Shown here: piece after piece, positions 1 to 64,000 of the stretch | Numbering within the stretch: the first letter of the stretch is position 1 | How the letters are laid out: every line of letters begins with the position of its first letter | Source: Mobula hypostoma | Lineage: Eukaryota | Direction of reading: 5' to 3' | DNA length: 64,000 bases | NCBI RefSeq assembly: GCF_963921235.1 | Contig: NC_086108.1 | Span: forward strand, 59,584,001 to 59,648,000 | The notes under the pieces: generated by a model | What the model saw: only the letters and a program-made list of their open reading frames with translations | What the model was told of the DNA's origin: nothing | Database searches by the model: none | Program-made: the position numbers and the translations under genes

Positions 1-743
1 AGAGCACATATGTCCAAAGATAAGTTAGCGCGTTTTTACTCGCATATTAATCCTTTCTGTGATAGATGTTCGGGGCAGATAGCCTCTTTAACTCATATGT
101 TTTGGTCTTGCCCTACTTTGGAAACTTTTTGGAGAGATATTTTCAATATTATTTCTAAGGTATTAAATATAGATATCTCTCCTCACCCTATTACTGCTAT
201 CTTTGGACTACCTAAAATTTCTAGTAATCTTTCCCCTTCAGCCCGTAGAATGATTGCATTTCTTACTTTAATGGCGAAAAGATGTATTTTACAACATTGG
301 AAAGAGCTTAATGCTCCAACTACCTTTTTTTGGTTTTCTCAGACGATTTTATGTTTGAATCTGGAGAAAATTAGAAGTAACCTTTATGATTCTTCATTTA
401 AATTTGAACAGATTTGGGGACCTTTTATTCGATATTTTCATTTAATGTAATATTTACCCTTCTTGTTTTTTTTCACTGTTTTAATGGAGGTCGGGATTGA
501 GGACGTGATTTTAAGTTTAACTCTGTTTGGTTTCAAGTTAGCCCATTGCTTTGCTTTGCTTTTAGTTAGTTGCACGGTGGGTTTTTTTTGGGGGTTTTTT
601 TTTTCTTTTTTTCCATTGATATATATAAAATCTAGTATACTATTATGTTATCTTGGTTTCTTATGCTTAAATTACGTTGTTTGTAGTATTTTCTTTTTGG
701 TATTGTTACCTTTTGGAATTTTATTATACTTTAACATTGTATT

Positions 744-781
<38 letters not shown>
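1..781 (+). mobile_element. L1-clade LINE 3' end: ORF2 C-terminus, T-rich 3' UTR and poly(A) tail
   Basis: ORF 10..450 has the CDRC-x8-HMFWSC zinc-knuckle motif of the L1 ORF2 C-terminus and runs in from the window edge; uninterrupted A-run at 750-781. Confidence 0.85.
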
Positions 782-784
<3 letters not shown>

Positions 785-1815
785 TTCCAAGTACCCAGTT
801 TTGGTCACCACTGTAATCCCTCACCAGGACTGCTTGACCTGGAGAGAAACATTGAGCCTCCCTGTTTGAGGAACCCTCAAGTTGGCTTAGCTCTTAGGCC
901 TTCATACTCCTTCTGAGACTGGGTTTGAGCAGATCCGAGCAAAAGGCCCAAAGGATAACCCAGGAGCAGCATAATCGGTGAGTTGTTGGTTATGGAGCGT
1001 GCTGCATTGCAATACACAATGAAGAAATAAGTGAGCTTCTGATTCAGTGTCAGTGTAGTGTGTTCTGCTGACATTGCTGGCAGTGCATTCTTTAAAATCT
1101 GGACAAACTTTTCCACCAAACCATTTGTAGCTGGGTGGTATGGTATACAGTAGATGTAATATGTTGTTTTCCATTCATTTTCAGAAATGACTGAAACTGT
1201 TCCACAACAAGCTGTGGTCCATTGTCACCGACTAAGCGTTCTGGAACACCAGTCCCTGAGAAGAGTCTTCTTAACATATCAACAGTGTACAAGACTGTAG
1301 AGGAGATTTTTGGGAACTCTTCTGGCCACTTTGGAGTTGCATCTGCCACTACTAAGAAATTTATGCTCATGAATGGTCTGGCAAAATCCACACGAATCCT
1401 CTGCCAGGGCAATACGTCATTCTCAGGGAATGAGTGGCTCTGCTCTTGGCATCTTCTGGATGTGTTGGCATACTGAACAGTGCATGGCATGTTGCTCAAT
1501 CTACTGATGTGTTCCAGGGCACCAGACATAGCTTTGAGCCAACACTTTCATTTTGATCATGCATAGATAATTGATATATATCTGCTCCAACACTTTAGCT
1601 ATCAGCTTGGATCCCCACACTCAGTCTGCACATTCCAGCCATTTTGAGTTGCTATGTAGATATGAGACTGTGTGTGGTCTTTTCTGGTTTCCCTCTTCCA
1701 TAATAGGGAGACTTTTGATTTGCATTAGGGAGAATATGTTACGAGGAGTGTCCTTTTTTGTAAATTTTTCAGGTATTTCATTTTCTAAGGGCAAACAGGA
1801 CAATCCATTAGCATC

Positions 1816-2301
1816 ACACACAAAATGCTGGTGGAATACAGCAGGCCAGGCAGCATCTATAGGAAGAGGTACAGTCGATGTTTCAGGCTGAGACCCTTCA
1901 TCAGGACCAACTGAAAGAAGAGATAGTAAGAGATTTGAAAGTGGGAGGGGGAGGGGGAGATCGGAAATGACAGGAGAAGACAGGAGGGGGAGGGATGGAG
2001 CCGAGAGCTGGACAGTTGATTGGCAAAATGGATACCAGGCTGGAGGAGGGAGAGGATCATGGGACGGGAGGCTTAGGGAGAAAGAAAGGGGGAGGGGAGC
2101 ATTAGAGGAAGATACAGTGAGAGGGACAGAGGGAGAAAAGAGAGAGAGAAAGAAAGGGGAAAAAAAACCAAAAAATAATAAATAAATAAATAAATAAGGG
2201 ATGGGGTAGAAGGGGAGGAGGGGCATTAATGGAACTTAGAGAAGTCAATGTTCATGCCATCAGGTTGGAGGCTACCCAGACAGAATATAAGGTCTTGTTC
2301 C
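1816..2301 (-). mobile_element. 5'-truncated Penelope-like element (ORF end plus pseudo-LTR)
   Basis: LGSLQPDGMNIDFS C-terminus shared with the other PLE copies; TSD tccattag(c/t)atc at 1804-1815 and 2302-2313. Confidence 0.88.
1872..1909 (-). ncRNA. Minimal hammerhead ribozyme motif (AUC cleavage triplet)
   Basis: Reverse complement reads GGUC-CUGAUGA-AGG-gucucag-CCU-GAAA-CAUC-GACUG. Confidence 0.65.
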
Positions 2302-2447
2302 TCCATTAGTATCTCCATGATTAGTTGTCCATTTGAATTCGATCTTGTAATTACATCCTCCAAGAAACAGAGCCTATTTCTGCATTGATGCAATGGATGT
2401 CGGTGGAACAACCTTCTGTGGATTGAAAATGGACACCAGTAGTTGAT

Positions 2448-3387
2448 CCCACCACGAAGCACATCTTCGCCCCCCCTGCTTTCTGCTTTCCGCAGGGATC
2501 GCTCCCTACGCGACTCCCTTGTCCATTCGTCCCCCCCATCCCTTCCCACCGATCTCCCTCCTGGCACTTACCCTTGTAAGCAGAACAAATGCTACACATG
2601 CCCTTACACTTCCTCCCTTAACACCATTCAGGGCCCCAGACAGTCCTTCCAGGTGAGGCGACACTTCACCTGTGAGTCGGCTGGGGTGATATACTGCGTC
2701 CGGTGCTTCTGATGCGGCCTTCTATATATTGGCGAGACCCGACGCAGGCTGGAAGACCATTTCGCTGAACACATATGCTCTGTCTGCCAGAGAAAGCAAG
2801 ATCTCCCAGTGGCCACACGTTTGAATTCCACGTCCCATTCCCGTTCTGAGATGTCTATCCACGGCCTCCTCTACTGTAAAGATAAAGCTACACTCAGGTT
2901 GGAGGAACAACAGCTTATATTCCATCTGGGTAGCCTCCAACCTGATGGCATGAACATTAACTTCTCTAACTTCCGTTAATGCCCCACCTCCCCCTCGTAC
3001 CCCATCCATTATTTATTTATTTAATATATTTTTAAATATATTTTTTATTCCCCCCCCCTTTTTTTCCTCTCTCTCTTTTTTCTCTCTCTGTCCCTCTCAC
3101 TATAACTCCTTGCCTGCTCTCCACCCTCCAGGCTCCCCTCCCCCCTTCTCTTTCTCCCCAGGCTTCCCGTCCCATGATCCTCTCCCTTCTCCAGCTCTTA
3201 GATCCACCCCTCCCCTCCTGTCTTCTCCTATCATTTTGGATCTCCCCCTCCCCCTCCCAATTTCAAATCTCTTACTAACTCTTCTTTCAGTTAGTCCTGA
3301 TGAAGGGTCCCCGCCTGAAACGTCGACTGTACCTCTTCCTATAGATGCTGCCTGGCCTGCTGCATTCACCAGCAGTTTTTGTGTGTT
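2448..3387 (+). mobile_element. 5'-truncated Penelope-like element (Cys linker, GIY-YIG, pseudo-LTR)
   Basis: CKQNKCYTC..GVIYCVRC..YIGET; TSD accagtag(t/c)tgat at 2435-2447 and 3388-3400. Confidence 0.9.
3292..3329 (+). ncRNA. Minimal hammerhead ribozyme motif
   Basis: UAGUC-CUGAUGA-AGG-guccccg-CCU-GAAA-CGUC-GACUG; stem I UAGUC/GACUG, stem II AGG/CCU. Confidence 0.8.
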
Positions 3388-4939
3388 ACCAGTAGCTGAT
3401 GGTTAGTAATAAGGGTAAACTCTCTTCCATGCAAGTACTGGTTGAAACATTTTACAGGCCAAACCAGACTCAAGGCCTGTCTATCAATCTGTGCAGAATT
3501 TTTCTCTGCAGCAGTAAGGGAATATGATGCAAATTTCTATGGGACATTCACTTCCATCACTCATTACCTGTGACATGACTGCACCTATACCATAAGCCGA
3601 GGTGTCACAGGAAAGCTTCACTGGATGACATGGATCATAATTAGTGAGTACAGTGTCTGACATCACCATTCAGGGCACTCTGAAAGGGGAGGGTGAGCAG
3701 CCAGCTGTCATGGTGCATGTAGGTACTAACGATATAGGAAGAAAGTGGGATGAGTTCCTACAAGCTGAATTTACAGAGCTAGGAGATAAATTAAAGAGTA
3801 GGACCTCAAAGGTAATAATCTCATGATTATTACCGGTGCCACGTGCTAGCCAGAGTTGGAATAGCAGGATAGCTAGAATGAACATGTGGCTTGAGTGGTG
3901 ATGCAGGAGGGAGGGTTTCAGATTCTTGGGGCATTGGAACCACTTGAGGGGGAGGTGGGACCAGTACTGTCCAGACAGTCTACATTTGGGCAGGGCCGGG
4001 ATCAATATCCTATGGAGATTGTTTGCTAGGGCTGTTGGGGAGGCTTAAAACTAACATGGCAGGGGGATGGGAGCCAGTACAGAAAAGAAGAGGGAAGTGA
4101 TGCAGAGACCAAAGCTAGAGTTAGTGTAGAAAAAAGTAAGAGTAGAGTGCATAAAAGTAAAAAGCAAAAATCACATAGGTCACTAGATTCTAAAAGGATA
4201 ATGGGTATAAGGGCACTTTTTCTAAATGCCCATAGTATCAGAAACAAGATTAGTGAACTTGCGACACAGATCAGTACCAAGGCATATGATTTAGTGGCCA
4301 TTACAGAAACCTGGTTGCAAGGTGGAGATGACTGGGAATTGAATATCCAAGGCTATCAGGTAATACAGAAAGATAGGCAGGAAGGCAAAGGAGGTGGGAT
4401 GGCACTCTTAATTAAGGATGAGATAAGGGCGATTGTGAGAGATTATGGAGCAGAATGTTGAGCATCTGGGTAGAGATTAAGAATAGTAAAGGGGAAAAAA
4501 ATCACTGGTGGGAGTTGTCTATAGGCCACCTAATAAAAATATTGCAGTGGCAGAGGTGATGAACCAAGAAATAACTGAGGCTGTAAGAACGGAACGGCAG
4601 TTGTCATAGGGGATTTTAACTTCCAAATAGATTGGGTGAATCAGGTTGGTCAAGGAAGTCTTGAGGAGGACTTCATAGAATGTATCTGTGATAGCTTTCT
4701 TGAGCAGTATGCTAGTGAACCTACAAAGGAAAATGCTATCTTAGATCTAGTCCTGTGCAATGAGACAGGTAAGGACGATCTTGTAATCAGGAATCCTCTT
4801 GGAAAGAGTGATCATAGTATGATTGAATTTCACATACAGATGGAGGATGAAATAGTTAGATCTAAAACTAGTGTATTATGCTTGAACAAGAGAGACTACA
4901 ACAGGATGAGGGAGGAGTTGGCTAATGTTGATTGGGAGC

Positions 4940-5531
4940 TCTCTCTCTCTGGCTATCCATCCCATTGGATGATGATGGTTCCTTTCAGTCAGTTAGTGGG
5001 GTTTGATATGTGTGTCCTGGAGCAGCTGTACAGGCTGATCCTTGACAGACACTGCTTGCCACACACTTGGCAGGTGAGGCCTGGAGGGGCAGCAGGGCCA
5101 GAAGCTCTATTGTGGCGCTTCCTGTGCCTTTCCTCCCTTGCCTTGTTGAGCTTGTTCTCAGCAGTGTCCACGCCTTTTCTGATGGCGTCCCTCCACCGTG
5201 AGCGATCTTGAGCCAGATCCTCCCGTGTTGATGGGGCAACGTCAGTTTTCTTGAGGCTCCTGTGCAGAACATCCTTGGACCATAGTCGCTGGCCTCCTCA
5301 TTTTCGGGTACCACTGGACAGTTGGCCATACAAGATGTACTTGGGCAGTCTTCCGTCAGGCATTCTGACAACATGTCCTGCCCAGCGCAGCTGAGCTGAC
5401 ATCACCAAGGTTGAAACTGCTGGCGTTCCGGCTCGAGAGAGGACCTCGGTATTGGAGACCTTGTCTCGCCAGGTGATCTTCATCAGAGAACGCAGGTGAC
5501 GTTGCTGCAGTTGGTCAAGCTGGCGTACGTG
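4940..5531 (-). mobile_element. RTE/BovB-like LINE 3' fragment nested in CR1
   Basis: ITWRDKVSNTEVL..LRWAGHVVRMPDGRLPK..YGQL and C-terminal CQVCGKQC zinc finger; (AG)n tail at ~4938-4950. Confidence 0.85.
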
Positions 5532-5989
5532 AGCACAAGCTATTTGGTAGGACAGTTGAGGAACAGAGGAATACTTTCAAAGAGATTTTTCACAGTGCTC
5601 AACAAAAGTATTTCAGTCAAAAGTAAGGACAGTAAGTGTGGGGAGAGCCAGCCTTGGATAACTAAGGAAATAATAGATTGTATCAAATTAAAAGCTCTTG
5701 TGTACAAAGTCGCAAAGAGTAGTGGGAGACTGGAGGATTGGGAAAACGCTAAAAAGCAACAAAGAGCAACTGAGCAAGAAATAAGGAAACGGAAGCTAGA
5801 GTATGAAGTTAAATTAGCACAAAATATAAAAACAGATAGCAGAAGTTTTCATAAATATATATAAAGTGGAAGAGGGTGGCTAAAGTTAACGCAGGTCCCT
5901 TGGAAGACGAGAAGGGGAAATTGATATTGGGTGATAAGGAAATGGCTGAGGCATTGAACAACTATTTTGTGTCGGTCTTCACGGTGGAA

Positions 5990-7029
5990 CTACTACTACT
6001 ACGTCGATTCAGGCCTACAGGGCTGGCATCGGGTAGGATGACAGACGCTCCACTTCTCCCTCTCCCTCATCAGTGTGTTCAGTTCATCTACATTAGCTGT
6101 GCCGCTGTCTTCTAGGAGCGTGTTGACCATAGACTTGGGAGGGAGCCCAGGGTTCATCCTCCCATGCTTGGGCTCCCATATGATGACTAGGCTGGCAGGT
6201 AGCTCAGAGTGGTGTAGACAGTGCCCCGCTAGTTGCAGTCTTCTCACCTCGATTTTAGTGGTGAGCATCGGTAGGTCATTATAGAGCTCGACGTTCATCA
6301 CGTGCTGTTGCCAACTCACGTCAAGAGCCATCCGGAGCATTTGTGTATAGCAACTATCGAGAGACTTTCGCATAGTCTTGGTGAGTGTCCACGTCTCACA
6401 TCCGTACGTGAGAATAGACTCTATGACTGCTATGAAAATCCTCTTTTTAAGCCCCCAGTCAGGTTCGACGTCCAGATTTCCTTCATGTCATTCATAGCCC
6501 TCCACGCCAGCGCCTTCCATACCTTTATGTCCTTCTCTGAACTCATCATTCTTGACCCGAGGTACTTGTAGTCAAAGACTTTCTTGATGGTATCATTCTC
6601 TATGGTCTTGTGAGTACCTTTGTCGCAGTTAAATGCCATGTACTCTGTCTTTTTAGTGTTTAGGTGAAGTCCAACTTTATTGCATTCTATTTCCACTTTT
6701 AGTAGCTGCTGTGCTTCCTCCATCTGGTCAGAGAGCAGGACTATGTCATCTGCAAAATCAAGATCTGTGAGTGTAAATGGTCTGACCCGTTTGGTTCATC
6801 CTGATTTATGGTTAAACCAAGCTTGTCATGATCTTTGGTAGCTTGACGCAGAGTGTAATCAAGGACGATTATAAAAATGTAGGGTGCCAGAGTGTCTCCT
6901 TGCAACACACCAGCTAGGAGCTCAAACACTACTGTTTCTCCGTCTAGTGATACAACTTTTGCCTTGGTTTTGGTATAGCTGGACTCTATTGCTCTCAGTA
7001 AATGGTCTGGCACTCTGTAAGCTTTCCAC
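5990..7029 (-). mobile_element. RTE-clade LINE 3' fragment (second family) nested in CR1
   Basis: GVLQGDTLAPYIFIIVLDY, GLHLNTKKTEYM, YKYLGS, RRLQLAGHC; (TAG)n tail at ~5990-6002. Confidence 0.82.
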
Positions 7030-8254
7030 ATGGAGGACACATCTAATATGTCGAAGAATGATGTTATGGAACAAATGGGAGGTGAGGACCTCGATAAAAT
7101 CACTGTCAGTAAAGAGATAGTGAAGAGCAAATTAGAGGGCCTGTTGGTAGATAAGTCCCCTGGTCCTGATGGGATGCATCCCAGGGTGCTGAGGGAATTG
7201 GCGGAGGTTATAGTAGACGTGTTGGTTATCATTTATCAAAACTGTCTCGACTCTGGGCAGGTCCCTGCGGATTGGAAGTCAGCAAATGTCACGCCACTTT
7301 TTAAAAAAGGATGTAGGCAAAAGATGGGCAACTATAGGCCAATTAGCTTAACATCTGTAGTCAGGAAAATGCTTGAAGCTGTCATTAAGGGAGAAATAGC
7401 AAAACATTTAGAAAAGAGTGGTTCCATTAGACAGACGCAGCATGGATTCAGAAAGGGCAGGTCCTGGTTGACAAACTTACTGGACTTCTTTGAGGACATA
7501 ATGAGTGCAGTGGATAGAAGGGAACAGGTGGATAATGTATACTTGGATTTCCAGAAGGCGTTCGATAAGGTGCCACACAAGAGACTTATAAATAGGATAT
7601 GGATGCATAGAGTCGGAGTAAGTGTATTGGCATGGATAGTGGATCCATTAACCAATAGAAGGCAGACAGTTGGTATAAATAGGTGTTTCTCCGGTTGGCA
7701 GTCAGTGGTGAGTGGGGTGCTAGGCCTGCAGCTGTTTACCATTTACACTGATTTGGAAGAGGGGACTGAGTGTAGTGCATCAAAATTTGCTGATGACGCT
7801 AAATTGAGTGAAAAAGCAAATTATACGGAGGATGTGTAGAGTCTGCAGAGGGATATAGATAAGTTAAGTGAGTGGGCCAAGGTCTGGCAGATGGAATACA
7901 ATGTTGGTAAATGAGAGATCATCCACTTTGGAAGGAGTAATAGAAGAGCAGATGATTATTTAAATGGTGAAATATTGCAGCATGTTGTTGTGCAGAGGGA
8001 CTTAGGAGTGCTTGTGCACGAATCGCAAAAAGTTGGCTTGCAGGTGCAACAGGTTATTAAGAAGGCAAGTGGAATGTTGGCCTTCATTGCTAGAGGGATT
8101 GAATTCAAGAGCAGGGAGGTATGCCATTCACATACTTTTACATATAACCCATAATTCATTATGTAACCATCAAAGAATGCTAAATGAAACATTATATTTA
8201 CTGCATTACTCAAATATTACTGAAATATTAAATACACAATACTATACACTACTC

Positions 8255-8722
8255 TGGACTGCTTTTCATCTACCACTTCTTTGCCCATTCTCCTAATCCA
8301 TCTAAGTCCTTCTGTAGACTCCCGGTTTCCGCAACACTGCCTGCTCCTCTATTTATCTTTGTATCATCCGCAAGTTTGGTCACAAAACCATCAACTTCAT
8401 TATCCAAATGATTGATATTTAATGTGAAAAGAAGCTCCCCCAACACTGACCACTGTGGAACACTACAACTCATCAGCAGCCAACCAGAAAATTCCCCTTT
8501 TATTCTCACTCTTTGCCTCTTACTAGTCAGCCAATTCATGTTGGTCTCTTACTTAGCTGTCTCATGTGCAGCACCTTGGTCAAAAGCTGTCTGAAAATCC
8601 AAGTGAACAACATCCACTGCCTCTCTTGTCCATACTGCCTGCTGTTTTCTCAAAGAATTCCAACAGATTTGTCAGGCAAAATTTCCCCTTAAGTAAACCA
8701 TATTGACTTTGACCTATTTTAT
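8255..8722 (-). mobile_element. Older CR1 RT fragment
   Basis: VPQWSVLG..KLADDTKI and CLTNLLEFFE on the minus strand. Confidence 0.8.
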
Positions 8723-10125
8723 CATAAGACCATAAGACCATAAGATATAGGAGCAGAAGTAGGCCATTTGGCTCAACAAGTCTACTCCACCATTCAATCA
8801 TGGGCTGATCCAATTCTTCCAGTCATCCCCACTCCCCTGCTTTCACCCCATACCCTTTGATGCCCTGGCTAATCAAGAACCTATCTATCTCTGCCTTAAA
8901 TACACCCAATGACTTGGCCTCCACAGCCGCTCGTGGCAAAAAAACCTCTGACTAAAGTAATTTTTCCATATCTCAGTTCTAAAAGAACGTCCTTCAATCC
9001 TGAAGTCGTGCCCTCTTGTCATAGAATCCCCTACCATGAGACATAACTTTGCCATATCTAATCTGATCAGGCCTTTTAACATTCAGAATGTTTCTATGCT
9101 ATCCCCCCTCATTCTCCTGAACTCCAGGGAATACAACCCAAGAGCTGCCAGACGTTCCTCAAATGGTAACGCTTTCATTCCTGGGATCATTCTTGTGAAT
9201 CTTCTCTGAACCCTCTCCAACGTCAGTGTATCCTTTCTAAAATAAGGAGCCCAAAACTGCACATAATACTCCAAGTGTTGTCTCACGAGTGCCTTATAGA
9301 TCCTCAACATCACATTCCTGCTCTTATATTCTATACCTCTGAAATGAATGCCAACATTGCGCATTCGCCTTCTTCACAACCGACTCAACCTGGAGGTTAA
9401 TCTTTAGTCCCTTTGTATCTCTGCATTTTGAATGCTCTCCCCATCTAAATAATAGTCTGCCCACTTATTTCTTCAAACAAAGTGCATGGCCATACACTTT
9501 CCCACATTGTATTGCATTTGCCACTTCTTTGCCCGTTCCCCTAAACTATCTAAGTCTCTCGGCAGGCTCTCTGTTTCCTCAACACTACCTGCTCCTCCAC
9601 CTACCTTTGTATCATCGGCAAATTTAGCCACAAATCCATTAATACCGTAGTCTAAATCATTGAAATACATCATAAAACGTGGCAGTGGTCCCAACACCAA
9701 CCCCTGTGGAACTCTACTGGTAACCGGCAGCCAGCCAGGATAGGATCCCTTTATTCCCACTCTCTGTTTTCTGCCGATGAGCCAATGCTCCACTCACACT
9801 AGGAACTTCCCTGTAATTCCATGGGCTCTTATCTTACTAAGCAGCCTCCTGTGTGGCACCTTGTCAAAGGCCTTCTGAAAATCCAGGTTCACTATGTCTA
9901 CTGCATCTCCTTTGTCTGCCCTGCTTGTAATTTCCTCAAAGAATTGCAATAGGTTTGTCTGGCAGGATTTTCCTTTCAGGAAACCATGCTGGTTTTGGCC
10001 CATCATGTCATGTGCCTCCAGGTATTCTGTAATCTCATCCCTAACAATTGATTCCAACAACTTCCCAACCACTGATGTCAGGTTGACAGGTCTATAGTTT
10101 CCTTTCTGCTGCCTCCCATCCTTCT
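8723..10125 (-). mobile_element. 5'-truncated CR1 LINE with 3' UTR and (TCTTATGG)n tail
   Basis: LDFQKAFDKVPH, KFADDTK, HLEYYVQFWAPY; tandem cataagac at 8723-8745. Confidence 0.92.
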
Positions 10126-11135
10126 CAAATAACAGAGTATCGATAGATTTTTTTGAAACATCTTAAAACAACGTTGCTGACTGACTGGATTTCAGCTTTA
10201 GTGGTCTTAATTAGGAATATTTGATGATACTCAGTGGAGCTGCACACAGAGCCACCACTTTTTGGCATCAAATCTTCAGGACTCTTTAGACAGTAGTTAG
10301 TAGAATTCAGGAAGTCACTGATGGTAAAGGTGGTAGAGGTGGAAGCCCACGTCACACTTGAACTTGAAGATATACAGGGCTATGGTTCAAGTGTTGGAGG
10401 CTGGAACTAAGCTAGGTGACACTTTTTTGACCCATGTCTCCTTAACTGCTAGAGCTATTTTTGAACAATAGGTTGGAAATCTCAAAACTCTACAGCAATT
10501 TGGAATGGTGGCAAGTCTATTAATTAATAACTTTATGGTTTTGAACAAAGGTGGCTCTGTATCATACGGTTTTTTTCCCCTGTGGTTCAGAGATAAAAAG
10601 TTGTCTAGACATTGAAAAACACCTACTATATTTTTGAAAAGCTAAATCATCTTTGTATTTAGTGCCAGCATCAAATTAGGATCTCCCAAAAGCATTGATA
10701 AGTTGCTGGAAGGATTAGCGTGGTTTCCACCTGAAAATATACACTAAAACATAACTTGTGTTTTTCCCAATAGAAACACTTTCAAATGGATGCAACTGCC
10801 AATGTTTCACTGTGTAGGAATCACTGAAGGGTAACAGAACTTTAAGACACAGTTCCCTTGGCGGTTCAGACTGCAGCATAATTCTGGCTGCTGCAAACCA
10901 AGAGCAAAATCCAGTGGTGGGCTCTGAAGGAATTTGTTAATCAGAAGATATATATTTGCCAGAAACAGCGTGAAGCCAACAAGAAGTGATTGGACAAGTA
11001 TGAAACCTGTAAAACAATTGCAATTGATGGGGGAAAAGGAACATGGTTATGAAGATAAATGTAGCTGAGTAAAGCCAGCAGAGTCTGGAGAGGATCATAA
11101 GTGCCAACATGGACTAGTTGGGCCAAAAGACCAAT

Positions 11136-11367
11136 TTTTGTCTCACGTCACAGATAATCCTTTAATGTATCGATATATTTATTTTAGAGCAATGACCACC
11201 CCCTTCGCACTATGTATGGATTGTTGTCTAGCATGCATACTGATCTGTCGTCTATGCATGTCCATTGCTTCCTCTCTCAGTGTAATGCGAATACATCAGT
11301 TAAAGCTGTATTCCGCGTGTGTGCTTTTATTTAATATGTATGTATGTAGTTGTGCACAGACACAACA
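11136..11367. mobile_element. Candidate short solo LTR splitting an old CR1 3' end
   Basis: Ends in gacacaaca with a degenerate inverted match ttttgtctc at the left end; no clean TSD. Confidence 0.3.
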
Positions 11368-11919
11368 AATTCTGTGTAATTGAGTACGGTGTGATTGCAC
11401 TGAGGAAAAGTTCTCCGATTTTAAAAATGAGCTTGGAAATCTTGGTGCATGAATTACTGGAGGGAGATTTTGTGCATAAGACAGATGGAGATGGTGGCAG
11501 TGTGCAGTTCAGGGCAGGGCAGGAATAGGAGTCCTGCAAAAGTCACTTTAGAAGAGTTTGGCTCTGAGTGGCAAGTGTAGTCTTCCCCAAAGTGAGACTT
11601 TCAATGCCACAAGCTCCATAAGGTCAAAGGTAAGATCCACGCACGAAAAATGCTACTTTTATAGTCACGCACACACTCTTTCACAGAAATACGCTGGCTC
11701 TTTTACATTTCCACACACTATCGCAAACATTGAATCACAGTCAACAAACTGTTACTCCAACCATATGTCCCACTCTTATTATCACTCCACCCTTATGCTC
11801 TCATAGCCATTTTATACCCTCTAATCTCTATGTAGAGGTCAAGTTGCCAAAAGGCAGACTCATGAAAAAAAAACAACTCCAGTTAGGCTAAGGCAGAGAG
11901 AAATAGATGAGAGCCTCCT

Positions 11920-13210
11920 GCCTTAATGTTCCAGGTTTTCTACGATTTAGAAAAGATAGAGGTGGAAGTAAAAGGTGAGGGAGTTGCACTACTAATCAGG
12001 GACAAAATCACAGCTGCACTCAGGGCAGACATAATGGAGGGGTCAGACACTGCATCCATTTGGGTAGAACTCAGAAAAAGGAAGGGTGTAATTAAACTGA
12101 TGGGATTGTACTACATACCCCTCAATAGCCACCGGGACGTTGAGGAACAGATATGTAATCAGATTAAGGAAATCAGTAAAAATTGGTTGTTGTCATAGGG
12201 GATTTCAGCTTCCCTAATATAAGTTGGGAACAGTTTAGTGCAAGGGCTTTAGAGAAGGCAGAATTTGTTAAGTGTATTCAGGAATGTTTCTTAAATCAGT
12301 ACGTGGAGAGCCCAATGAGAGGAGGGACAGTATTGGACCTGGTATGGGGTAAAGAGCCTGGCCAGGTGATTGACCATTCAGTGGGTGAGCAGTTAGGGAA
12401 CAGTGACCACAGCTCTTTAATTCTCAGGATAGCTAAGGATAAGAACAGGTATGGTCCTTGCCGGAGAGTTTTAAATTGGAATAGGGCAAATTATGAGGAC
12501 ATTAGGCAGGAACTAATAAGAGTTTATTGGAAACACCTTTTTTTCCTGGCAAGTCCTCATCAGACATGTGGAGCATGTTTAAAGGTCAATTGCACAGAGT
12601 ACAGGAAAGGTATATTCTGTTAGAAGAAGGGACAGGAATGGAAAGATAAGAGAACCCAGAGAGGTGATGAATATAGTCAAGAAGAAAAAGGAAAATTATG
12701 TAAAACTTTGGAAGTTAGAATCAAATGAAGTCCATGAGGAGTATAAAGAAGCTGGAAAAGAACTAAAGAAAGGAATTAGGAAAGTCAGGAGGGGTCATGA
12801 AAAGTTCTTGGCAAGTAGGATTAAGGTGAATTCCAAGGCATTCCAGACATACATGAAAGGCAAGAGGATAACTAGGGAGAGGGTGGGACCACTCAAAGAT
12901 AAAGGAGGGAGGGGAATATTTGCTTGGATGTACAGAATGTGAGTAAGTCACTTAATGAGGATTTTGCTTCAGTACTTACCGAGGATGTAGAGGTCCAGGA
13001 GATCAGTGTTGAGTGTATAAATGTGTTAGGGCATTTAGAGGTCAAACAGGTGGAAGTGTTGATCCCCCTAATGGTTATTAAAGTAGATAAGACCCCTGTG
13101 CATGATGGAATTTATCCCATGTTATTGAAGGAGGCAGAGACAAAACTCCTGGGGCCTTGAGCAGTATCTTTGTGTCCTCTCTGGTCATAGGCAAGGTCCT
13201 GGAGGACTGG
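11920..13210 (+). mobile_element. CR1 ORF2 fragment (APE endonuclease to start of RT)
   Basis: GVALLI, IGDFSFPNISW, LDLV, SDH, KVDKTP..DGIYP. Confidence 0.87.
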
Positions 13211-13820
13211 AGTGGGATGCAAGAGGTTAGGTATCACCAGCCTGAAAATGACAATTCTCCTTCACCCAGGCAGAGGAGTCACTAAGGCCCACATCATCTC
13301 AAGAACAGAAAATGACCTAGAAGGAGCAAGTATGCTCATTAATAATGCTTCATGGTGATAACTCATCTTTAGAAGGCATCACCATGACTATCCATGAAAG
13401 GCCTTTCTGAGGACTTCTTTCAGGGGCAATGACTAGTGTTTTGTCTTTGCAGGATATCAGAAGAGGCCCCCTGTTTTCCCTCACTAGAGATTTGGAACAG
13501 GAGCAGAAGGAAGGAAGATTAAAGAGACAGGAGGAGGAAGGTAATGATCAACAGCACCTAAGACTTTTACTGCTAGCTGTAGGTATTTTATTTTAGCAGT
13601 TCTGTAAGAGCAGTCTGCCCTTTATTCAGCCTGTTTGGCTTTGAGCTAAGATAAGGGGCTTTGTAGTTCAACTTCAGAATGTGGTGTCATCCAATCAGGA
13701 TAGGGGAATTGGGAGAAGATTCTAGAGAACACTGGGCAGAGAGGTTTTGGTGAAGGACACTAATGTTTGTCTGGAGGTTCCCTGCTTCCTCAACACTACT
13801 TGCCCCTTCACCCATCTTTG

Positions 13821-15097
13821 GTAGAAGAAATAAAAGGGTAGACTATTCTCTAAATGGAGAGAAACTTCAAACACCTGAGGTACAAAGGGACTTGGGAGTC
13901 CTTGTGCAGGCTTTTTTGCAAGGTTAATTTGCAGATTGAGTCAGTGGTGAGGAAGATAAATGAGATGTTAGCATTCATTTCAAGACAACTAGAATATAAA
14001 AGCAAGGATATAATGTTGAGGCTGTATAAAACACTGGTGAGGCCTCACTTGGAATATTGCGAGCAGTTTTTGGCCTCTTGAAACTGAAGCAAGTTCAAAG
14101 GAAGTTCACAAACCTGATTCCAGGATTGAATGGCTTGTCATATGAAGTGTGTTTGATGGCTTTGGGTATGGACCTGGTAAGGAAGTTGTCCTGTCCAAGA
14201 CTGGAAGAAGCTGCAGAAGATCGTGAACACGGTGCAGCACATCACACAAACCAATCTTCCGTCCTTAGACTCACTTTACACCACACGCTGTCGGAGCAGT
14301 GCTGCCAGGATAATCAAGGACATGACCCACCCAGCCAACACACTTTTCGTCCCTCTTCCCTCCGGGAGAAGACTCAGGAACTTGAAGATGCGTATGGCCA
14401 GATTTGGGAACAGCTTCTTTCCAACTGTGATAAGACTGCTGAACGGATCCTGACCCGGATCTGGGCTGTACCCTCCAAATATCCGGACCTGCCTCTCGGT
14501 TTTTTTGCACTACCTTACTTTCCATTTTTCTATTTTCTATTTATGATTTATAATTTAAATTTTTAATACTTACTATTGATTTGTAATCCAAGGAGCGTGA
14601 AGCGCAGAATCAAATATCGCTGTGATGATTCTACGTTCTAATATCAATTGTTTGGCGACAATAAAGTATGAAGTATATTCGCTAGAATTCAGAAGAATGA
14701 GAGGTGACCTTATTGAAACCCATCGAATAGTGAAAGGCCTCAACAGAGTGGATGTGGAGAGAATGTTTCCTATTGTGGGAGAGTATAGCACCAGAGAAAC
14801 AGCCTCTGAATGAAGAGAAAATAGAGGGGCAAGCATCTAGATTAGAGATGAGGAGCAATTTCTTTAGAGAGTGGTGAATTGGTGGAATTCTTTGCCACAG
14901 GCAGCTGTGCAGGCCAAGTCATTACATATACTTAAGGAAGAGGTTGATAGATTCTTGATTGTTCAGGGCAAGAAGGGATATGGGGAGAAGGCAGGAGACT
15001 GGGACTGAGGGGGAAAATGGATCAGCCATGATGAAATGGCAGAGCAGACCTGATGAGCCAAATGGCCTAATTCTGCTCCTATATCTTATAGTCTCAG
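13821..15097 (+). mobile_element. CR1 3' portion with nested Rex-like insertion
   Basis: LYKTLVRPHLEYC, LEFRRMRGDLIET; 3' end ctcctatatcttatagtctc. Confidence 0.85.
14172..14674 (+). mobile_element. Rex1/Babar-like LINE 3' end (same family as 33612-35620 and 62531-63130)
   Basis: LPSGRRLR..RFGNSFFPTVIRLLN; aataaagtatgaagta tail. Confidence 0.82.
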
Positions 15098-15399
15098 TAT
15101 CATCTGTAAACTTGGCCACAAAGCCACCAATTTCATCATCCAAATCATTGACATATGATATGAAAAAAAGCTGTCCGAGTATCGATTCCTGTGGAACACC
15201 AGTAGATTCAGCAGCCAGTGGGTACTTTTGTGCAAACAGGTCAGAGCAGAAAGATGGGGTGGTATTGTTATTTGTGGAAGGTAACAGAGTGGTGCTGAGT
15301 CAGTTGATAGTGGAACATAGAACAGTACAGCACTGTGTAGATCCTGTGACCCACAATGTTGTTGCAATCTACAGTATATAAACCTACTCCATGATCAAT

Positions 15400-15580
15400 C
15401 TCAGCAGATCAGGCTGCATCTGTGGAGGGAAATGAGCAGTTGATGTTTCTGGCCGAGCCCCTTCATCAAGACACTGATGAAGGGTCTCAATAAAGTGTCT
15501 TGATGAAGGAACTTGATCCAAAAAATCAATGAATTATTTCCCTCTATAGATGCTTTCTGGCCTGCTGAGTTCCTCCAACA
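15400..15580. repeat. Degenerate inverted pair of PLE pseudo-LTR ends (hairpin) with eroded hammerhead cores
   Basis: 15400-15434 is approximately the reverse complement of 15535-15569; tgatgaagg cores on both strands. Confidence 0.65.
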
Positions 15581-16660
15581 TCAGAATCAGAATCAGATTT
15601 ATTACCACTGGCATGTGATGTGAAATTTGTTAACCTTGCAGCAGCAGTTCAATGCAATACAAAATCTAGCAGAGAAAAAAAAATACATAAAATAAGAAAT
15701 AATAATAAATAAACAAGTAAATCAATTACGTATATTGAATTAATTAAAAAACGTGCAAAAACAGAAATACTCTATATTAAAAAAAAGCAATGTGGTGTCC
15801 AAAGCTTCGTTGTCCATTTAGGAATCAGATGGCAGAGGGGAAGAAGCTGTTCCTGAATCGCTGAGTGTGAGCCTTCAGGATTCTGTACCTCCTACCTGAT
15901 GGTAACAGTGAGAAAAGGGCATGCCCTGGATGCTGGAGATCCTTAATAATGGATGCTGCCTTACTGAGACACCGCACCCTAAAGATGTCCTGGGCACTTT
16001 GTAGGCTAGTGCCCAAGATGGAGCTGACTAGATTTACAACCTTCTGCAGCTTTTTTCGGTCCTATGCAGTAACCCCTCCATACCAGACAGTGATGCAGCC
16101 TGTCAGAATGTTCTCCACGGCACAACTATAGAAGTTTTTGAGTGTATTTGTTGACATGCCAAATCTCTTCAAACTCTGAATAAAGTATAGCCGCTGTCTT
16201 GCCTTCTTTATGACTACATCAATGTGTTGGGACCAGGTTAGATCCTTAGAGATCTTGACACCCAGGAACTTGAAGCTGCTCACTCTCTCCACTTCTGATC
16301 CCTCTATGAGGATTGGTATGTGTTCCTTCATCTTACCCTTCCTGAAGTCCACAATCAGCTCTTTTGTCTTACTGATTTTGAATGCCAGATTGTTGCTGCG
16401 GTACCATTCCACTAGTTGGCATATCTCACTCCTGTATGCCCTCTAGTCACCACCAGAGATTCTACCAACAACGGTTGTATCGTCAGCAAATTTATAGATG
16501 GTATTTGAGCTATTCCTAGCCCCGTAGTCAAGTGGATATAGAGAGTAGAGCAGTGGGCTAAGCACAAAACCCTGAGGTGTTGGTTGCATTAGGAACCCTG
16601 TGTTGATCGTCAGCAAGGAGGATATGTTATCACCAATCTGCACTGTGGTCTTCTGGTTAC
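15580..16660 (-). mobile_element. Rex1/Babar-like LINE 3' portion
   Basis: [44 protein letters not shown]; (TTCTGA)n tail. Confidence 0.87.
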
Positions 16661-17019
16661 GAAGTTAGAAACATTTTATGTTTGTTTCTCAAAATTTCTG
16701 TTTTATTTGCAGAATGTTATGTCTACGATCAATCTAACTGCTCTCTTCTACATAGACCATAACCCTCTATCTTTCTTTCATCCATGTGCCTATCAAAGAG
16801 TCCCTTAAATATCCCTAATGCACCAGCCTCAACCATTACACCTGGCAACCAGAATTAAACACAATACACAAAACTCAGAGGTAGGTTATAGGAATGGGAT
16901 CCAGAAATACTGCACTAATTAGTTGAAAATGTTCATAATTTGTGAAACTCCAAGAGGGCATCAGAAGTATGGAAAAACAGCCTCTGCAAATCCCTTGTTC
17001 ACAAAGGAAGAAAGATTGA

Positions 17020-17520
17020 GAAGTACAGGCCAGATCATTTAACATTTATAATTGGCAAGATGGTAGAGTCAATATTCAAAAAAGGAAAAAGCTAATCATT
17101 TAGGAATGCTATATACAGCTAAACTGGTTCACATGTTTTTAAGAAAAGTAAGTCATATTTGACAAATTTACAAGGATATAACATGGAAAGTTAATGGAAG
17201 GGAAATTTTAGATGTAGTGTATTTAGATTTTTAAAAGGCATTAGAAAATATGCCACATAGGAGGCTGGTGTATAAATTGGAAATTCATGGTATTAGAGGA
17301 GGTGCGTTCCATGGAATGAAAATGGCAATCTCATCAAAGACAGAGATCTGGAATAAATGGGCCCTTTTCAGAGTAGAAGCAGGTCACAAGTGGAGTACTG
17401 TGGAGATCAGTTCTTGGCCCACAATTGTTCACAATTTGCGTTAATGACCTGAAGGAAGGAATAGTATGGAAGTCAAAATTGATACGAAAATAGATGATAG
17501 GGCATGCTGTGATAAGAATG
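17020..17520 (+). mobile_element. Highly degraded CR1 RT fragment
   Basis: DVVYLDF.KA..MPHRRLVYKL remnant. Confidence 0.6.
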
Positions 17521-20177
17521 CTCTGAGGCAAAGAGTCAATAAAGCAGAGACCAGACATTGTGTATCTGAGTTTCATGGTCGGTCAGGTGACTCAGCTCTT
17601 GGTGTGGAGGATGAAACAATGGTCATGTGAACTGAGTGTTAAAAATAATTTGTGTCTTTATCTACCCACCCACTGAGAGGTTCTTCGATATGCGGGTTCA
17701 GTACGTTGATGTTTTCCCTTACAAGGTCACCACTTCACCTTCCACTGTGACTTCTTATGCTGCCTCTTTTCCTAGACAGTAGGCCAAAAAAGCTGAAAAA
17801 TCTAGCGTGAAGACTCCTGTAGTTATTAAGTTCATCTGTATAAACTCAAAATTAAAGGGAGCAACTTTCTGGTGGCAAAACAGTATGGACACAGTGAACA
17901 CTACAATATTATGAGAATATTAAAACACACGTTTGAATAATTTACAGAAAACCAAATGGCTTTCCATTTGTATATCTACAAATATATTATTTTATTTGAA
18001 ACAACTCTCAAGTCACTTACACTGTCAAAGCTTTCTCATTAGGACAAATAACATAGATAAGTGTCCAGAGATAAATCACATTGGCGTGGTAGTGGCTGAC
18101 CTAACATTGTTCATCTATGAAGGATGTCCATTTCATGCAAACCATATGAATATTTATTGCGTTTATGGTTCAGGCGTTGATTCAGGCATCCAAGTGCCAG
18201 CAGTATCCCTTTAAATAGTAAGAGAAGAGGAAACAAGGAAGTGTTTCAGGAAATCCATTTCAAAATGATCATAACCTAGAGCTCGTTATGGTAAATTTTG
18301 TCACTTCGGGCTGAACAGAGTTTTGCATGACTAACAACAAATTATCAAAATCCGCTGACGAATGCAAATGTTCGAGGCAGACGTAAACCTGAATAATCGA
18401 TAGGTTGTTTTATTTCAAAGACAATGTATTTTTAATTTTTTTTTACCATCAGTCTGTGTGGTATATTTAAATAGTGGTATGCTGTATGGTGTATTTGATC
18501 AAATGGACATTGATGTGTACATGTGAATGGTCTGTGAAGAAACTCAAATAAACCACTCACAACTTCTCACGGAGTCCATATTTCCCACTTGGATGTACAC
18601 TGCATGTTACTGCACTGGGAACTTCTGAAGTACAGGCATTACAGTCCGGTCTGCTTACACATCATTAAGGTGAATAGGAAAAGAAGCTGTGACTCATAGA
18701 CAAATGTTGATTGATGGTTACTTAATGTTTTATAAATTTTATGGTAGGTGTTACAGAGAGAAAAATCAACCTACTTGATTGAAGCAGTTGATATAAATAC
18801 CATCCATGCTCTTCATTAAAGAGCTTTGCTTTGTTGTCTAGCTTCAAGATGTTCACTTCAGCAGGAACAAATCACATTTCATTTTCCATTTCTATCTCTA
18901 TTCTCCTACTGGACACCAAGCAACAGCAAAGCTGACGTGTGGTACAATCAACAGCTTTTTCATGGATGAGCACGTTTAATACCCTTTGTTCATCAGTGGC
19001 AATGCATTAAAGGGGCCATTGGAGATCTAGTTTTTTAAAAAAATTGTTTTGTGCATACTTAAGTTGGATTATTACTTATTTTATGTGCAACAGGCAGTTG
19101 TACTTGGTTATCTGCCAATAACAGGGAAGCTGCATAATTGATACAGGTTTTTTTATTAACACTGCCAAGTATATGAGCAATTTATATGTAACGACTTGCC
19201 ACATAAACTCAATTAAAAGAGGCAACAAAAAGAAAACAACTGCTGCTTATACTCATGTTGCCAGCTTAGTGAATGAATGAATTTGGCAGTACAAGGTTGA
19301 TCTTGCGGTTTGATTTGAGTGAGGATCGGCTTTTGAGTACCTCAGTAAGAAAATACAATCCTCATGGAACATGGGAACAGGAGCTGGCCAGGCAAACTAT
19401 TGGATCTGCTCCAACTTTCAGCTATGCCATGACTGATCTGAACCCAGCATTTTTTGAGCTACCAGGGACCAAGTCCTTTGAAAGCCATGCTTAAACACTC
19501 ATCACTTTCAATCATTAAAGCTCTCATATCGAAGTATCCACAGTCATTTGAACTGAAGTACTGAAATTCTACTACCCTAAATGGAAAAGCTGATTTCTTG
19601 TTTCCCCTTCTAACTAGCATTGCTCCAATCTTAAGACTGATGAATCCTGAAAACATGATTTACCTTTCTTAGAACTATGTTGACCAGGTTAACTATATTT
19701 AGCTTTCCTAAATGATCAGCTTGACTCTACCATCTTAAATGATCTGGACTGTACTTCTGTGCAGTAATGAGTAGTGAGGATCTGGCCTTCAAGATACCAA
19801 AATTGTCTGTATTTGGCAGTGTATGGGCAAAATTCCTTACCATTTGCCTATTATGACACGTGGATTTCAAAGTCAGCCAAAGTAAATTTATTCTCAAAGT
19901 ATGTATATGTCCCTATATATAACCTATGTCGCTATTCATTTTCTTGAAGGCATTTACAGGGAAATAAAGAAATGCAATAGAATTTGTGAAAAACTACACA
20001 CAAGTAAAGACAGACAAACGCATGTGTAAGGAATTGTACCTCTGCTCCTGCCCCACAAGATAAACTAGTTGCTTGAATGGAAACAACAGGAATTCTGCAG
20101 ATGCTGGAAATTCAAGCAACATACATCAAAGTTGCTGGTGAACGCAGCAGGCCAAGCAGCATCTATAGGAAGAGGCG

Positions 20178-20215
20178 CAGTCGACGTTTCAGGCCGAGAC
20201 CCTTCGTCAGGACTA
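20178..20215 (-). ncRNA. Minimal hammerhead ribozyme motif (intact core)
   Basis: Reverse complement UAGUC-CUGACGA-AGG-gucucgg-CCU-GAAA-CGUC-GACUG. Confidence 0.82.
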
Positions 20216-21614
20216 ACTGAAGGAAGAGTGAGTAAGGGATTTGAAAGCCGGAGGGGGAGGGGGAGATGCAAAATGATAGGAGAAGACAGGAGGGGGAGGG
20301 ATAGAGCCGAGAGCTGGACAGGTGATAGGCAAAAGGGGATACGAGAGGATCATGGGACAGGAGGTCCGGGAAGAAAGACGGGGGGGGGGGTGACCCAGAG
20401 GATGGGCAAGAGGTATATTCAGAGGGACAGAGGGAGAAAAAGGAGAGTGAGAGAAAGAATGTGTGCATAAAAATGAGTAACAGCTGGGGTACGAGGGGGA
20501 GGTGGGGCCTAGCGGAAGTTAGAGAAGTCAATGTTCATGCCATCAGTTGGAGGCTACCCAGACGGAATATAAGGTGTTGTTCCTCCAACCTGAGTGTGGC
20601 TTCATCTTTACAGTAGAGGAGGCCGTGGATAGACATGTCAGAATGGGAATGGGATGTGGAATTAAAATGTGTGGCCACTGGGAGATCCTGCTTTCTCTGG
20701 CGGACAGAGCGTAGATGTTCAGCAAAGCGGTCTCCCAGTCTGCGTCGGGTCTCACCAATATATAAAAGGCCACATCGGGAGCACCGGACGCAGTATATCA
20801 CCCCAGTCGACTCACAGGTGAAGTGATGCCTCACCTGGAAGGACTGTTTGGGGCCCTGAATGGTGGTAAGGGAGGAAGTGTAAGGGCATGTGTAGCACTT
20901 GTTCCGCTTACACGGATAAGTGCCAGGAGGGAGATCAGTGGGGAGGGATGGGGGGGACGAATGGACAAGGGAGTTGTGTAGGGAGCGATCCCTGCGGAAT
21001 GCAGAGAGAGGGGGGGAGGGAAAGATGTGCTTAGTGGTGGGATCCTGTTGGAGGTGGCGGAAGTTACGGAGAATAATATGTTGGACCCGGAGGCTGGTGG
21101 GGTGGTAGGTAGGTAAGGACCAGGGGAACCCTATTCCTAGTGAGGTGGTGGGAGGATGGAGTGAGAGCAGATGTACGTGAAATGGAGGAGATGCGTTTAA
21201 GAGCAGAGTTGATAGTGGAGGAAGGGAAGCCCCTTTCTTTAAAAAATGAAGACATCTCCCTCGTCCTAGAATGAAAAGCCTCATCCTGAGAGCAGATGCG
21301 GCGGAGACGGAGGAATTGCGAGAAGGGGATGGCGTTTTTGCAAGAGACAGGGTGAGAAGAGGAATAGTCCAGATAGCTGTGAGAGTCAGTAGGCTTATAG
21401 TAGACATCAGTGGATAAGCTGTCTCCAGAGACAGAGACAGAAAGATCTAGAAAGGGGAGGGAGGTGTCGGAAATGGACCAGGTAAACTTGAGGGCAGGGT
21501 GAAAGTTGGAGGCAAAGTTAATAAAGTCAACGAGTTCTGCATGCGTGCAGGAAGCAGCGCCAATGCAGTCGTCGATATAGTGAAGGAAAAGTGGGGGACA
21601 GATACCAGAATAGG

Positions 21615-22635
21615 CGTTGACTTTATTAACTTTGCCTCCAACTTTCACCCTGCCCTCAAGTTTACCTGGTCCATTTCCGACACCTCCCTCCCCTTTCTAG
21701 ATCTTTCTGTCTCTGTCTCTGGAGACAGCTTATCCACTGATGTCTACTATAAGCCTACTGACTCTCACAGCTATCTGGACTATTCCTCTTCTCACCCTGT
21801 CTCTTGCAAAAACGCCATCCCCTTCTCGCAATTCCTCCGTCTCCGCCGCATCTGCTCTCAGGATGAGGCTTTTCATTCTAGGACGAGGGAGATGTCTTCA
21901 TTTTTTAAAGAAAGGGGCTTCCCTTCCTCCACTATCAACTCTGCTCTTAAATGCATCTCCTCCATTTCACGTACATCTGCTCTCACTCCATCCTCCCACC
22001 ACCCCACTAGGAATAGGGTTCCCCTGGTCCTCACCTACCACCCCACCAGCCTCCGGGTCCAACATATTATTCTCCGTAACTTCCGCCACCTCCAACGGGA
22101 TCCCACCACTAAGCACATCTTTCCCTCCCCCCCTCTCTCTGCATTCCGCAGGGATCGCTCCCTACACAACTCCCTTGTCCATTCGTCCCCCCCATCCCTC
22201 CCCACTGATCTCCCTCCTGGCACTTATCTGTGTAAGCGGAACAAGTGCTACACATGCCCTTACACTTCCTCCCTCACCACCATTCAGGGCCCCAAACAGT
22301 CCTTCCAGGTGAGGCATCACTTCACCTGTGAGTCGACTGGGGTGATATACTGCGTCCGGTGCTCCCGATGTGGCCTTTTATATATTGGTGAGACCCGACG
22401 CAGACTGGGAGACCGCTTTGCTGAACATCTACGCTCTGTCCGCCAGAGAAAGCAGGATCTCCCAGTGGCCACACACTTTAATTCCACATCCCATTCCCAT
22501 TCTGACATGTCTATCCACGGCCTCCTCTACTGTAAAGATGAAGCCACACTCAGGTTGGAGGAACAACACCTTATATTCCGTCTGGGTAGCCTCCAACCTG
22601 ATGGCATGAACATTGACTTCTCTAACTTCCGCTAA
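21615..22635 (+). pseudogene. Uninterrupted C-terminal part of PLE polyprotein (RT end/thumb, Cys linker, GIY-YIG endonuclease), 5'-truncated
   Basis: LPFLDL, VYYKPTDSHSYLDYSSSHP, CKRNKCYTC, GVIYCVRCSRCGLLYIGETRRRLGDRFAEH; the Cys-rich linker is typical of Neptune-group PLEs. Confidence 0.88.
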
Positions 22636-22933
22636 GGCCCCACCTCCCCCTCGTACCCCATCTGTTACTCATTTTTATGCACACATTCTTTCTCTCACTC
22701 TCCTTTTTCTCCCTCTGTCCCTCTGAATATACCTCTTGCCCATCCTCTGGGTCACCCCGCCCCCCCCTTGTCTTTCTTCCCGGACCTCCTGTCCCATGAT
22801 CCTCTCGTATCCCCTTTTGCCTATCACCTGTCCAGCTCTCGGCTCTATCCCTCCCCCTCCTGTCTTCTCCTATCATTTTGCATCTCCCCCTCCCCCTCCA
22901 GCTTTCAAATCCCTTACTCACTCTTCCTTCAGT

Positions 22934-22971
22934 TAGTCCTGACGAAGGGTCTCGGCCTGAAACGTCGACTG
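22934..22971 (+). ncRNA. Minimal hammerhead ribozyme motif (intact core)
   Basis: tagtc ctgacga agg gtctcgg cct gaaa cgtc gactg. Confidence 0.82.
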
Positions 22972-23891
22972 CGCCTCTTCCTATAGATGCTGCTTGGCCT
23001 GCTGCGTTCACCAGCAACTTTGATGTATGTTGCTTGCTTGAATGGATCCTATTGAACTCCTTTCATGTTTTAAACAGTTTGATCAAGTTGGTCCTCTGTC
23101 TGATATAGTGACGAGAATCCAAGCCAACTTTCTTTCAATCTGGTTAACATGATTGAATAATTAAAATAATATGTATTTCTTGTACTTCACCTCCCAATTC
23201 CAAAAATATATCATAGCTGCTGCACCAAGATCTCAGTCTGACCTAAACTTGTTTACTAAGTGAGAAATACATTTTGGCAACACAATGTCACAGAAACGAT
23301 TCTTTCCATTGGCAACATGAAAGAATTTTCATTCTGAACTTGCATAAAAAGGGATCATATATACATTACATTACTCGGGGAAGAGTCATTTATTTCTTGA
23401 AACAATGCTCACAGCGGTCGGATCTATACAGCATGTTAAAGCAGCAATTGCATTATTTTTTAATGAGAGGTATGTCTTCTGGGGCACATTTGAATGGGAG
23501 CGAGAAGCTTCTAATGTATTCTACTGAGCAATTCAAATGAAGGTAGCACCTTTCAGTTTGATATCAGCTAATTTGAAGCTCCAGATGACAAGAGATATTG
23601 GGGCTCTGAAGAAGGAAAAGGAGGCATATGTCAGGTATACACAGCTAGGTCAAGTGAATTCCTTGAGGATTATGCAGGATGTAATAGTACACCTAAGAGG
23701 GCAAATAGAAGGGCGAAAAGAGAGCATGAGATAGCCTTGGCAGATAAGATCAAGGCAAATCCAGAGACTATGCAAGTATATTGAGGGCAGAAAGGTAACT
23801 AGGGAGATGATAGGGCCCTTAAAGATAAGTGAGGTCATCAAGTGTGGATCCACAGGAGATGGAAGAGATCCTTAATAAATATTTCTTGAGT

Positions 23892-23964
23892 AACACACAC
23901 AAAATGCCGGATGAACTCAATAGGCCAGGGAGCATCTATGGAAAGGAATGAAGAGTCGACGTTT
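23892..23964 (-). mobile_element. ~70 bp PLE pseudo-LTR stub starting at the hammerhead (G)AAACGUC
   Basis: aacacacacaaaatgc..gtcgacgttt matches the PLE terminus; aatattt occurs on both sides. Confidence 0.6.
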
Positions 23965-24410
23965 GAATATTTTGCCTCTCTATTTACCAAGGAGAAAGAC
24001 ATGGATGCTAGGTGACTGAAGGAATTTAATAATGTTGTCCTGAAGGGAGTCCATATTACAGAAAAGGAAGTGATTAATGTCTTAAAGTATACTGCATATA
24101 GATAAATACCTGAGATCTGATCAAGTGTATTGTAGGACTTTGTGAAGAGCTGAGAACAATTATGGGTCCTATGCTGGAGGTATTTGTTTTATTAATAGTT
24201 GTGGGTGAGTCACTGGAAGACTGGAGGACGATTAATGTTGTGTCTTCATTTAAGAAAGGCTTCAAGGAAATTCCCGGGAACTATGAACCAATGAACCTAA
24301 CATCAGTGGTGGGTAAGTTATTGGAGGGAATTCTGAGTGACAGGATCTACAAGCAAGGGCTGATTAGCAATTGTCAACACTGTCTTTGGCATGGAAAATC
24401 CTGTCTCACC

Positions 24411-25440
24411 TTACACTTGTGACTGTGTGGCCAAGCACACCTCCAATGTCATATTCAAGTTTGCTGATGACGCCACTGTCATAGGCCAAATCAAAGGTGG
24501 TGACAAATCAGCATACAGGAGGGAGAATAAAAATCTGGCAGTGGTGCCATAACAGCAACCTCTTACTCAATGTCAGCTAGACCAGAGAGCTGATTATTGA
24601 CTTCAGCAGAAAGAAACCAGAGGTTCATGAGCCAGTCCTCTTCAGAGCATCAGAGGTGAAGAGGGTCAGCAACCTCCTCAATGTTAACATTTTGGAGGAC
24701 CTGTCTTGGGCACAGTGTGTAAGTGCAATTACGAAGAAAGCATAGCAGCACTTCTACTTCCTTAAGAATTTGCAAAGATTCAGCAGGATATCTAAAACTT
24801 TGACAAACATCTATAGATGTGTAGTGGAGAGTATATTGACTGGCTGTATCAAAGGCAGCTATGGAAATACCGATGCCCTTGAATGTAAAATCCAACAAAA
24901 AGTAGTGGATACAGCTCAGACCGTCATGGGTAAAGTCCTCCCTACCACTGAGCACATCTACACAAAGTGCTGTTGTAGGAAAGCAGCATCCATCATCAGG
25001 GATCCACACCACTCAGAACATGCTCTCTTCTCACTACTGCCATTAGGAAGAAGGTACAAGAGCCTAGGGACTCGCACCACCAGGTTCAGGAGCAATTTCC
25101 ATCCCTCAGCCATCATTTACTTAAACCACAGGGGATAACTTCACTAAATTTCAGTTGCTCCATCATTGAAGTGCTCCCACAACCTATGGACTCAATGTCA
25201 AGGACTCTTTATCTCATGTTCCTGCTATTTATTGCTTAGTTTTTTTCTTTTTGTATTTGCACCGCTTATTGTCTTTTGCACACTGGTTGAATGCCCAAGT
25301 TTGTGCAGTTTTTCATTGATTCTATTATGGTTATTATTCTATTATGGATTTACTGAATATACCACCACAAGAAAATCAATCACAAAGTTGTATAGCGTGA
25401 CATATATGCACTTTGATAATAAATTTACTTTGAACTTTTG
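24411..25440 (+). mobile_element. Rex1/Babar-like LINE 3' portion
   Basis: FKFADD, YRCVVESILTGCI, LLPLGRRYKSL; aataaatttactttgaac tail. Confidence 0.85.
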
Positions 25441-25460
25441 ATTAGGGATAGTCAGCATTG

Positions 25461-25775
25461 ATTGGGCATGTGGACAAGTGGTTAAGGCATTGGACTAGCT
25501 ACCTGAAGGCTGTGAGTTCAAGCCCCAGCCAAGGGAACGTGTTGTGTCCTTGAGCAAGGCACTTAATCACACATTGCTCTGCGACGACACTGGTGCCAAG
25601 CTATATGGGTCCTAGTGCCCTTCCCATGGACAACATTGGTGTTGTGGAGAGGGGAGACGTGCAGCATGGGCAACTGCTGGTCTTCCATACAACCTTGCCC
25701 AGGCCTGTGCTCCGGAGAGTGAAAACTTTCCAGGGGCAGATCCATGGTCTTGCAAGAGTAACGGATGCCTTTAAA
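25461..25775 (+). mobile_element. tRNA-derived SINE with CORE-like central motif
   Basis: A box tggacaagtgg 25471-25481, B box gttcaagcc 25516-25524, core tgtgtccttgagcaaggcacttaa; TSD agtcagcattg at 25450-25460 and 25776-25786. Confidence 0.85.
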
Positions 25776-26830
25776 AGTCAGCATTGCCTTTTGACATCAA
25801 GTCTCACAAATACAGTTGATTTTTTATGAATAGGTAAGCAAAAGGATAGCTGAGGGAAGTGCAGTACACATTGTCTAGGTAGACTTTGGCAAAGCCTTTG
25901 ACAAGCTACCGTATTGTAGGGGTGTCTGGAAAGTGAGACTACATGGGATCCAGGGCAAGTTAGGCAATTTAATACAAAATTCACTTAGGGGGTTGTGGTG
26001 GAGGGCAGTTTATCAGACTGGAGGCCTGTGACTAGTGGTGTACCACAGGCATTGACGCTATTGTTCATCATTCATGTTAGGAATTTGGATGAGAACATAG
26101 TTAGTCATTTTGAGGATGATGCTAAGATTGGTGATTTAGAAGACAATGAAGGAGGCTATCTATGATTTCAATGGGATCTCGGTCAATAGGACCAGTAGGC
26201 TGGGGTATGGCAGATGGAGTTTATTTCAGATAAATGCAAGGTGTTGCATTTTGGTAAGACAAAATACAGTAAATCTTACACAGTAAATGGTAGTGCCTGG
26301 ATGATGTTGTAGAATAGAGAGATCTAGGGATGCAGCACATAATTCCTTGAAAGTGGCAAAGCAGGTAGTTAGGGTGGCGAGGAAGTCACTTGGATATGTT
26401 TGTCTTTTTCAGTCAGGATACTGAGTACAGGAATAGGGACATTATGTTACAAACATACAAGATGTTGGTTAGACAATATTTGAGTTCTGCATACAGTTCC
26501 TGTCATCCTGCTTTATGAAGGATTACACTAAACTGGAGAGAATACAGAGATGATTTATGAGGACTTAAGCAAGGCTGGAGAGTTTTGGTTAGAAGGAGAG
26601 GCTGCAGAGATTGGATCGTTTAGGACTTTTTTCCTAGAATGTTGCAGGCTGAGGGATGACTTTATAGAGGTTTATAAAATCAGGAAAGGCTTAAGTAAGA
26701 TGAATAACCAAGGTATTTTCTCTGAGGAGTCTAAAGTTAGAGGACATAGGCTTAAGGTGAGCAGGGATAGATTTAAATAGGATCAGAGAGGCAACATTTG
26801 CCACATAGAGGATGGTGAGGAAGGACAAAA

Positions 26831-28220
26831 CAGTGCCTATAAAAAGTTTTCACTGCTCCTTGGAAGTTTTCATATTTTATTCTTTTACATTGAATCACAG
26901 TGGATTTAATTTGGCTTTTTTGACACTGATCAACAGAAAAAGAGTCTTTCAGGTCAAAGTGAAATCAGATCTCTACAAAGTGATCTAAATTAATTACAAA
27001 TATAAAACACAAAATAATTGATTGTATATTTATTCACCCCCTTTAATATGATACACCAAATCGTAGCTAATGCCACCAGTTGGTTTTAGAAGTCACATAG
27101 TTAGTTAAATAGATATCTATTTTTGGAGACCTGGGGTGCAGTCAAGGTGCTTCTATTAATTGTAGTAAAAGTACACCGGTATCTGGAAAGTTCAACGAAA
27201 ACTACAGCATGAAGCCAAAAGAACACTCCAAGCAACTCCATGAAAAGCTTATTGAAAAGCACAAGTCAGGAGATGGACATAAGAAAATGTACACGTTACT
27301 GAATATCCCTTGGAGTACAGTTAAGTCAATCATCAAGAAATACAAAGAATATTGCACAGCAGTAAATCCACCTAGAACAGGCCATCCTCAAAAACTGAGT
27401 GACCGTGCAAGAAGGGGACTAGTGAGGGAAGTCACCAAGAGACCTATGATGACTCTGAAGGAGTTACAGGCTTCAGCAGCTGAGATGGAAGAGACTGCGT
27501 ACACAACTACTGTTGCCCAGGTACTTACCAGTTACAGCTTTATGGAAGAGTGACAAAGAGAAAGCTACCATTGAAAAACACTCATATGAAATCTCGGCTA
27601 GAGTTTGCCAGAAGGCATGTGGGAGACTTTGAAATCAGCTGGAAGAAGGTTCCATGGTCTGATGAAACCAAACTTGAGCGTTTTGGCCATCAGACTAAAC
27701 ACTATGTTTGGTGTACGCAAAACATTGCACATCATCAAAAACACATCATCCCCACCGTGAAGCATGGTGGTGGCTGCATCACGCTGTGGGGATGCTTCAC
27801 TGCAGCAGGCCCTGGAAGGCTTGTGAAGGTAGAGGGTAAAATGAATGCAGCAAAATACAGGGAAATCCTGGAGGAAAACCTGATGCAGTCTGCAAGAGCA
27901 CTGCGACTTGGGAGAAGATTTGTTTTCCAGCAAGATAATGACCCCAAGCATAAAGCCATAAAGGAATGGCTTAAAAAGAACAAAGTTAATGTCCTGGAGA
28001 GGGCAAGTCAGAGTCCAGAGCTCAATCCAATTGAGAATTTGTGGCTGAGCATGAAAGGGGCTGTTCACTCATGATCCCCATGCAATCTGACAGAGCTTGA
28101 GCAGTTTTGTAAAGAAGAATGGGGAAAAATTGCAGTGCCCAGATGTACAAAGCTGATAGAGACCTATCCACACAGACTCAAGGTTGTAATTGTTGCCAAA
28201 GGTGCATCTACTAAATACAA
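26831..28220 (+). mobile_element. Tc1 DNA transposon: left TIR and frameshifted transposase, right TIR missing
   Basis: Starts cagtgcc; ORFs 27209..27553 (paired-like HTH) and 27550..28074 ([30 protein letters not shown]); ends GASTKY. Confidence 0.93.
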
Positions 28221-31200
28221 TCGTGTACTCTTTAACATTCCAATAAATAGAAATTGTTTTTACATTTCTTGCTAATTTAGTCTCATGTTGTATTTTCTAC
28301 TTCTTTAGCAAATCCTGGCGCTTACTTTGTGACTCTTAAATACCTCCCAGGCATCAGGTAACACTGCTAGCTAATTTTTATGTTCCTTCCCAGGATGTGG
28401 GTGTGGATATTGCTGGCAGGTCCAAGATTTGTTGCCCATCTTTAATTGGCCACAGATAAAAGTCGACTACATTGTGTATCTGGAATCACAGAAAAACGAG
28501 CTGACTGAATAAGGACAGCAGATTCCTGTCTTTGAAGAAAGAGACAAACCAATAGGATGTACAATAACTCTGCAAGTTCATGGTCAACTCTAGAGACTAG
28601 ATTTTTATTTCAAATTTATTTAATTGATTGAATTTACATTCCCCAACTGATATGACAATCTGTAGGGCAACGTTCCCTTTAATTTTTTTAAAGCTGTGTG
28701 GACCAATCATTGCTCTGAACAGGAAATTTTTACACGACCTGAAACTGCATGACTTTAAATTAACATTATATAGAAGAAAATTCCAGTTGCAAAGCAACAA
28801 AGGCAATGTACATGGGAGCATTTCAGTTACTGTGCAGCTCTAGGGATGAGTTGCCCAGGTTTCTAGATTCTTATCCAGTGGCATGACAACTATATTAATA
28901 TACCCACATTTGTTATATATTACAATTCTTAACTCTTTTTCATTCTTGAACAACAGTTCATCATTTTGACCATGATACTTTCTTTTTAAAAATTTACCTT
29001 TGCATACTTACTGTTATACCTTTAACCAGGTTTCCAATCTGCCTCGGACAAGTTGCCTCTATAAAATGTCTCATTGGTTTACATAAATTTTATTTCTTAA
29101 TTTTGGGGTGAACCAAGTTAAACAAAATTGTGATATGAAATAAAATGTCTTTTTCTCCCTGGTCCACAAAAATACAAGTGTGAAATATTGTAGCTGCTCT
29201 CTGAGGACCTAATAGAATTGTATCAATGCTTGCTGCTTTGACTGCTCAGTGCTAAGAACGAAAATATGTGGCACATCATTCATACTTAATTCCCCTAAAA
29301 TTGCCATCAGTGAAATGAGAATTGCAAACTGCAAAGTCCAGATCCTTGCAGTCATAGACTGGTAAAGCTATCTCATTCTGAGGCCTTCACTGCCTTGGTA
29401 TCATGAAAACAAATAGGTTTTTCAGTGCATGCATAATATTGTTTATAGGCTCTTGATTCATTTCTTTGTTAATCCAATGGACATTAGAATAGAAATGGAA
29501 CAATGCAAGCACTATTATTCAGCCTTCTAGTTGAAAGGAAGGGAATTTACAAGGGCCATGTTAGCATGAATTTCTTAAAATATTCTACCTCATGGGCGAA
29601 AAGTTTCACTAGGACAATCAATACTGGTAAGTCTGATTGATACTAGCAACTTAGATTTTTCCTGATTTTAAATAAATTAATGTTTATCCTAATCTTAAGG
29701 CAGATTTCTTTCAATTACAATAACAACTGTTTGCATGCAAAAATGTGGAGGTTGAAGCTCTCTTAAATCTATCACAGATACACTATTTTCCACATTTGAT
29801 TCCTCCATGATGCTGATTGTAGTTTCTCTCCACATAAGCTGTGTTTTGTTTCATAGAAGGTTGTTGTGTAAACTGCTTCCTGTGTAAACATTTGAATCAA
29901 CAATTGACTGTTGCCAGTGTGGATGCTAAGGCTTCCTCACCGCAGTATTCTTATGGTATTTCTATCACTGCACTTGGTATCAGTGTAGACCTCCCAACAC
30001 TTATCGCACCATCTGGGAGATTAGTATTATAATGAATGTGCCTGCTCCAATTCATATAATGTAATGATACACCACACAGAAACCAGCATCCTATCTGCTT
30101 TTCTGAATTTAAGAAGCTATGCAAAAAATTACAAGAAACTTGATTCAGATTTTAAACAGAACAGCCTATAAATCTAATATGTAGGAGGGTATATTGCAAC
30201 CATAAATTCAAGCAAAATTTGAAATGAGCCATCTGAACCATGAGATTAGATTAACATTCTGCAACCTGTCCATAAATCTATGTTTATTTTCTGTTTCTGC
30301 CGCAAGTTCGGATGCATTGTGTGGCAGACTTCCAATGCTTATCAACTCTTCAGGTACATTACAAAGGAATGCAAACACTCCTGAAATAAATTGCTGCCCC
30401 AGTAAAGGTTTAATTTCTTCTGGGATATGAAATGAGATGAAAATTGCCAACAAGCTCTCACCTCCTTTTGCTGAAGATAAATGAGAAAACATGAAAAATG
30501 GGATCTCATTTGGACCTTAACCAAGTGCCATTCTACATGTCAATCCTGGGCAGAATGTACTGTTACTTATGTAACATCACCCAACTCCCTGTACCTTCAG
30601 CTGCAGGAGATACCCTATCCTTGCCTGTGTTTCCTCCTGGTTTAATTCCTGAATGGATTCCCAATGTTATGCAAGGCTTCCCATGAATCTGGGTTTATTA
30701 AGACCCAAGACCCTTTCACCTATTATGTTCTTATTCGCCAACTTGTAGTGTGTTATACACTGGTTGGGAGACAATTAAATAATTCTCATTGCTTGTCACA
30801 TTCTTCAATTTGCTTTCATTTCTTTAAAAATGTAACCTCCAGCTGCACAGCTCTGCTATACTGACCCGCTCCATCTGATTTTATCTTGTTGACCATTGAC
30901 AATAGAGCTTGAGCCTTCATGGAACTAAGCACTTGCTCTCTCTCTTTACCTCTCTTGTTTTCTACTTCCTCCTTCTCCTCAGAACTTCTCTTTGACTCAA
31001 GTCATTTTTCCAAGTACATCATTTAGTGTTAAGTTTTTTTCTTATTAAATGCCTTGATACCTTCGACTTCACTAAAATTATTGTCTAAAATCATTGTTTT
31101 TCCAACATTGCCAAGATTTATGTATTCAATTCTCAAATGCTTACATGTCTTAGAAATCATTCACTCTGTCTAAATAAAGTCAATTTTTGATAGCACAGCA

Positions 31201-31364
31201 CTGTCTGGATACTGAGTTTAGGATCTTCCTCATCTATATAGATTCTCCATTTGTACTTCAAACTAAGCTCATGGACTAATAGGAGTCAGTTTCATCTGAG
31301 GACATGCCAGTCAATTATACTTCCCTCTCACTTCTCAGATGGCATCAGTTTGCCAAACTGAACT

Positions 31365-32870
31365 TGAATCAGAATCAGGTTCTTTATCATTGAGATATGG
31401 TATGAAATTTGTTGTTTGCAGCAGCAACACGGCACATTACATGAACAAATAAGAAATATAAAAATATAAATAAGTAACACAAAATGTGAACAAAACAGTG
31501 AGATAGCGTTTATGGGTTCATGAATTGTTCAGAAATCTGATGGTGGAGGGGAATAAGCTGTTCCTAAAACAGTGACTGTGTGTTTTCAGGCTCCTATACC
31601 TCCTGCCTGATAGCAGAAATGAGAATAGGGCATGTCCTGGATGGTGAGAGTCCTTATTGATGTATGCTGCCTTCTTGAAGATACCCTCAGTGGTAGGGAG
31701 GCTAGTGCCCATGATGGAGCTGGAACTTTTCCAATCCTATGCATTGGTGCCTCCATACCATTCCAAAGGATAGATCTCTAGAAATGCTGACACCCAGGAA
31801 CATGAATCTGCTCACCCTTTCCACTGCTGAGACCTCAGTGAGGACTGGTGTACATTCCCTTCCTTGGTCTTAATAATGTTGAGTGCAAGTTGTTGTTGTG
31901 ATACCACTCAACCACTCAATCTTACTCCTGTATGCCATCTTGTCGCCATCTGAGGTTCTACCAAGAGTTGAGTCATCAGCGAATTTGTAGATGGTGCTTG
32001 AGCTGTGCCGAGCCACATAGCCATGAGTGTAGCACTGTGCAAAACTTTAGGCACATATATATAACTAGGGTGTCTAAGTATTGTATTTGTCAACCAGAAG
32101 CGGAGAGTGAGTGTATAAATGTGGCTGGAGTAAAGGTTGTTGGGAATGCCACAGGAAGGGTACAGGACAGGTGGCATAGAAGGAGTGGCAGGTGAAGGGG
32201 ATGGTGTGGGTGCAGACACACCTAACTCTGAGACACCAGACATGGTCATTTGATTCCAAACAATTAGCTTATTGATTATTACAGAATGTCTCCCCGGTGA
32301 TTCCTGCTCCCTCCCCTCTACCTTTCCCTTTTCCCAACCAGGATCTCCCTCTCCTTGCCTCCTTCCCACTCTTAGTCTGCAATAGAGACCCGTATCAGAA
32401 TTATGTTTATCGTCATTTACATATGTCATGACATTTGTTTTTGTTTTTTTTTGCAGCAGCAGTGCAGTGCAATACATGAAAGTAGTACAGTACTGTGAAA
32501 ATGTCTGAGGCACCCTAGCTACATATATATGTACTGAAGACTTGTGCACAGTACTTTAGATAGAATAAAGCAGCAGACTAAACATGCCTCCTGAGGTGTG
32601 CCTGAATTGTTTGTCAGTGAGGAGGAGATGTCATTTCCAGTTCACACTGACTGTGGTCTCCTAATGAGGAAATCAAGGGTTCAGTTGAAGAGGGAGGTAC
32701 AGAGGCCCAGATTTTGAAGCTTTTTTGCTTAGTACTGAGTGGATGATGGTGTTGAACACTGAAATGTAATCAATAAACAACAGGCTGACATAGGTACTGC
32801 TATTGTCCGGGTGGTCCATGGCCAAGTGGAGAGCTACTGAGATTTGATCCATTGTAGACCTCTTGTGGCT
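31365..32870 (-). mobile_element. Degenerate Rex1/Babar-like LINE interrupted by a non-autonomous DNA element
   Basis: HHPGHALFSFLLSGRRYRSLK; aatcagaatcag tail; RT remnants resume after 32557. Confidence 0.75.
32030..32558. mobile_element. Non-autonomous Tc1/mariner-type element with hairpin-like TIRs
   Basis: Left actgtgcaaaactttaggcacatatatataactagggtg is mirrored at 32488-32556; TA at both edges. Confidence 0.65.
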
Positions 32871-33611
32871 AGTTGAGGATAAAATATAACAACTCTCTTC
32901 TTTGCATGCTTCAGTATCTTTAACAAATGCTAAGATTATTGTACTATTCTAAATGTACATTGTTTTGGATAAGGAAGGCAATGCTGAAATTTATTCCAAG
33001 TTTAAATGATTAGTTTCTTGTTGACATGCCTCTTTTAAAAATAATGCATGGAACGCTTCAAGTTTCCAAAATAATTGTGACAGGTGGTGAGCAATCACGT
33101 GGCCATTTTACATTTTTAGTACCAAATTCCGAGAGTAACAGAACTATTAATATTGCATGAAGGTCTAAATCTGTTCCTTACCACATTATCTTCAAAAACT
33201 TGCAAACAGCATGTTCCTAACATTCTCTCCTCAGAATCACAGATTTGGGAGAAGGACTATTTTAAGTGGTACCAAGCTACCGAAGCTCATTTGTTCCAAA
33301 ATTACGACTTCACTTATGTCCCGAGAATAAGGGGAATGGGTAAAAGCAGATAGAACATTTGAGGCTTACATTTCCATTAACTTTCCAAGTAAAGTTTCCT
33401 ATAAAACCCTAGTGTTCATTGTTCCACACTGGTTTATATGCACTCCTTTATTGCACCTGAAGTTGACCAAAAGATGAATACTTTTATAATTACCCAGCTG
33501 CTATCACGGTTGTCATCATTTTATGTATTCAGCAGATTGACATGAACAGGAGATTTATGTTCCCAATTATATCAGTGGTACAAAATACTTGAGATGCATC
33601 CATATCTGGAG

Positions 33612-35620
33612 ATGCACAGAAGACTATGTGTCTCGCAAGACGATCCGGATATTCCCCAACGGGAAACCTTGGATGAATTATGAGGTCCAGTCCCTTTTGA
33701 AAGCTAGAGCTGCGGCTTTTAGGTCTGGGGATACCAGTTGCTACACGGAATCCAGGCGTGAACTCCGGAAACCCATTAAGGGCGCCAAGAGGCAATATAG
33801 AGCCAAGTTGGAAGCCCAGGCTAACCAGACGGATGCCAGTAGACTATGGCAGGGTCTAAACTAAATCACTGGGCGCAAGGAAAAGGCTGGGAATATCAAT
33901 AACTGTAGCGCTTCTCTTCCTGATGAACTTAACGTATTCTACTCAAGATTCAAACAGAAGAGAAGTGTCCCGCCCCCTCCCGATGAACCGGACCTGGTGG
34001 CATCGAGATTAATCATCCCCAAGGAGGACGTTAGAAAGGCCTTCCTGAAGATAAATCCAAGGAAGGTGACGGGCCCAGATGGCGTCCCGGAATGGGTTCT
34101 CCGGGCCTGTGCAAGTGAGCTAGCTGGAGTGTTTGCTGACATCTTCAACTGCTCCCTGCTTCAGTCTAATATTCCCTCGTGTTTTAAGAAGGCAACGATA
34201 ATTGCGATGCCGAAGAAAAGCAAGATGGCATGCCTGAATGACTATCGACCTGTGGCTCTGACATCAATTGCTATGAAGTGCTTCGAGCGATTGGCTATGG
34301 CACACATCAACCACAGCCTACCGGACAACCTCGACGCTTTGCAATTCCCCTACCGGAGCTACAGGTCAACGGCAGATGCCATCTCTCTGGCCCTACATTC
34401 CTCCTTAGGACACGTGGAGAATAAAGATGCATATGTAAGGCTCCTTTTCATTGACTACAGCTCTGCCTTTAATACCATCGTTCCAAATAAACTGATTCCG
34501 AAGCTCCAGAACCTGGGCCTTAGCACTCAGATCTGCAGCTGGATCTTCAACTTCCTCACAGACAGGACCCAGGCTGTAAAAATAGGGGACAAGCTCTCCT
34601 CTACAATCACTCTGAGCACCGGTGCCCCACAAGGCTGTGTACTCAGCCCCCTGCTGTACTCACTGTACACCTATGATTGTGTAGCTAAGTTTCCATCGAA
34701 CTCAATATATAAGTTTGCTGATGACACCAGAATTGTAGGTCGTATCTCAGGTAATGATGAGTTTGAGTACGGAGAGGAAATTAAGAACCTGGTGGCATGG
34801 TGCGAAGACAATAACCTATCCCTCAACGTCAGCAAGACAAAGGAATTGGTTGTTGACTTCAGAAGGAGTTGCGGACTGCACAACCCCCTCTACATCGGTA
34901 GTGTGGAGGTGGAACAGGTCAAAAGCTTTCAGTTCCTCGGGGTCAATATCACAAAAGACCTGACTTGGTCAACCAAGCAGAGTCCACTGCCAAGAAGGCC
35001 CACCAGCGCCTTTACTTCCTGAGGAAGCTAAAAAAAATGTGGCCTGTCCCATAAAACCCTCACTAATTGTTATAGATGCACCATAGAAAGCATTCTTCTA
35101 GGGTGCATCACAACCTGGTATGGAAGTTTTCCTGTCCAAGACCGGAAGAAGCTGCAGAAGATCATGAAAATGGCCCAGCACATCACACAAAACAATCTTC
35201 CATCCTTGGACTCACTTTACACCGCACGTTGTCGGAGCAGTGCTGCCGGGATAATCAAGGACACAACCTACCCAGCTAACACACTTTTCATCCATCTTCC
35301 CTCCAGGAGAAGGCTCAGGAGCCTGAAGACGCGTACGACCAGATTTGGGAACAGCTTCTTTCCAACTGTGATAAGACTGCTGAGCGGATCCTGACTCAGA
35401 TCGGGCCGTACCCTCCAAATATCCGGACCTGTCTCTCGGTTTTTTTGCACCTCCTTACTTCCTTTTTTCTATTTTTTATTTATAATTTATAACTTAAATT
35501 TGTATTATATTTACTATCGAGTTGTACTCCAGGGAGCGTAAAGCGCAGAATCAAATATCGCTGTGATGATTGTATGCTCTAGTATTAAATGTTTGGCGAC
35601 AATAAAGTAAAGTAGAAGTA
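33612..35620 (+). mobile_element. Rex1/Babar-like LINE with near-intact RT domain
   Basis: ORF 33997..35022: [47 protein letters not shown]; tail aataaagtaaagtagaagta. Confidence 0.9.
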
Positions 35621-35812
35621 CCTAGTTGCCCCATCATGACTACAGAAACAAGTTCAGTTGATTGGCATAAAAATAGAAAATTCCAGGAATACTTGATGGG
35701 TCAGGCAGCCTCTGTGGAAAGAGAGAAACAAAACTAACATTTCAGGTCAATAAACACACATAAAAGTTGCTGGTGAACGCAACAGGCCAGGCAGTATCTC
35801 TAGGAAGAGGTA

Positions 35813-35850
35813 CAGTCATAGTTTCGGGCCAAGACCCTTCGTCAGGACTA
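35813..35850 (-). ncRNA. Hammerhead motif with mutated cleavage region
   Basis: Reverse complement UAGUC-CUGACGA-AGGGUCUUGGCCC-GAAA-CUAU-GACUG. Confidence 0.45.
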
Positions 35851-37515
35851 ACTGAAAGAAGAGTGAGTAAGAGATTTGAAAGTGGGAGGGGGAGGGGGAG
35901 ATCCAAAATGATAGGAGAAGACAGAAGGGGGAGGGATGGAGCCAAGAGCTGGGCAGGTGATTGGCAAAAGGGATATGAGAGGATCATGGGACAGGAGGCC
36001 TAGGGAGAAAGAAAAGGGGAAGGGGGGGAAAAGACAGGATGGGCAAGGGGTATAGCGAGGGGGACAGAGGGAGAAAAAGGAGAGAGAGAAAAATAATGTG
36101 TGTATATAAATAAATAACGGATGGGTACGAGGGGAAGGTGGGCCAATAGCGAAAGTTTGAGAAGTCAATGTTCATGCCATCAGGTTGGAGGCTACCCAGA
36201 TGGAATATAAGGTGTTGTTCCTCCAACCTGAGTGTGGCTTCATCTTTACGGTAGAGGAGGCTGTGGATAGAAATGTCAGAATGGGAATGGGACGTGGAAT
36301 TAAAATACGTGGCCACTGGGAGATCCTGCTTACTCTGGCGGACAGAGCGTAGGTGTTCAGTGAAACAATCTTCCAGTCTGCGTCGGGTCTCACCAATATA
36401 TAGAAGGCCACATCATCTCCCAGTCTCCGCCACATCTGCTCTCAGGATGAGGCTTTTCATTCCAGGATGAAGGAGATGTCTTCCTTTTTTAAAGAAAGGG
36501 GCTTCCCTTCCTCCACCATCAACTTTGCTCTCAAACGCATCTCTCCCATTTCACGCACATCTACTCTCACTCCATCCTCCCGCCACCCTACTAGGAATAA
36601 GGTTCCCTTTGTCCTCACCTACCACCCCACCAGCCTCCGGGTCCAACATATAATTCTCCGTAACTTCCGCCATCTCCAACGGGATCCCACCACTAAGCAC
36701 ATCTTTCCCTCCTCCCTCTCCCTGCTTTCTGCTGGAATCGCTCCCTACGCAACTCACTTGTCCATTCGTATCCCCATCCCTCCCCACTGATCTCGCTCCT
36801 GGCACTTATCCTTGTAAGCGGAACAAGTGCTGCACATGCCCTTACAATTCCTCCCTCACCACCATTCAGGGCCCGAGACAGTCCTTCCAGGTGATGCAAC
36901 ACTTTACCTGTGAGTCGGCTGGGGTGATATACTGCGTCCGGTGCTCCCGATGAAGCCTTCTATTATATTGGCGAGCCCCAACGCAGACTGGGAGATCATT
37001 TTGCTGAACACCTATGCTCTGTTCGCCAGAGAAAGCAGGATCTTCCAGTGGCCACAGATTTTAATTCCACGTCCTATTCCCATTCTGATATGTCTATCCA
37101 CGGCCTCCTCTACTGTAAAGATGAAGCCACACTCAGGTTGGAGGAACAACACCTTATATTCCGTCTGGGTAGCCTCCAACCTGATGGCATGAACATTGAC
37201 TTCTCTAACTTCCGCTAAGGCCCCACCTCCCCCTCGTACCCCATCCATTATTTATTTATATACACACATTCTTTTTCTCTCTTTCCTTTTTATCCCTCTG
37301 TCCCTCTCACTATACCCCTTGCCCATCTTCTGGGTTTCCCCCCCTCTCCCTTTTCTTTCTCCCTGGGCCTCCTGTCCCATGATCCTCTCATATCCCTTTT
37401 GCCAATCACCTATCCAGCTCTTGGCTCCATCCCTCCCCCTCCTGTCTTCTCCTATCATTTCAGATCTCCCCCTCCCCCTCCCACTTTCAAATCTCTTACT
37501 AGCTCTTCTTTCAGT

Positions 37516-37553
37516 TAGTCCTGACGAAGGGTCTCGGTCTGAAACGTTGACTG
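37516..37553 (+). ncRNA. Minimal hammerhead ribozyme motif (GUU triplet)
   Basis: tagtc ctgacga agg gtctcgg tct gaaa cgtt gactg. Confidence 0.65.
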
Positions 37554-37749
37554 TACCTCTTTCTAGAGATGCTGCCTGGCCTGCTGCGTTCACCAGCAAC
37601 TTTTATGGGTGTTGCTTGAAATTCCAGCATCTGCAGATTTCTTCGTGTTTGCATTTTTAATTTCAGGTCAATAACTCATGATCACAGCAAAAGTTTAGTA
37701 AGGGCCAAAACTGATCTCTTGAAGATCAACAAAGTCATCAACTCGTGTT

Positions 37750-39360
37750 GCCAAAATGGATGGGGAAGATTTTAAATCATTTTTTTGCATCTGTCTTTAC
37801 TCAGGAGATAGATCAGTGCATATAGAACTGAAAAAAGAAAGTGTAATGTGGTCATAGATCATATATGGATTATGGAAGAGGAGGTGCCTGCTGTCTTGAG
37901 GCAAATTATAATGGATAAACCTGACAAAGTGTCCCCTTGGACCTTGTGGGAGGCTCGAGAAGAAATTGCAGGCTCGCGGGCCAGTCAAAACAGCCTTGGT
38001 TATGGGTGAGGACTAGAGTATAGCTAATACTGTTCTGTTGTTTAAGAAAGGCTCGAAGACTACATCAGCAAATTATAGGCTGATGAGCCTGACATCAACA
38101 GTGAAGGCATTATGACGGACACAATATGTAAGGATTTAAGTAGACAGTGCCTGATTAGGGATAGTCAACATGGTAATGTTAACTGTAAGTCATGTCAAAC
38201 CTACTTTATAGAGATTGTCGTGGAGGCTACCAAGAAGGGAAGACAGGGGACATTACTTACATGGACTTCAGCAAGAACTTTGACAAAGTCCAGCACGGGA
38301 TACTGATCCAGAAGGTTAAGTTGCTTGGCATTTAGGATAAAGTATTCAATCGCATTCAAGGTTGGCTTAGTGGGAGAAGCCAGAGAGTGGTAGTAGATTG
38401 CTGCCTCCCTGACTAGAGGCCTGTGACTAGTGCCATGCCACAGGGATTGGTGCAAGGTCTGTTGTTGTTGATCATCAGTATTAATATTAATGATAATGTG
38501 GTAACCTGGATCAGCAAATTTGTGGATGACATCAAGATTTGGGCATAGTAGACAGTAAGGAAGACCATCAGAGCTTACAGCGAGATTTGGACCAGCTGGA
38601 AAAATGGGCTGAAAAATGGCAGATGGAATTTAATAGTGGTGAGGTGTTGCAATTTGGAAGGGCAAATCATGGCAAGACTTGCACAGTAAGCTGAGGACAC
38701 TGAGGAATGCAGCAGAACAATGGAACCTGGGAATACAGATCCATAATTCCTTGGAAGTGGCACCACAGGTGGATAGGGTTCAAAGAGAGTTTTGGCACAT
38801 TGGCTGCATAAATCAGGGCATTGAAATGTGATGTTGTAGTTGAATAATGTGTTGACGAGGGCAAATCTGGGATATTATGTGCAGTTCTGGTCACTGGCCT
38901 ACAGGAAAGATATCTATAAGCTTGAAGAGAGTGCAAATAAAATTTACACGTATGCTGCCGGGACTTGTGCACCTGAGTTACAGGATAGTTAACCAGGTTA
39001 GGAGTTTATGCACTGGAGTGCAGGGGAATGAGAGATCTAGGAGGTATACAGAATTATGAGGGGAGTAGATAGGATGAAGACATGTAGATTTTACCCTGTC
39101 AGGTGAAAGGTGAAATATTTAAGGGGAATGAGAGCAAGTACTTCACTCAGAGAGATGTGTGTGTGTGCAATGAGCTGCCAGCAAAAACAGTAGATACAGG
39201 TTCAACTGTAAAGTTTAAGAGAATTTCGGATAGTTAAGTGGATGAGGAAGGTATGGAGATCTATGCTATAGGTAGATGGGATGAGGCAGAAAACCGGGCT
39301 GGCATGGAATAGATGGGCCAAAAGGCTGATTTCTATACTGTAGTGTTCTATGACTATGAC
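37750..39360 (+). mobile_element. Degenerate CR1 RT region and 3' end
   Basis: YMDFSK-like, KFVDD, WQMEFN remnants; tail gtgttctatgactatgac. Confidence 0.82.
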
Positions 39361-40495
39361 ATTATGTGAATTGAAACATCCAATATGTTTCACTCTCTAG
39401 AGTTGCTGCTTGACCTGTTGACTACCCCCCAGCATTTTCACCTTTAATTTGTAGCTTTTTCTTTTTCTGAATGCAAATAACTGGCATTCTGTGATAAGTA
39501 GTTCACCTCTTGCCATCTTGAAGCTTTTCTTTGACCATCAGACTTTACATGGACATTATAACATAATATGTTCCACTCATCTGGAAGACTGCAACTGCTT
39601 CAGTTTTCAAGATAATAAGCACCATACTGTGTAGGAGAGTTTGTTTCATACTTACTGAAATATCCCGTGACAACTAATTCTACTCTGCTGGTATACTGTG
39701 GCTGCACCACTTTCTATCTTTGCAGAACTTCTCCAAGCTTACTTCCAGCCAAACTGCTCCAGCTTAGCATCTAGGAGTTCAATTGTGATGGAAGTTCAAG
39801 AAGCCTCTCAGCACAATAATAGGACAGCTAGGAATAAGCAATAAATGTCAGTCTCCCACTATCATATAACAAATAAATTGACGATTAGCGGAGCATGAAT
39901 TTCAAGGTGCTACATATTTTAAATGATAACTTCAGAACAGATGCATTTTGGTGATACATAGAAATCTATCTTAACATAACTGCGCTTCCACTTTCTACTG
40001 ACATTCCTTCTGTTTCTTATTATTTCACATTTTCAAGTTCAAGTTTAATTGTTATTCAAGCATACGAGAATACCCATGAATACAGCCAAACAAAACAGCA
40101 TTACTCCAGATGCAAGGTGCAAAACACAGTACCACTAGGCATACACAGCACAAGGCACATAGAACACGTATGAGATAGCAGTAAAATACAGACACACAAA
40201 AAAAATATAATCCAAGTCCCTGAATCCATAAATGTTGCAGCAGCCTACAGTCCGACACTGCAGACAATGCATTTTCCAATACACTGGCTTAAAAACTCTA
40301 TATTATGAAAGCCAAATGGCCTCAGAAGAATCCAATAAGACAAGATATTCATTTGTGCTTAATCAATGGCAGGATATGTTCAAAAGTTTTCCAAGATTTA
40401 TAGAGGAACTATAAACTGCCTCGCAGTCAATTTCCTCTGCTCAAAATATTTGAAAAAAAGTATTATTGATAGAAAAAAATTATCACCTTCTGTCA

Positions 40496-41152
40496 AACAA
40501 CAGGAATTCTGCAGATACTGGAAATTCAAGCAACACACATCAAAGTTGCTGGTGAACGCAGCAGGCCAGGCAGCATCTCTAGGAAGAGGTGCAGTCGACG
40601 TTTCAGGCCGAGACCCTTCGTCAGGACTAACTGAAGGAAGAGTGAGTAAGAGATTTGAAAGTGGGAGGGGGAGGGGGAGATCCAAAATGATAGGAGAAGA
40701 CAGGAGGGGGAGGGATGGAGCCAAGAGCTGGACAGGTGATTGGCAAAAGGGATACGAGAGGATCATGGGACAGGAGGTCCGGGAAGAAAGACAAGGAGGT
40801 GGGGGGGGGGGAACCCAGAGGATGGGCAAGGGGTAAATTCAGAAGGACAGAGGGAGAAAAAGGAGAGTGAGAGAAAGAATGTGTGTATAAAAATAAGTAA
40901 CAGTGGGGTACGAGGGGGAGGTGGGGCATTAGCGGAAGATAGAGAAGTCGATGTTCATGCCATCAGGTTGGAGGCTACCCAGACGGAATATAAGGTGTTG
41001 TTCCTCCAACCTGAGTGTGGCTTCATCTTTACGGTAGAGGAGGCTGTGGATAGAAATGTCAGAATGGGAATGGGACGTGGAATTAAAATACGTGGCCACT
41101 GGGAGATCCTGCTTTCTCTGGCGGACAGAACGTAGGCATTCAGCAAAGCAGG
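40496..41152 (-). mobile_element. 5'-truncated Penelope-like element with 3' tail
   Basis: DLPVATYFNS..LGSLQPDGMNIDFS; perfect TSD tcaccttctgtca at 40483-40495 and 41153-41165. Confidence 0.92.
40592..40629 (-). ncRNA. Minimal hammerhead ribozyme motif (intact core)
   Basis: Reverse complement identical to 22934-22971. Confidence 0.82.
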
Positions 41153-41167
41153 TCACCTTCTGTCACC

Positions 41168-41570
41168 TTCTTCTTCATTTTCATGACCAGTCCAAAAGGA
41201 TTGAGGAAGACTTGCTTTCAATATAGTTCCATAAGCTCAGATGTGACTGATGAGTCCAATGTGGGAGTTGCAGTCGCTTCCACAGAGAGGGCATAAGGCA
41301 TCCAGTGAGGTGTACAGCCAGGTTGTTTGTGACATGGTGCTCTCTTTGCATTGTTTATGTTGGACATCTGCCTGCTGTCTATGTATGGAGTTGAGGTTGG
41401 CAATACTACCCCCATTGTTCCTACTCCTTTTAATGCAGCCTCTGTGATGAAACATAACATCCACAGTTCCCAAAGGACACCGGGGATATTATGCTTTATT
41501 ATGGAGGCTATGAGCATAGTCTTGAATATTCATCTATGTCAGCCTGGTAGTTTCTTCCCATAAAATAGTT
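41168..41570 (-). mobile_element. Degraded RTE-like LINE 3' end
   Basis: CPLCGSDCNSHIGLISH zinc finger; (GAA)n tail at ~41168-41176. Confidence 0.55.
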
Positions 41571-42395
41571 TCATATAAAGTATTTTAATGCCTAACAGAA
41601 ATATACAAAATTAAAGATCTGACAAAGTCCTCGTACTTTGATTTATTACTTGGAGAACAACATCTGAGCAACTACCTTTCATTTCTTTTCAGTTTGAGGA
41701 CCTCACAGTTCTTCACTGTGCAATACTGTGCTCCTTGTCCATAGACTTGTTTAATAAAAATCTATCACAGAAGCTTAGGAAATGTTGGACAAAAGATGAA
41801 AATCAAGGTCCATCTATTTTGCCCTGCAATGGTAATGGATTTCTTTAGTAATCATAATCATCAATTTTTCACAGAATTACAGAAAGACTACAATGCAGAA
41901 GGTGAACATTTAGTCTGCTGAATCTTTGGCAGCTCTTTACAACTGCACTTCAGCTCCTTCCATTGCCCCAGCCTTCCCCCATAGCCAAGGCGTTTCCCTC
42001 CCCAAGTACTTAACCAGTTCTCTTTTGGTTATCTCAAATGACTATATAATGTTTATTCAACTCTGGAAGGGCATTCTGGATATCAAACATTCTCTGCAAT
42101 AGAATACATTTCCTATGTATAATGTTTGGTGCATTTACCAATCACTGTGTTGTATTAAATTTTGTAAAATATTGGAAGAATGTCTGAAGAGTTCAAAATG
42201 ACAACTTAACTCTTTGTGAGCTCACAACATGTAGTTTCTGTACAAAGTAAACACTGTAGATTTGTTAATGCCCAATATTTGCTGATAGCAGCTGGAGTCT
42301 TCCTTAGTCTCAGGCACCATTATCATGAGGATGCCTGTAAATGACTAAATGTTGGTCACTTTCAGAGCTAGGTTTATGGATTCTTTCTTCGTGTG

Positions 42396-43001
42396 TGTCA
42401 AGTTGGCTTGATGAATTCTTTTTTGGATTTGGGCTTATTGCTTATACGTAATATTAATGTTCTTTCGTAACTAAAGGAATATTAAGTCCAAAACATTGGT
42501 GGACTGATGGATAAGGAGCGAATATTAAAATGTCTAATTGATTTATAAGGGTATGCTGAACACTATACTTATGAACACATGAGTTATTTGAATGAAAGAA
42601 ACCAGCCTGAGTTAATGGCATGGGAACAAAAGATCAAGGAATTTGTCTGTCTCTGTGTGTCTCTCTACACTTGCAGAGTTCATATTTATTGGGATACTTT
42701 TCTCTTAGTTCCTTTGACTTTGCCTAGGCCAGAGAATTGCAATCAGTGTCTGAGACCCAGGGGTGGTTTCACGAGTGAGTCAGACTTCGGAGTTCCGTGA
42801 CAACGACAACAATGATGCGGTGACAAGAATTGTAAGCCCTAAAACCTTTCTGACTGATTGTATACTATTTTGTGTGGTTTATTTGGCTTTCTATCTTATG
42901 ATAATAAATTAGTCTTAAGTCATTTTGTTTTGCTTGTATGCTTATTACCACATCACCTGGACATTCAATTAGTTTGGGTCTCATCAACCCAGCCTATGAC
43001 A
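42396..43001. mobile_element. Candidate solo LTR
   Basis: TGTCA...TGACA ends with extended imperfect terminal inversion (tgtcaagttggcttgatga / tcatcaacccagcctatgaca); aataaa at ~42903; no TSD. Confidence 0.4.
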
Positions 43002-43204
43002 ATCACTGTGCTCTTTTAATCAATAATGGATTCAAACAGGAGGCAAGAGGTGAAAATGTTTAAAATTTTCTGCAATAGCAGGAGCTCACAGAAAAGTTTT
43101 AGATATTTAGATTATTTATGATTACCTACCAATTTTATAGCTCAATCTATTTTTGAATATGGAGGTTACACTTACAATTCATCATTCTCTGACAATGCAA
43201 TGGT

Positions 43205-43552
43205 TTATTAATAATGTGCCATGCCATATGACATGGGCAATCATAGTCTTTCCATAACCATGGTTGTTCTTGGCAAGTTATCCTACAGAAGCAGTTTGCC
43301 ATTGCCTTCATCTGGACAGTATCTTTACAAGATGAGTGACCCCAGCCATTATCAATATTCTTCAGAGTCTGTCTGCCTGGCATCAGTGGTCACATAGCCA
43401 GGACTTGTGATGTGCACCAGCTGCTCCCATGGCTTCACGTGATTCTGATCAGGGGGCTAAGCAAAGGTTTCCCAAAGGTAATCTGTAGGCTAGCAGAGGG
43501 AAAGAATGCCATAAACCTCTTTTGGTAGAGATGTATCTCCACCCCGCCACAA
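43205..43552 (-). mobile_element. SINE with RTE/BovB-type 3' region
   Basis: Reverse complement of 43294-43309 is gaaggcaatggcaaac, the motif seen in BovB-partnered SINE tails. Confidence 0.55.
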
Positions 43553-43565
43553 TGGATTCCAGTTA

Positions 43566-45410
43566 AGATAGATAGGTAGATACTTTATTGACCCCTAAGG
43601 AAATTACAGTGTGACTGCAACATTACAAGAGCACTGATATAAATATTAGAAGAGAAATAGAAAGAATAAAAAAAAGTTACCACCAACAAGTCTATCAGGA
43701 GGGTGTCATCACTTCCCCAGCTAGAGGATGACTCATTGCAGAGCTTAATGATCGAGGGTAAGAATGACCTCATACAGTGCTCTTTGGAGCAGCGCAGTCT
43801 ATTACTATAAGTGCTCCTCTGTTCAGCCAAGGTGACATGCAAAGAGTGAGAAACATTGTCCAAAATTGCCAGGATTTTCCTACTTGTTAGGTAAACATAG
43901 ATAATCTAAATATCCAAAACTTTTCTTTGAGCTCCAGATATTGCAGAAATACAATTCTTTTATTTTCTATTTATGACATTATGTCCCTTTCCCCTCTTAA
44001 AAGTTATTCATTCTCTGTCAACAATTTTGAATAGTTCCCCAATACCCGGATCCTAAAATGATAAGGCTTTGTTCTACCACAGCCTGTAGTGCATCCAGCT
44101 TGACTCCTATAACAGGTTCAGCCTTTCCAATCAGTTTATTGAGCCCATTGGCATAACCTGTGTTGATGGCATTGCCCCAGCAGACCACGACATAAAAGAT
44201 TGCATTGGCAACAACAGACTGGTAGGAAATATGAAGGAGAGGCCTGCATACTCCAAAGGACCTCAGTCTCCTCAGGAAGTGGAGGTAACTCTGGCCTTTC
44301 TTGTACACAGCCTCTGTATTGGTGCTCCACTCAAGTCTGTCATCCAGGTATGTCCTCATCACATCCATGTCCTCACCATCAATAGTAACAGGGAGCAATG
44401 TAAGCTTAGTCTTCCTAAAGTCCATCACTATCTCCTTTCTCTTACTGATGTTGAGCTGCAGATGATTCAGCTTGTACCATTCGGCAAAGTCCTGCACCAG
44501 AGCCCTGTATTCATCTCCCAACCCCCCTTTATACATCCAACTAGTGCTGAGTGATTAGAGAATTTCTGCCGATGACATAACTTCAGATACATTGTATCTA
44601 AAGTCTGAGGTATACAAGGTAAACAGGAAGGGATTGTCAGTACCTCCAGTTGAACTGTCTTTTTGTGTGTTTTCCCCCTAGCTGTCAGTCTGTGGTTTTG
44701 TATTGCCATGTGCTCTTGTTTGTTTTCATGCCCCATGTTCTCCTGTCCCCACTCCTGCTCTACTCCGGCTCCGTCTACTACTGAGTACTCCGCCTCTCAC
44801 CTGCTTCTCATTATTACCTGTTTTGCTGCCACCTGTGTCTCATTGTGCTCCACCTATCATCTGCCTCTCTGTTTATTGCTCAGTGTGGTTTAGTCCTGTG
44901 TTTTCACCTCTTTGTTGCCAGATTGTACCAGTGAGTTTTCCTGAGCCTTTCCAGCCTTTGTATCTGAACTCTATCCATCCGTTTATCGACTCTGCCCGTT
45001 TCCTGATTCTGGTTTTAGGATTTCTCTGGAATTTTTTTATCTCTGCCTGAACTTTGACGCTGACTCTGCTGCCCCTCTGGATTTGCTGCTCAGTAAATAT
45101 CACAGTGCGTACAGTACTTGGTCTGCGATTGGGTACCTGCTCCAGCGTCCTGACAGTGGGGCTCCAGTGCTGCTTATAGTCCTGTCTGATACACAGCTCT
45201 GAAACCGTACCTACTTTGGTCTGCCGGTCGGGTAGTCCATTATTCAGTATTCAATGGAAGTGCCAACCTGCATTGAACAGAGCTTTTCCCCCAGCAATGA
45301 GGGCTGTATTGTATTGAAGGCTCTTGCGAAATCAAAAAAAAATCTCACAGTGCTGCCCTGCTTATCTAAATGAGAGTAGGCTCTGTTCAGCAGGCAGATG
45401 ACAATATTGT
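43566..45410 (-). mobile_element. Rex1/Babar-like LINE (separate family), interrupted
   Basis: FFDFARAFNTIQP, NHLQLNISK..VMDFRK, FLRRLRSFGV; caataaagtatct..atctatc tail. Confidence 0.8.
44635..45155 (+). mobile_element. Solo LTR (Gypsy-like) inserted in a LINE
   Basis: TGTCAG...CTGACA termini, repeated cacct(g) motifs, agtaaa near the 3' end; host LINE resumes on both sides. Confidence 0.65.
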
Positions 45411-46180
45411 CATTGGGACACAGCAGAACCAGTACATTTTGGCCCAATTAAGCAGCTGCCTCAATTAACTGATGACTCATGGAAATAGTTAAAAAGATAT
45501 AAAGAAGACAAACTGAGTAACAGATTATGTATTTAAATGAAATTCATAACACTTTGGAACACTAATAATGCTACAACAGTACTATAAAACTGTGCGTTTG
45601 TTCTTAATAGTTATTCATCCAGTGTACTCAATGAACAAAATCAGCACAGATACCTCATGCAGATACTGGATTGCCTTCATACAATGCTTTGATGATTGCA
45701 TCTTCCAAATCTTCATTTTCATTGTAACATTCAAGATAATTGTCGATACCTTCAAATTCTATGTACTGTAGCTCATAACTTGTTGAAGTGGGGCAATCAT
45801 TTCATTTTCACTCTGGCCATTTCCAGTATCTCCACTCCTGAATGCTCAAAACTGGAGTAAGGAAAACAGTTTGGAATTGTCTTACTGCTTACTTCTTGTT
45901 GACTATCAGTGGCAAAAATTACTGTTTTTTTTAAGACAACCGAATCTATTTAAATCTGTCTGCTCTAAGCACTATGTCACGTCTAACAGCTGCACAAGTT
46001 GTGCAATTGCCATCAGTTAAAGCCTGTTTGGCAACAGTCTCTTGGTCCAATTAAGTTGCATAGTGTCCCAAATAAACGAAGAGAATTCCGACAATCTTGT
46101 CTATTATTTTTTGTTCTTTAAGAGCTGTCCAAATAAAGTGGCTGTCCCGCTAAACCGATGCTCAACCAAAATCCATTGTA
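45411..46180. mobile_element. Candidate pogo/Tigger-like non-autonomous DNA element
   Basis: Repeated ccaattaag/ccaaataa subterminal motifs; right end aatccattgta. Confidence 0.4.
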
Positions 46181-49100
46181 TTTCTTTTGATATTTTCATA
46201 TTCTCACATTCCTCAATTTTCATAGATGCAATTCATTTGGACAAATTAGCGTCCTGCTATAAATTGGTTGTAATCTAATTTATTTTTATGTTAATTGCTA
46301 TATGTTTCTGAATACAATTTTGTCATTTTTAAAGGCAGATTATTACACATTAAAAATTCCATCTTGGTACAGTTTATCATTCATCATTAGCATCTCTATT
46401 TATGTCCTCATTTCCTTCAACTGCATTTATTCTTGCTAATTATTATTTATATCCTTTGGAAGCTCAGTATATTCCCCCTTGCAATCTCATCCTACGTCAT
46501 CTGTGTGCTTTGGAAGTGCTTTCCTCTTTTGATTCATTTTTTATCTCATTGGTTTAATTATCCCTCACATTGCACTCTCATTTATTTCCTTCTTGCTGTT
46601 TGAGATTTTGATCTTGAGATTTCCTCCTTAGAAAGCTTGATAAAATACTAGAGTATAGTGTGGCCAAGATCCACCAGAGTTGGATGGAATGGATGCTGAG
46701 ATTAGTGACTGGGCACTGACCAAGTTGTTCCCTTTGTTCTACAGTATGTGATCCTGATTGAAATTTCTCAGCTAATTTTCAGGTTTTGTTTGTTTCATTC
46801 CTGCTTTCTGCTTTTGTCTTCACAGCCACACCCACTCAGATCCGTTGTCTTCTTGAACTCATCAAGTGTACGAGTGACACCAAAGTTGTCAGCTAAGAAT
46901 ATGACATTACTCAAGATGTAATGCAAAGAGTTAATTATATCTCTTTTTATAGGCATACAGTATCATGTAGTGCTTCATCTAGAATAAGTTTGATTTATAA
47001 AGCTTCTTCAATTTTCATAATAATCAGTGAAAAATAAACTTTGTTCAGCAACACTAACACTGCTCTCACCCTTCTGTCAAAGTTTCACCATCTCTGTAAT
47101 ATGGAGTTACTGTGAATGATGTCCTGGTGATTGTTGCACTTCAGGTTTCGCTTTGAGATGTAAACCACATAAAAAAGAGAGAAGAATGACAATTATTTCA
47201 TGTTGCTTCCTTCTGAACTGTAAAATTACAATTGGTCCATAATCCACAAAAATCCTCGCCAACAACAAAACACATACCGAATTTAAGATTAACCAGTGGA
47301 TTCATTTTGAAGCACAAGGTTGCTTTAACTGAAAAACCATGGATTTAAGTTGTTTAATCCTCACAAGGCTGGAGCTACTAAAGCATAATTCTACATAGGT
47401 TGGAGAATAATGACACTGGGGGGGTTCATATAGGAGTTTAAAATAAATATACTATTTAATTCACTATTTATGTGAACATTATTTGCAAACAAATGAAAAA
47501 GTGGACTAAATTGTGGATCACATGATCATAGCTAAATGTCATTCCGCAATTTCCTGATTTTATCCACTTACTCACTAAACTTGCACTAGCATCTTAACAA
47601 AGGTAATAAATAATTGTCTCAAGCAAAATGCCTTGTTTAAAATCAACATCCGAAAATAAATCTCTTCGGAAAAACTATGAAACCAGTCATACACTGGTTT
47701 CCTCAGCACTGGTATAATGTGAAGTTGCCTGCTACATTCTAGTTGAAAAGAATGATGCAGATTTATGTAAGGAGGGGAGTGGGAAAGTGCACAGATGAAG
47801 GCTAAAGAATAGTAGGATTTTCTGATGGAATCAGTTAAGTATGGCAAGAGGAAACTTGCAGAGGAAATGTTAGTCAAAAACACAGGTTTCTGAATTGCAA
47901 ATTATATAAGCTATTAGTTGAAGGGTTACAGCTCTCTGCATAGAGTTATGGTAATTGAAATTGACTGTATGAGTGGGCCAAAATTAAATTAGTGATGCAT
48001 ATCTGGAGAAGCAATGGTTTGATGGAAATATTGAGAAGATGCATGGATGAGGTAGTTACTTACCAGCAAGGACTAGAGCTACCATCTAAAACTGAGTGAA
48101 CGAGAAGTGTCATTTTATAACTTCAATTTTAAAAATCTTATGATAATCATGTCTACCTCAATAACGTATAGCTAGTTGTTATCTAAAAAAACAAGATGAG
48201 CTCTGTTGTAATAAAGTAATTATGAGGTAAATCAGTCAGATTAGGACTGCAATTTTATGTAGATCTTGGCTGTATCACATAATTTAGAGATAACTACAGT
48301 TATGCAATGCTATATATTTGGCAGCTTTGACAAGAAAATGATAATAATTTTAATGTCAAAAAGCAATATTGAGGATGGATTCTGAAATTTAGAAATAAAT
48401 AATATTAAAAAGTGAAATCTTTTGAACAGAAGTAGGTTGCAGTGCTAGCTACAAGATATCCTCATTTGAACTATAAAAAATAGATTCTGCCACTTACATT
48501 ATGATATCCTATCGACTAATTAACCCATCTATAATTTGAAATTGCCCTTAATTCTTTGGATGCTCAATTAGCAATTGAATGGATTCAGTTTGAAGCAGGT
48601 TTTTAACTGAAAAACAGCTGGCACTAGTTTTAAATTGTTTGCTAATTAGCACGTAAAGGTTAGAATGACAAAATAGAGCAAATCACTTAACAAAGAAATA
48701 AATGTGGGTTCTTCCACATTAACATGTACTGAATTACAATTTTAAAAACAACACATGTTGAAATATTTAGAACTTAAAATAAAGCCTGTGCTCACAATTC
48801 TAATAGGGGTAATTACTTTTTAAGCAAATTAGAATCTTACATAAATTATATTGTTATTTGCATCTTTTTTGTGCTTTATGGTAATTTAGTTTCTATTACT
48901 AATTTAATAAAATCAAATTTCAGAAGGATGAATAACGCTCTTCTTAGCTAAGACGGCAGTGGTTTTCATCAAGTGTCTCTTTTATTGTACATTCTGTTCT
49001 TAATAGCCTAATGTACAAAGCATGCTCAATAATATTAAGAAGGTTAGTGCCATTTGCACATAATCACCATATCCTACACTTGTCTCGACACAGTGATGTG

Positions 49101-49388
49101 CATAAATGACATCTGATGGTGTAACACCATTTTGTTATGAATTATCTTTGGGTAAGTATTAATTAAGTTCAGCCTTTCATACATGCAAAAACATTCAACG
49201 GACAAATCGGCTTTTAGGATGAGCTGTAACAGATCTTGTTTGCTAGCTTCACAGAGATCTTAGCAGATGTTGAAGAGTGCATTTCAATTAAAGAATGATG
49301 CATGAGGTGTTGGAGTATGAAACGTTATTGCAGAAGTTTGTGAAATAACTGGTGACAAATAAAATAGGTTTAAAAATTAGCATTTTTG

Positions 49389-49838
49389 TTGCCTGGATTG
49401 GAGAGCGTGCCTTATGAGAATAGGCTGAGTGAACTTGACCTTTTCTCTTTGGAGCGACGGAGGATGAGAGGAAACCTGATAGAGGTGTATAAGATGATGA
49501 GATGATCGTGTGGATAGCCAGAGGCATTTTCCCAGGGCTGAAATGGCTAACACAAGGGGGCATAGTTTTAAGGTGCTTGGAAGTAGGTACAGTGGGGATG
49601 TCAGAGGTAAGTTTTTCACACAGAGAGTGGTGGGTGCCTGGAACTCTCTGCCGGCAATGGTGGTAGAGGTGGATACAATAGCGTCTTTTAAGAGACTCTT
49701 AGATAGGCACATGGAGCTTAGAAAAATAGAGGGCTATGCAGTAGGGAAATTCTAGGCAATTTCTAGAGTAGGGTATATGGTCAGCATAACATTATGGGCC
49801 AAAAGGCCCGTAATGTGCTGTAGATTTCTATGTTTCTA
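49389..49838 (+). mobile_element. CR1 3' end
   Basis: TRGHSFKV..GKFFTQRVVGAWNSLP..FKRLLD; tttctatgtttctat tail. Confidence 0.88.
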
Positions 49839-50144
49839 TTTGACTTCATATCAAATTTAAATTTGATCATTTTCAGAGGGGCATGTTGAAAAAATACCCA
49901 CAAACACTGATGAAAGTTTGTGTGTCTATAGCATGTTTATTTATTACAGAGAGCGTATGTGCTCTGTTTGCATCCAATCCCCATGTTCTACATTTGTCCC
50001 TGCACATGAAGTGGATCTGATATGTTTCTTTCCTCCTCTTTCTCTGCAAGCATGCTAGAAGGCCAGCATGGCAAGAAAGCTGTACAACTTGAAGGTAAAT
50101 CTTTGTTTTCCTCCAAAATCATTGTCAGATATTATTATTTTGTT

Positions 50145-50283
50145 AAGCAACACACATCAAAGTTGCTGGTGAACGCAGCAGGCCAGGCAGCATCTCTAGG
50201 AAGAGGTACAGCCGACGTTTCAGGCCGAGACCCTTCGTCAGGACACAGCATTTCCAGCATCTGCAGAATTCTTGTTGTTTGCG
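50145..50283. mobile_element. 139 bp PLE-derived mini-insertion containing a hammerhead (minus strand) joined to the 3' tail (plus strand)
   Basis: Perfect TSD ttattattttgtt at 50132-50144 and 50284-50296. Confidence 0.9.
50209..50244 (-). ncRNA. Minimal hammerhead ribozyme motif, short stem I
   Basis: Reverse complement GUC-CUGACGA-AGG-gucucgg-CCU-GAAA-CGUC-GGCUG. Confidence 0.65.
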
Positions 50284-51269
50284 TTATTATTTTGTTGTAT
50301 TTTTTCCTGAAATTTTTGTAAGTATTAGTGAAATATCTTTAACCCTGCCAAATTCATCCATTTATGGGACTATTCTCCCGGGTGTTTTAGTGAAATTGTG
50401 CAGAAAATGAATTGCTAAACATCACTTGAGGAAAGCATTATAACCAAAGCTCTCCAATTAGTAAAAACCTTACTGATGATTCCATACAGAATTGAACACA
50501 AGCCATTGATACTGTAAAGTGTTGTGGTGCTTCAATCCAGTATTACTGCATTTTAAAAGTATCTTGATGTCCCAATGGATCTGAAAACAAGGAAAGTTAA
50601 CAATGATACTTTAGGGATACCGAACGTTTCTTCAAAATACGTAGAAAGGCTCGAAAAACTTAAAATTATTTTATTTGAAGCAAAGATTAAGAGAGGTTTT
50701 GGTGGTGTTGCTTTTAACAGCTAATAAATCTCAATAGAGAAAATAAAGGAAATTAGATTGAGAGACTTCATGAAGGAGGTTTCCTGGGGGAGAAACATGA
50801 ACATTAAGATTAAAGCCAATTAAAAATATTGGGTTTGTTAGATTGGGAATTGAAAAATAAAAGTTGGTGTCTGCAAATCTCATAGTTTTCAGGAAATTTG
50901 CCATCCCATTAAGGAATTTCCATATATGTAATTGAATGAGTAGTCTTTGGAGTACTGCAAGTCTGTGTCTTTATTGATGCTTTGCTGCATGCTTGAGTGC
51001 TTGGTGGGGGGGAGCTGATGCTTTTTTGCTGGTGGGGGAGGGGTACTCGTTGCTTGCTGCTGCTTATGCTTGGGAGGCGGGAGCTGGGTAGGCTTTGGGG
51101 TTCTAACATTTAACTGTCATTCATTCTTTGGGGCACTCCTCTGTTTTCATAGATAGTTACAAAGAAAAAGAATTTCAGAATGTATATTTTTATACTTTTC
51201 TCTGACATTAAATGTACCTATTGAACTTTGACCAGTACATCTATTAGAGAAAATTCGTGACACAGGAAG

Positions 51270-51850
51270 CCAGTCAACACGCCAGAAAAAGTGAGATCTC
51301 CCAGTGGTCACCCGTTTTAATTCCACTTCCCATTCCCATTCTGTTATGTCTGTCCATGGCCTCCTCCATTGTCATGATGAGGCCAGGCTTAGATTGGAGG
51401 AACCACACCTTATATTCTGCTTGGGTAGCCTCCAACCTGATGACATGAACATTGATTTCTCAAACTTCCAGTAATGCCCCCACCCCACTTCCTTCCTATG
51501 CCCTTTTTCCCTCTCTCATCTGATCTCCTTACCTGCCTATCGCCTCCCTCTTGTGCTCCTCCCCCTTTTCTTTCTTCCAAGGCCTTCTATCTCTTTTACC
51601 AATTTACTTCCAGCTCTTTACTTCATTCCTCCCCCTCCTGATTTCGCCTATTACCTTGTGCTTCTCTCTCCCCTCCCCCCACCTTTTAAGTCTACTCCTC
51701 AGCTTTTTTTCTCCAGTCCTGCCAAAGGGTTTCAGCCCGAAACGTCGACTGTGCTTTTTCCCATTGACGCTGCCAGGCCTGCTGAGTTCCTCCAGCATTT
51801 TGAGTGTGTTGCTCGGATTTCCAGCATCTGCAGATTTTCTCTTGTTTGCG
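51270..51850 (+). mobile_element. Older PLE subfamily 3' fragment with variant hammerhead core CTGCCAA (51715-51751)
   Basis: ttgggtagcctccaacctgatgacatgaacattgat ORF end; pseudo-LTR and tail ending cttgtttgcg. Confidence 0.82.
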
Positions 51851-53229
51851 AACACGTTATGTCCTTGCTGGTCAATAAGAGCAACTCAGTCCAATTCCTA
51901 CTAACAGTGATCGGCCCACAGTTGTACCGATCACATTTCTTCAAGTACACTTTCACATTCTGTTAGATTGTGATAAGGATTTCTGCCTCTTTCCCCCTTT
52001 CCAGCAGAGTTTGAGAACCGCACTACCTCGGCAAAAAAATCTTTCCTCATCTGTCCTCTATTGTTTGACTAGTAGAACAGCCAAAAAACATTAACACATC
52101 CGATTTGGCTCCAGTGGTGTAAATCAAATGTGGGAGGATAAGTACAAGTGCTAAAGTGCCTGAGATTTCCTGGTCAGATCAGTTGCCTATTTACAGAACC
52201 ATGGGGAATTTGTGTCCTGTATGTGGAAAATTACAGGTGAAATTAATTGGGTCGAGTTTAGGGAACAAAAATCCTCAAAGCCTTTAAGAAAGACTCTCAA
52301 AGTTCATGTGATTCACAATCAGATGTTTACAAGGCTGGTCATGATCAAACAAAATCTCAAATGAAGTCTAGCCAACGTTCTCCGTCACCAGCTATTCCAG
52401 TCCCATTATATGTCAGCATCAGAACAAACCTGTACTTAACTTAGTGCTGTCCTGCATCTCATGTCCTGTTACCTATATCATATGGAACAATACAATCAGT
52501 ATTATCTTGGCCATTGCTATTTCATAGCTGACAATCACTTTCTCATGAAACACAATGCAAAATGTGTCATGCACTGTGGGGTGTTTCAGAGATCCATTGA
52601 GAATATCACACTGTCAAGTTTTCACATGTGTCTCTGACAACAGGCCTGCTGTCATAACCTAGCTTTAGAGCTAAAGCTAACTGTTTGCATGAATCATTTG
52701 CCAGAACATTCTGGAACCTGCTTGCAGACTCTTCTGTAAGAACAGAACACGTCAAACAGGAAATTTTGAAGTTCAGTGCAAAGTTGTTATACACAAGTGA
52801 ATGAAATTCTTTTCAAAACCAGCAATGCAATAATAATTGGATGGTTTGTATGAAATGAGTTCATTACCCATGTTTATGGTGTACATACATGTATACAAAT
52901 TGGCATTGGTATTGGCATCATATAAAATCAAACACTCCAGTTGATATCAAACTTCTTCCATATGTAGAAGGGCTCGGACACTTAAGTGGGTAATTACCCA
53001 AGGTCTGAGGATTGCCACTTGCTTCCTGATCAGATAAATGGCTAAATCTTATCTGGGCCTCTGTGATAGATTCACAGCCATTTCCCTAAGTTTTCATTGT
53101 TAGGAATTGCATTCCAAATCAAATACAGTATCTGCCAAAATCCTCAGTCCACATCCCTTCCTATCTACACCACCACCACTCAGACTTCACTCTCACATAA
53201 CTTCCTTTGTGTGTAAGTTTAGAGTTTTC

Positions 53230-53540
53230 CTCATACCTATCAGTAAACTCCAAGACCTGGGCCTCAATACCTCCTGTGTAATTGGATCCTGGATTTCCTC
53301 ACTTGTAGACTCCAACCGGTTTGGATTGGCAAAAATATCTCCTCCACAATCACCATCAGCACAGGTGCACGACAGGGCTGTGTACTTAGCCCACTGCTCT
53401 ACTCGCTTCATATCTATGACTGTGTGACTATGTACAGTTCCAACACCATATACAGGTTTGCTGATGACACCAATGTTGTGGGCTGTATCAAATCTGTTGA
53501 TGAATCAGCATACAGGAGGGAGATTGAAAATTTGGCTGAG
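53230..53540 (+). mobile_element. Rex1/Babar-like RT fragment
   Basis: [28 protein letters not shown] remnants. Confidence 0.7.
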
Positions 53541-53599
53541 TTCAAAGGTTGAAGTGAATTGACTTTATTACCTACATCCTTCATATACATGAGTGATCA

Positions 53600-56500
53600 T
53601 AAACAGTGCGATCGCGGGACAGTCGCAGCAGGAGGAGGAGCGAGGGGCTTGGGAGAGCGCTGACTGTTGGGAAGCAGCTGAGGAGCTGAGGTGAGTGTAC
53701 TTTAAAAGGAGCATGGAGGGCAACTGAAGGGTTAAACAGAGTGTTGATTAGTTGACTAGAGGGAGTGAGTACTTGAGATAATTGGCAGGGACAAATAAAA
53801 GGAGGGATAACTGAAGAAGCACTGCCAATGTGTGAGTAGCTCAGGGTAGGCTTTGAGGCTTTGAGGTTTTGAGGTTTTGAGGTTTTGAGGTTTTGAGGCT
53901 TTGAGGCTTTGAGGCTTTGAGGCTTTGAGGCTTTGAGGCTTTGGCTAGCAGAGGCTGAGGACAAGTCTGCTCCCAGTGAGGTAAGGCTGGGTAAGTTCCT
54001 TTAATTAATTTAATTAACTTGGGAGTAAGTAATGGAGGCAGCAGTTAGGCCAGTTGAGTGCTCCATATACAGTATGTGGGAAGTCAGGGACAGCACAATT
54101 GTCTCTGATGACTACACCTGTAAAAGAATCATCCAGCTGCAGCTCCTGAGAAATTGAGTTAGGGAACTGGAGCTGGAGCTGGATGAACTTTGGATCATTC
54201 GGGAGGCAGAGGCAGAAATAAACAGGAGTTACAGGGAGATGGTCACCCCTAAGAGTGAGGAGACAGGTAGCTGGGTGACTGTCTGGAGAGGGAAGGGCAG
54301 AGCACCCCTGTGGCTGTTCCCATCAACAATAAGTATACTGTTCTGGATACTGTTGGTGGGGCTGACCTACTCGGGACAAGTTGTAGTGGTTGTGTCTCTG
54401 GCACCAAGACTGGACCCTCAGCTCAGAAAGGAAGGAGGGAAAAGAGGAGAGCAGTAGTGATAGGGGATTTGATAGTTAGGGGGACAGATAAGAGGTTCTG
54501 TGGAGAGATCGATGGTCTGTTGCCTCCCTGGTGCCAGGGTCCACGATATCTCAGATCAAGTTCTCGGTATTCTCAGGAGGGAGGGTGAGTAGCCAGATGT
54601 CATGGTCCATGTAGGGACCAATGACGTGGATAGGAAGGAGGAGGAGGTCCTGCAAAGAGAGTTTAGGGAGTTAGGTGCAAAGTTGAAGGACAGTACCTCC
54701 AAGGTTGAAATCTCAGGATTGCTACCCATTCCACATGCTGGTGAGGTTAGAAATAGGAAGATAATGCAGCTAAATACATAGCTAAGGAGATGGTGCAGGA
54801 GGGAATGCTTCATGTTTCTAGACAATTGGGCTTTGTTCCAGGGGAGGTGGGATCTGTTCCGACAGGATGGGTTGCACCTGAACTGAAGGAGAACTAACAT
54901 CCTTGTGGGTAGATTTGCTAGTGCTGCTCTGAGGGGTTTAAACTAGATTTGCAGGGGGAGGGGAAGCAGAGTGTTAGAGCAGATAATGAGGTGGGAAGGA
55001 TAAAGGTCATGTGAGAACTGCATGTATAGACAGAAATCAAAGGTTTGTCCATGATAGAAATGTTCTCAGGTGCATCTATTTCAATGCAAGGAGTATTGTA
55101 GGTAAGGCAGATGAGTTTAGGGCGTGGATTGGCATGTGGGATTACGACATTATTGCTGTTAGTGAGACTTGGTTGTAGGAGGGGCAGGACTGGCAGCTTA
55201 ATGTTCCAGGTTTCTGTTCTTTCAGACGTGATAGAGGGGGAGGAGTGGCATTACTAGTCAGGGAGAATATCACAGCTGTGTGTAGACAGGACAGCCCAGA
55301 GAGCTTATCTACAGAGGCTATATGGGTGGAGCTGGGGAACAGGAAAGGTGTGACCACACCAATGGGGTTGTATTATAGACTGCCCAATAGTCAGAGAGAA
55401 TTGGAGGAGCAAATCTGTAGAGAGATAGCAGACCAATGTAAGAAACAGAAAGTTGTAATAGGGGATTTTAACTTTCCACATATTGACTGGGACTCCCACA
55501 CTGTAAAAGGGCTAGATGGCTTGGAGTTTGTCAAATGTGTTCAGGAAAGTTTTCTAAATCAATATACAGAGATGAGAGAAGGTGCACTATTTGATCTCCT
55601 ATTAAGGAACCAGACAGGTCAGGTGACAGAAGTATGTGTCGGCGAACATTTTGGGTCCAGTGACCATAATGTCATTAGTTTCAAGTTAATTATGGATAAG
55701 GATAGGTCTGGCCCTCAAGTTGAGGTTCTAAATTGGAGAAGGGCCAATTTTGTAGAAATGCGAAAGGATCTAGGAAGAGTGGATTAGGATAAGTTATCTT
55801 CTGGCAAGGATGTGTTCAGTAAGTGGAAGGCCTTCAAAGGCGAAATTTTGAGAGTGCAGAGTTTGCATGTTCTTGCCAGGATTAAAGGCAAAGTTAACAG
55901 GCATAGGGAACCTTGGTTTTCAAGGGATATTTCTGATCTGGTTAAGAAAAAGAGAGAGGTGTATAGCAGGTATAGGCAACAAGAAACAAATGAGGTACTT
56001 GAAGAGAATAGAAAATGTAAGAAAATACTAAAGAAGGAAATCAGGAAGGCAAAAGAAGACATGAGGTTGTTTGGCAGATAATGTGAAGGTAAACCCAAAG
56101 GGTTTCTACAAGTATATTAAGAGTGAAAGGATAGTAAGGGACAAATTTGGTCCGCTAGAAGATCACAGTGGTTGTCTATGTGTGGAGCCTCACGAGATTG
56201 TGGAGATCTTAAACAGTTTTTTTTTGCATCAATATTTACTCTGGAAACTGGCATAGTGTATATGGAAGGAAGGGAAACAAGCAGTAGTGTCATGGAACAT
56301 ATAGAGATTAAAGAGGAGGAGGTGCTTGCTGCCTTACAGAGAATAAAGGTAGATAAATCCCCCAGGCCTGACAAGATATTTTCTCAGACTTTTACAGAGA
56401 CTGGTATAGAAATTGCAGTGGCCCTGGCAGAAATATTTAAAAATTCCTTAGCCACGGGTGTGGTGCCAGAGGATTGGAGGGTAGCTCATGTTTTTCTGTT

Positions 56501-57203
56501 GTTTGAAAAAGGCTCCTAAAGTAAACCAGGTAATTACAGACATCAGTTGTAGGTAAATTATTGGAAGGTGTTCTGAGAGATCAGATATACAAATATCTGG
56601 ACAGCCAAGGGCTGATTAAGGATAGTCAGTATGGCTTTGTGCGTGGTAGATCGTATCTAACAAATCTTGTAGAGTTTTTCGAGGAGGTTACCAAGAAAGT
56701 AGATGAAGGAAAGGCTGTGGATGTTGTCTACATGGACTTTAGTAAGGCCTTTAACAAGGTCCCACATGGGAGGTTAGTTCATAAGGTTCAGACACTAGGT
56801 ATCCATGGAGAGGTTGTAAACTGGATTCAAAATTGGCTGTGTGGGAGAAGACAGAGCGGTAGTGGATGATTGCTTCTCAGACTGGAGGCCTGTGACTAGT
56901 GGTGTGCCTCAGGGATCTGTGCTGGGTCTATTGTTGTTTGTTGCCTATATCTATGATCTAGATGATAATGTGGTAAATTGGATCAGCAAGTTTGCTGATG
57001 ACACTAAGATTGGAGGCGTTGTGGACAGTGAGGAAGGCTTTCAAAGCTTGCAGAGTGATCTGGCCCAACTAGAAAAATGGGCCAGAAAATGGCAGATGGA
57101 ATTTAATGCAGACAAGTATGAGGTGTTGCATTTTGGAAGGACAAATCAAGGTAGGACATACACAGTAATTGGTAGGGCACTGAGGAGTGTGGAGGAACAA
57201 AGG
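53600..57203 (+). mobile_element. CR1 LINE with 5' UTR, ORF1 (zinc finger plus esterase) and ORF2 (APE plus RT); 3'-truncated and degenerate
   Basis: AVVIGDLIVRG, VHVGTND, FNARS, GDFNFPHIDW, SDH, YMDFSKAFNKVPH, SGVPQGSVLG, KFADDTK. Confidence 0.92.
53848..53943 (+). repeat. Tandem repeat of 12 x 8 bp AGG(C/T)TTTG in the CR1 5' UTR
   Basis: Counted directly: 2 C-units, 4 T-units, 6 C-units. Confidence 0.95.
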
Positions 57204-58820
57204 GATGGTAGCAGCTGGAACAGTTTGTGGTTGGGGTGACTCAGGTCTCCAATGATCCTTTGGGTCCTTTTTACATATTTGTCTTTGTAAATATCCCGAA
57301 TAGTGGGAAGTTCACATCTACAGATGCACTGGGCTGTCCGCACCACTCTCTGCAGAGTACTGCGATTGCGGGAAGTACTGTTCCCATACTAGGCAATGAT
57401 GCAGCCAGTCAGGATGCTCTCAATCGTGCCCCTATAGAAAGTTCTTAGAATTTGGGGTGCCATACCAAACTTTTTCAATTGCCTGATATGAAAGAGGTCC
57501 AGTTGTGCCTTTTTCACTACACAGCTGGTGTGTACAGAACACGTGAGACCCTCAGTGATGTTTATGCCGAGGAACTTAAAGCTGTTCACCCTCTCAACCC
57601 CAGATCCATTGATGTCTTTCGGGGTGAGCCTGTCTCCATTCCTCCTGTAGTCCACAACCAGCTCCTCTGTTTTTGCGACATTGAGGGAGAGGTTGCTTTC
57701 TTGACACCACTGTGTCAGGGTGATGACTTCCTGTCTGTAGGCCGCCTCATTATTATTTCAGATTAGGCCAATTAGTGTAGTGTTGTCAGCAAATTTAATT
57801 AGCAGATTGGAGCTGTGGATGGTGACACAGTCTTGCGTATATAGAGAGTAAAGGAGAGGGCTTAGTACACAGCCTTGAGGGGCACCTGTGTTGAGGGTCA
57901 GAGGAGCAGAAGTAAGGGAGCCCACTCTTACCACGTGCTGGCGATCTGACAGGAAGTCCAGGATCCAGCTACACAAGGCAGGGTGAAAGGCTGAGATCTC
58001 TGAACTCCTTGTCGAGCCTGGAGGGAATTCTTGTGTTGAATGCTGAACTGTAGTCCAAGAACAGCATTCTCACATAAGCATCCTTCTCCAGGTATGTAAG
58101 GACGGTGTGTAGAGCTGAGGCTATTGCGTCGTCTGTTGATGGTCTGTGTCGGTAGGTGAATTGTAGGGGATCCAGTGTGGGTGGCAGCATACTGCAGATG
58201 TAATCCTTGACCAGCCTCTCAAAGCATTTGCTTATTATTGAGGTGAGTGTGACAGGACATCAGTCATTCAGACATGCTACCTTGGTCGTTTTAGGTACAG
58301 GGACAATGGTGGATGTTTTGAAGCAGGAGGGCACTCTACACTGGGAGAGGGAGAGATTAAAAATGTCTGCAAACACACGAGCCAGTTGTGCTACACACTC
58401 TGAGTACCCGCCCTGGGATGCCATCAGGTCAACCGTTGGGGCCTTGCAACCGTTGGAAACACATACTTCAGCCTCAGAGATGACCAAGCTGCCAGTCGCA
58501 TCATCTGCAGGTCTCCTCAGGGGCTCAGTATTGGTGACATCGAGTCGAGTGTAAAAAAGATTTAGCTCGTCTAGGAGAGAGGCATTGAAGTTGGAAACTC
58601 CACTGCGTTTAGCTTTGAAGTCTGTGATGGTGTGCAGACCTTGTCATAAGCTGCGTGTGTTGTTGATGGAAAGTTGAGTCTGAATCTTGTCTCTGTATTG
58701 TTGCTTCACTGCCTTGATGACTTTGCACAGATCGTAGTTGCATTTATTGAGCTCCTGCTGACTGCCAGCATCTAAGCTCTGTCGGGTGGTAAGTGCTGCT
58801 TGCACAGAACTGTTGATCCA
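57204..58820 (-). mobile_element. Rex1/Babar-like LINE RT region
   Basis: [45 protein letters not shown]. Confidence 0.87.
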
Positions 58821-59724
58821 GGTTTAAAGGTTTATTTATTGTAAGAACACAAGACCATAATTATCAAGGTATACAACTCAGAAATTCTTCAGTTCTCCAG
58901 GTAGCCATGAAACCAAGAAAGAAAAAGAAAATAAAGACAACATGATCATCAACCCAGAAATCCCACCTCCCCACAAAATAAAAAGAACAAAAACAGAACA
59001 GGCACATTAACCACCGCCCCCCCCATCCCTACCCCGCACAAAAAAAGCAAACAAAATGGATCAGACACATCAACCCCCAAATCCCTCCTCCCTCACAAAA
59101 AACGAGCAAAATGGCCCTGGAACATCGACCCCCAAATCCCACCCCCCCAAAAAAAAACAAGAACATCAGGCAAAAAACACAGCATATAAAAACTGTAAGA
59201 CTGAAAAATAGTCTATAGTTCAAAGTCCACATCCAAAATGCAAAAAAACCTGGACAATACTCTTCGGTCCCAGACACAGCAGTAGGGCTTTCCCTCTCCA
59301 GTATAGAGCAACCGATCAAAAGACAGGCAGCCAGCACTCACCTTCTGCACTCGTTTTGATGCTTCAATCATCCTCATTCCTTTGGTCAGCGATCAATGTG
59401 AGCTTTAATCAGCAAAATGGAGCCAAATGTTAGCTTACACACCGTCCTACACCCTGCCCATTATGAGGTACACACATGTTCTCAGAGACTGCAGAGTGTT
59501 GGAACACCCAAACAATCTCCAAACTTCTGCACTCAGCGTGATGTTTCAATCGCCCTCAATCGGCAAACAATCGAAGCTATAATCAGTGAAATGGGGTCAA
59601 ACATCAGCTTGCTCACCATCCTGCAAACTCCTTGCTATGAGGTTCAATCAAGCTGCCTCTGCCTTCCAGAATGTCGGAAACAGCGCCCTACTGATCTCCG
59701 AACAGCGAAACACAGGCTCCGAGA

Positions 59725-60586
59725 GCCCATAGCATGGTGTAATAACAACAATCTCTCACTCCATGTCAGCAAGACCAAGGAACTGATTGTATCAGGAAAG
59801 GGAAACCAGAGGTTCATGAACACAGCAATCGTCGGAGAACCAGAGCTGGAGAGGGTAAGTAACTTTAAATTCCTGTGTGTCACTATCCCAGAGTATCTGT
59901 CCTGGACCATCATAAAAGTATAATTTTAGAAGAAAGCAGAACAGTGCCTATACTTCCTCAGGAGCCTGCGGAGATTCAACATGTCATCAAGAACCTTGGC
60001 CAACTTCTATAGATATGTAGTGTACAATGTGTTGATTGGTTGCATTATGGCTTGGTATGGGACCACCAAAGCCTCTGAATGGAAAATCCTACAAAACGTA
60101 GTGGATATGACCCAGAACATCATAGGTAAAACCCTCCCAACCACTGAGCACATCTACATGAAATGTTGCTGTAGAAAAGCAGCATCCATTATTAAAGATC
60201 CCTACTACCCAGGCCATGCTCTTTTCTCACTGCTCCCATCAGGTAGAAGGTACGAGTGCCTCAGGACTTGCAGCACCAGGTTCAAGAACAGTTACTATCC
60301 CTCAATCATCAGGCTCTTGAACAAAAGGGCATAACTACACTCATTTTACAGATGGAGTTCCCACAACCAATGGTTTCACTTTAAGGACTTCTAATCTTGT
60401 TATTTCATGCTTGTTATTTATTGCTGTTTATTTATATCTGCATTTGCACAGTTTGTTGTCTATTGATCCTGCTTACAGTTACTGTTCTATAGATTTGCTA
60501 AGTATGCCTAAAGAGAAAGAATCTCAGGGCTGTATGTGGTAACATGTTTGTACTCTGATAATAAACTTTACTTTGAACTTTGAACT
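59725..60586 (+). mobile_element. Rex1/Babar-like LINE 3' portion (related to 24411-25440)
   Basis: WCNNNNLSLHVSKTKELIV, LLPSGRRY..RFKNSYYP; aataaactttactttgaactttgaac tail. Confidence 0.85.
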
Positions 60587-61683
60587 CTGTGATCCTCTCT
60601 CTCCATAATTGGAGGAAATTATGTTAGAAAGCCTTTAGTACAGGTCTTGTATATACAAACATGAATCTCATACACTGTTTCTGCTCAGGAGTTATTTGCA
60701 GTTATGATCTCACAAATAATGGCATTAGTCCCAAACAAACTCAGATTGCTCTTTTGCTGTGCAGTTTTAAGTGTAAAAAGTTTCAATTCCACTTCAGCCA
60801 TTTAACTAGCCCCTTGTGTCATTTTCCTCCTTGGGAAACAATTGGCGTCTATCAAAGTGCCAGCAGGAAAAAAATAATTGAACAAAATAAGATTTCAAAC
60901 AGCCGCAGTACTTCAGGATTCTTCTTAAAAACTTATGGCATCTACTTATTCGCACTACAGGGCAGCAAGTAATTGCAAACATCCTGATTCTACACACATG
61001 TAGCATCTTTTACACCTCTGGGTATTCATCACCATCCTAAGGAGTTGTATATTTAATGTTTCAGTAATATTTGAGTGATATTGAAAATATGTTGTTTGAT
61101 TAAGTATTCTTGTTCATTTAAATAATTCATTATGGGTTATATGTAAAAGTATGCTCATAGCATACATCACTACACCACCAGGTCATACGTGTGTGTCTCA
61201 CTTAAAGTGAAAAAACAAAGTTAGACTCGTATTCCAAACTCCCTTGTTTTCCTTCAATTAGTTTTTTTTATATTTTGGAGTTACAAAATATAACAGTGGC
61301 AAAGAGGAAATATTAAACAAACCTGAGCCAACTATCTGCCTGTTGAAGTACAGTGAGGCATCTGAGTTTAAAAAGCACCCAAAAACAATCAAGTTTAAAA
61401 AAAAACAGCACAGCATGTGCTCTTCAGAAGGGAAGACATGATCGAGTGTAATAAAGGCAGAAAACAGAAGATTTCACGGTGAATAAACAATGAGTACTGT
61501 GTGATAATAATCACAAAAAAAGAGCAGAAATGGCTGGCTATTTCAGAAAGATTGATGTGCTTGGTACACAACAGATAACTGGCTCATGTATTCTGAGTTA
61601 ATTAAGCAGCATTTTGAAGCAAATGAAATAGCTAGCTTTATTGAGGGCATTGGATTTGAAGGCATACAGTTTGCTTACAAATT

Positions 61684-62087
61684 CTGGTAATGCCTCCTCA
61701 CCTCCTTCACCATTCCCTTCTCACCTTATCTCCTTGCCGGCCCATCACCTCCCACTGGTGCTCCTTCTCCTTTCTTCCGTGGCCTTCTGTCCTCTCCTAT
61801 TGGACTCCCCCTTGCCTAGTCCTCTATCTGTTTCACCAATCAACTTCCCAGCTCTTCACTTCATCCCTCCCTCTCCCTCCCTCTCCCAGTATCACCTATC
61901 ACCTTTTAATTCTCTCTCCTCTCCCCCACCTTTTAAATCAACTCCTCATCATTTTTTCTCCAGTCCTGCCAAAGGGTCTCGGTCTGAAAAGTTGACGGTA
62001 CTTTTTTCCATTGATCTGCTTGGCCTGCTGTCCCTCCACCATTTTGTGTGTGTTACTTGGAATTCTAGCATCTGCAGTTTTTTTCTT
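61684..62087 (+). mobile_element. Older-subfamily PLE pseudo-LTR inserted in Gypsy gag
   Basis: TSD gtttgctt(a/g)caaatt at 61669-61683 and 62088-62102; variant core ctgccaaaggg at ~61966. Confidence 0.82.
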
Positions 62088-62530
62088 GTTTGCTTGCAAA
62101 TTTAACTGCCTCAACCAAATCAATCGAAATGAGCATTGCTGATATTGTGAAATTAATGTAGGAACATTTAGAATTGAAATGATTGTTGACTGCAGAACAA
62201 GTTAGGTTTCATAAGTGGAATCAAAAGGAATGGGAGTCCATTTAAGTGTAAGTGGCTGAATTGAAGAAGTTGTATGAGCACTGTCAGTTCAAAGGTGGCC
62301 TTAATGATACACTGAGTGATCATCCAGTTTGTGGAATCTTACAAAAAGGCATTGAAAACTGGCTGCTCACTGAAGCACAGCTGAAACTTAAAAGAGCAGT
62401 TGAAATACATGTCTCAATGGAAACAGCAGTCAGAGAAGCTGTCAGGAATGAAAGTGAGTGTGAACAAAATTCTAAGCAGACAACTACCTGGGCGAACAAA
62501 TAGTGTTAGCATTGTGGCACGGACTCCTAT

Positions 62531-63130
62531 ACTTTACTTTATTGTCACCAAACAATTGATACTTGGGCATACAATCATCACAGCGATATTTGATTCTGCG
62601 CTTTGCGTTCCCTGGAGTACAAATCAATAGTAAATATTAAAAATTTAAATTATAAATCATCATTAGAAAATAGAAAAGGGAAAGTAAGGTAGTGCAAAAA
62701 AGCAGGTCCGGATATTTGGAGGATACGGCCAGATCCGGGTCAGGATCCATTCAGCAGTCTAATCACAGTTGGAAAGAAGCTGTTCCCAAATCTGGCCATA
62801 TGAGTCTTCAAGCGCCTGAGCCCTCTCCCGAAGGGAAGAGGGATGAAAAGTGTGTTGGCTGGGTGGGTCGTGTCCTTGATTATCCTGGCAGCATTGCTCC
62901 AACAGCGTGCGGTGTAAAGTGAGTCCAAGGACGGAAGATTGGTTTGTGAGTTGTGCTGGGCTGTATTCACGGTCTTCTGCAGCTTCTTCTGGTCTTGGAC
63001 AGGACAAATTCCATACCAGGTTGTGGGGCACCCTAGAAGAATGTTTTCTACGGTGCATCTATAAAAATTAGTAAGGGTTTTAGGGGACAGGCCAAATTTC
63101 TTTAGCTTTCTCAGGAAGTAAAGGCGCTGG
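62531..63130 (-). mobile_element. Rex1/Babar-like 3' end inserted in Gypsy gag
   Basis: QRLYFLRKLKKFGL..RFGNSFFPTVIRLLNGS; aataaagtaaagta tail. Confidence 0.87.
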
Positions 63131-63381
63131 ACCAGACCAATACAGGTTTCGTGGTGAAACTTGCAGAAAATGCAACAAAGTAGGACACATACAAAAAGCA
63201 TGTCAGGCAGACAAAAGTAAATGTACTGCACCTGGAAGAAAAAAAGCTAAAAAGTCAAGTTGCAGTTTCAAAAAGAGCACTAATCTGCATGCTATTGATG
63301 AAAGATCAAATAATGATGACATATAGACAGGACTGGGTAGCCTTGAGATTTATAATATGAAAAGTAACAATAGATAAGCAA

Positions 63382-63486
63382 CATACATCAAAGTTGCTGG
63401 TGAACGCAGCAGGCCAAGCAGCATCTATAGGAAGAGGTGCAGTCGACGTTTCAGGCCGAGACCCTTCGTCAGGACTAACTGAAGGA
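63382..63486 (-). mobile_element. ~105 bp PLE mini-insertion comprising the hammerhead and pseudo-LTR terminus
   Basis: Direct repeat agataagcaa at 63372-63381 and 63487-63496. Confidence 0.88.
63440..63477 (-). ncRNA. Minimal hammerhead ribozyme motif (intact core)
   Basis: Reverse complement identical to 22934-22971. Confidence 0.82.
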
Positions 63487-64000
63487 AGATAAGCAATTTG
63501 GCTTTCACAAGAAGTGAATGGTAAATTAATGAAAATGGAATTTGACACTGGCTCAGTTGTTTCAGTTCATTTCACAAAATGAGTTGAATTGGCATTTCAA
63601 AGGTACTGAACTGAAAATATCCAGCTGAGGATTTTTAGTGGAGAAAAGATAACTCCTGTGAGAATGACTTTTGTAACAGTGAAATACAGCAGCCAACAAG
63701 CCACATTGGGCTTGTATGTGATAAAAAAAACATTAGGGGGGGCATGATTCGCTGAGACAGCTACAACTCAATTGGAGATCTATCCACTATTTGCATTCCA
63801 CGTACCCTGCAAAAGAGCCAACTGCAAGGGAATTAAGAAAGGTACTGGATGATGTGACAGGAGTATTCAGGGATGGCACTGGAAAACTCAAACATATAAA
63901 GGGTAAAACAGTGTTAAATGGAAATACCACACTCAGGTTTTACAAAGCCTGTTGGGTTCCCTATACCATCCGTGATAAAGAAGCCAGTGAAGCTGAGGAT

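Follow-up and report, generated by a model that had tools for sequence, protein, structure and literature searches.

The 11 hammerhead motifs in the window (the whole 64-kb stretch of DNA analysed here) are probably minimal hammerhead ribozymes (min-HHRs) from the pseudo-LTR of a Neptune/Nematis-type Penelope-like element (PLE), selected in active tandem master elements, and the copies in the window are passengers with negligible cleavage of host RNA. PLE-borne hammerheads of this kind are already published in many animals.

A hammerhead motif was found at all the positions flagged in the sequence-only reading (11 of 11; one start is 51714, earlier given as 51715), with five motifs on the plus strand (3292, 22934, 37516, 51714 and 61961) and six on the minus strand (1872, 20178, 35813, 40592, 50209 and 63440). 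That reading gave no strands, and the strand of each copy bears on the dimer question. The number of motifs in the window is far above chance: the pattern CTGANGA-N6-24-GAAACGTC has 6 matches, against a mean of 0.02 (maximum 1) in 100 shuffles, and a descriptor requiring both stems detects 7 copies, while none of 20 shuffles contains any. As had been proposed for a check, a covariance model was run, and it ranked the same 11 motifs at the top in the window (E 1e-11 to 1.5e-4; next match E 0.22), 2 of the 11 having belonged to its training set. An Rfam search returned no hammerhead match up to E 10, the family threshold not being reached, and exact DNA motif patterns had no match in metagenome, viral or prokaryote contigs.

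All 11 core nucleotides (boxes CUGANGA, GAAA and UH) are kept in 8 of the 11 copies and the ACGU palindrome also in 8, while stem I has 5 of 5 pairs in 9 copies and stem II has 4 of 4 pairs in every copy if G-U is counted. The core, C17, the palindrome and both stems are kept together in five copies, at 3292..3329 (plus), 20178..20215 (minus; predicted cut between 20183 and 20182), 22934..22971 (plus; predicted cut after 22966, a position that had been given correctly), 40592..40629 (minus) and 63440..63477 (minus). The core is intact as well at 1872..1909 (minus), where the palindrome is broken (ACAU), at 37516..37553 (plus), with U17 and a weak, wobble-rich stem II, and at 50209..50244 (minus), whose stem I is truncated and mutated (3 of 5 pairs). 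The copy at 35813..35850 (minus) is damaged, with U16.1>A and the palindrome lost, and has G10.1-C11.1. A6>C and G8>A occur together in both copies of a second subfamily: 51714..51751 (plus) has intact stems and G10.1-C11.1, and 61961..61998 (plus) is decayed and has lost the palindrome. Scored in this way by core, palindrome and stems, the copies fall as they had been graded before into intact, near-intact and altered ones. The pairing of stem II also stands in all 11 copies, but the AGG/CCU register first given to it is probably off by one, since a bulged A is retained in 39 of 40 motifs of relatives, along with G10.1-C11.1 (C in 38 of 40). An extra A between positions 9 and 10.1 is present in all 11 window copies, and this bulged-A register gains 1.4 kcal/mol in stability over the AGG/CCU register. 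Positions 10.1 and 11.1 are paired in all 11 copies (G-U in 9, G-C in 2), and C11.1 makes up about 21% of contig depth in contig set X1.

The 3' third of a PLE ORF was identified at 21616..22635 (plus; stop codon 22633-22635), with an RT thumb, a CX4CxxC linker and a GIY-YIG endonuclease with CCHH residues, followed by the 3' non-coding region (pseudo-LTR; 22636..23033, plus), in which the ribozyme lies 304 nt past the stop codon. The GIY-YIG domain sits C-terminally in the ORF and its Pfam score is 22.2 bits, just under the cut-off of 22.6; a YIDD motif lies near 21570, on the minus arm of the same insertion (insertion B). There are 180 longer homologs, RT domains occur in most of the 120 matches listed, and full-length homologs carry RVT_1. 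The CX2-5CxxC linker, described as diagnostic (PMC8557442), is present in 109 of the 120 homologs listed, and C211, C214, C238, C249, H271 and H287 are invariant in a 20-sequence alignment. Judged by these encoded features, the host element is an endonuclease-bearing PLE with a Neptune/Nematis-type linker. The ORF domains, the homologs and the motifs of relatives together support the earlier identification of minimal type I hammerheads with a palindromic stem III in a PLE pseudo-LTR. No protein relatives were found in viral contigs, and the N-termini of homologs have no match with the pseudo-LTR, giving no sign that the ORF starts inside the ribozyme. With 169,919 contigs aligned over 600 bases, the repeat is highly abundant, and it probably comes from a cartilaginous fish; two raw-read DNA runs (X21 and X22) gave 1 and 0 aligned reads. 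The window itself contains no full-length copy and no partial tandem pLTR-ORF-pLTR master, so we infer the active form.

The copies lie in insertions that are often paired head to head. Insertion B (20081..23033) is young and consists of a minus arm with a tail (20081-21614) and a plus arm without it (21615-23033), which are 98.6% identical, and it is flanked by a 12-bp target site duplication (TSD; 20069-20080 and 23034-23045). The optional tail of about 32 nt lies between two 3' end sites (20081..20112, minus), and loose ends in genomic contigs pile up at 20081. Insertion C (35754..37659) is also head to head, with a short-ended minus arm, a tailed plus arm and a 15-bp TSD (35739-35753 and 37660-37674), while insertion D (40496..41152, minus) is a single 5'-truncated copy with a tail and a 13-bp TSD (40483-40495 and 41153-41165). 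Insertion E (50145..50283, both strands) is only 139 bp long and has a 13-bp TSD (50132-50144 and 50284-50296); its minus arm (50145-50244) runs from the short 3' end to the 5' arm of the ribozyme, and its plus arm (about 50250-50283) is tail only, the two pieces being adjacent, non-overlapping and opposite in orientation. Insertion F (63376..63489, minus) is a young copy of about 110 bp with a short 3' end, and its 10-bp TSD (63372-63381 and 63487-63496) overlaps both element ends. Among the older copies, insertion A (1808..3390, both strands) is a head-to-head pair of 5'-truncated arms that both end at the short 3' site and share 10 derived sites absent from the other five arms compared, and insertion G (15398..15575, both strands) is a very old and short head-to-head pair. 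Copies H (51280..51850, plus; about 25% diverged from the young family) and I (61831..62095, plus) belong to the second subfamily, both with a tail. Target duplications of 10-15 bp are present at 5 insertions, and 16 of 1,985 random pairs reach at least 10 bp; no duplication was detected at A, G, H and I, and copy J has just a 7-nt match.

All 13 readable 3' ends, a count that omits the two decayed arms of insertion G, fall at one or other of two fixed positions, roughly 69 and 103 nt beyond the cut (6 at the tail site and 7 at the short site), and none falls at the cut itself. Because every readable 3' end lies beyond the cut site, uncut RNA is the template.

Non-LTR retrozymes (Li, Clavereau and Pollet 2026, bioRxiv 10.64898/2026.07.22.740005) share with the window copies a PLE-derived type I hammerhead, dispersed monomers and occurrence in a cartilaginous fish, while they are tandem and non-coding and the window copies are non-tandem and extend into the PLE ORF. 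It is very improbable that the motifs are units of such non-autonomous retrozymes, in which tandem hammerhead repeats make circular RNA. Retrozymes are reported in that preprint as PLE pseudo-LTR derivatives, in one cartilaginous fish, and short head-to-tail motif repeats do exist in a few genomic contigs (joint 20214 to 20180; 3 in X1 and 1 in X9), but the window has no tandem unit, every long copy extends into the PLE ORF, and the short copies have PLE ends and TSDs. For the window the retrozyme reading is excluded, as it requires at least two consecutive hammerhead units and the nearest same-strand motifs, of any quality, are 4.7 kb apart.

In distant relatives of the element (31-51% protein identity), the motif is found just after the ORF, on the sense strand and within 250 nt, in 29 of 56 eligible loci (88 loci scanned with a model trained on 8 motifs; 4 of the 29 matches are training motifs), and the same loci contain no antisense-strand motif after the ORF. 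A strict descriptor finds it in just 5 of 46 eligible relatives, under an eligibility rule that differs from that of the scan. The stems covary across relatives, with 83% of cells paired compared with 62% after shuffling and none of 500 shuffles as high, though these counts are biased towards the model that found the matches. The flanking DNA has no similarity to the loci of relatives (best E 0.28), and contigs of related subfamilies end exactly at the motif borders 20178 and 20214. In 40 motifs of relatives, G5 is kept in 40, G8 in 39, G12 in 36, A15.1 in 40 and U16.1 in 40, C11.1 is present in 38, C15.2 in 36 and G16.2 in 37, and the stems vary. Since the same motif follows the ORF in distant relatives and its stems covary, the motif is, on this comparison, selected in active elements. 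The conservation of the core expected by the sequence-only reading is borne out across the motifs of relatives but not against the flanks within the window, where the difference is not significant (non-CpG mismatches 1/80 in the core vs 54/1,076 in the flanks; Fisher p 0.17). In the read table, 1 of the 39 places listed falls inside the motif, compared with 2.6 expected (p 0.27).

Selection could also keep the hammerhead fold in this lineage as an element that serves the PLE protein in binding or folding, with catalysis dispensable or being lost, and we consider this unlikely. Catalytic mutants of the anole ribozyme left in vitro insertion unaffected (PMC11167929), the young family has G10.1-U11.1 in place of G-C (9 of 11 copies), and U4>C occurs in 9 of the 40 motifs of relatives. 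Moreover, A6C strongly reduces Mg2+-dependent cleavage in other hammerheads (PMC7151607), and A6>C and G8>A are found in both second-subfamily copies. However, it is the catalytic nucleotides that distant relatives retain while the stems vary; G8>A, at a possible CpG, may represent decay after insertion; and the anole ribozyme cleaves with protein, a C3G/G8C double change rescuing it (PMC11167929).

The sequence-only reading had expected intact copies to cleave read-through transcripts, mainly as dimers, and the arrangement and predicted folding of the copies speak against it. Paired copies lie on opposite strands, so no cis-dimer folding would be expected; the transcript of a head-to-head pair would contain one ribozyme and its antisense, with a predicted duplex of -80 kcal/mol. 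Intact copies on the same strand are about 20 kb apart. The isolated 38-mer is predicted to form a rod that pairs G5-G8 with CGUC at a probability of 0.99 and lies 4 kcal/mol lower than the open hammerhead; predicted dimers are at -11.5 for the hammerhead-like form vs -30.3 for the best dimer, energies that leave out tertiary contacts and Mg2+. With upstream sequence, the probability of the rod is 0.001 and a different hairpin takes the core. The rod depends on N7 (at least 0.88 in 9 of 10 C7 motifs, at most 0.52 in 5 A7 motifs), and as a general off-switch it is weakened by this dependence and by its disappearance in the upstream context. Therefore it is quite unlikely that dispersed intact copies cleave host read-through transcripts as cis or trans dimers and affect host RNA, even though five copies are intact with the palindrome and the abundance of the repeat would make trans partners plentiful if transcribed. 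Published metazoan min-HHRs show no monomer cleavage and low dimer cleavage (PMC4209133), the weak in vitro activity of these related dimers being a point in favour, while the anole ribozyme requires the protein of its own element for activity, RNA-seq reads do not end at its cut site (PMC11167929), and the window yielded no host gene. With no nearby same-strand partner and with predicted misfolding, more than negligible cleavage of host read-through RNA by the window copies appears doubtful.

In the preferred reading, that of pseudo-LTR ribozymes of a PLE, the ribozyme would be under selection in active tandem masters that lie elsewhere in the genome. By analogy with published relatives, the multimeric transcript of the element would most likely be trimmed slowly there by ribozyme dimers formed through the ACGU palindrome, with the protein of the element assisting. 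The observed ends show that reverse transcription begins on uncut RNA at either of two fixed positions downstream of the ribozyme, and consequently any copy longer than about 100-135 nt carries a ribozyme. The copies are 5'-truncated, often joined head to head, and then decay, as is seen in the window.

Insertion E looks like twin priming, judging from the layout of its two pieces. We tentatively consider a two-site form of it, possible but somewhat short of probable, in which the two strands at a staggered nick each prime reverse transcription on uncut RNA, one at the tail site and the other at a proximal site about 33 nt upstream, and the ribozyme is kept off by self-pairing of its core until the protein remodels it. 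If true, a single mechanism would account for the head-to-head arms, for the TSD and for a tail confined to one of the arms. A single RNA molecule would then have left its footprint in insertion E (tail positions 1-31 and 34-133), and the overlapping arms of insertions B and C would call for a pair of RNAs or for two units within one tandem transcript. Each of the three pairs with a TSD combines a tailed arm with an untailed one, while the old pair A has two untailed arms, a misfit with this model. Our literature search, whose coverage excluded most subscription journals, found no paper stating two-site twin priming.

The metazoan PLE min-HHRs of Cervera and de la Pena 2014 (PMC4209133), including those of fish Xena, Poseidon and Neptune, are of the same type I with a stem I of 4-5 bp, have the same extra nucleotide between 9 and 10.1 and the palindromic 15.2-16.2, and are likewise mostly dispersed singles from truncated PLEs, with some close opposite-strand pairs; G-C is usual in them at 10.1-11.1, in contrast to G-U in the young window family. 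Cartilaginous fishes are not named in the passages of that paper cited here and may be in its supplementary alignments. The Poseidon element PAc of Anolis carolinensis (Frangieh et al. 2024, PMC11167929) has the same pseudo-LTR hammerhead, two downstream RT start sites that set the tail and likewise an uncut RNA template, and both DNA strands are nicked and extended. However, PAc belongs to a different clade, the window element having the linker cysteines; its start sites lie in an AC-rich stem-loop, whereas the two ends of the window element are G/U-rich on the sense strand; and its ORF begins inside the ribozyme, for which the window copies have no 5' end to compare. PMC11167929 neither uses the term 'twin priming' nor discusses inverted genomic copies. 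Neptune/Nematis-type PLEs (Craig et al. 2021, PMC8557442; Arkhipova et al. 2013, PMC3846280) share the C-terminal GIY-YIG, CX2-5CxxC linker and CCHH, as well as strong 5' truncation, an inverted 5'-truncated copy, a 30-40 bp tail at one end and a short TSD, but unlike them the window has no partial tandem. These two papers attribute the tail to endonuclease resolution and inverted repeats to self-priming on an antisense template, not to priming from both nicks.

The ribozyme finding extends a well-described association to one further host lineage and by itself matters little. The insertions are a side result of greater use. Part of the family is young (arms 0.7% apart) and copies are very numerous; the genome would therefore yield thousands of TSD-bearing insertions, which could test how head-to-head copies and tails of PLEs form and whether ribozyme cleavage ever sets an element end.

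Further decayed motif copies, which the sequence-only reading did not include, are found in insertion G (about 15437-15476, minus, and 15497-15575, plus) and in an old PLE 3' fragment at 23889..23966 (minus) that keeps only the 3' half of the hammerhead. A weak further copy lies at 39372-39434 (plus; covariance-model E 0.06).

The motif that the sequence-only reading had proposed, about ten hammerhead ribozymes carried by Penelope-like elements (PLEs), is borne out at 11 of 11 positions in the window (plus strand, 5; minus strand, 6). Six matches to the pattern CTGANGA-N6-24-GAAACGTC are present where 0.02 would be expected, a descriptor requiring both stems detects 7 copies against 0 in 20 shuffles, and a covariance model (2 of the 11 are its training sequences) ranks the same 11 motifs top. 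The full core is kept in 8 of these 11 motifs, the ACGU palindrome is also kept in 8, and 5 are intact throughout; moreover, 3–4 more decayed copies absent from the earlier list exist in the window. The motif was undetected in an Rfam search of the window. The motifs add to the already known association of hammerheads with PLEs, and the kind itself is already known.

The longest copies reach into a partial ORF that encodes a YIDD motif, an RT thumb, a CX4CxxC linker and a GIY-YIG domain. A protein search restricted to 595–2000 residues returned 180 homologs, and among the best 120 of them 109 contain a CX2-5CxxC linker, the feature by which PMC8557442 characterises the Neptune and Nematis clades. 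Among the matches listed, the top identity belongs to a Chiloscyllium protein (67% over 56% of the query), which makes a cartilaginous fish the probable host. By rough bounds, the PLE family accounts for 13% of the window, about 8.5 kb. Its abundance is very high, with 169,919 genomic contigs of one run (X1, which may derive from the same source as the window) aligning to a 600-base stretch of it and at least 64% of its words present in sequencing runs of four organisms.

No full-length PLE copy was found in the window. Five insertions, A (1808–3390), B (20081–23033), C (35754–37659), E (50145–50283) and G (15398–15575), are head-to-head pairs of oppositely oriented pieces (arms). In A, B and C the two arms match each other best or have derived sites in common, and therefore each pair comes from one event. 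Exact target site duplications (TSDs) were identified for B (12 bp), C (15 bp), D (40496–41152, minus strand; 13 bp), E (13 bp) and F (63376–63489, minus strand; 10 bp), and 16 of 1,985 random pairs reach at least 10 bp by chance. All 13 readable 3' ends, a count that omits the decayed insertion G, map to one of two positions: 6 lie at the end of an optional tail of about 32 nt and 7 lie about 33 nt earlier. Genomic-contig depth roughly halves across this tail. PMC8557442 and PMC3846280 describe this combination for PLEs, with inverted copies truncated at the 5' end, a tail on one side and TSDs. As for the target sites, that of insertion F (63372–63381) has 6 nt in common with the short 3' end of the element, and that of insertion B (20069–20080) agrees with the element over 11 nt around the short end, which suggests microhomology-assisted priming at some sites.

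Measured from the predicted cut (after GUC; for example, after 22966 in the copy at 22934–22971), the two 3' end sites are about 103 and 69 nt downstream. None of the arms in the window ends or begins at this cut, and the nearest start (copy J) is 6 nt upstream of it. As the sequence shows, the ribozyme sits inside the copied 3' region and defines no element end, so the template was uncut RNA. For the anole element, PMC11167929 describes two internal start sites of reverse transcription that mark the limits of the tail, together with nicking and extension of both DNA strands; cleavage by the ribozyme there requires the protein, core mutations do not prevent insertion, and no reads were seen to stop at the cut. 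In 7 loci of relatives, a minus-strand motif was found upstream of the ORF end. In a few genomic contigs the ribozyme is repeated head-to-tail at about 35–37 nt (joint 20214 to 20180), and in a few the tail end is joined to the opposite strand near the ORF end (joints 20081 to 20564/20573), possibly an insertion of the element into its own copies.

Insertion E, only 139 bp within its 13-bp TSD, joins a 100-nt minus arm, which starts at the short end, to a plus arm made of the tail alone; the two are adjacent, non-overlapping parts of the element's 3' end on one RNA. This arrangement resembles what twin priming, as known from L1 (PMC9148063), would leave, here at two fixed sites on one RNA. Insertions B and C each contain one tailed and one untailed arm, and the pair in A is without this combination. 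PMC3846280, by contrast, puts forward self-priming on an antisense template. Twin priming in PLEs, with one clean case (E) and two compatible ones (B and C), is offered as a lead only. Literature searches on twin priming with Penelope and on recent structural work showed no paper on it among the results listed, and by a term search of the anole paper (PMC11167929), inverted copies are undiscussed in it. A search for Penelope hammerhead ribozymes in sharks brought up a single review, and its "shark" is a shape.

In standard hammerhead numbering, the relatives keep an unpaired A directly after CUGANGA, followed by G10.1-C11.1. Because of this arrangement, which PMC4209133 describes for PLE hammerheads, stem II, initially read as AGG/CCU, is better read as an A bulge, a GGGU/GCCY stem and a four-base loop. 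The young family carries U11.1 in 9 of 11 copies, and C11.1 is found in 2 window copies and about 21% of genomic-contig depth; U11.1 plausibly arose from CpG loss in a master copy. The supplements of PMC4209133 and the preprint 10.64898/2026.07.22.740005 may already list the motif of this family. In the second subfamily (copies H, 51280–51850, and I, 61831–62095, about 25% diverged from the young family), both motifs (51714–51751 and 61961–61998) carry A6>C and G8>A in the core; A6>C may be a fixed trait of this subfamily and G8>A may be CpG decay.

Under nearest-neighbour prediction, which is without tertiary contacts, the isolated motif folds into a rod with G5–G8 paired with CGUC (probability 0.99; −11.0 vs −7.0 kcal/mol), and a dimer in hammerhead-like form lies about 19 kcal/mol higher in energy than the best dimer. 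When the upstream sequence is included, the rod is gone and a different hairpin is predicted to occupy the core. The predicted ground state is inactive with or without upstream sequence. For a Schistosoma hammerhead, an inactive monomer and weak dimers are described in PMC4209133. In tandem master transcripts the ribozyme would work, slowly. While the PLE-borne hammerhead of the sequence-only reading stands, its further proposal, that intact copies cleave host read-through RNA mainly as dimers, is unlikely from their arrangement, because no window copy has a sense-strand partner inside any element, a transcript running through a pair would include a long antisense arm (the arms of insertion B are 98.6% identical over 1.4 kb), and about 20 kb separates intact copies on the same strand. 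Host RNA may still be cleaved by trans pairing among many transcripts.

The test for selection on the motif is weak within the window, where mismatches to the young-family majority, CpG sites excluded, number 1 in 80 core positions and 54 in 1,076 flank positions (p 0.17), but strong across relatives. The relatives are represented by 88 loci with genes for related proteins, found in metagenomes and bins and probably of animal origin. With a model trained on 8 motifs, 29 of the 56 eligible loci gave a sense-strand match no more than 250 nt past the ORF (4 of the 29 are training motifs), and none gave an antisense match there. Across the 40 distinct motifs from relatives, there is almost no change at catalytic positions, and stem I is freely variable. 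Stem pairing reaches 83% (62% in shuffles) with 84 two-sided stem changes (27.5 in shuffles), in an alignment fitted to the structure and made of sequences related to each other. The flanks in the relatives' loci and in the window have no shared similarity. Loose ends of genomic contigs pile up at the motif borders (553 contigs at 20178 and 614 at 20214), which we read as other subfamilies with the same ribozyme and different flanks; the pile at 20214 could include 5' truncations.

Among the relatives, the core variant U4>C (CCGANGA) occurs in 9 of the 40 distinct motifs, at loci L023, L081, L082, L083, L084, L085, L014, L066, L017 and L015. Relatives at L081–L088, most with hammerheads, come from prokaryote bins (bacterium, Poribacteria, Endozoicomonas and Turicibacter) and are probably host animal DNA. 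At L051:1806–1847 and L073:1365–1408, hammerheads with a four-base palindromic stem III precede the ORF end by about 3.2 kb, where the 5' pseudo-LTR of a full-length relative would be expected.

Other features of the window include Tc1/mariner-type transposase fragments (27113–28074, plus strand; DDE_3 and HTH_Tnp_Tc3_2) and plus-strand LINE fragments with an RVT_1 or endonuclease domain at 7021–7839, 33865–35394 and 55179–55787, with many further LINE fragments in the ORF list. An integrase core fragment (1092–1547, minus strand; rve, E 2.7e-5, below the cut-off) probably comes from an LTR retrotransposon. The open frame at 1–450 (plus strand) is without a Pfam match and contains a cysteine/histidine knuckle, which we take to resemble the C-terminus of L1-type ORF2. 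Similarity to U6 snRNA (5' half; 26506–26555, plus strand; E 4.7, below threshold) is weak and probably reflects chance or an old fragment, and a tandem array of an 8-bp unit, with about 12 overlapping copies in register, lies at 53832–53967.
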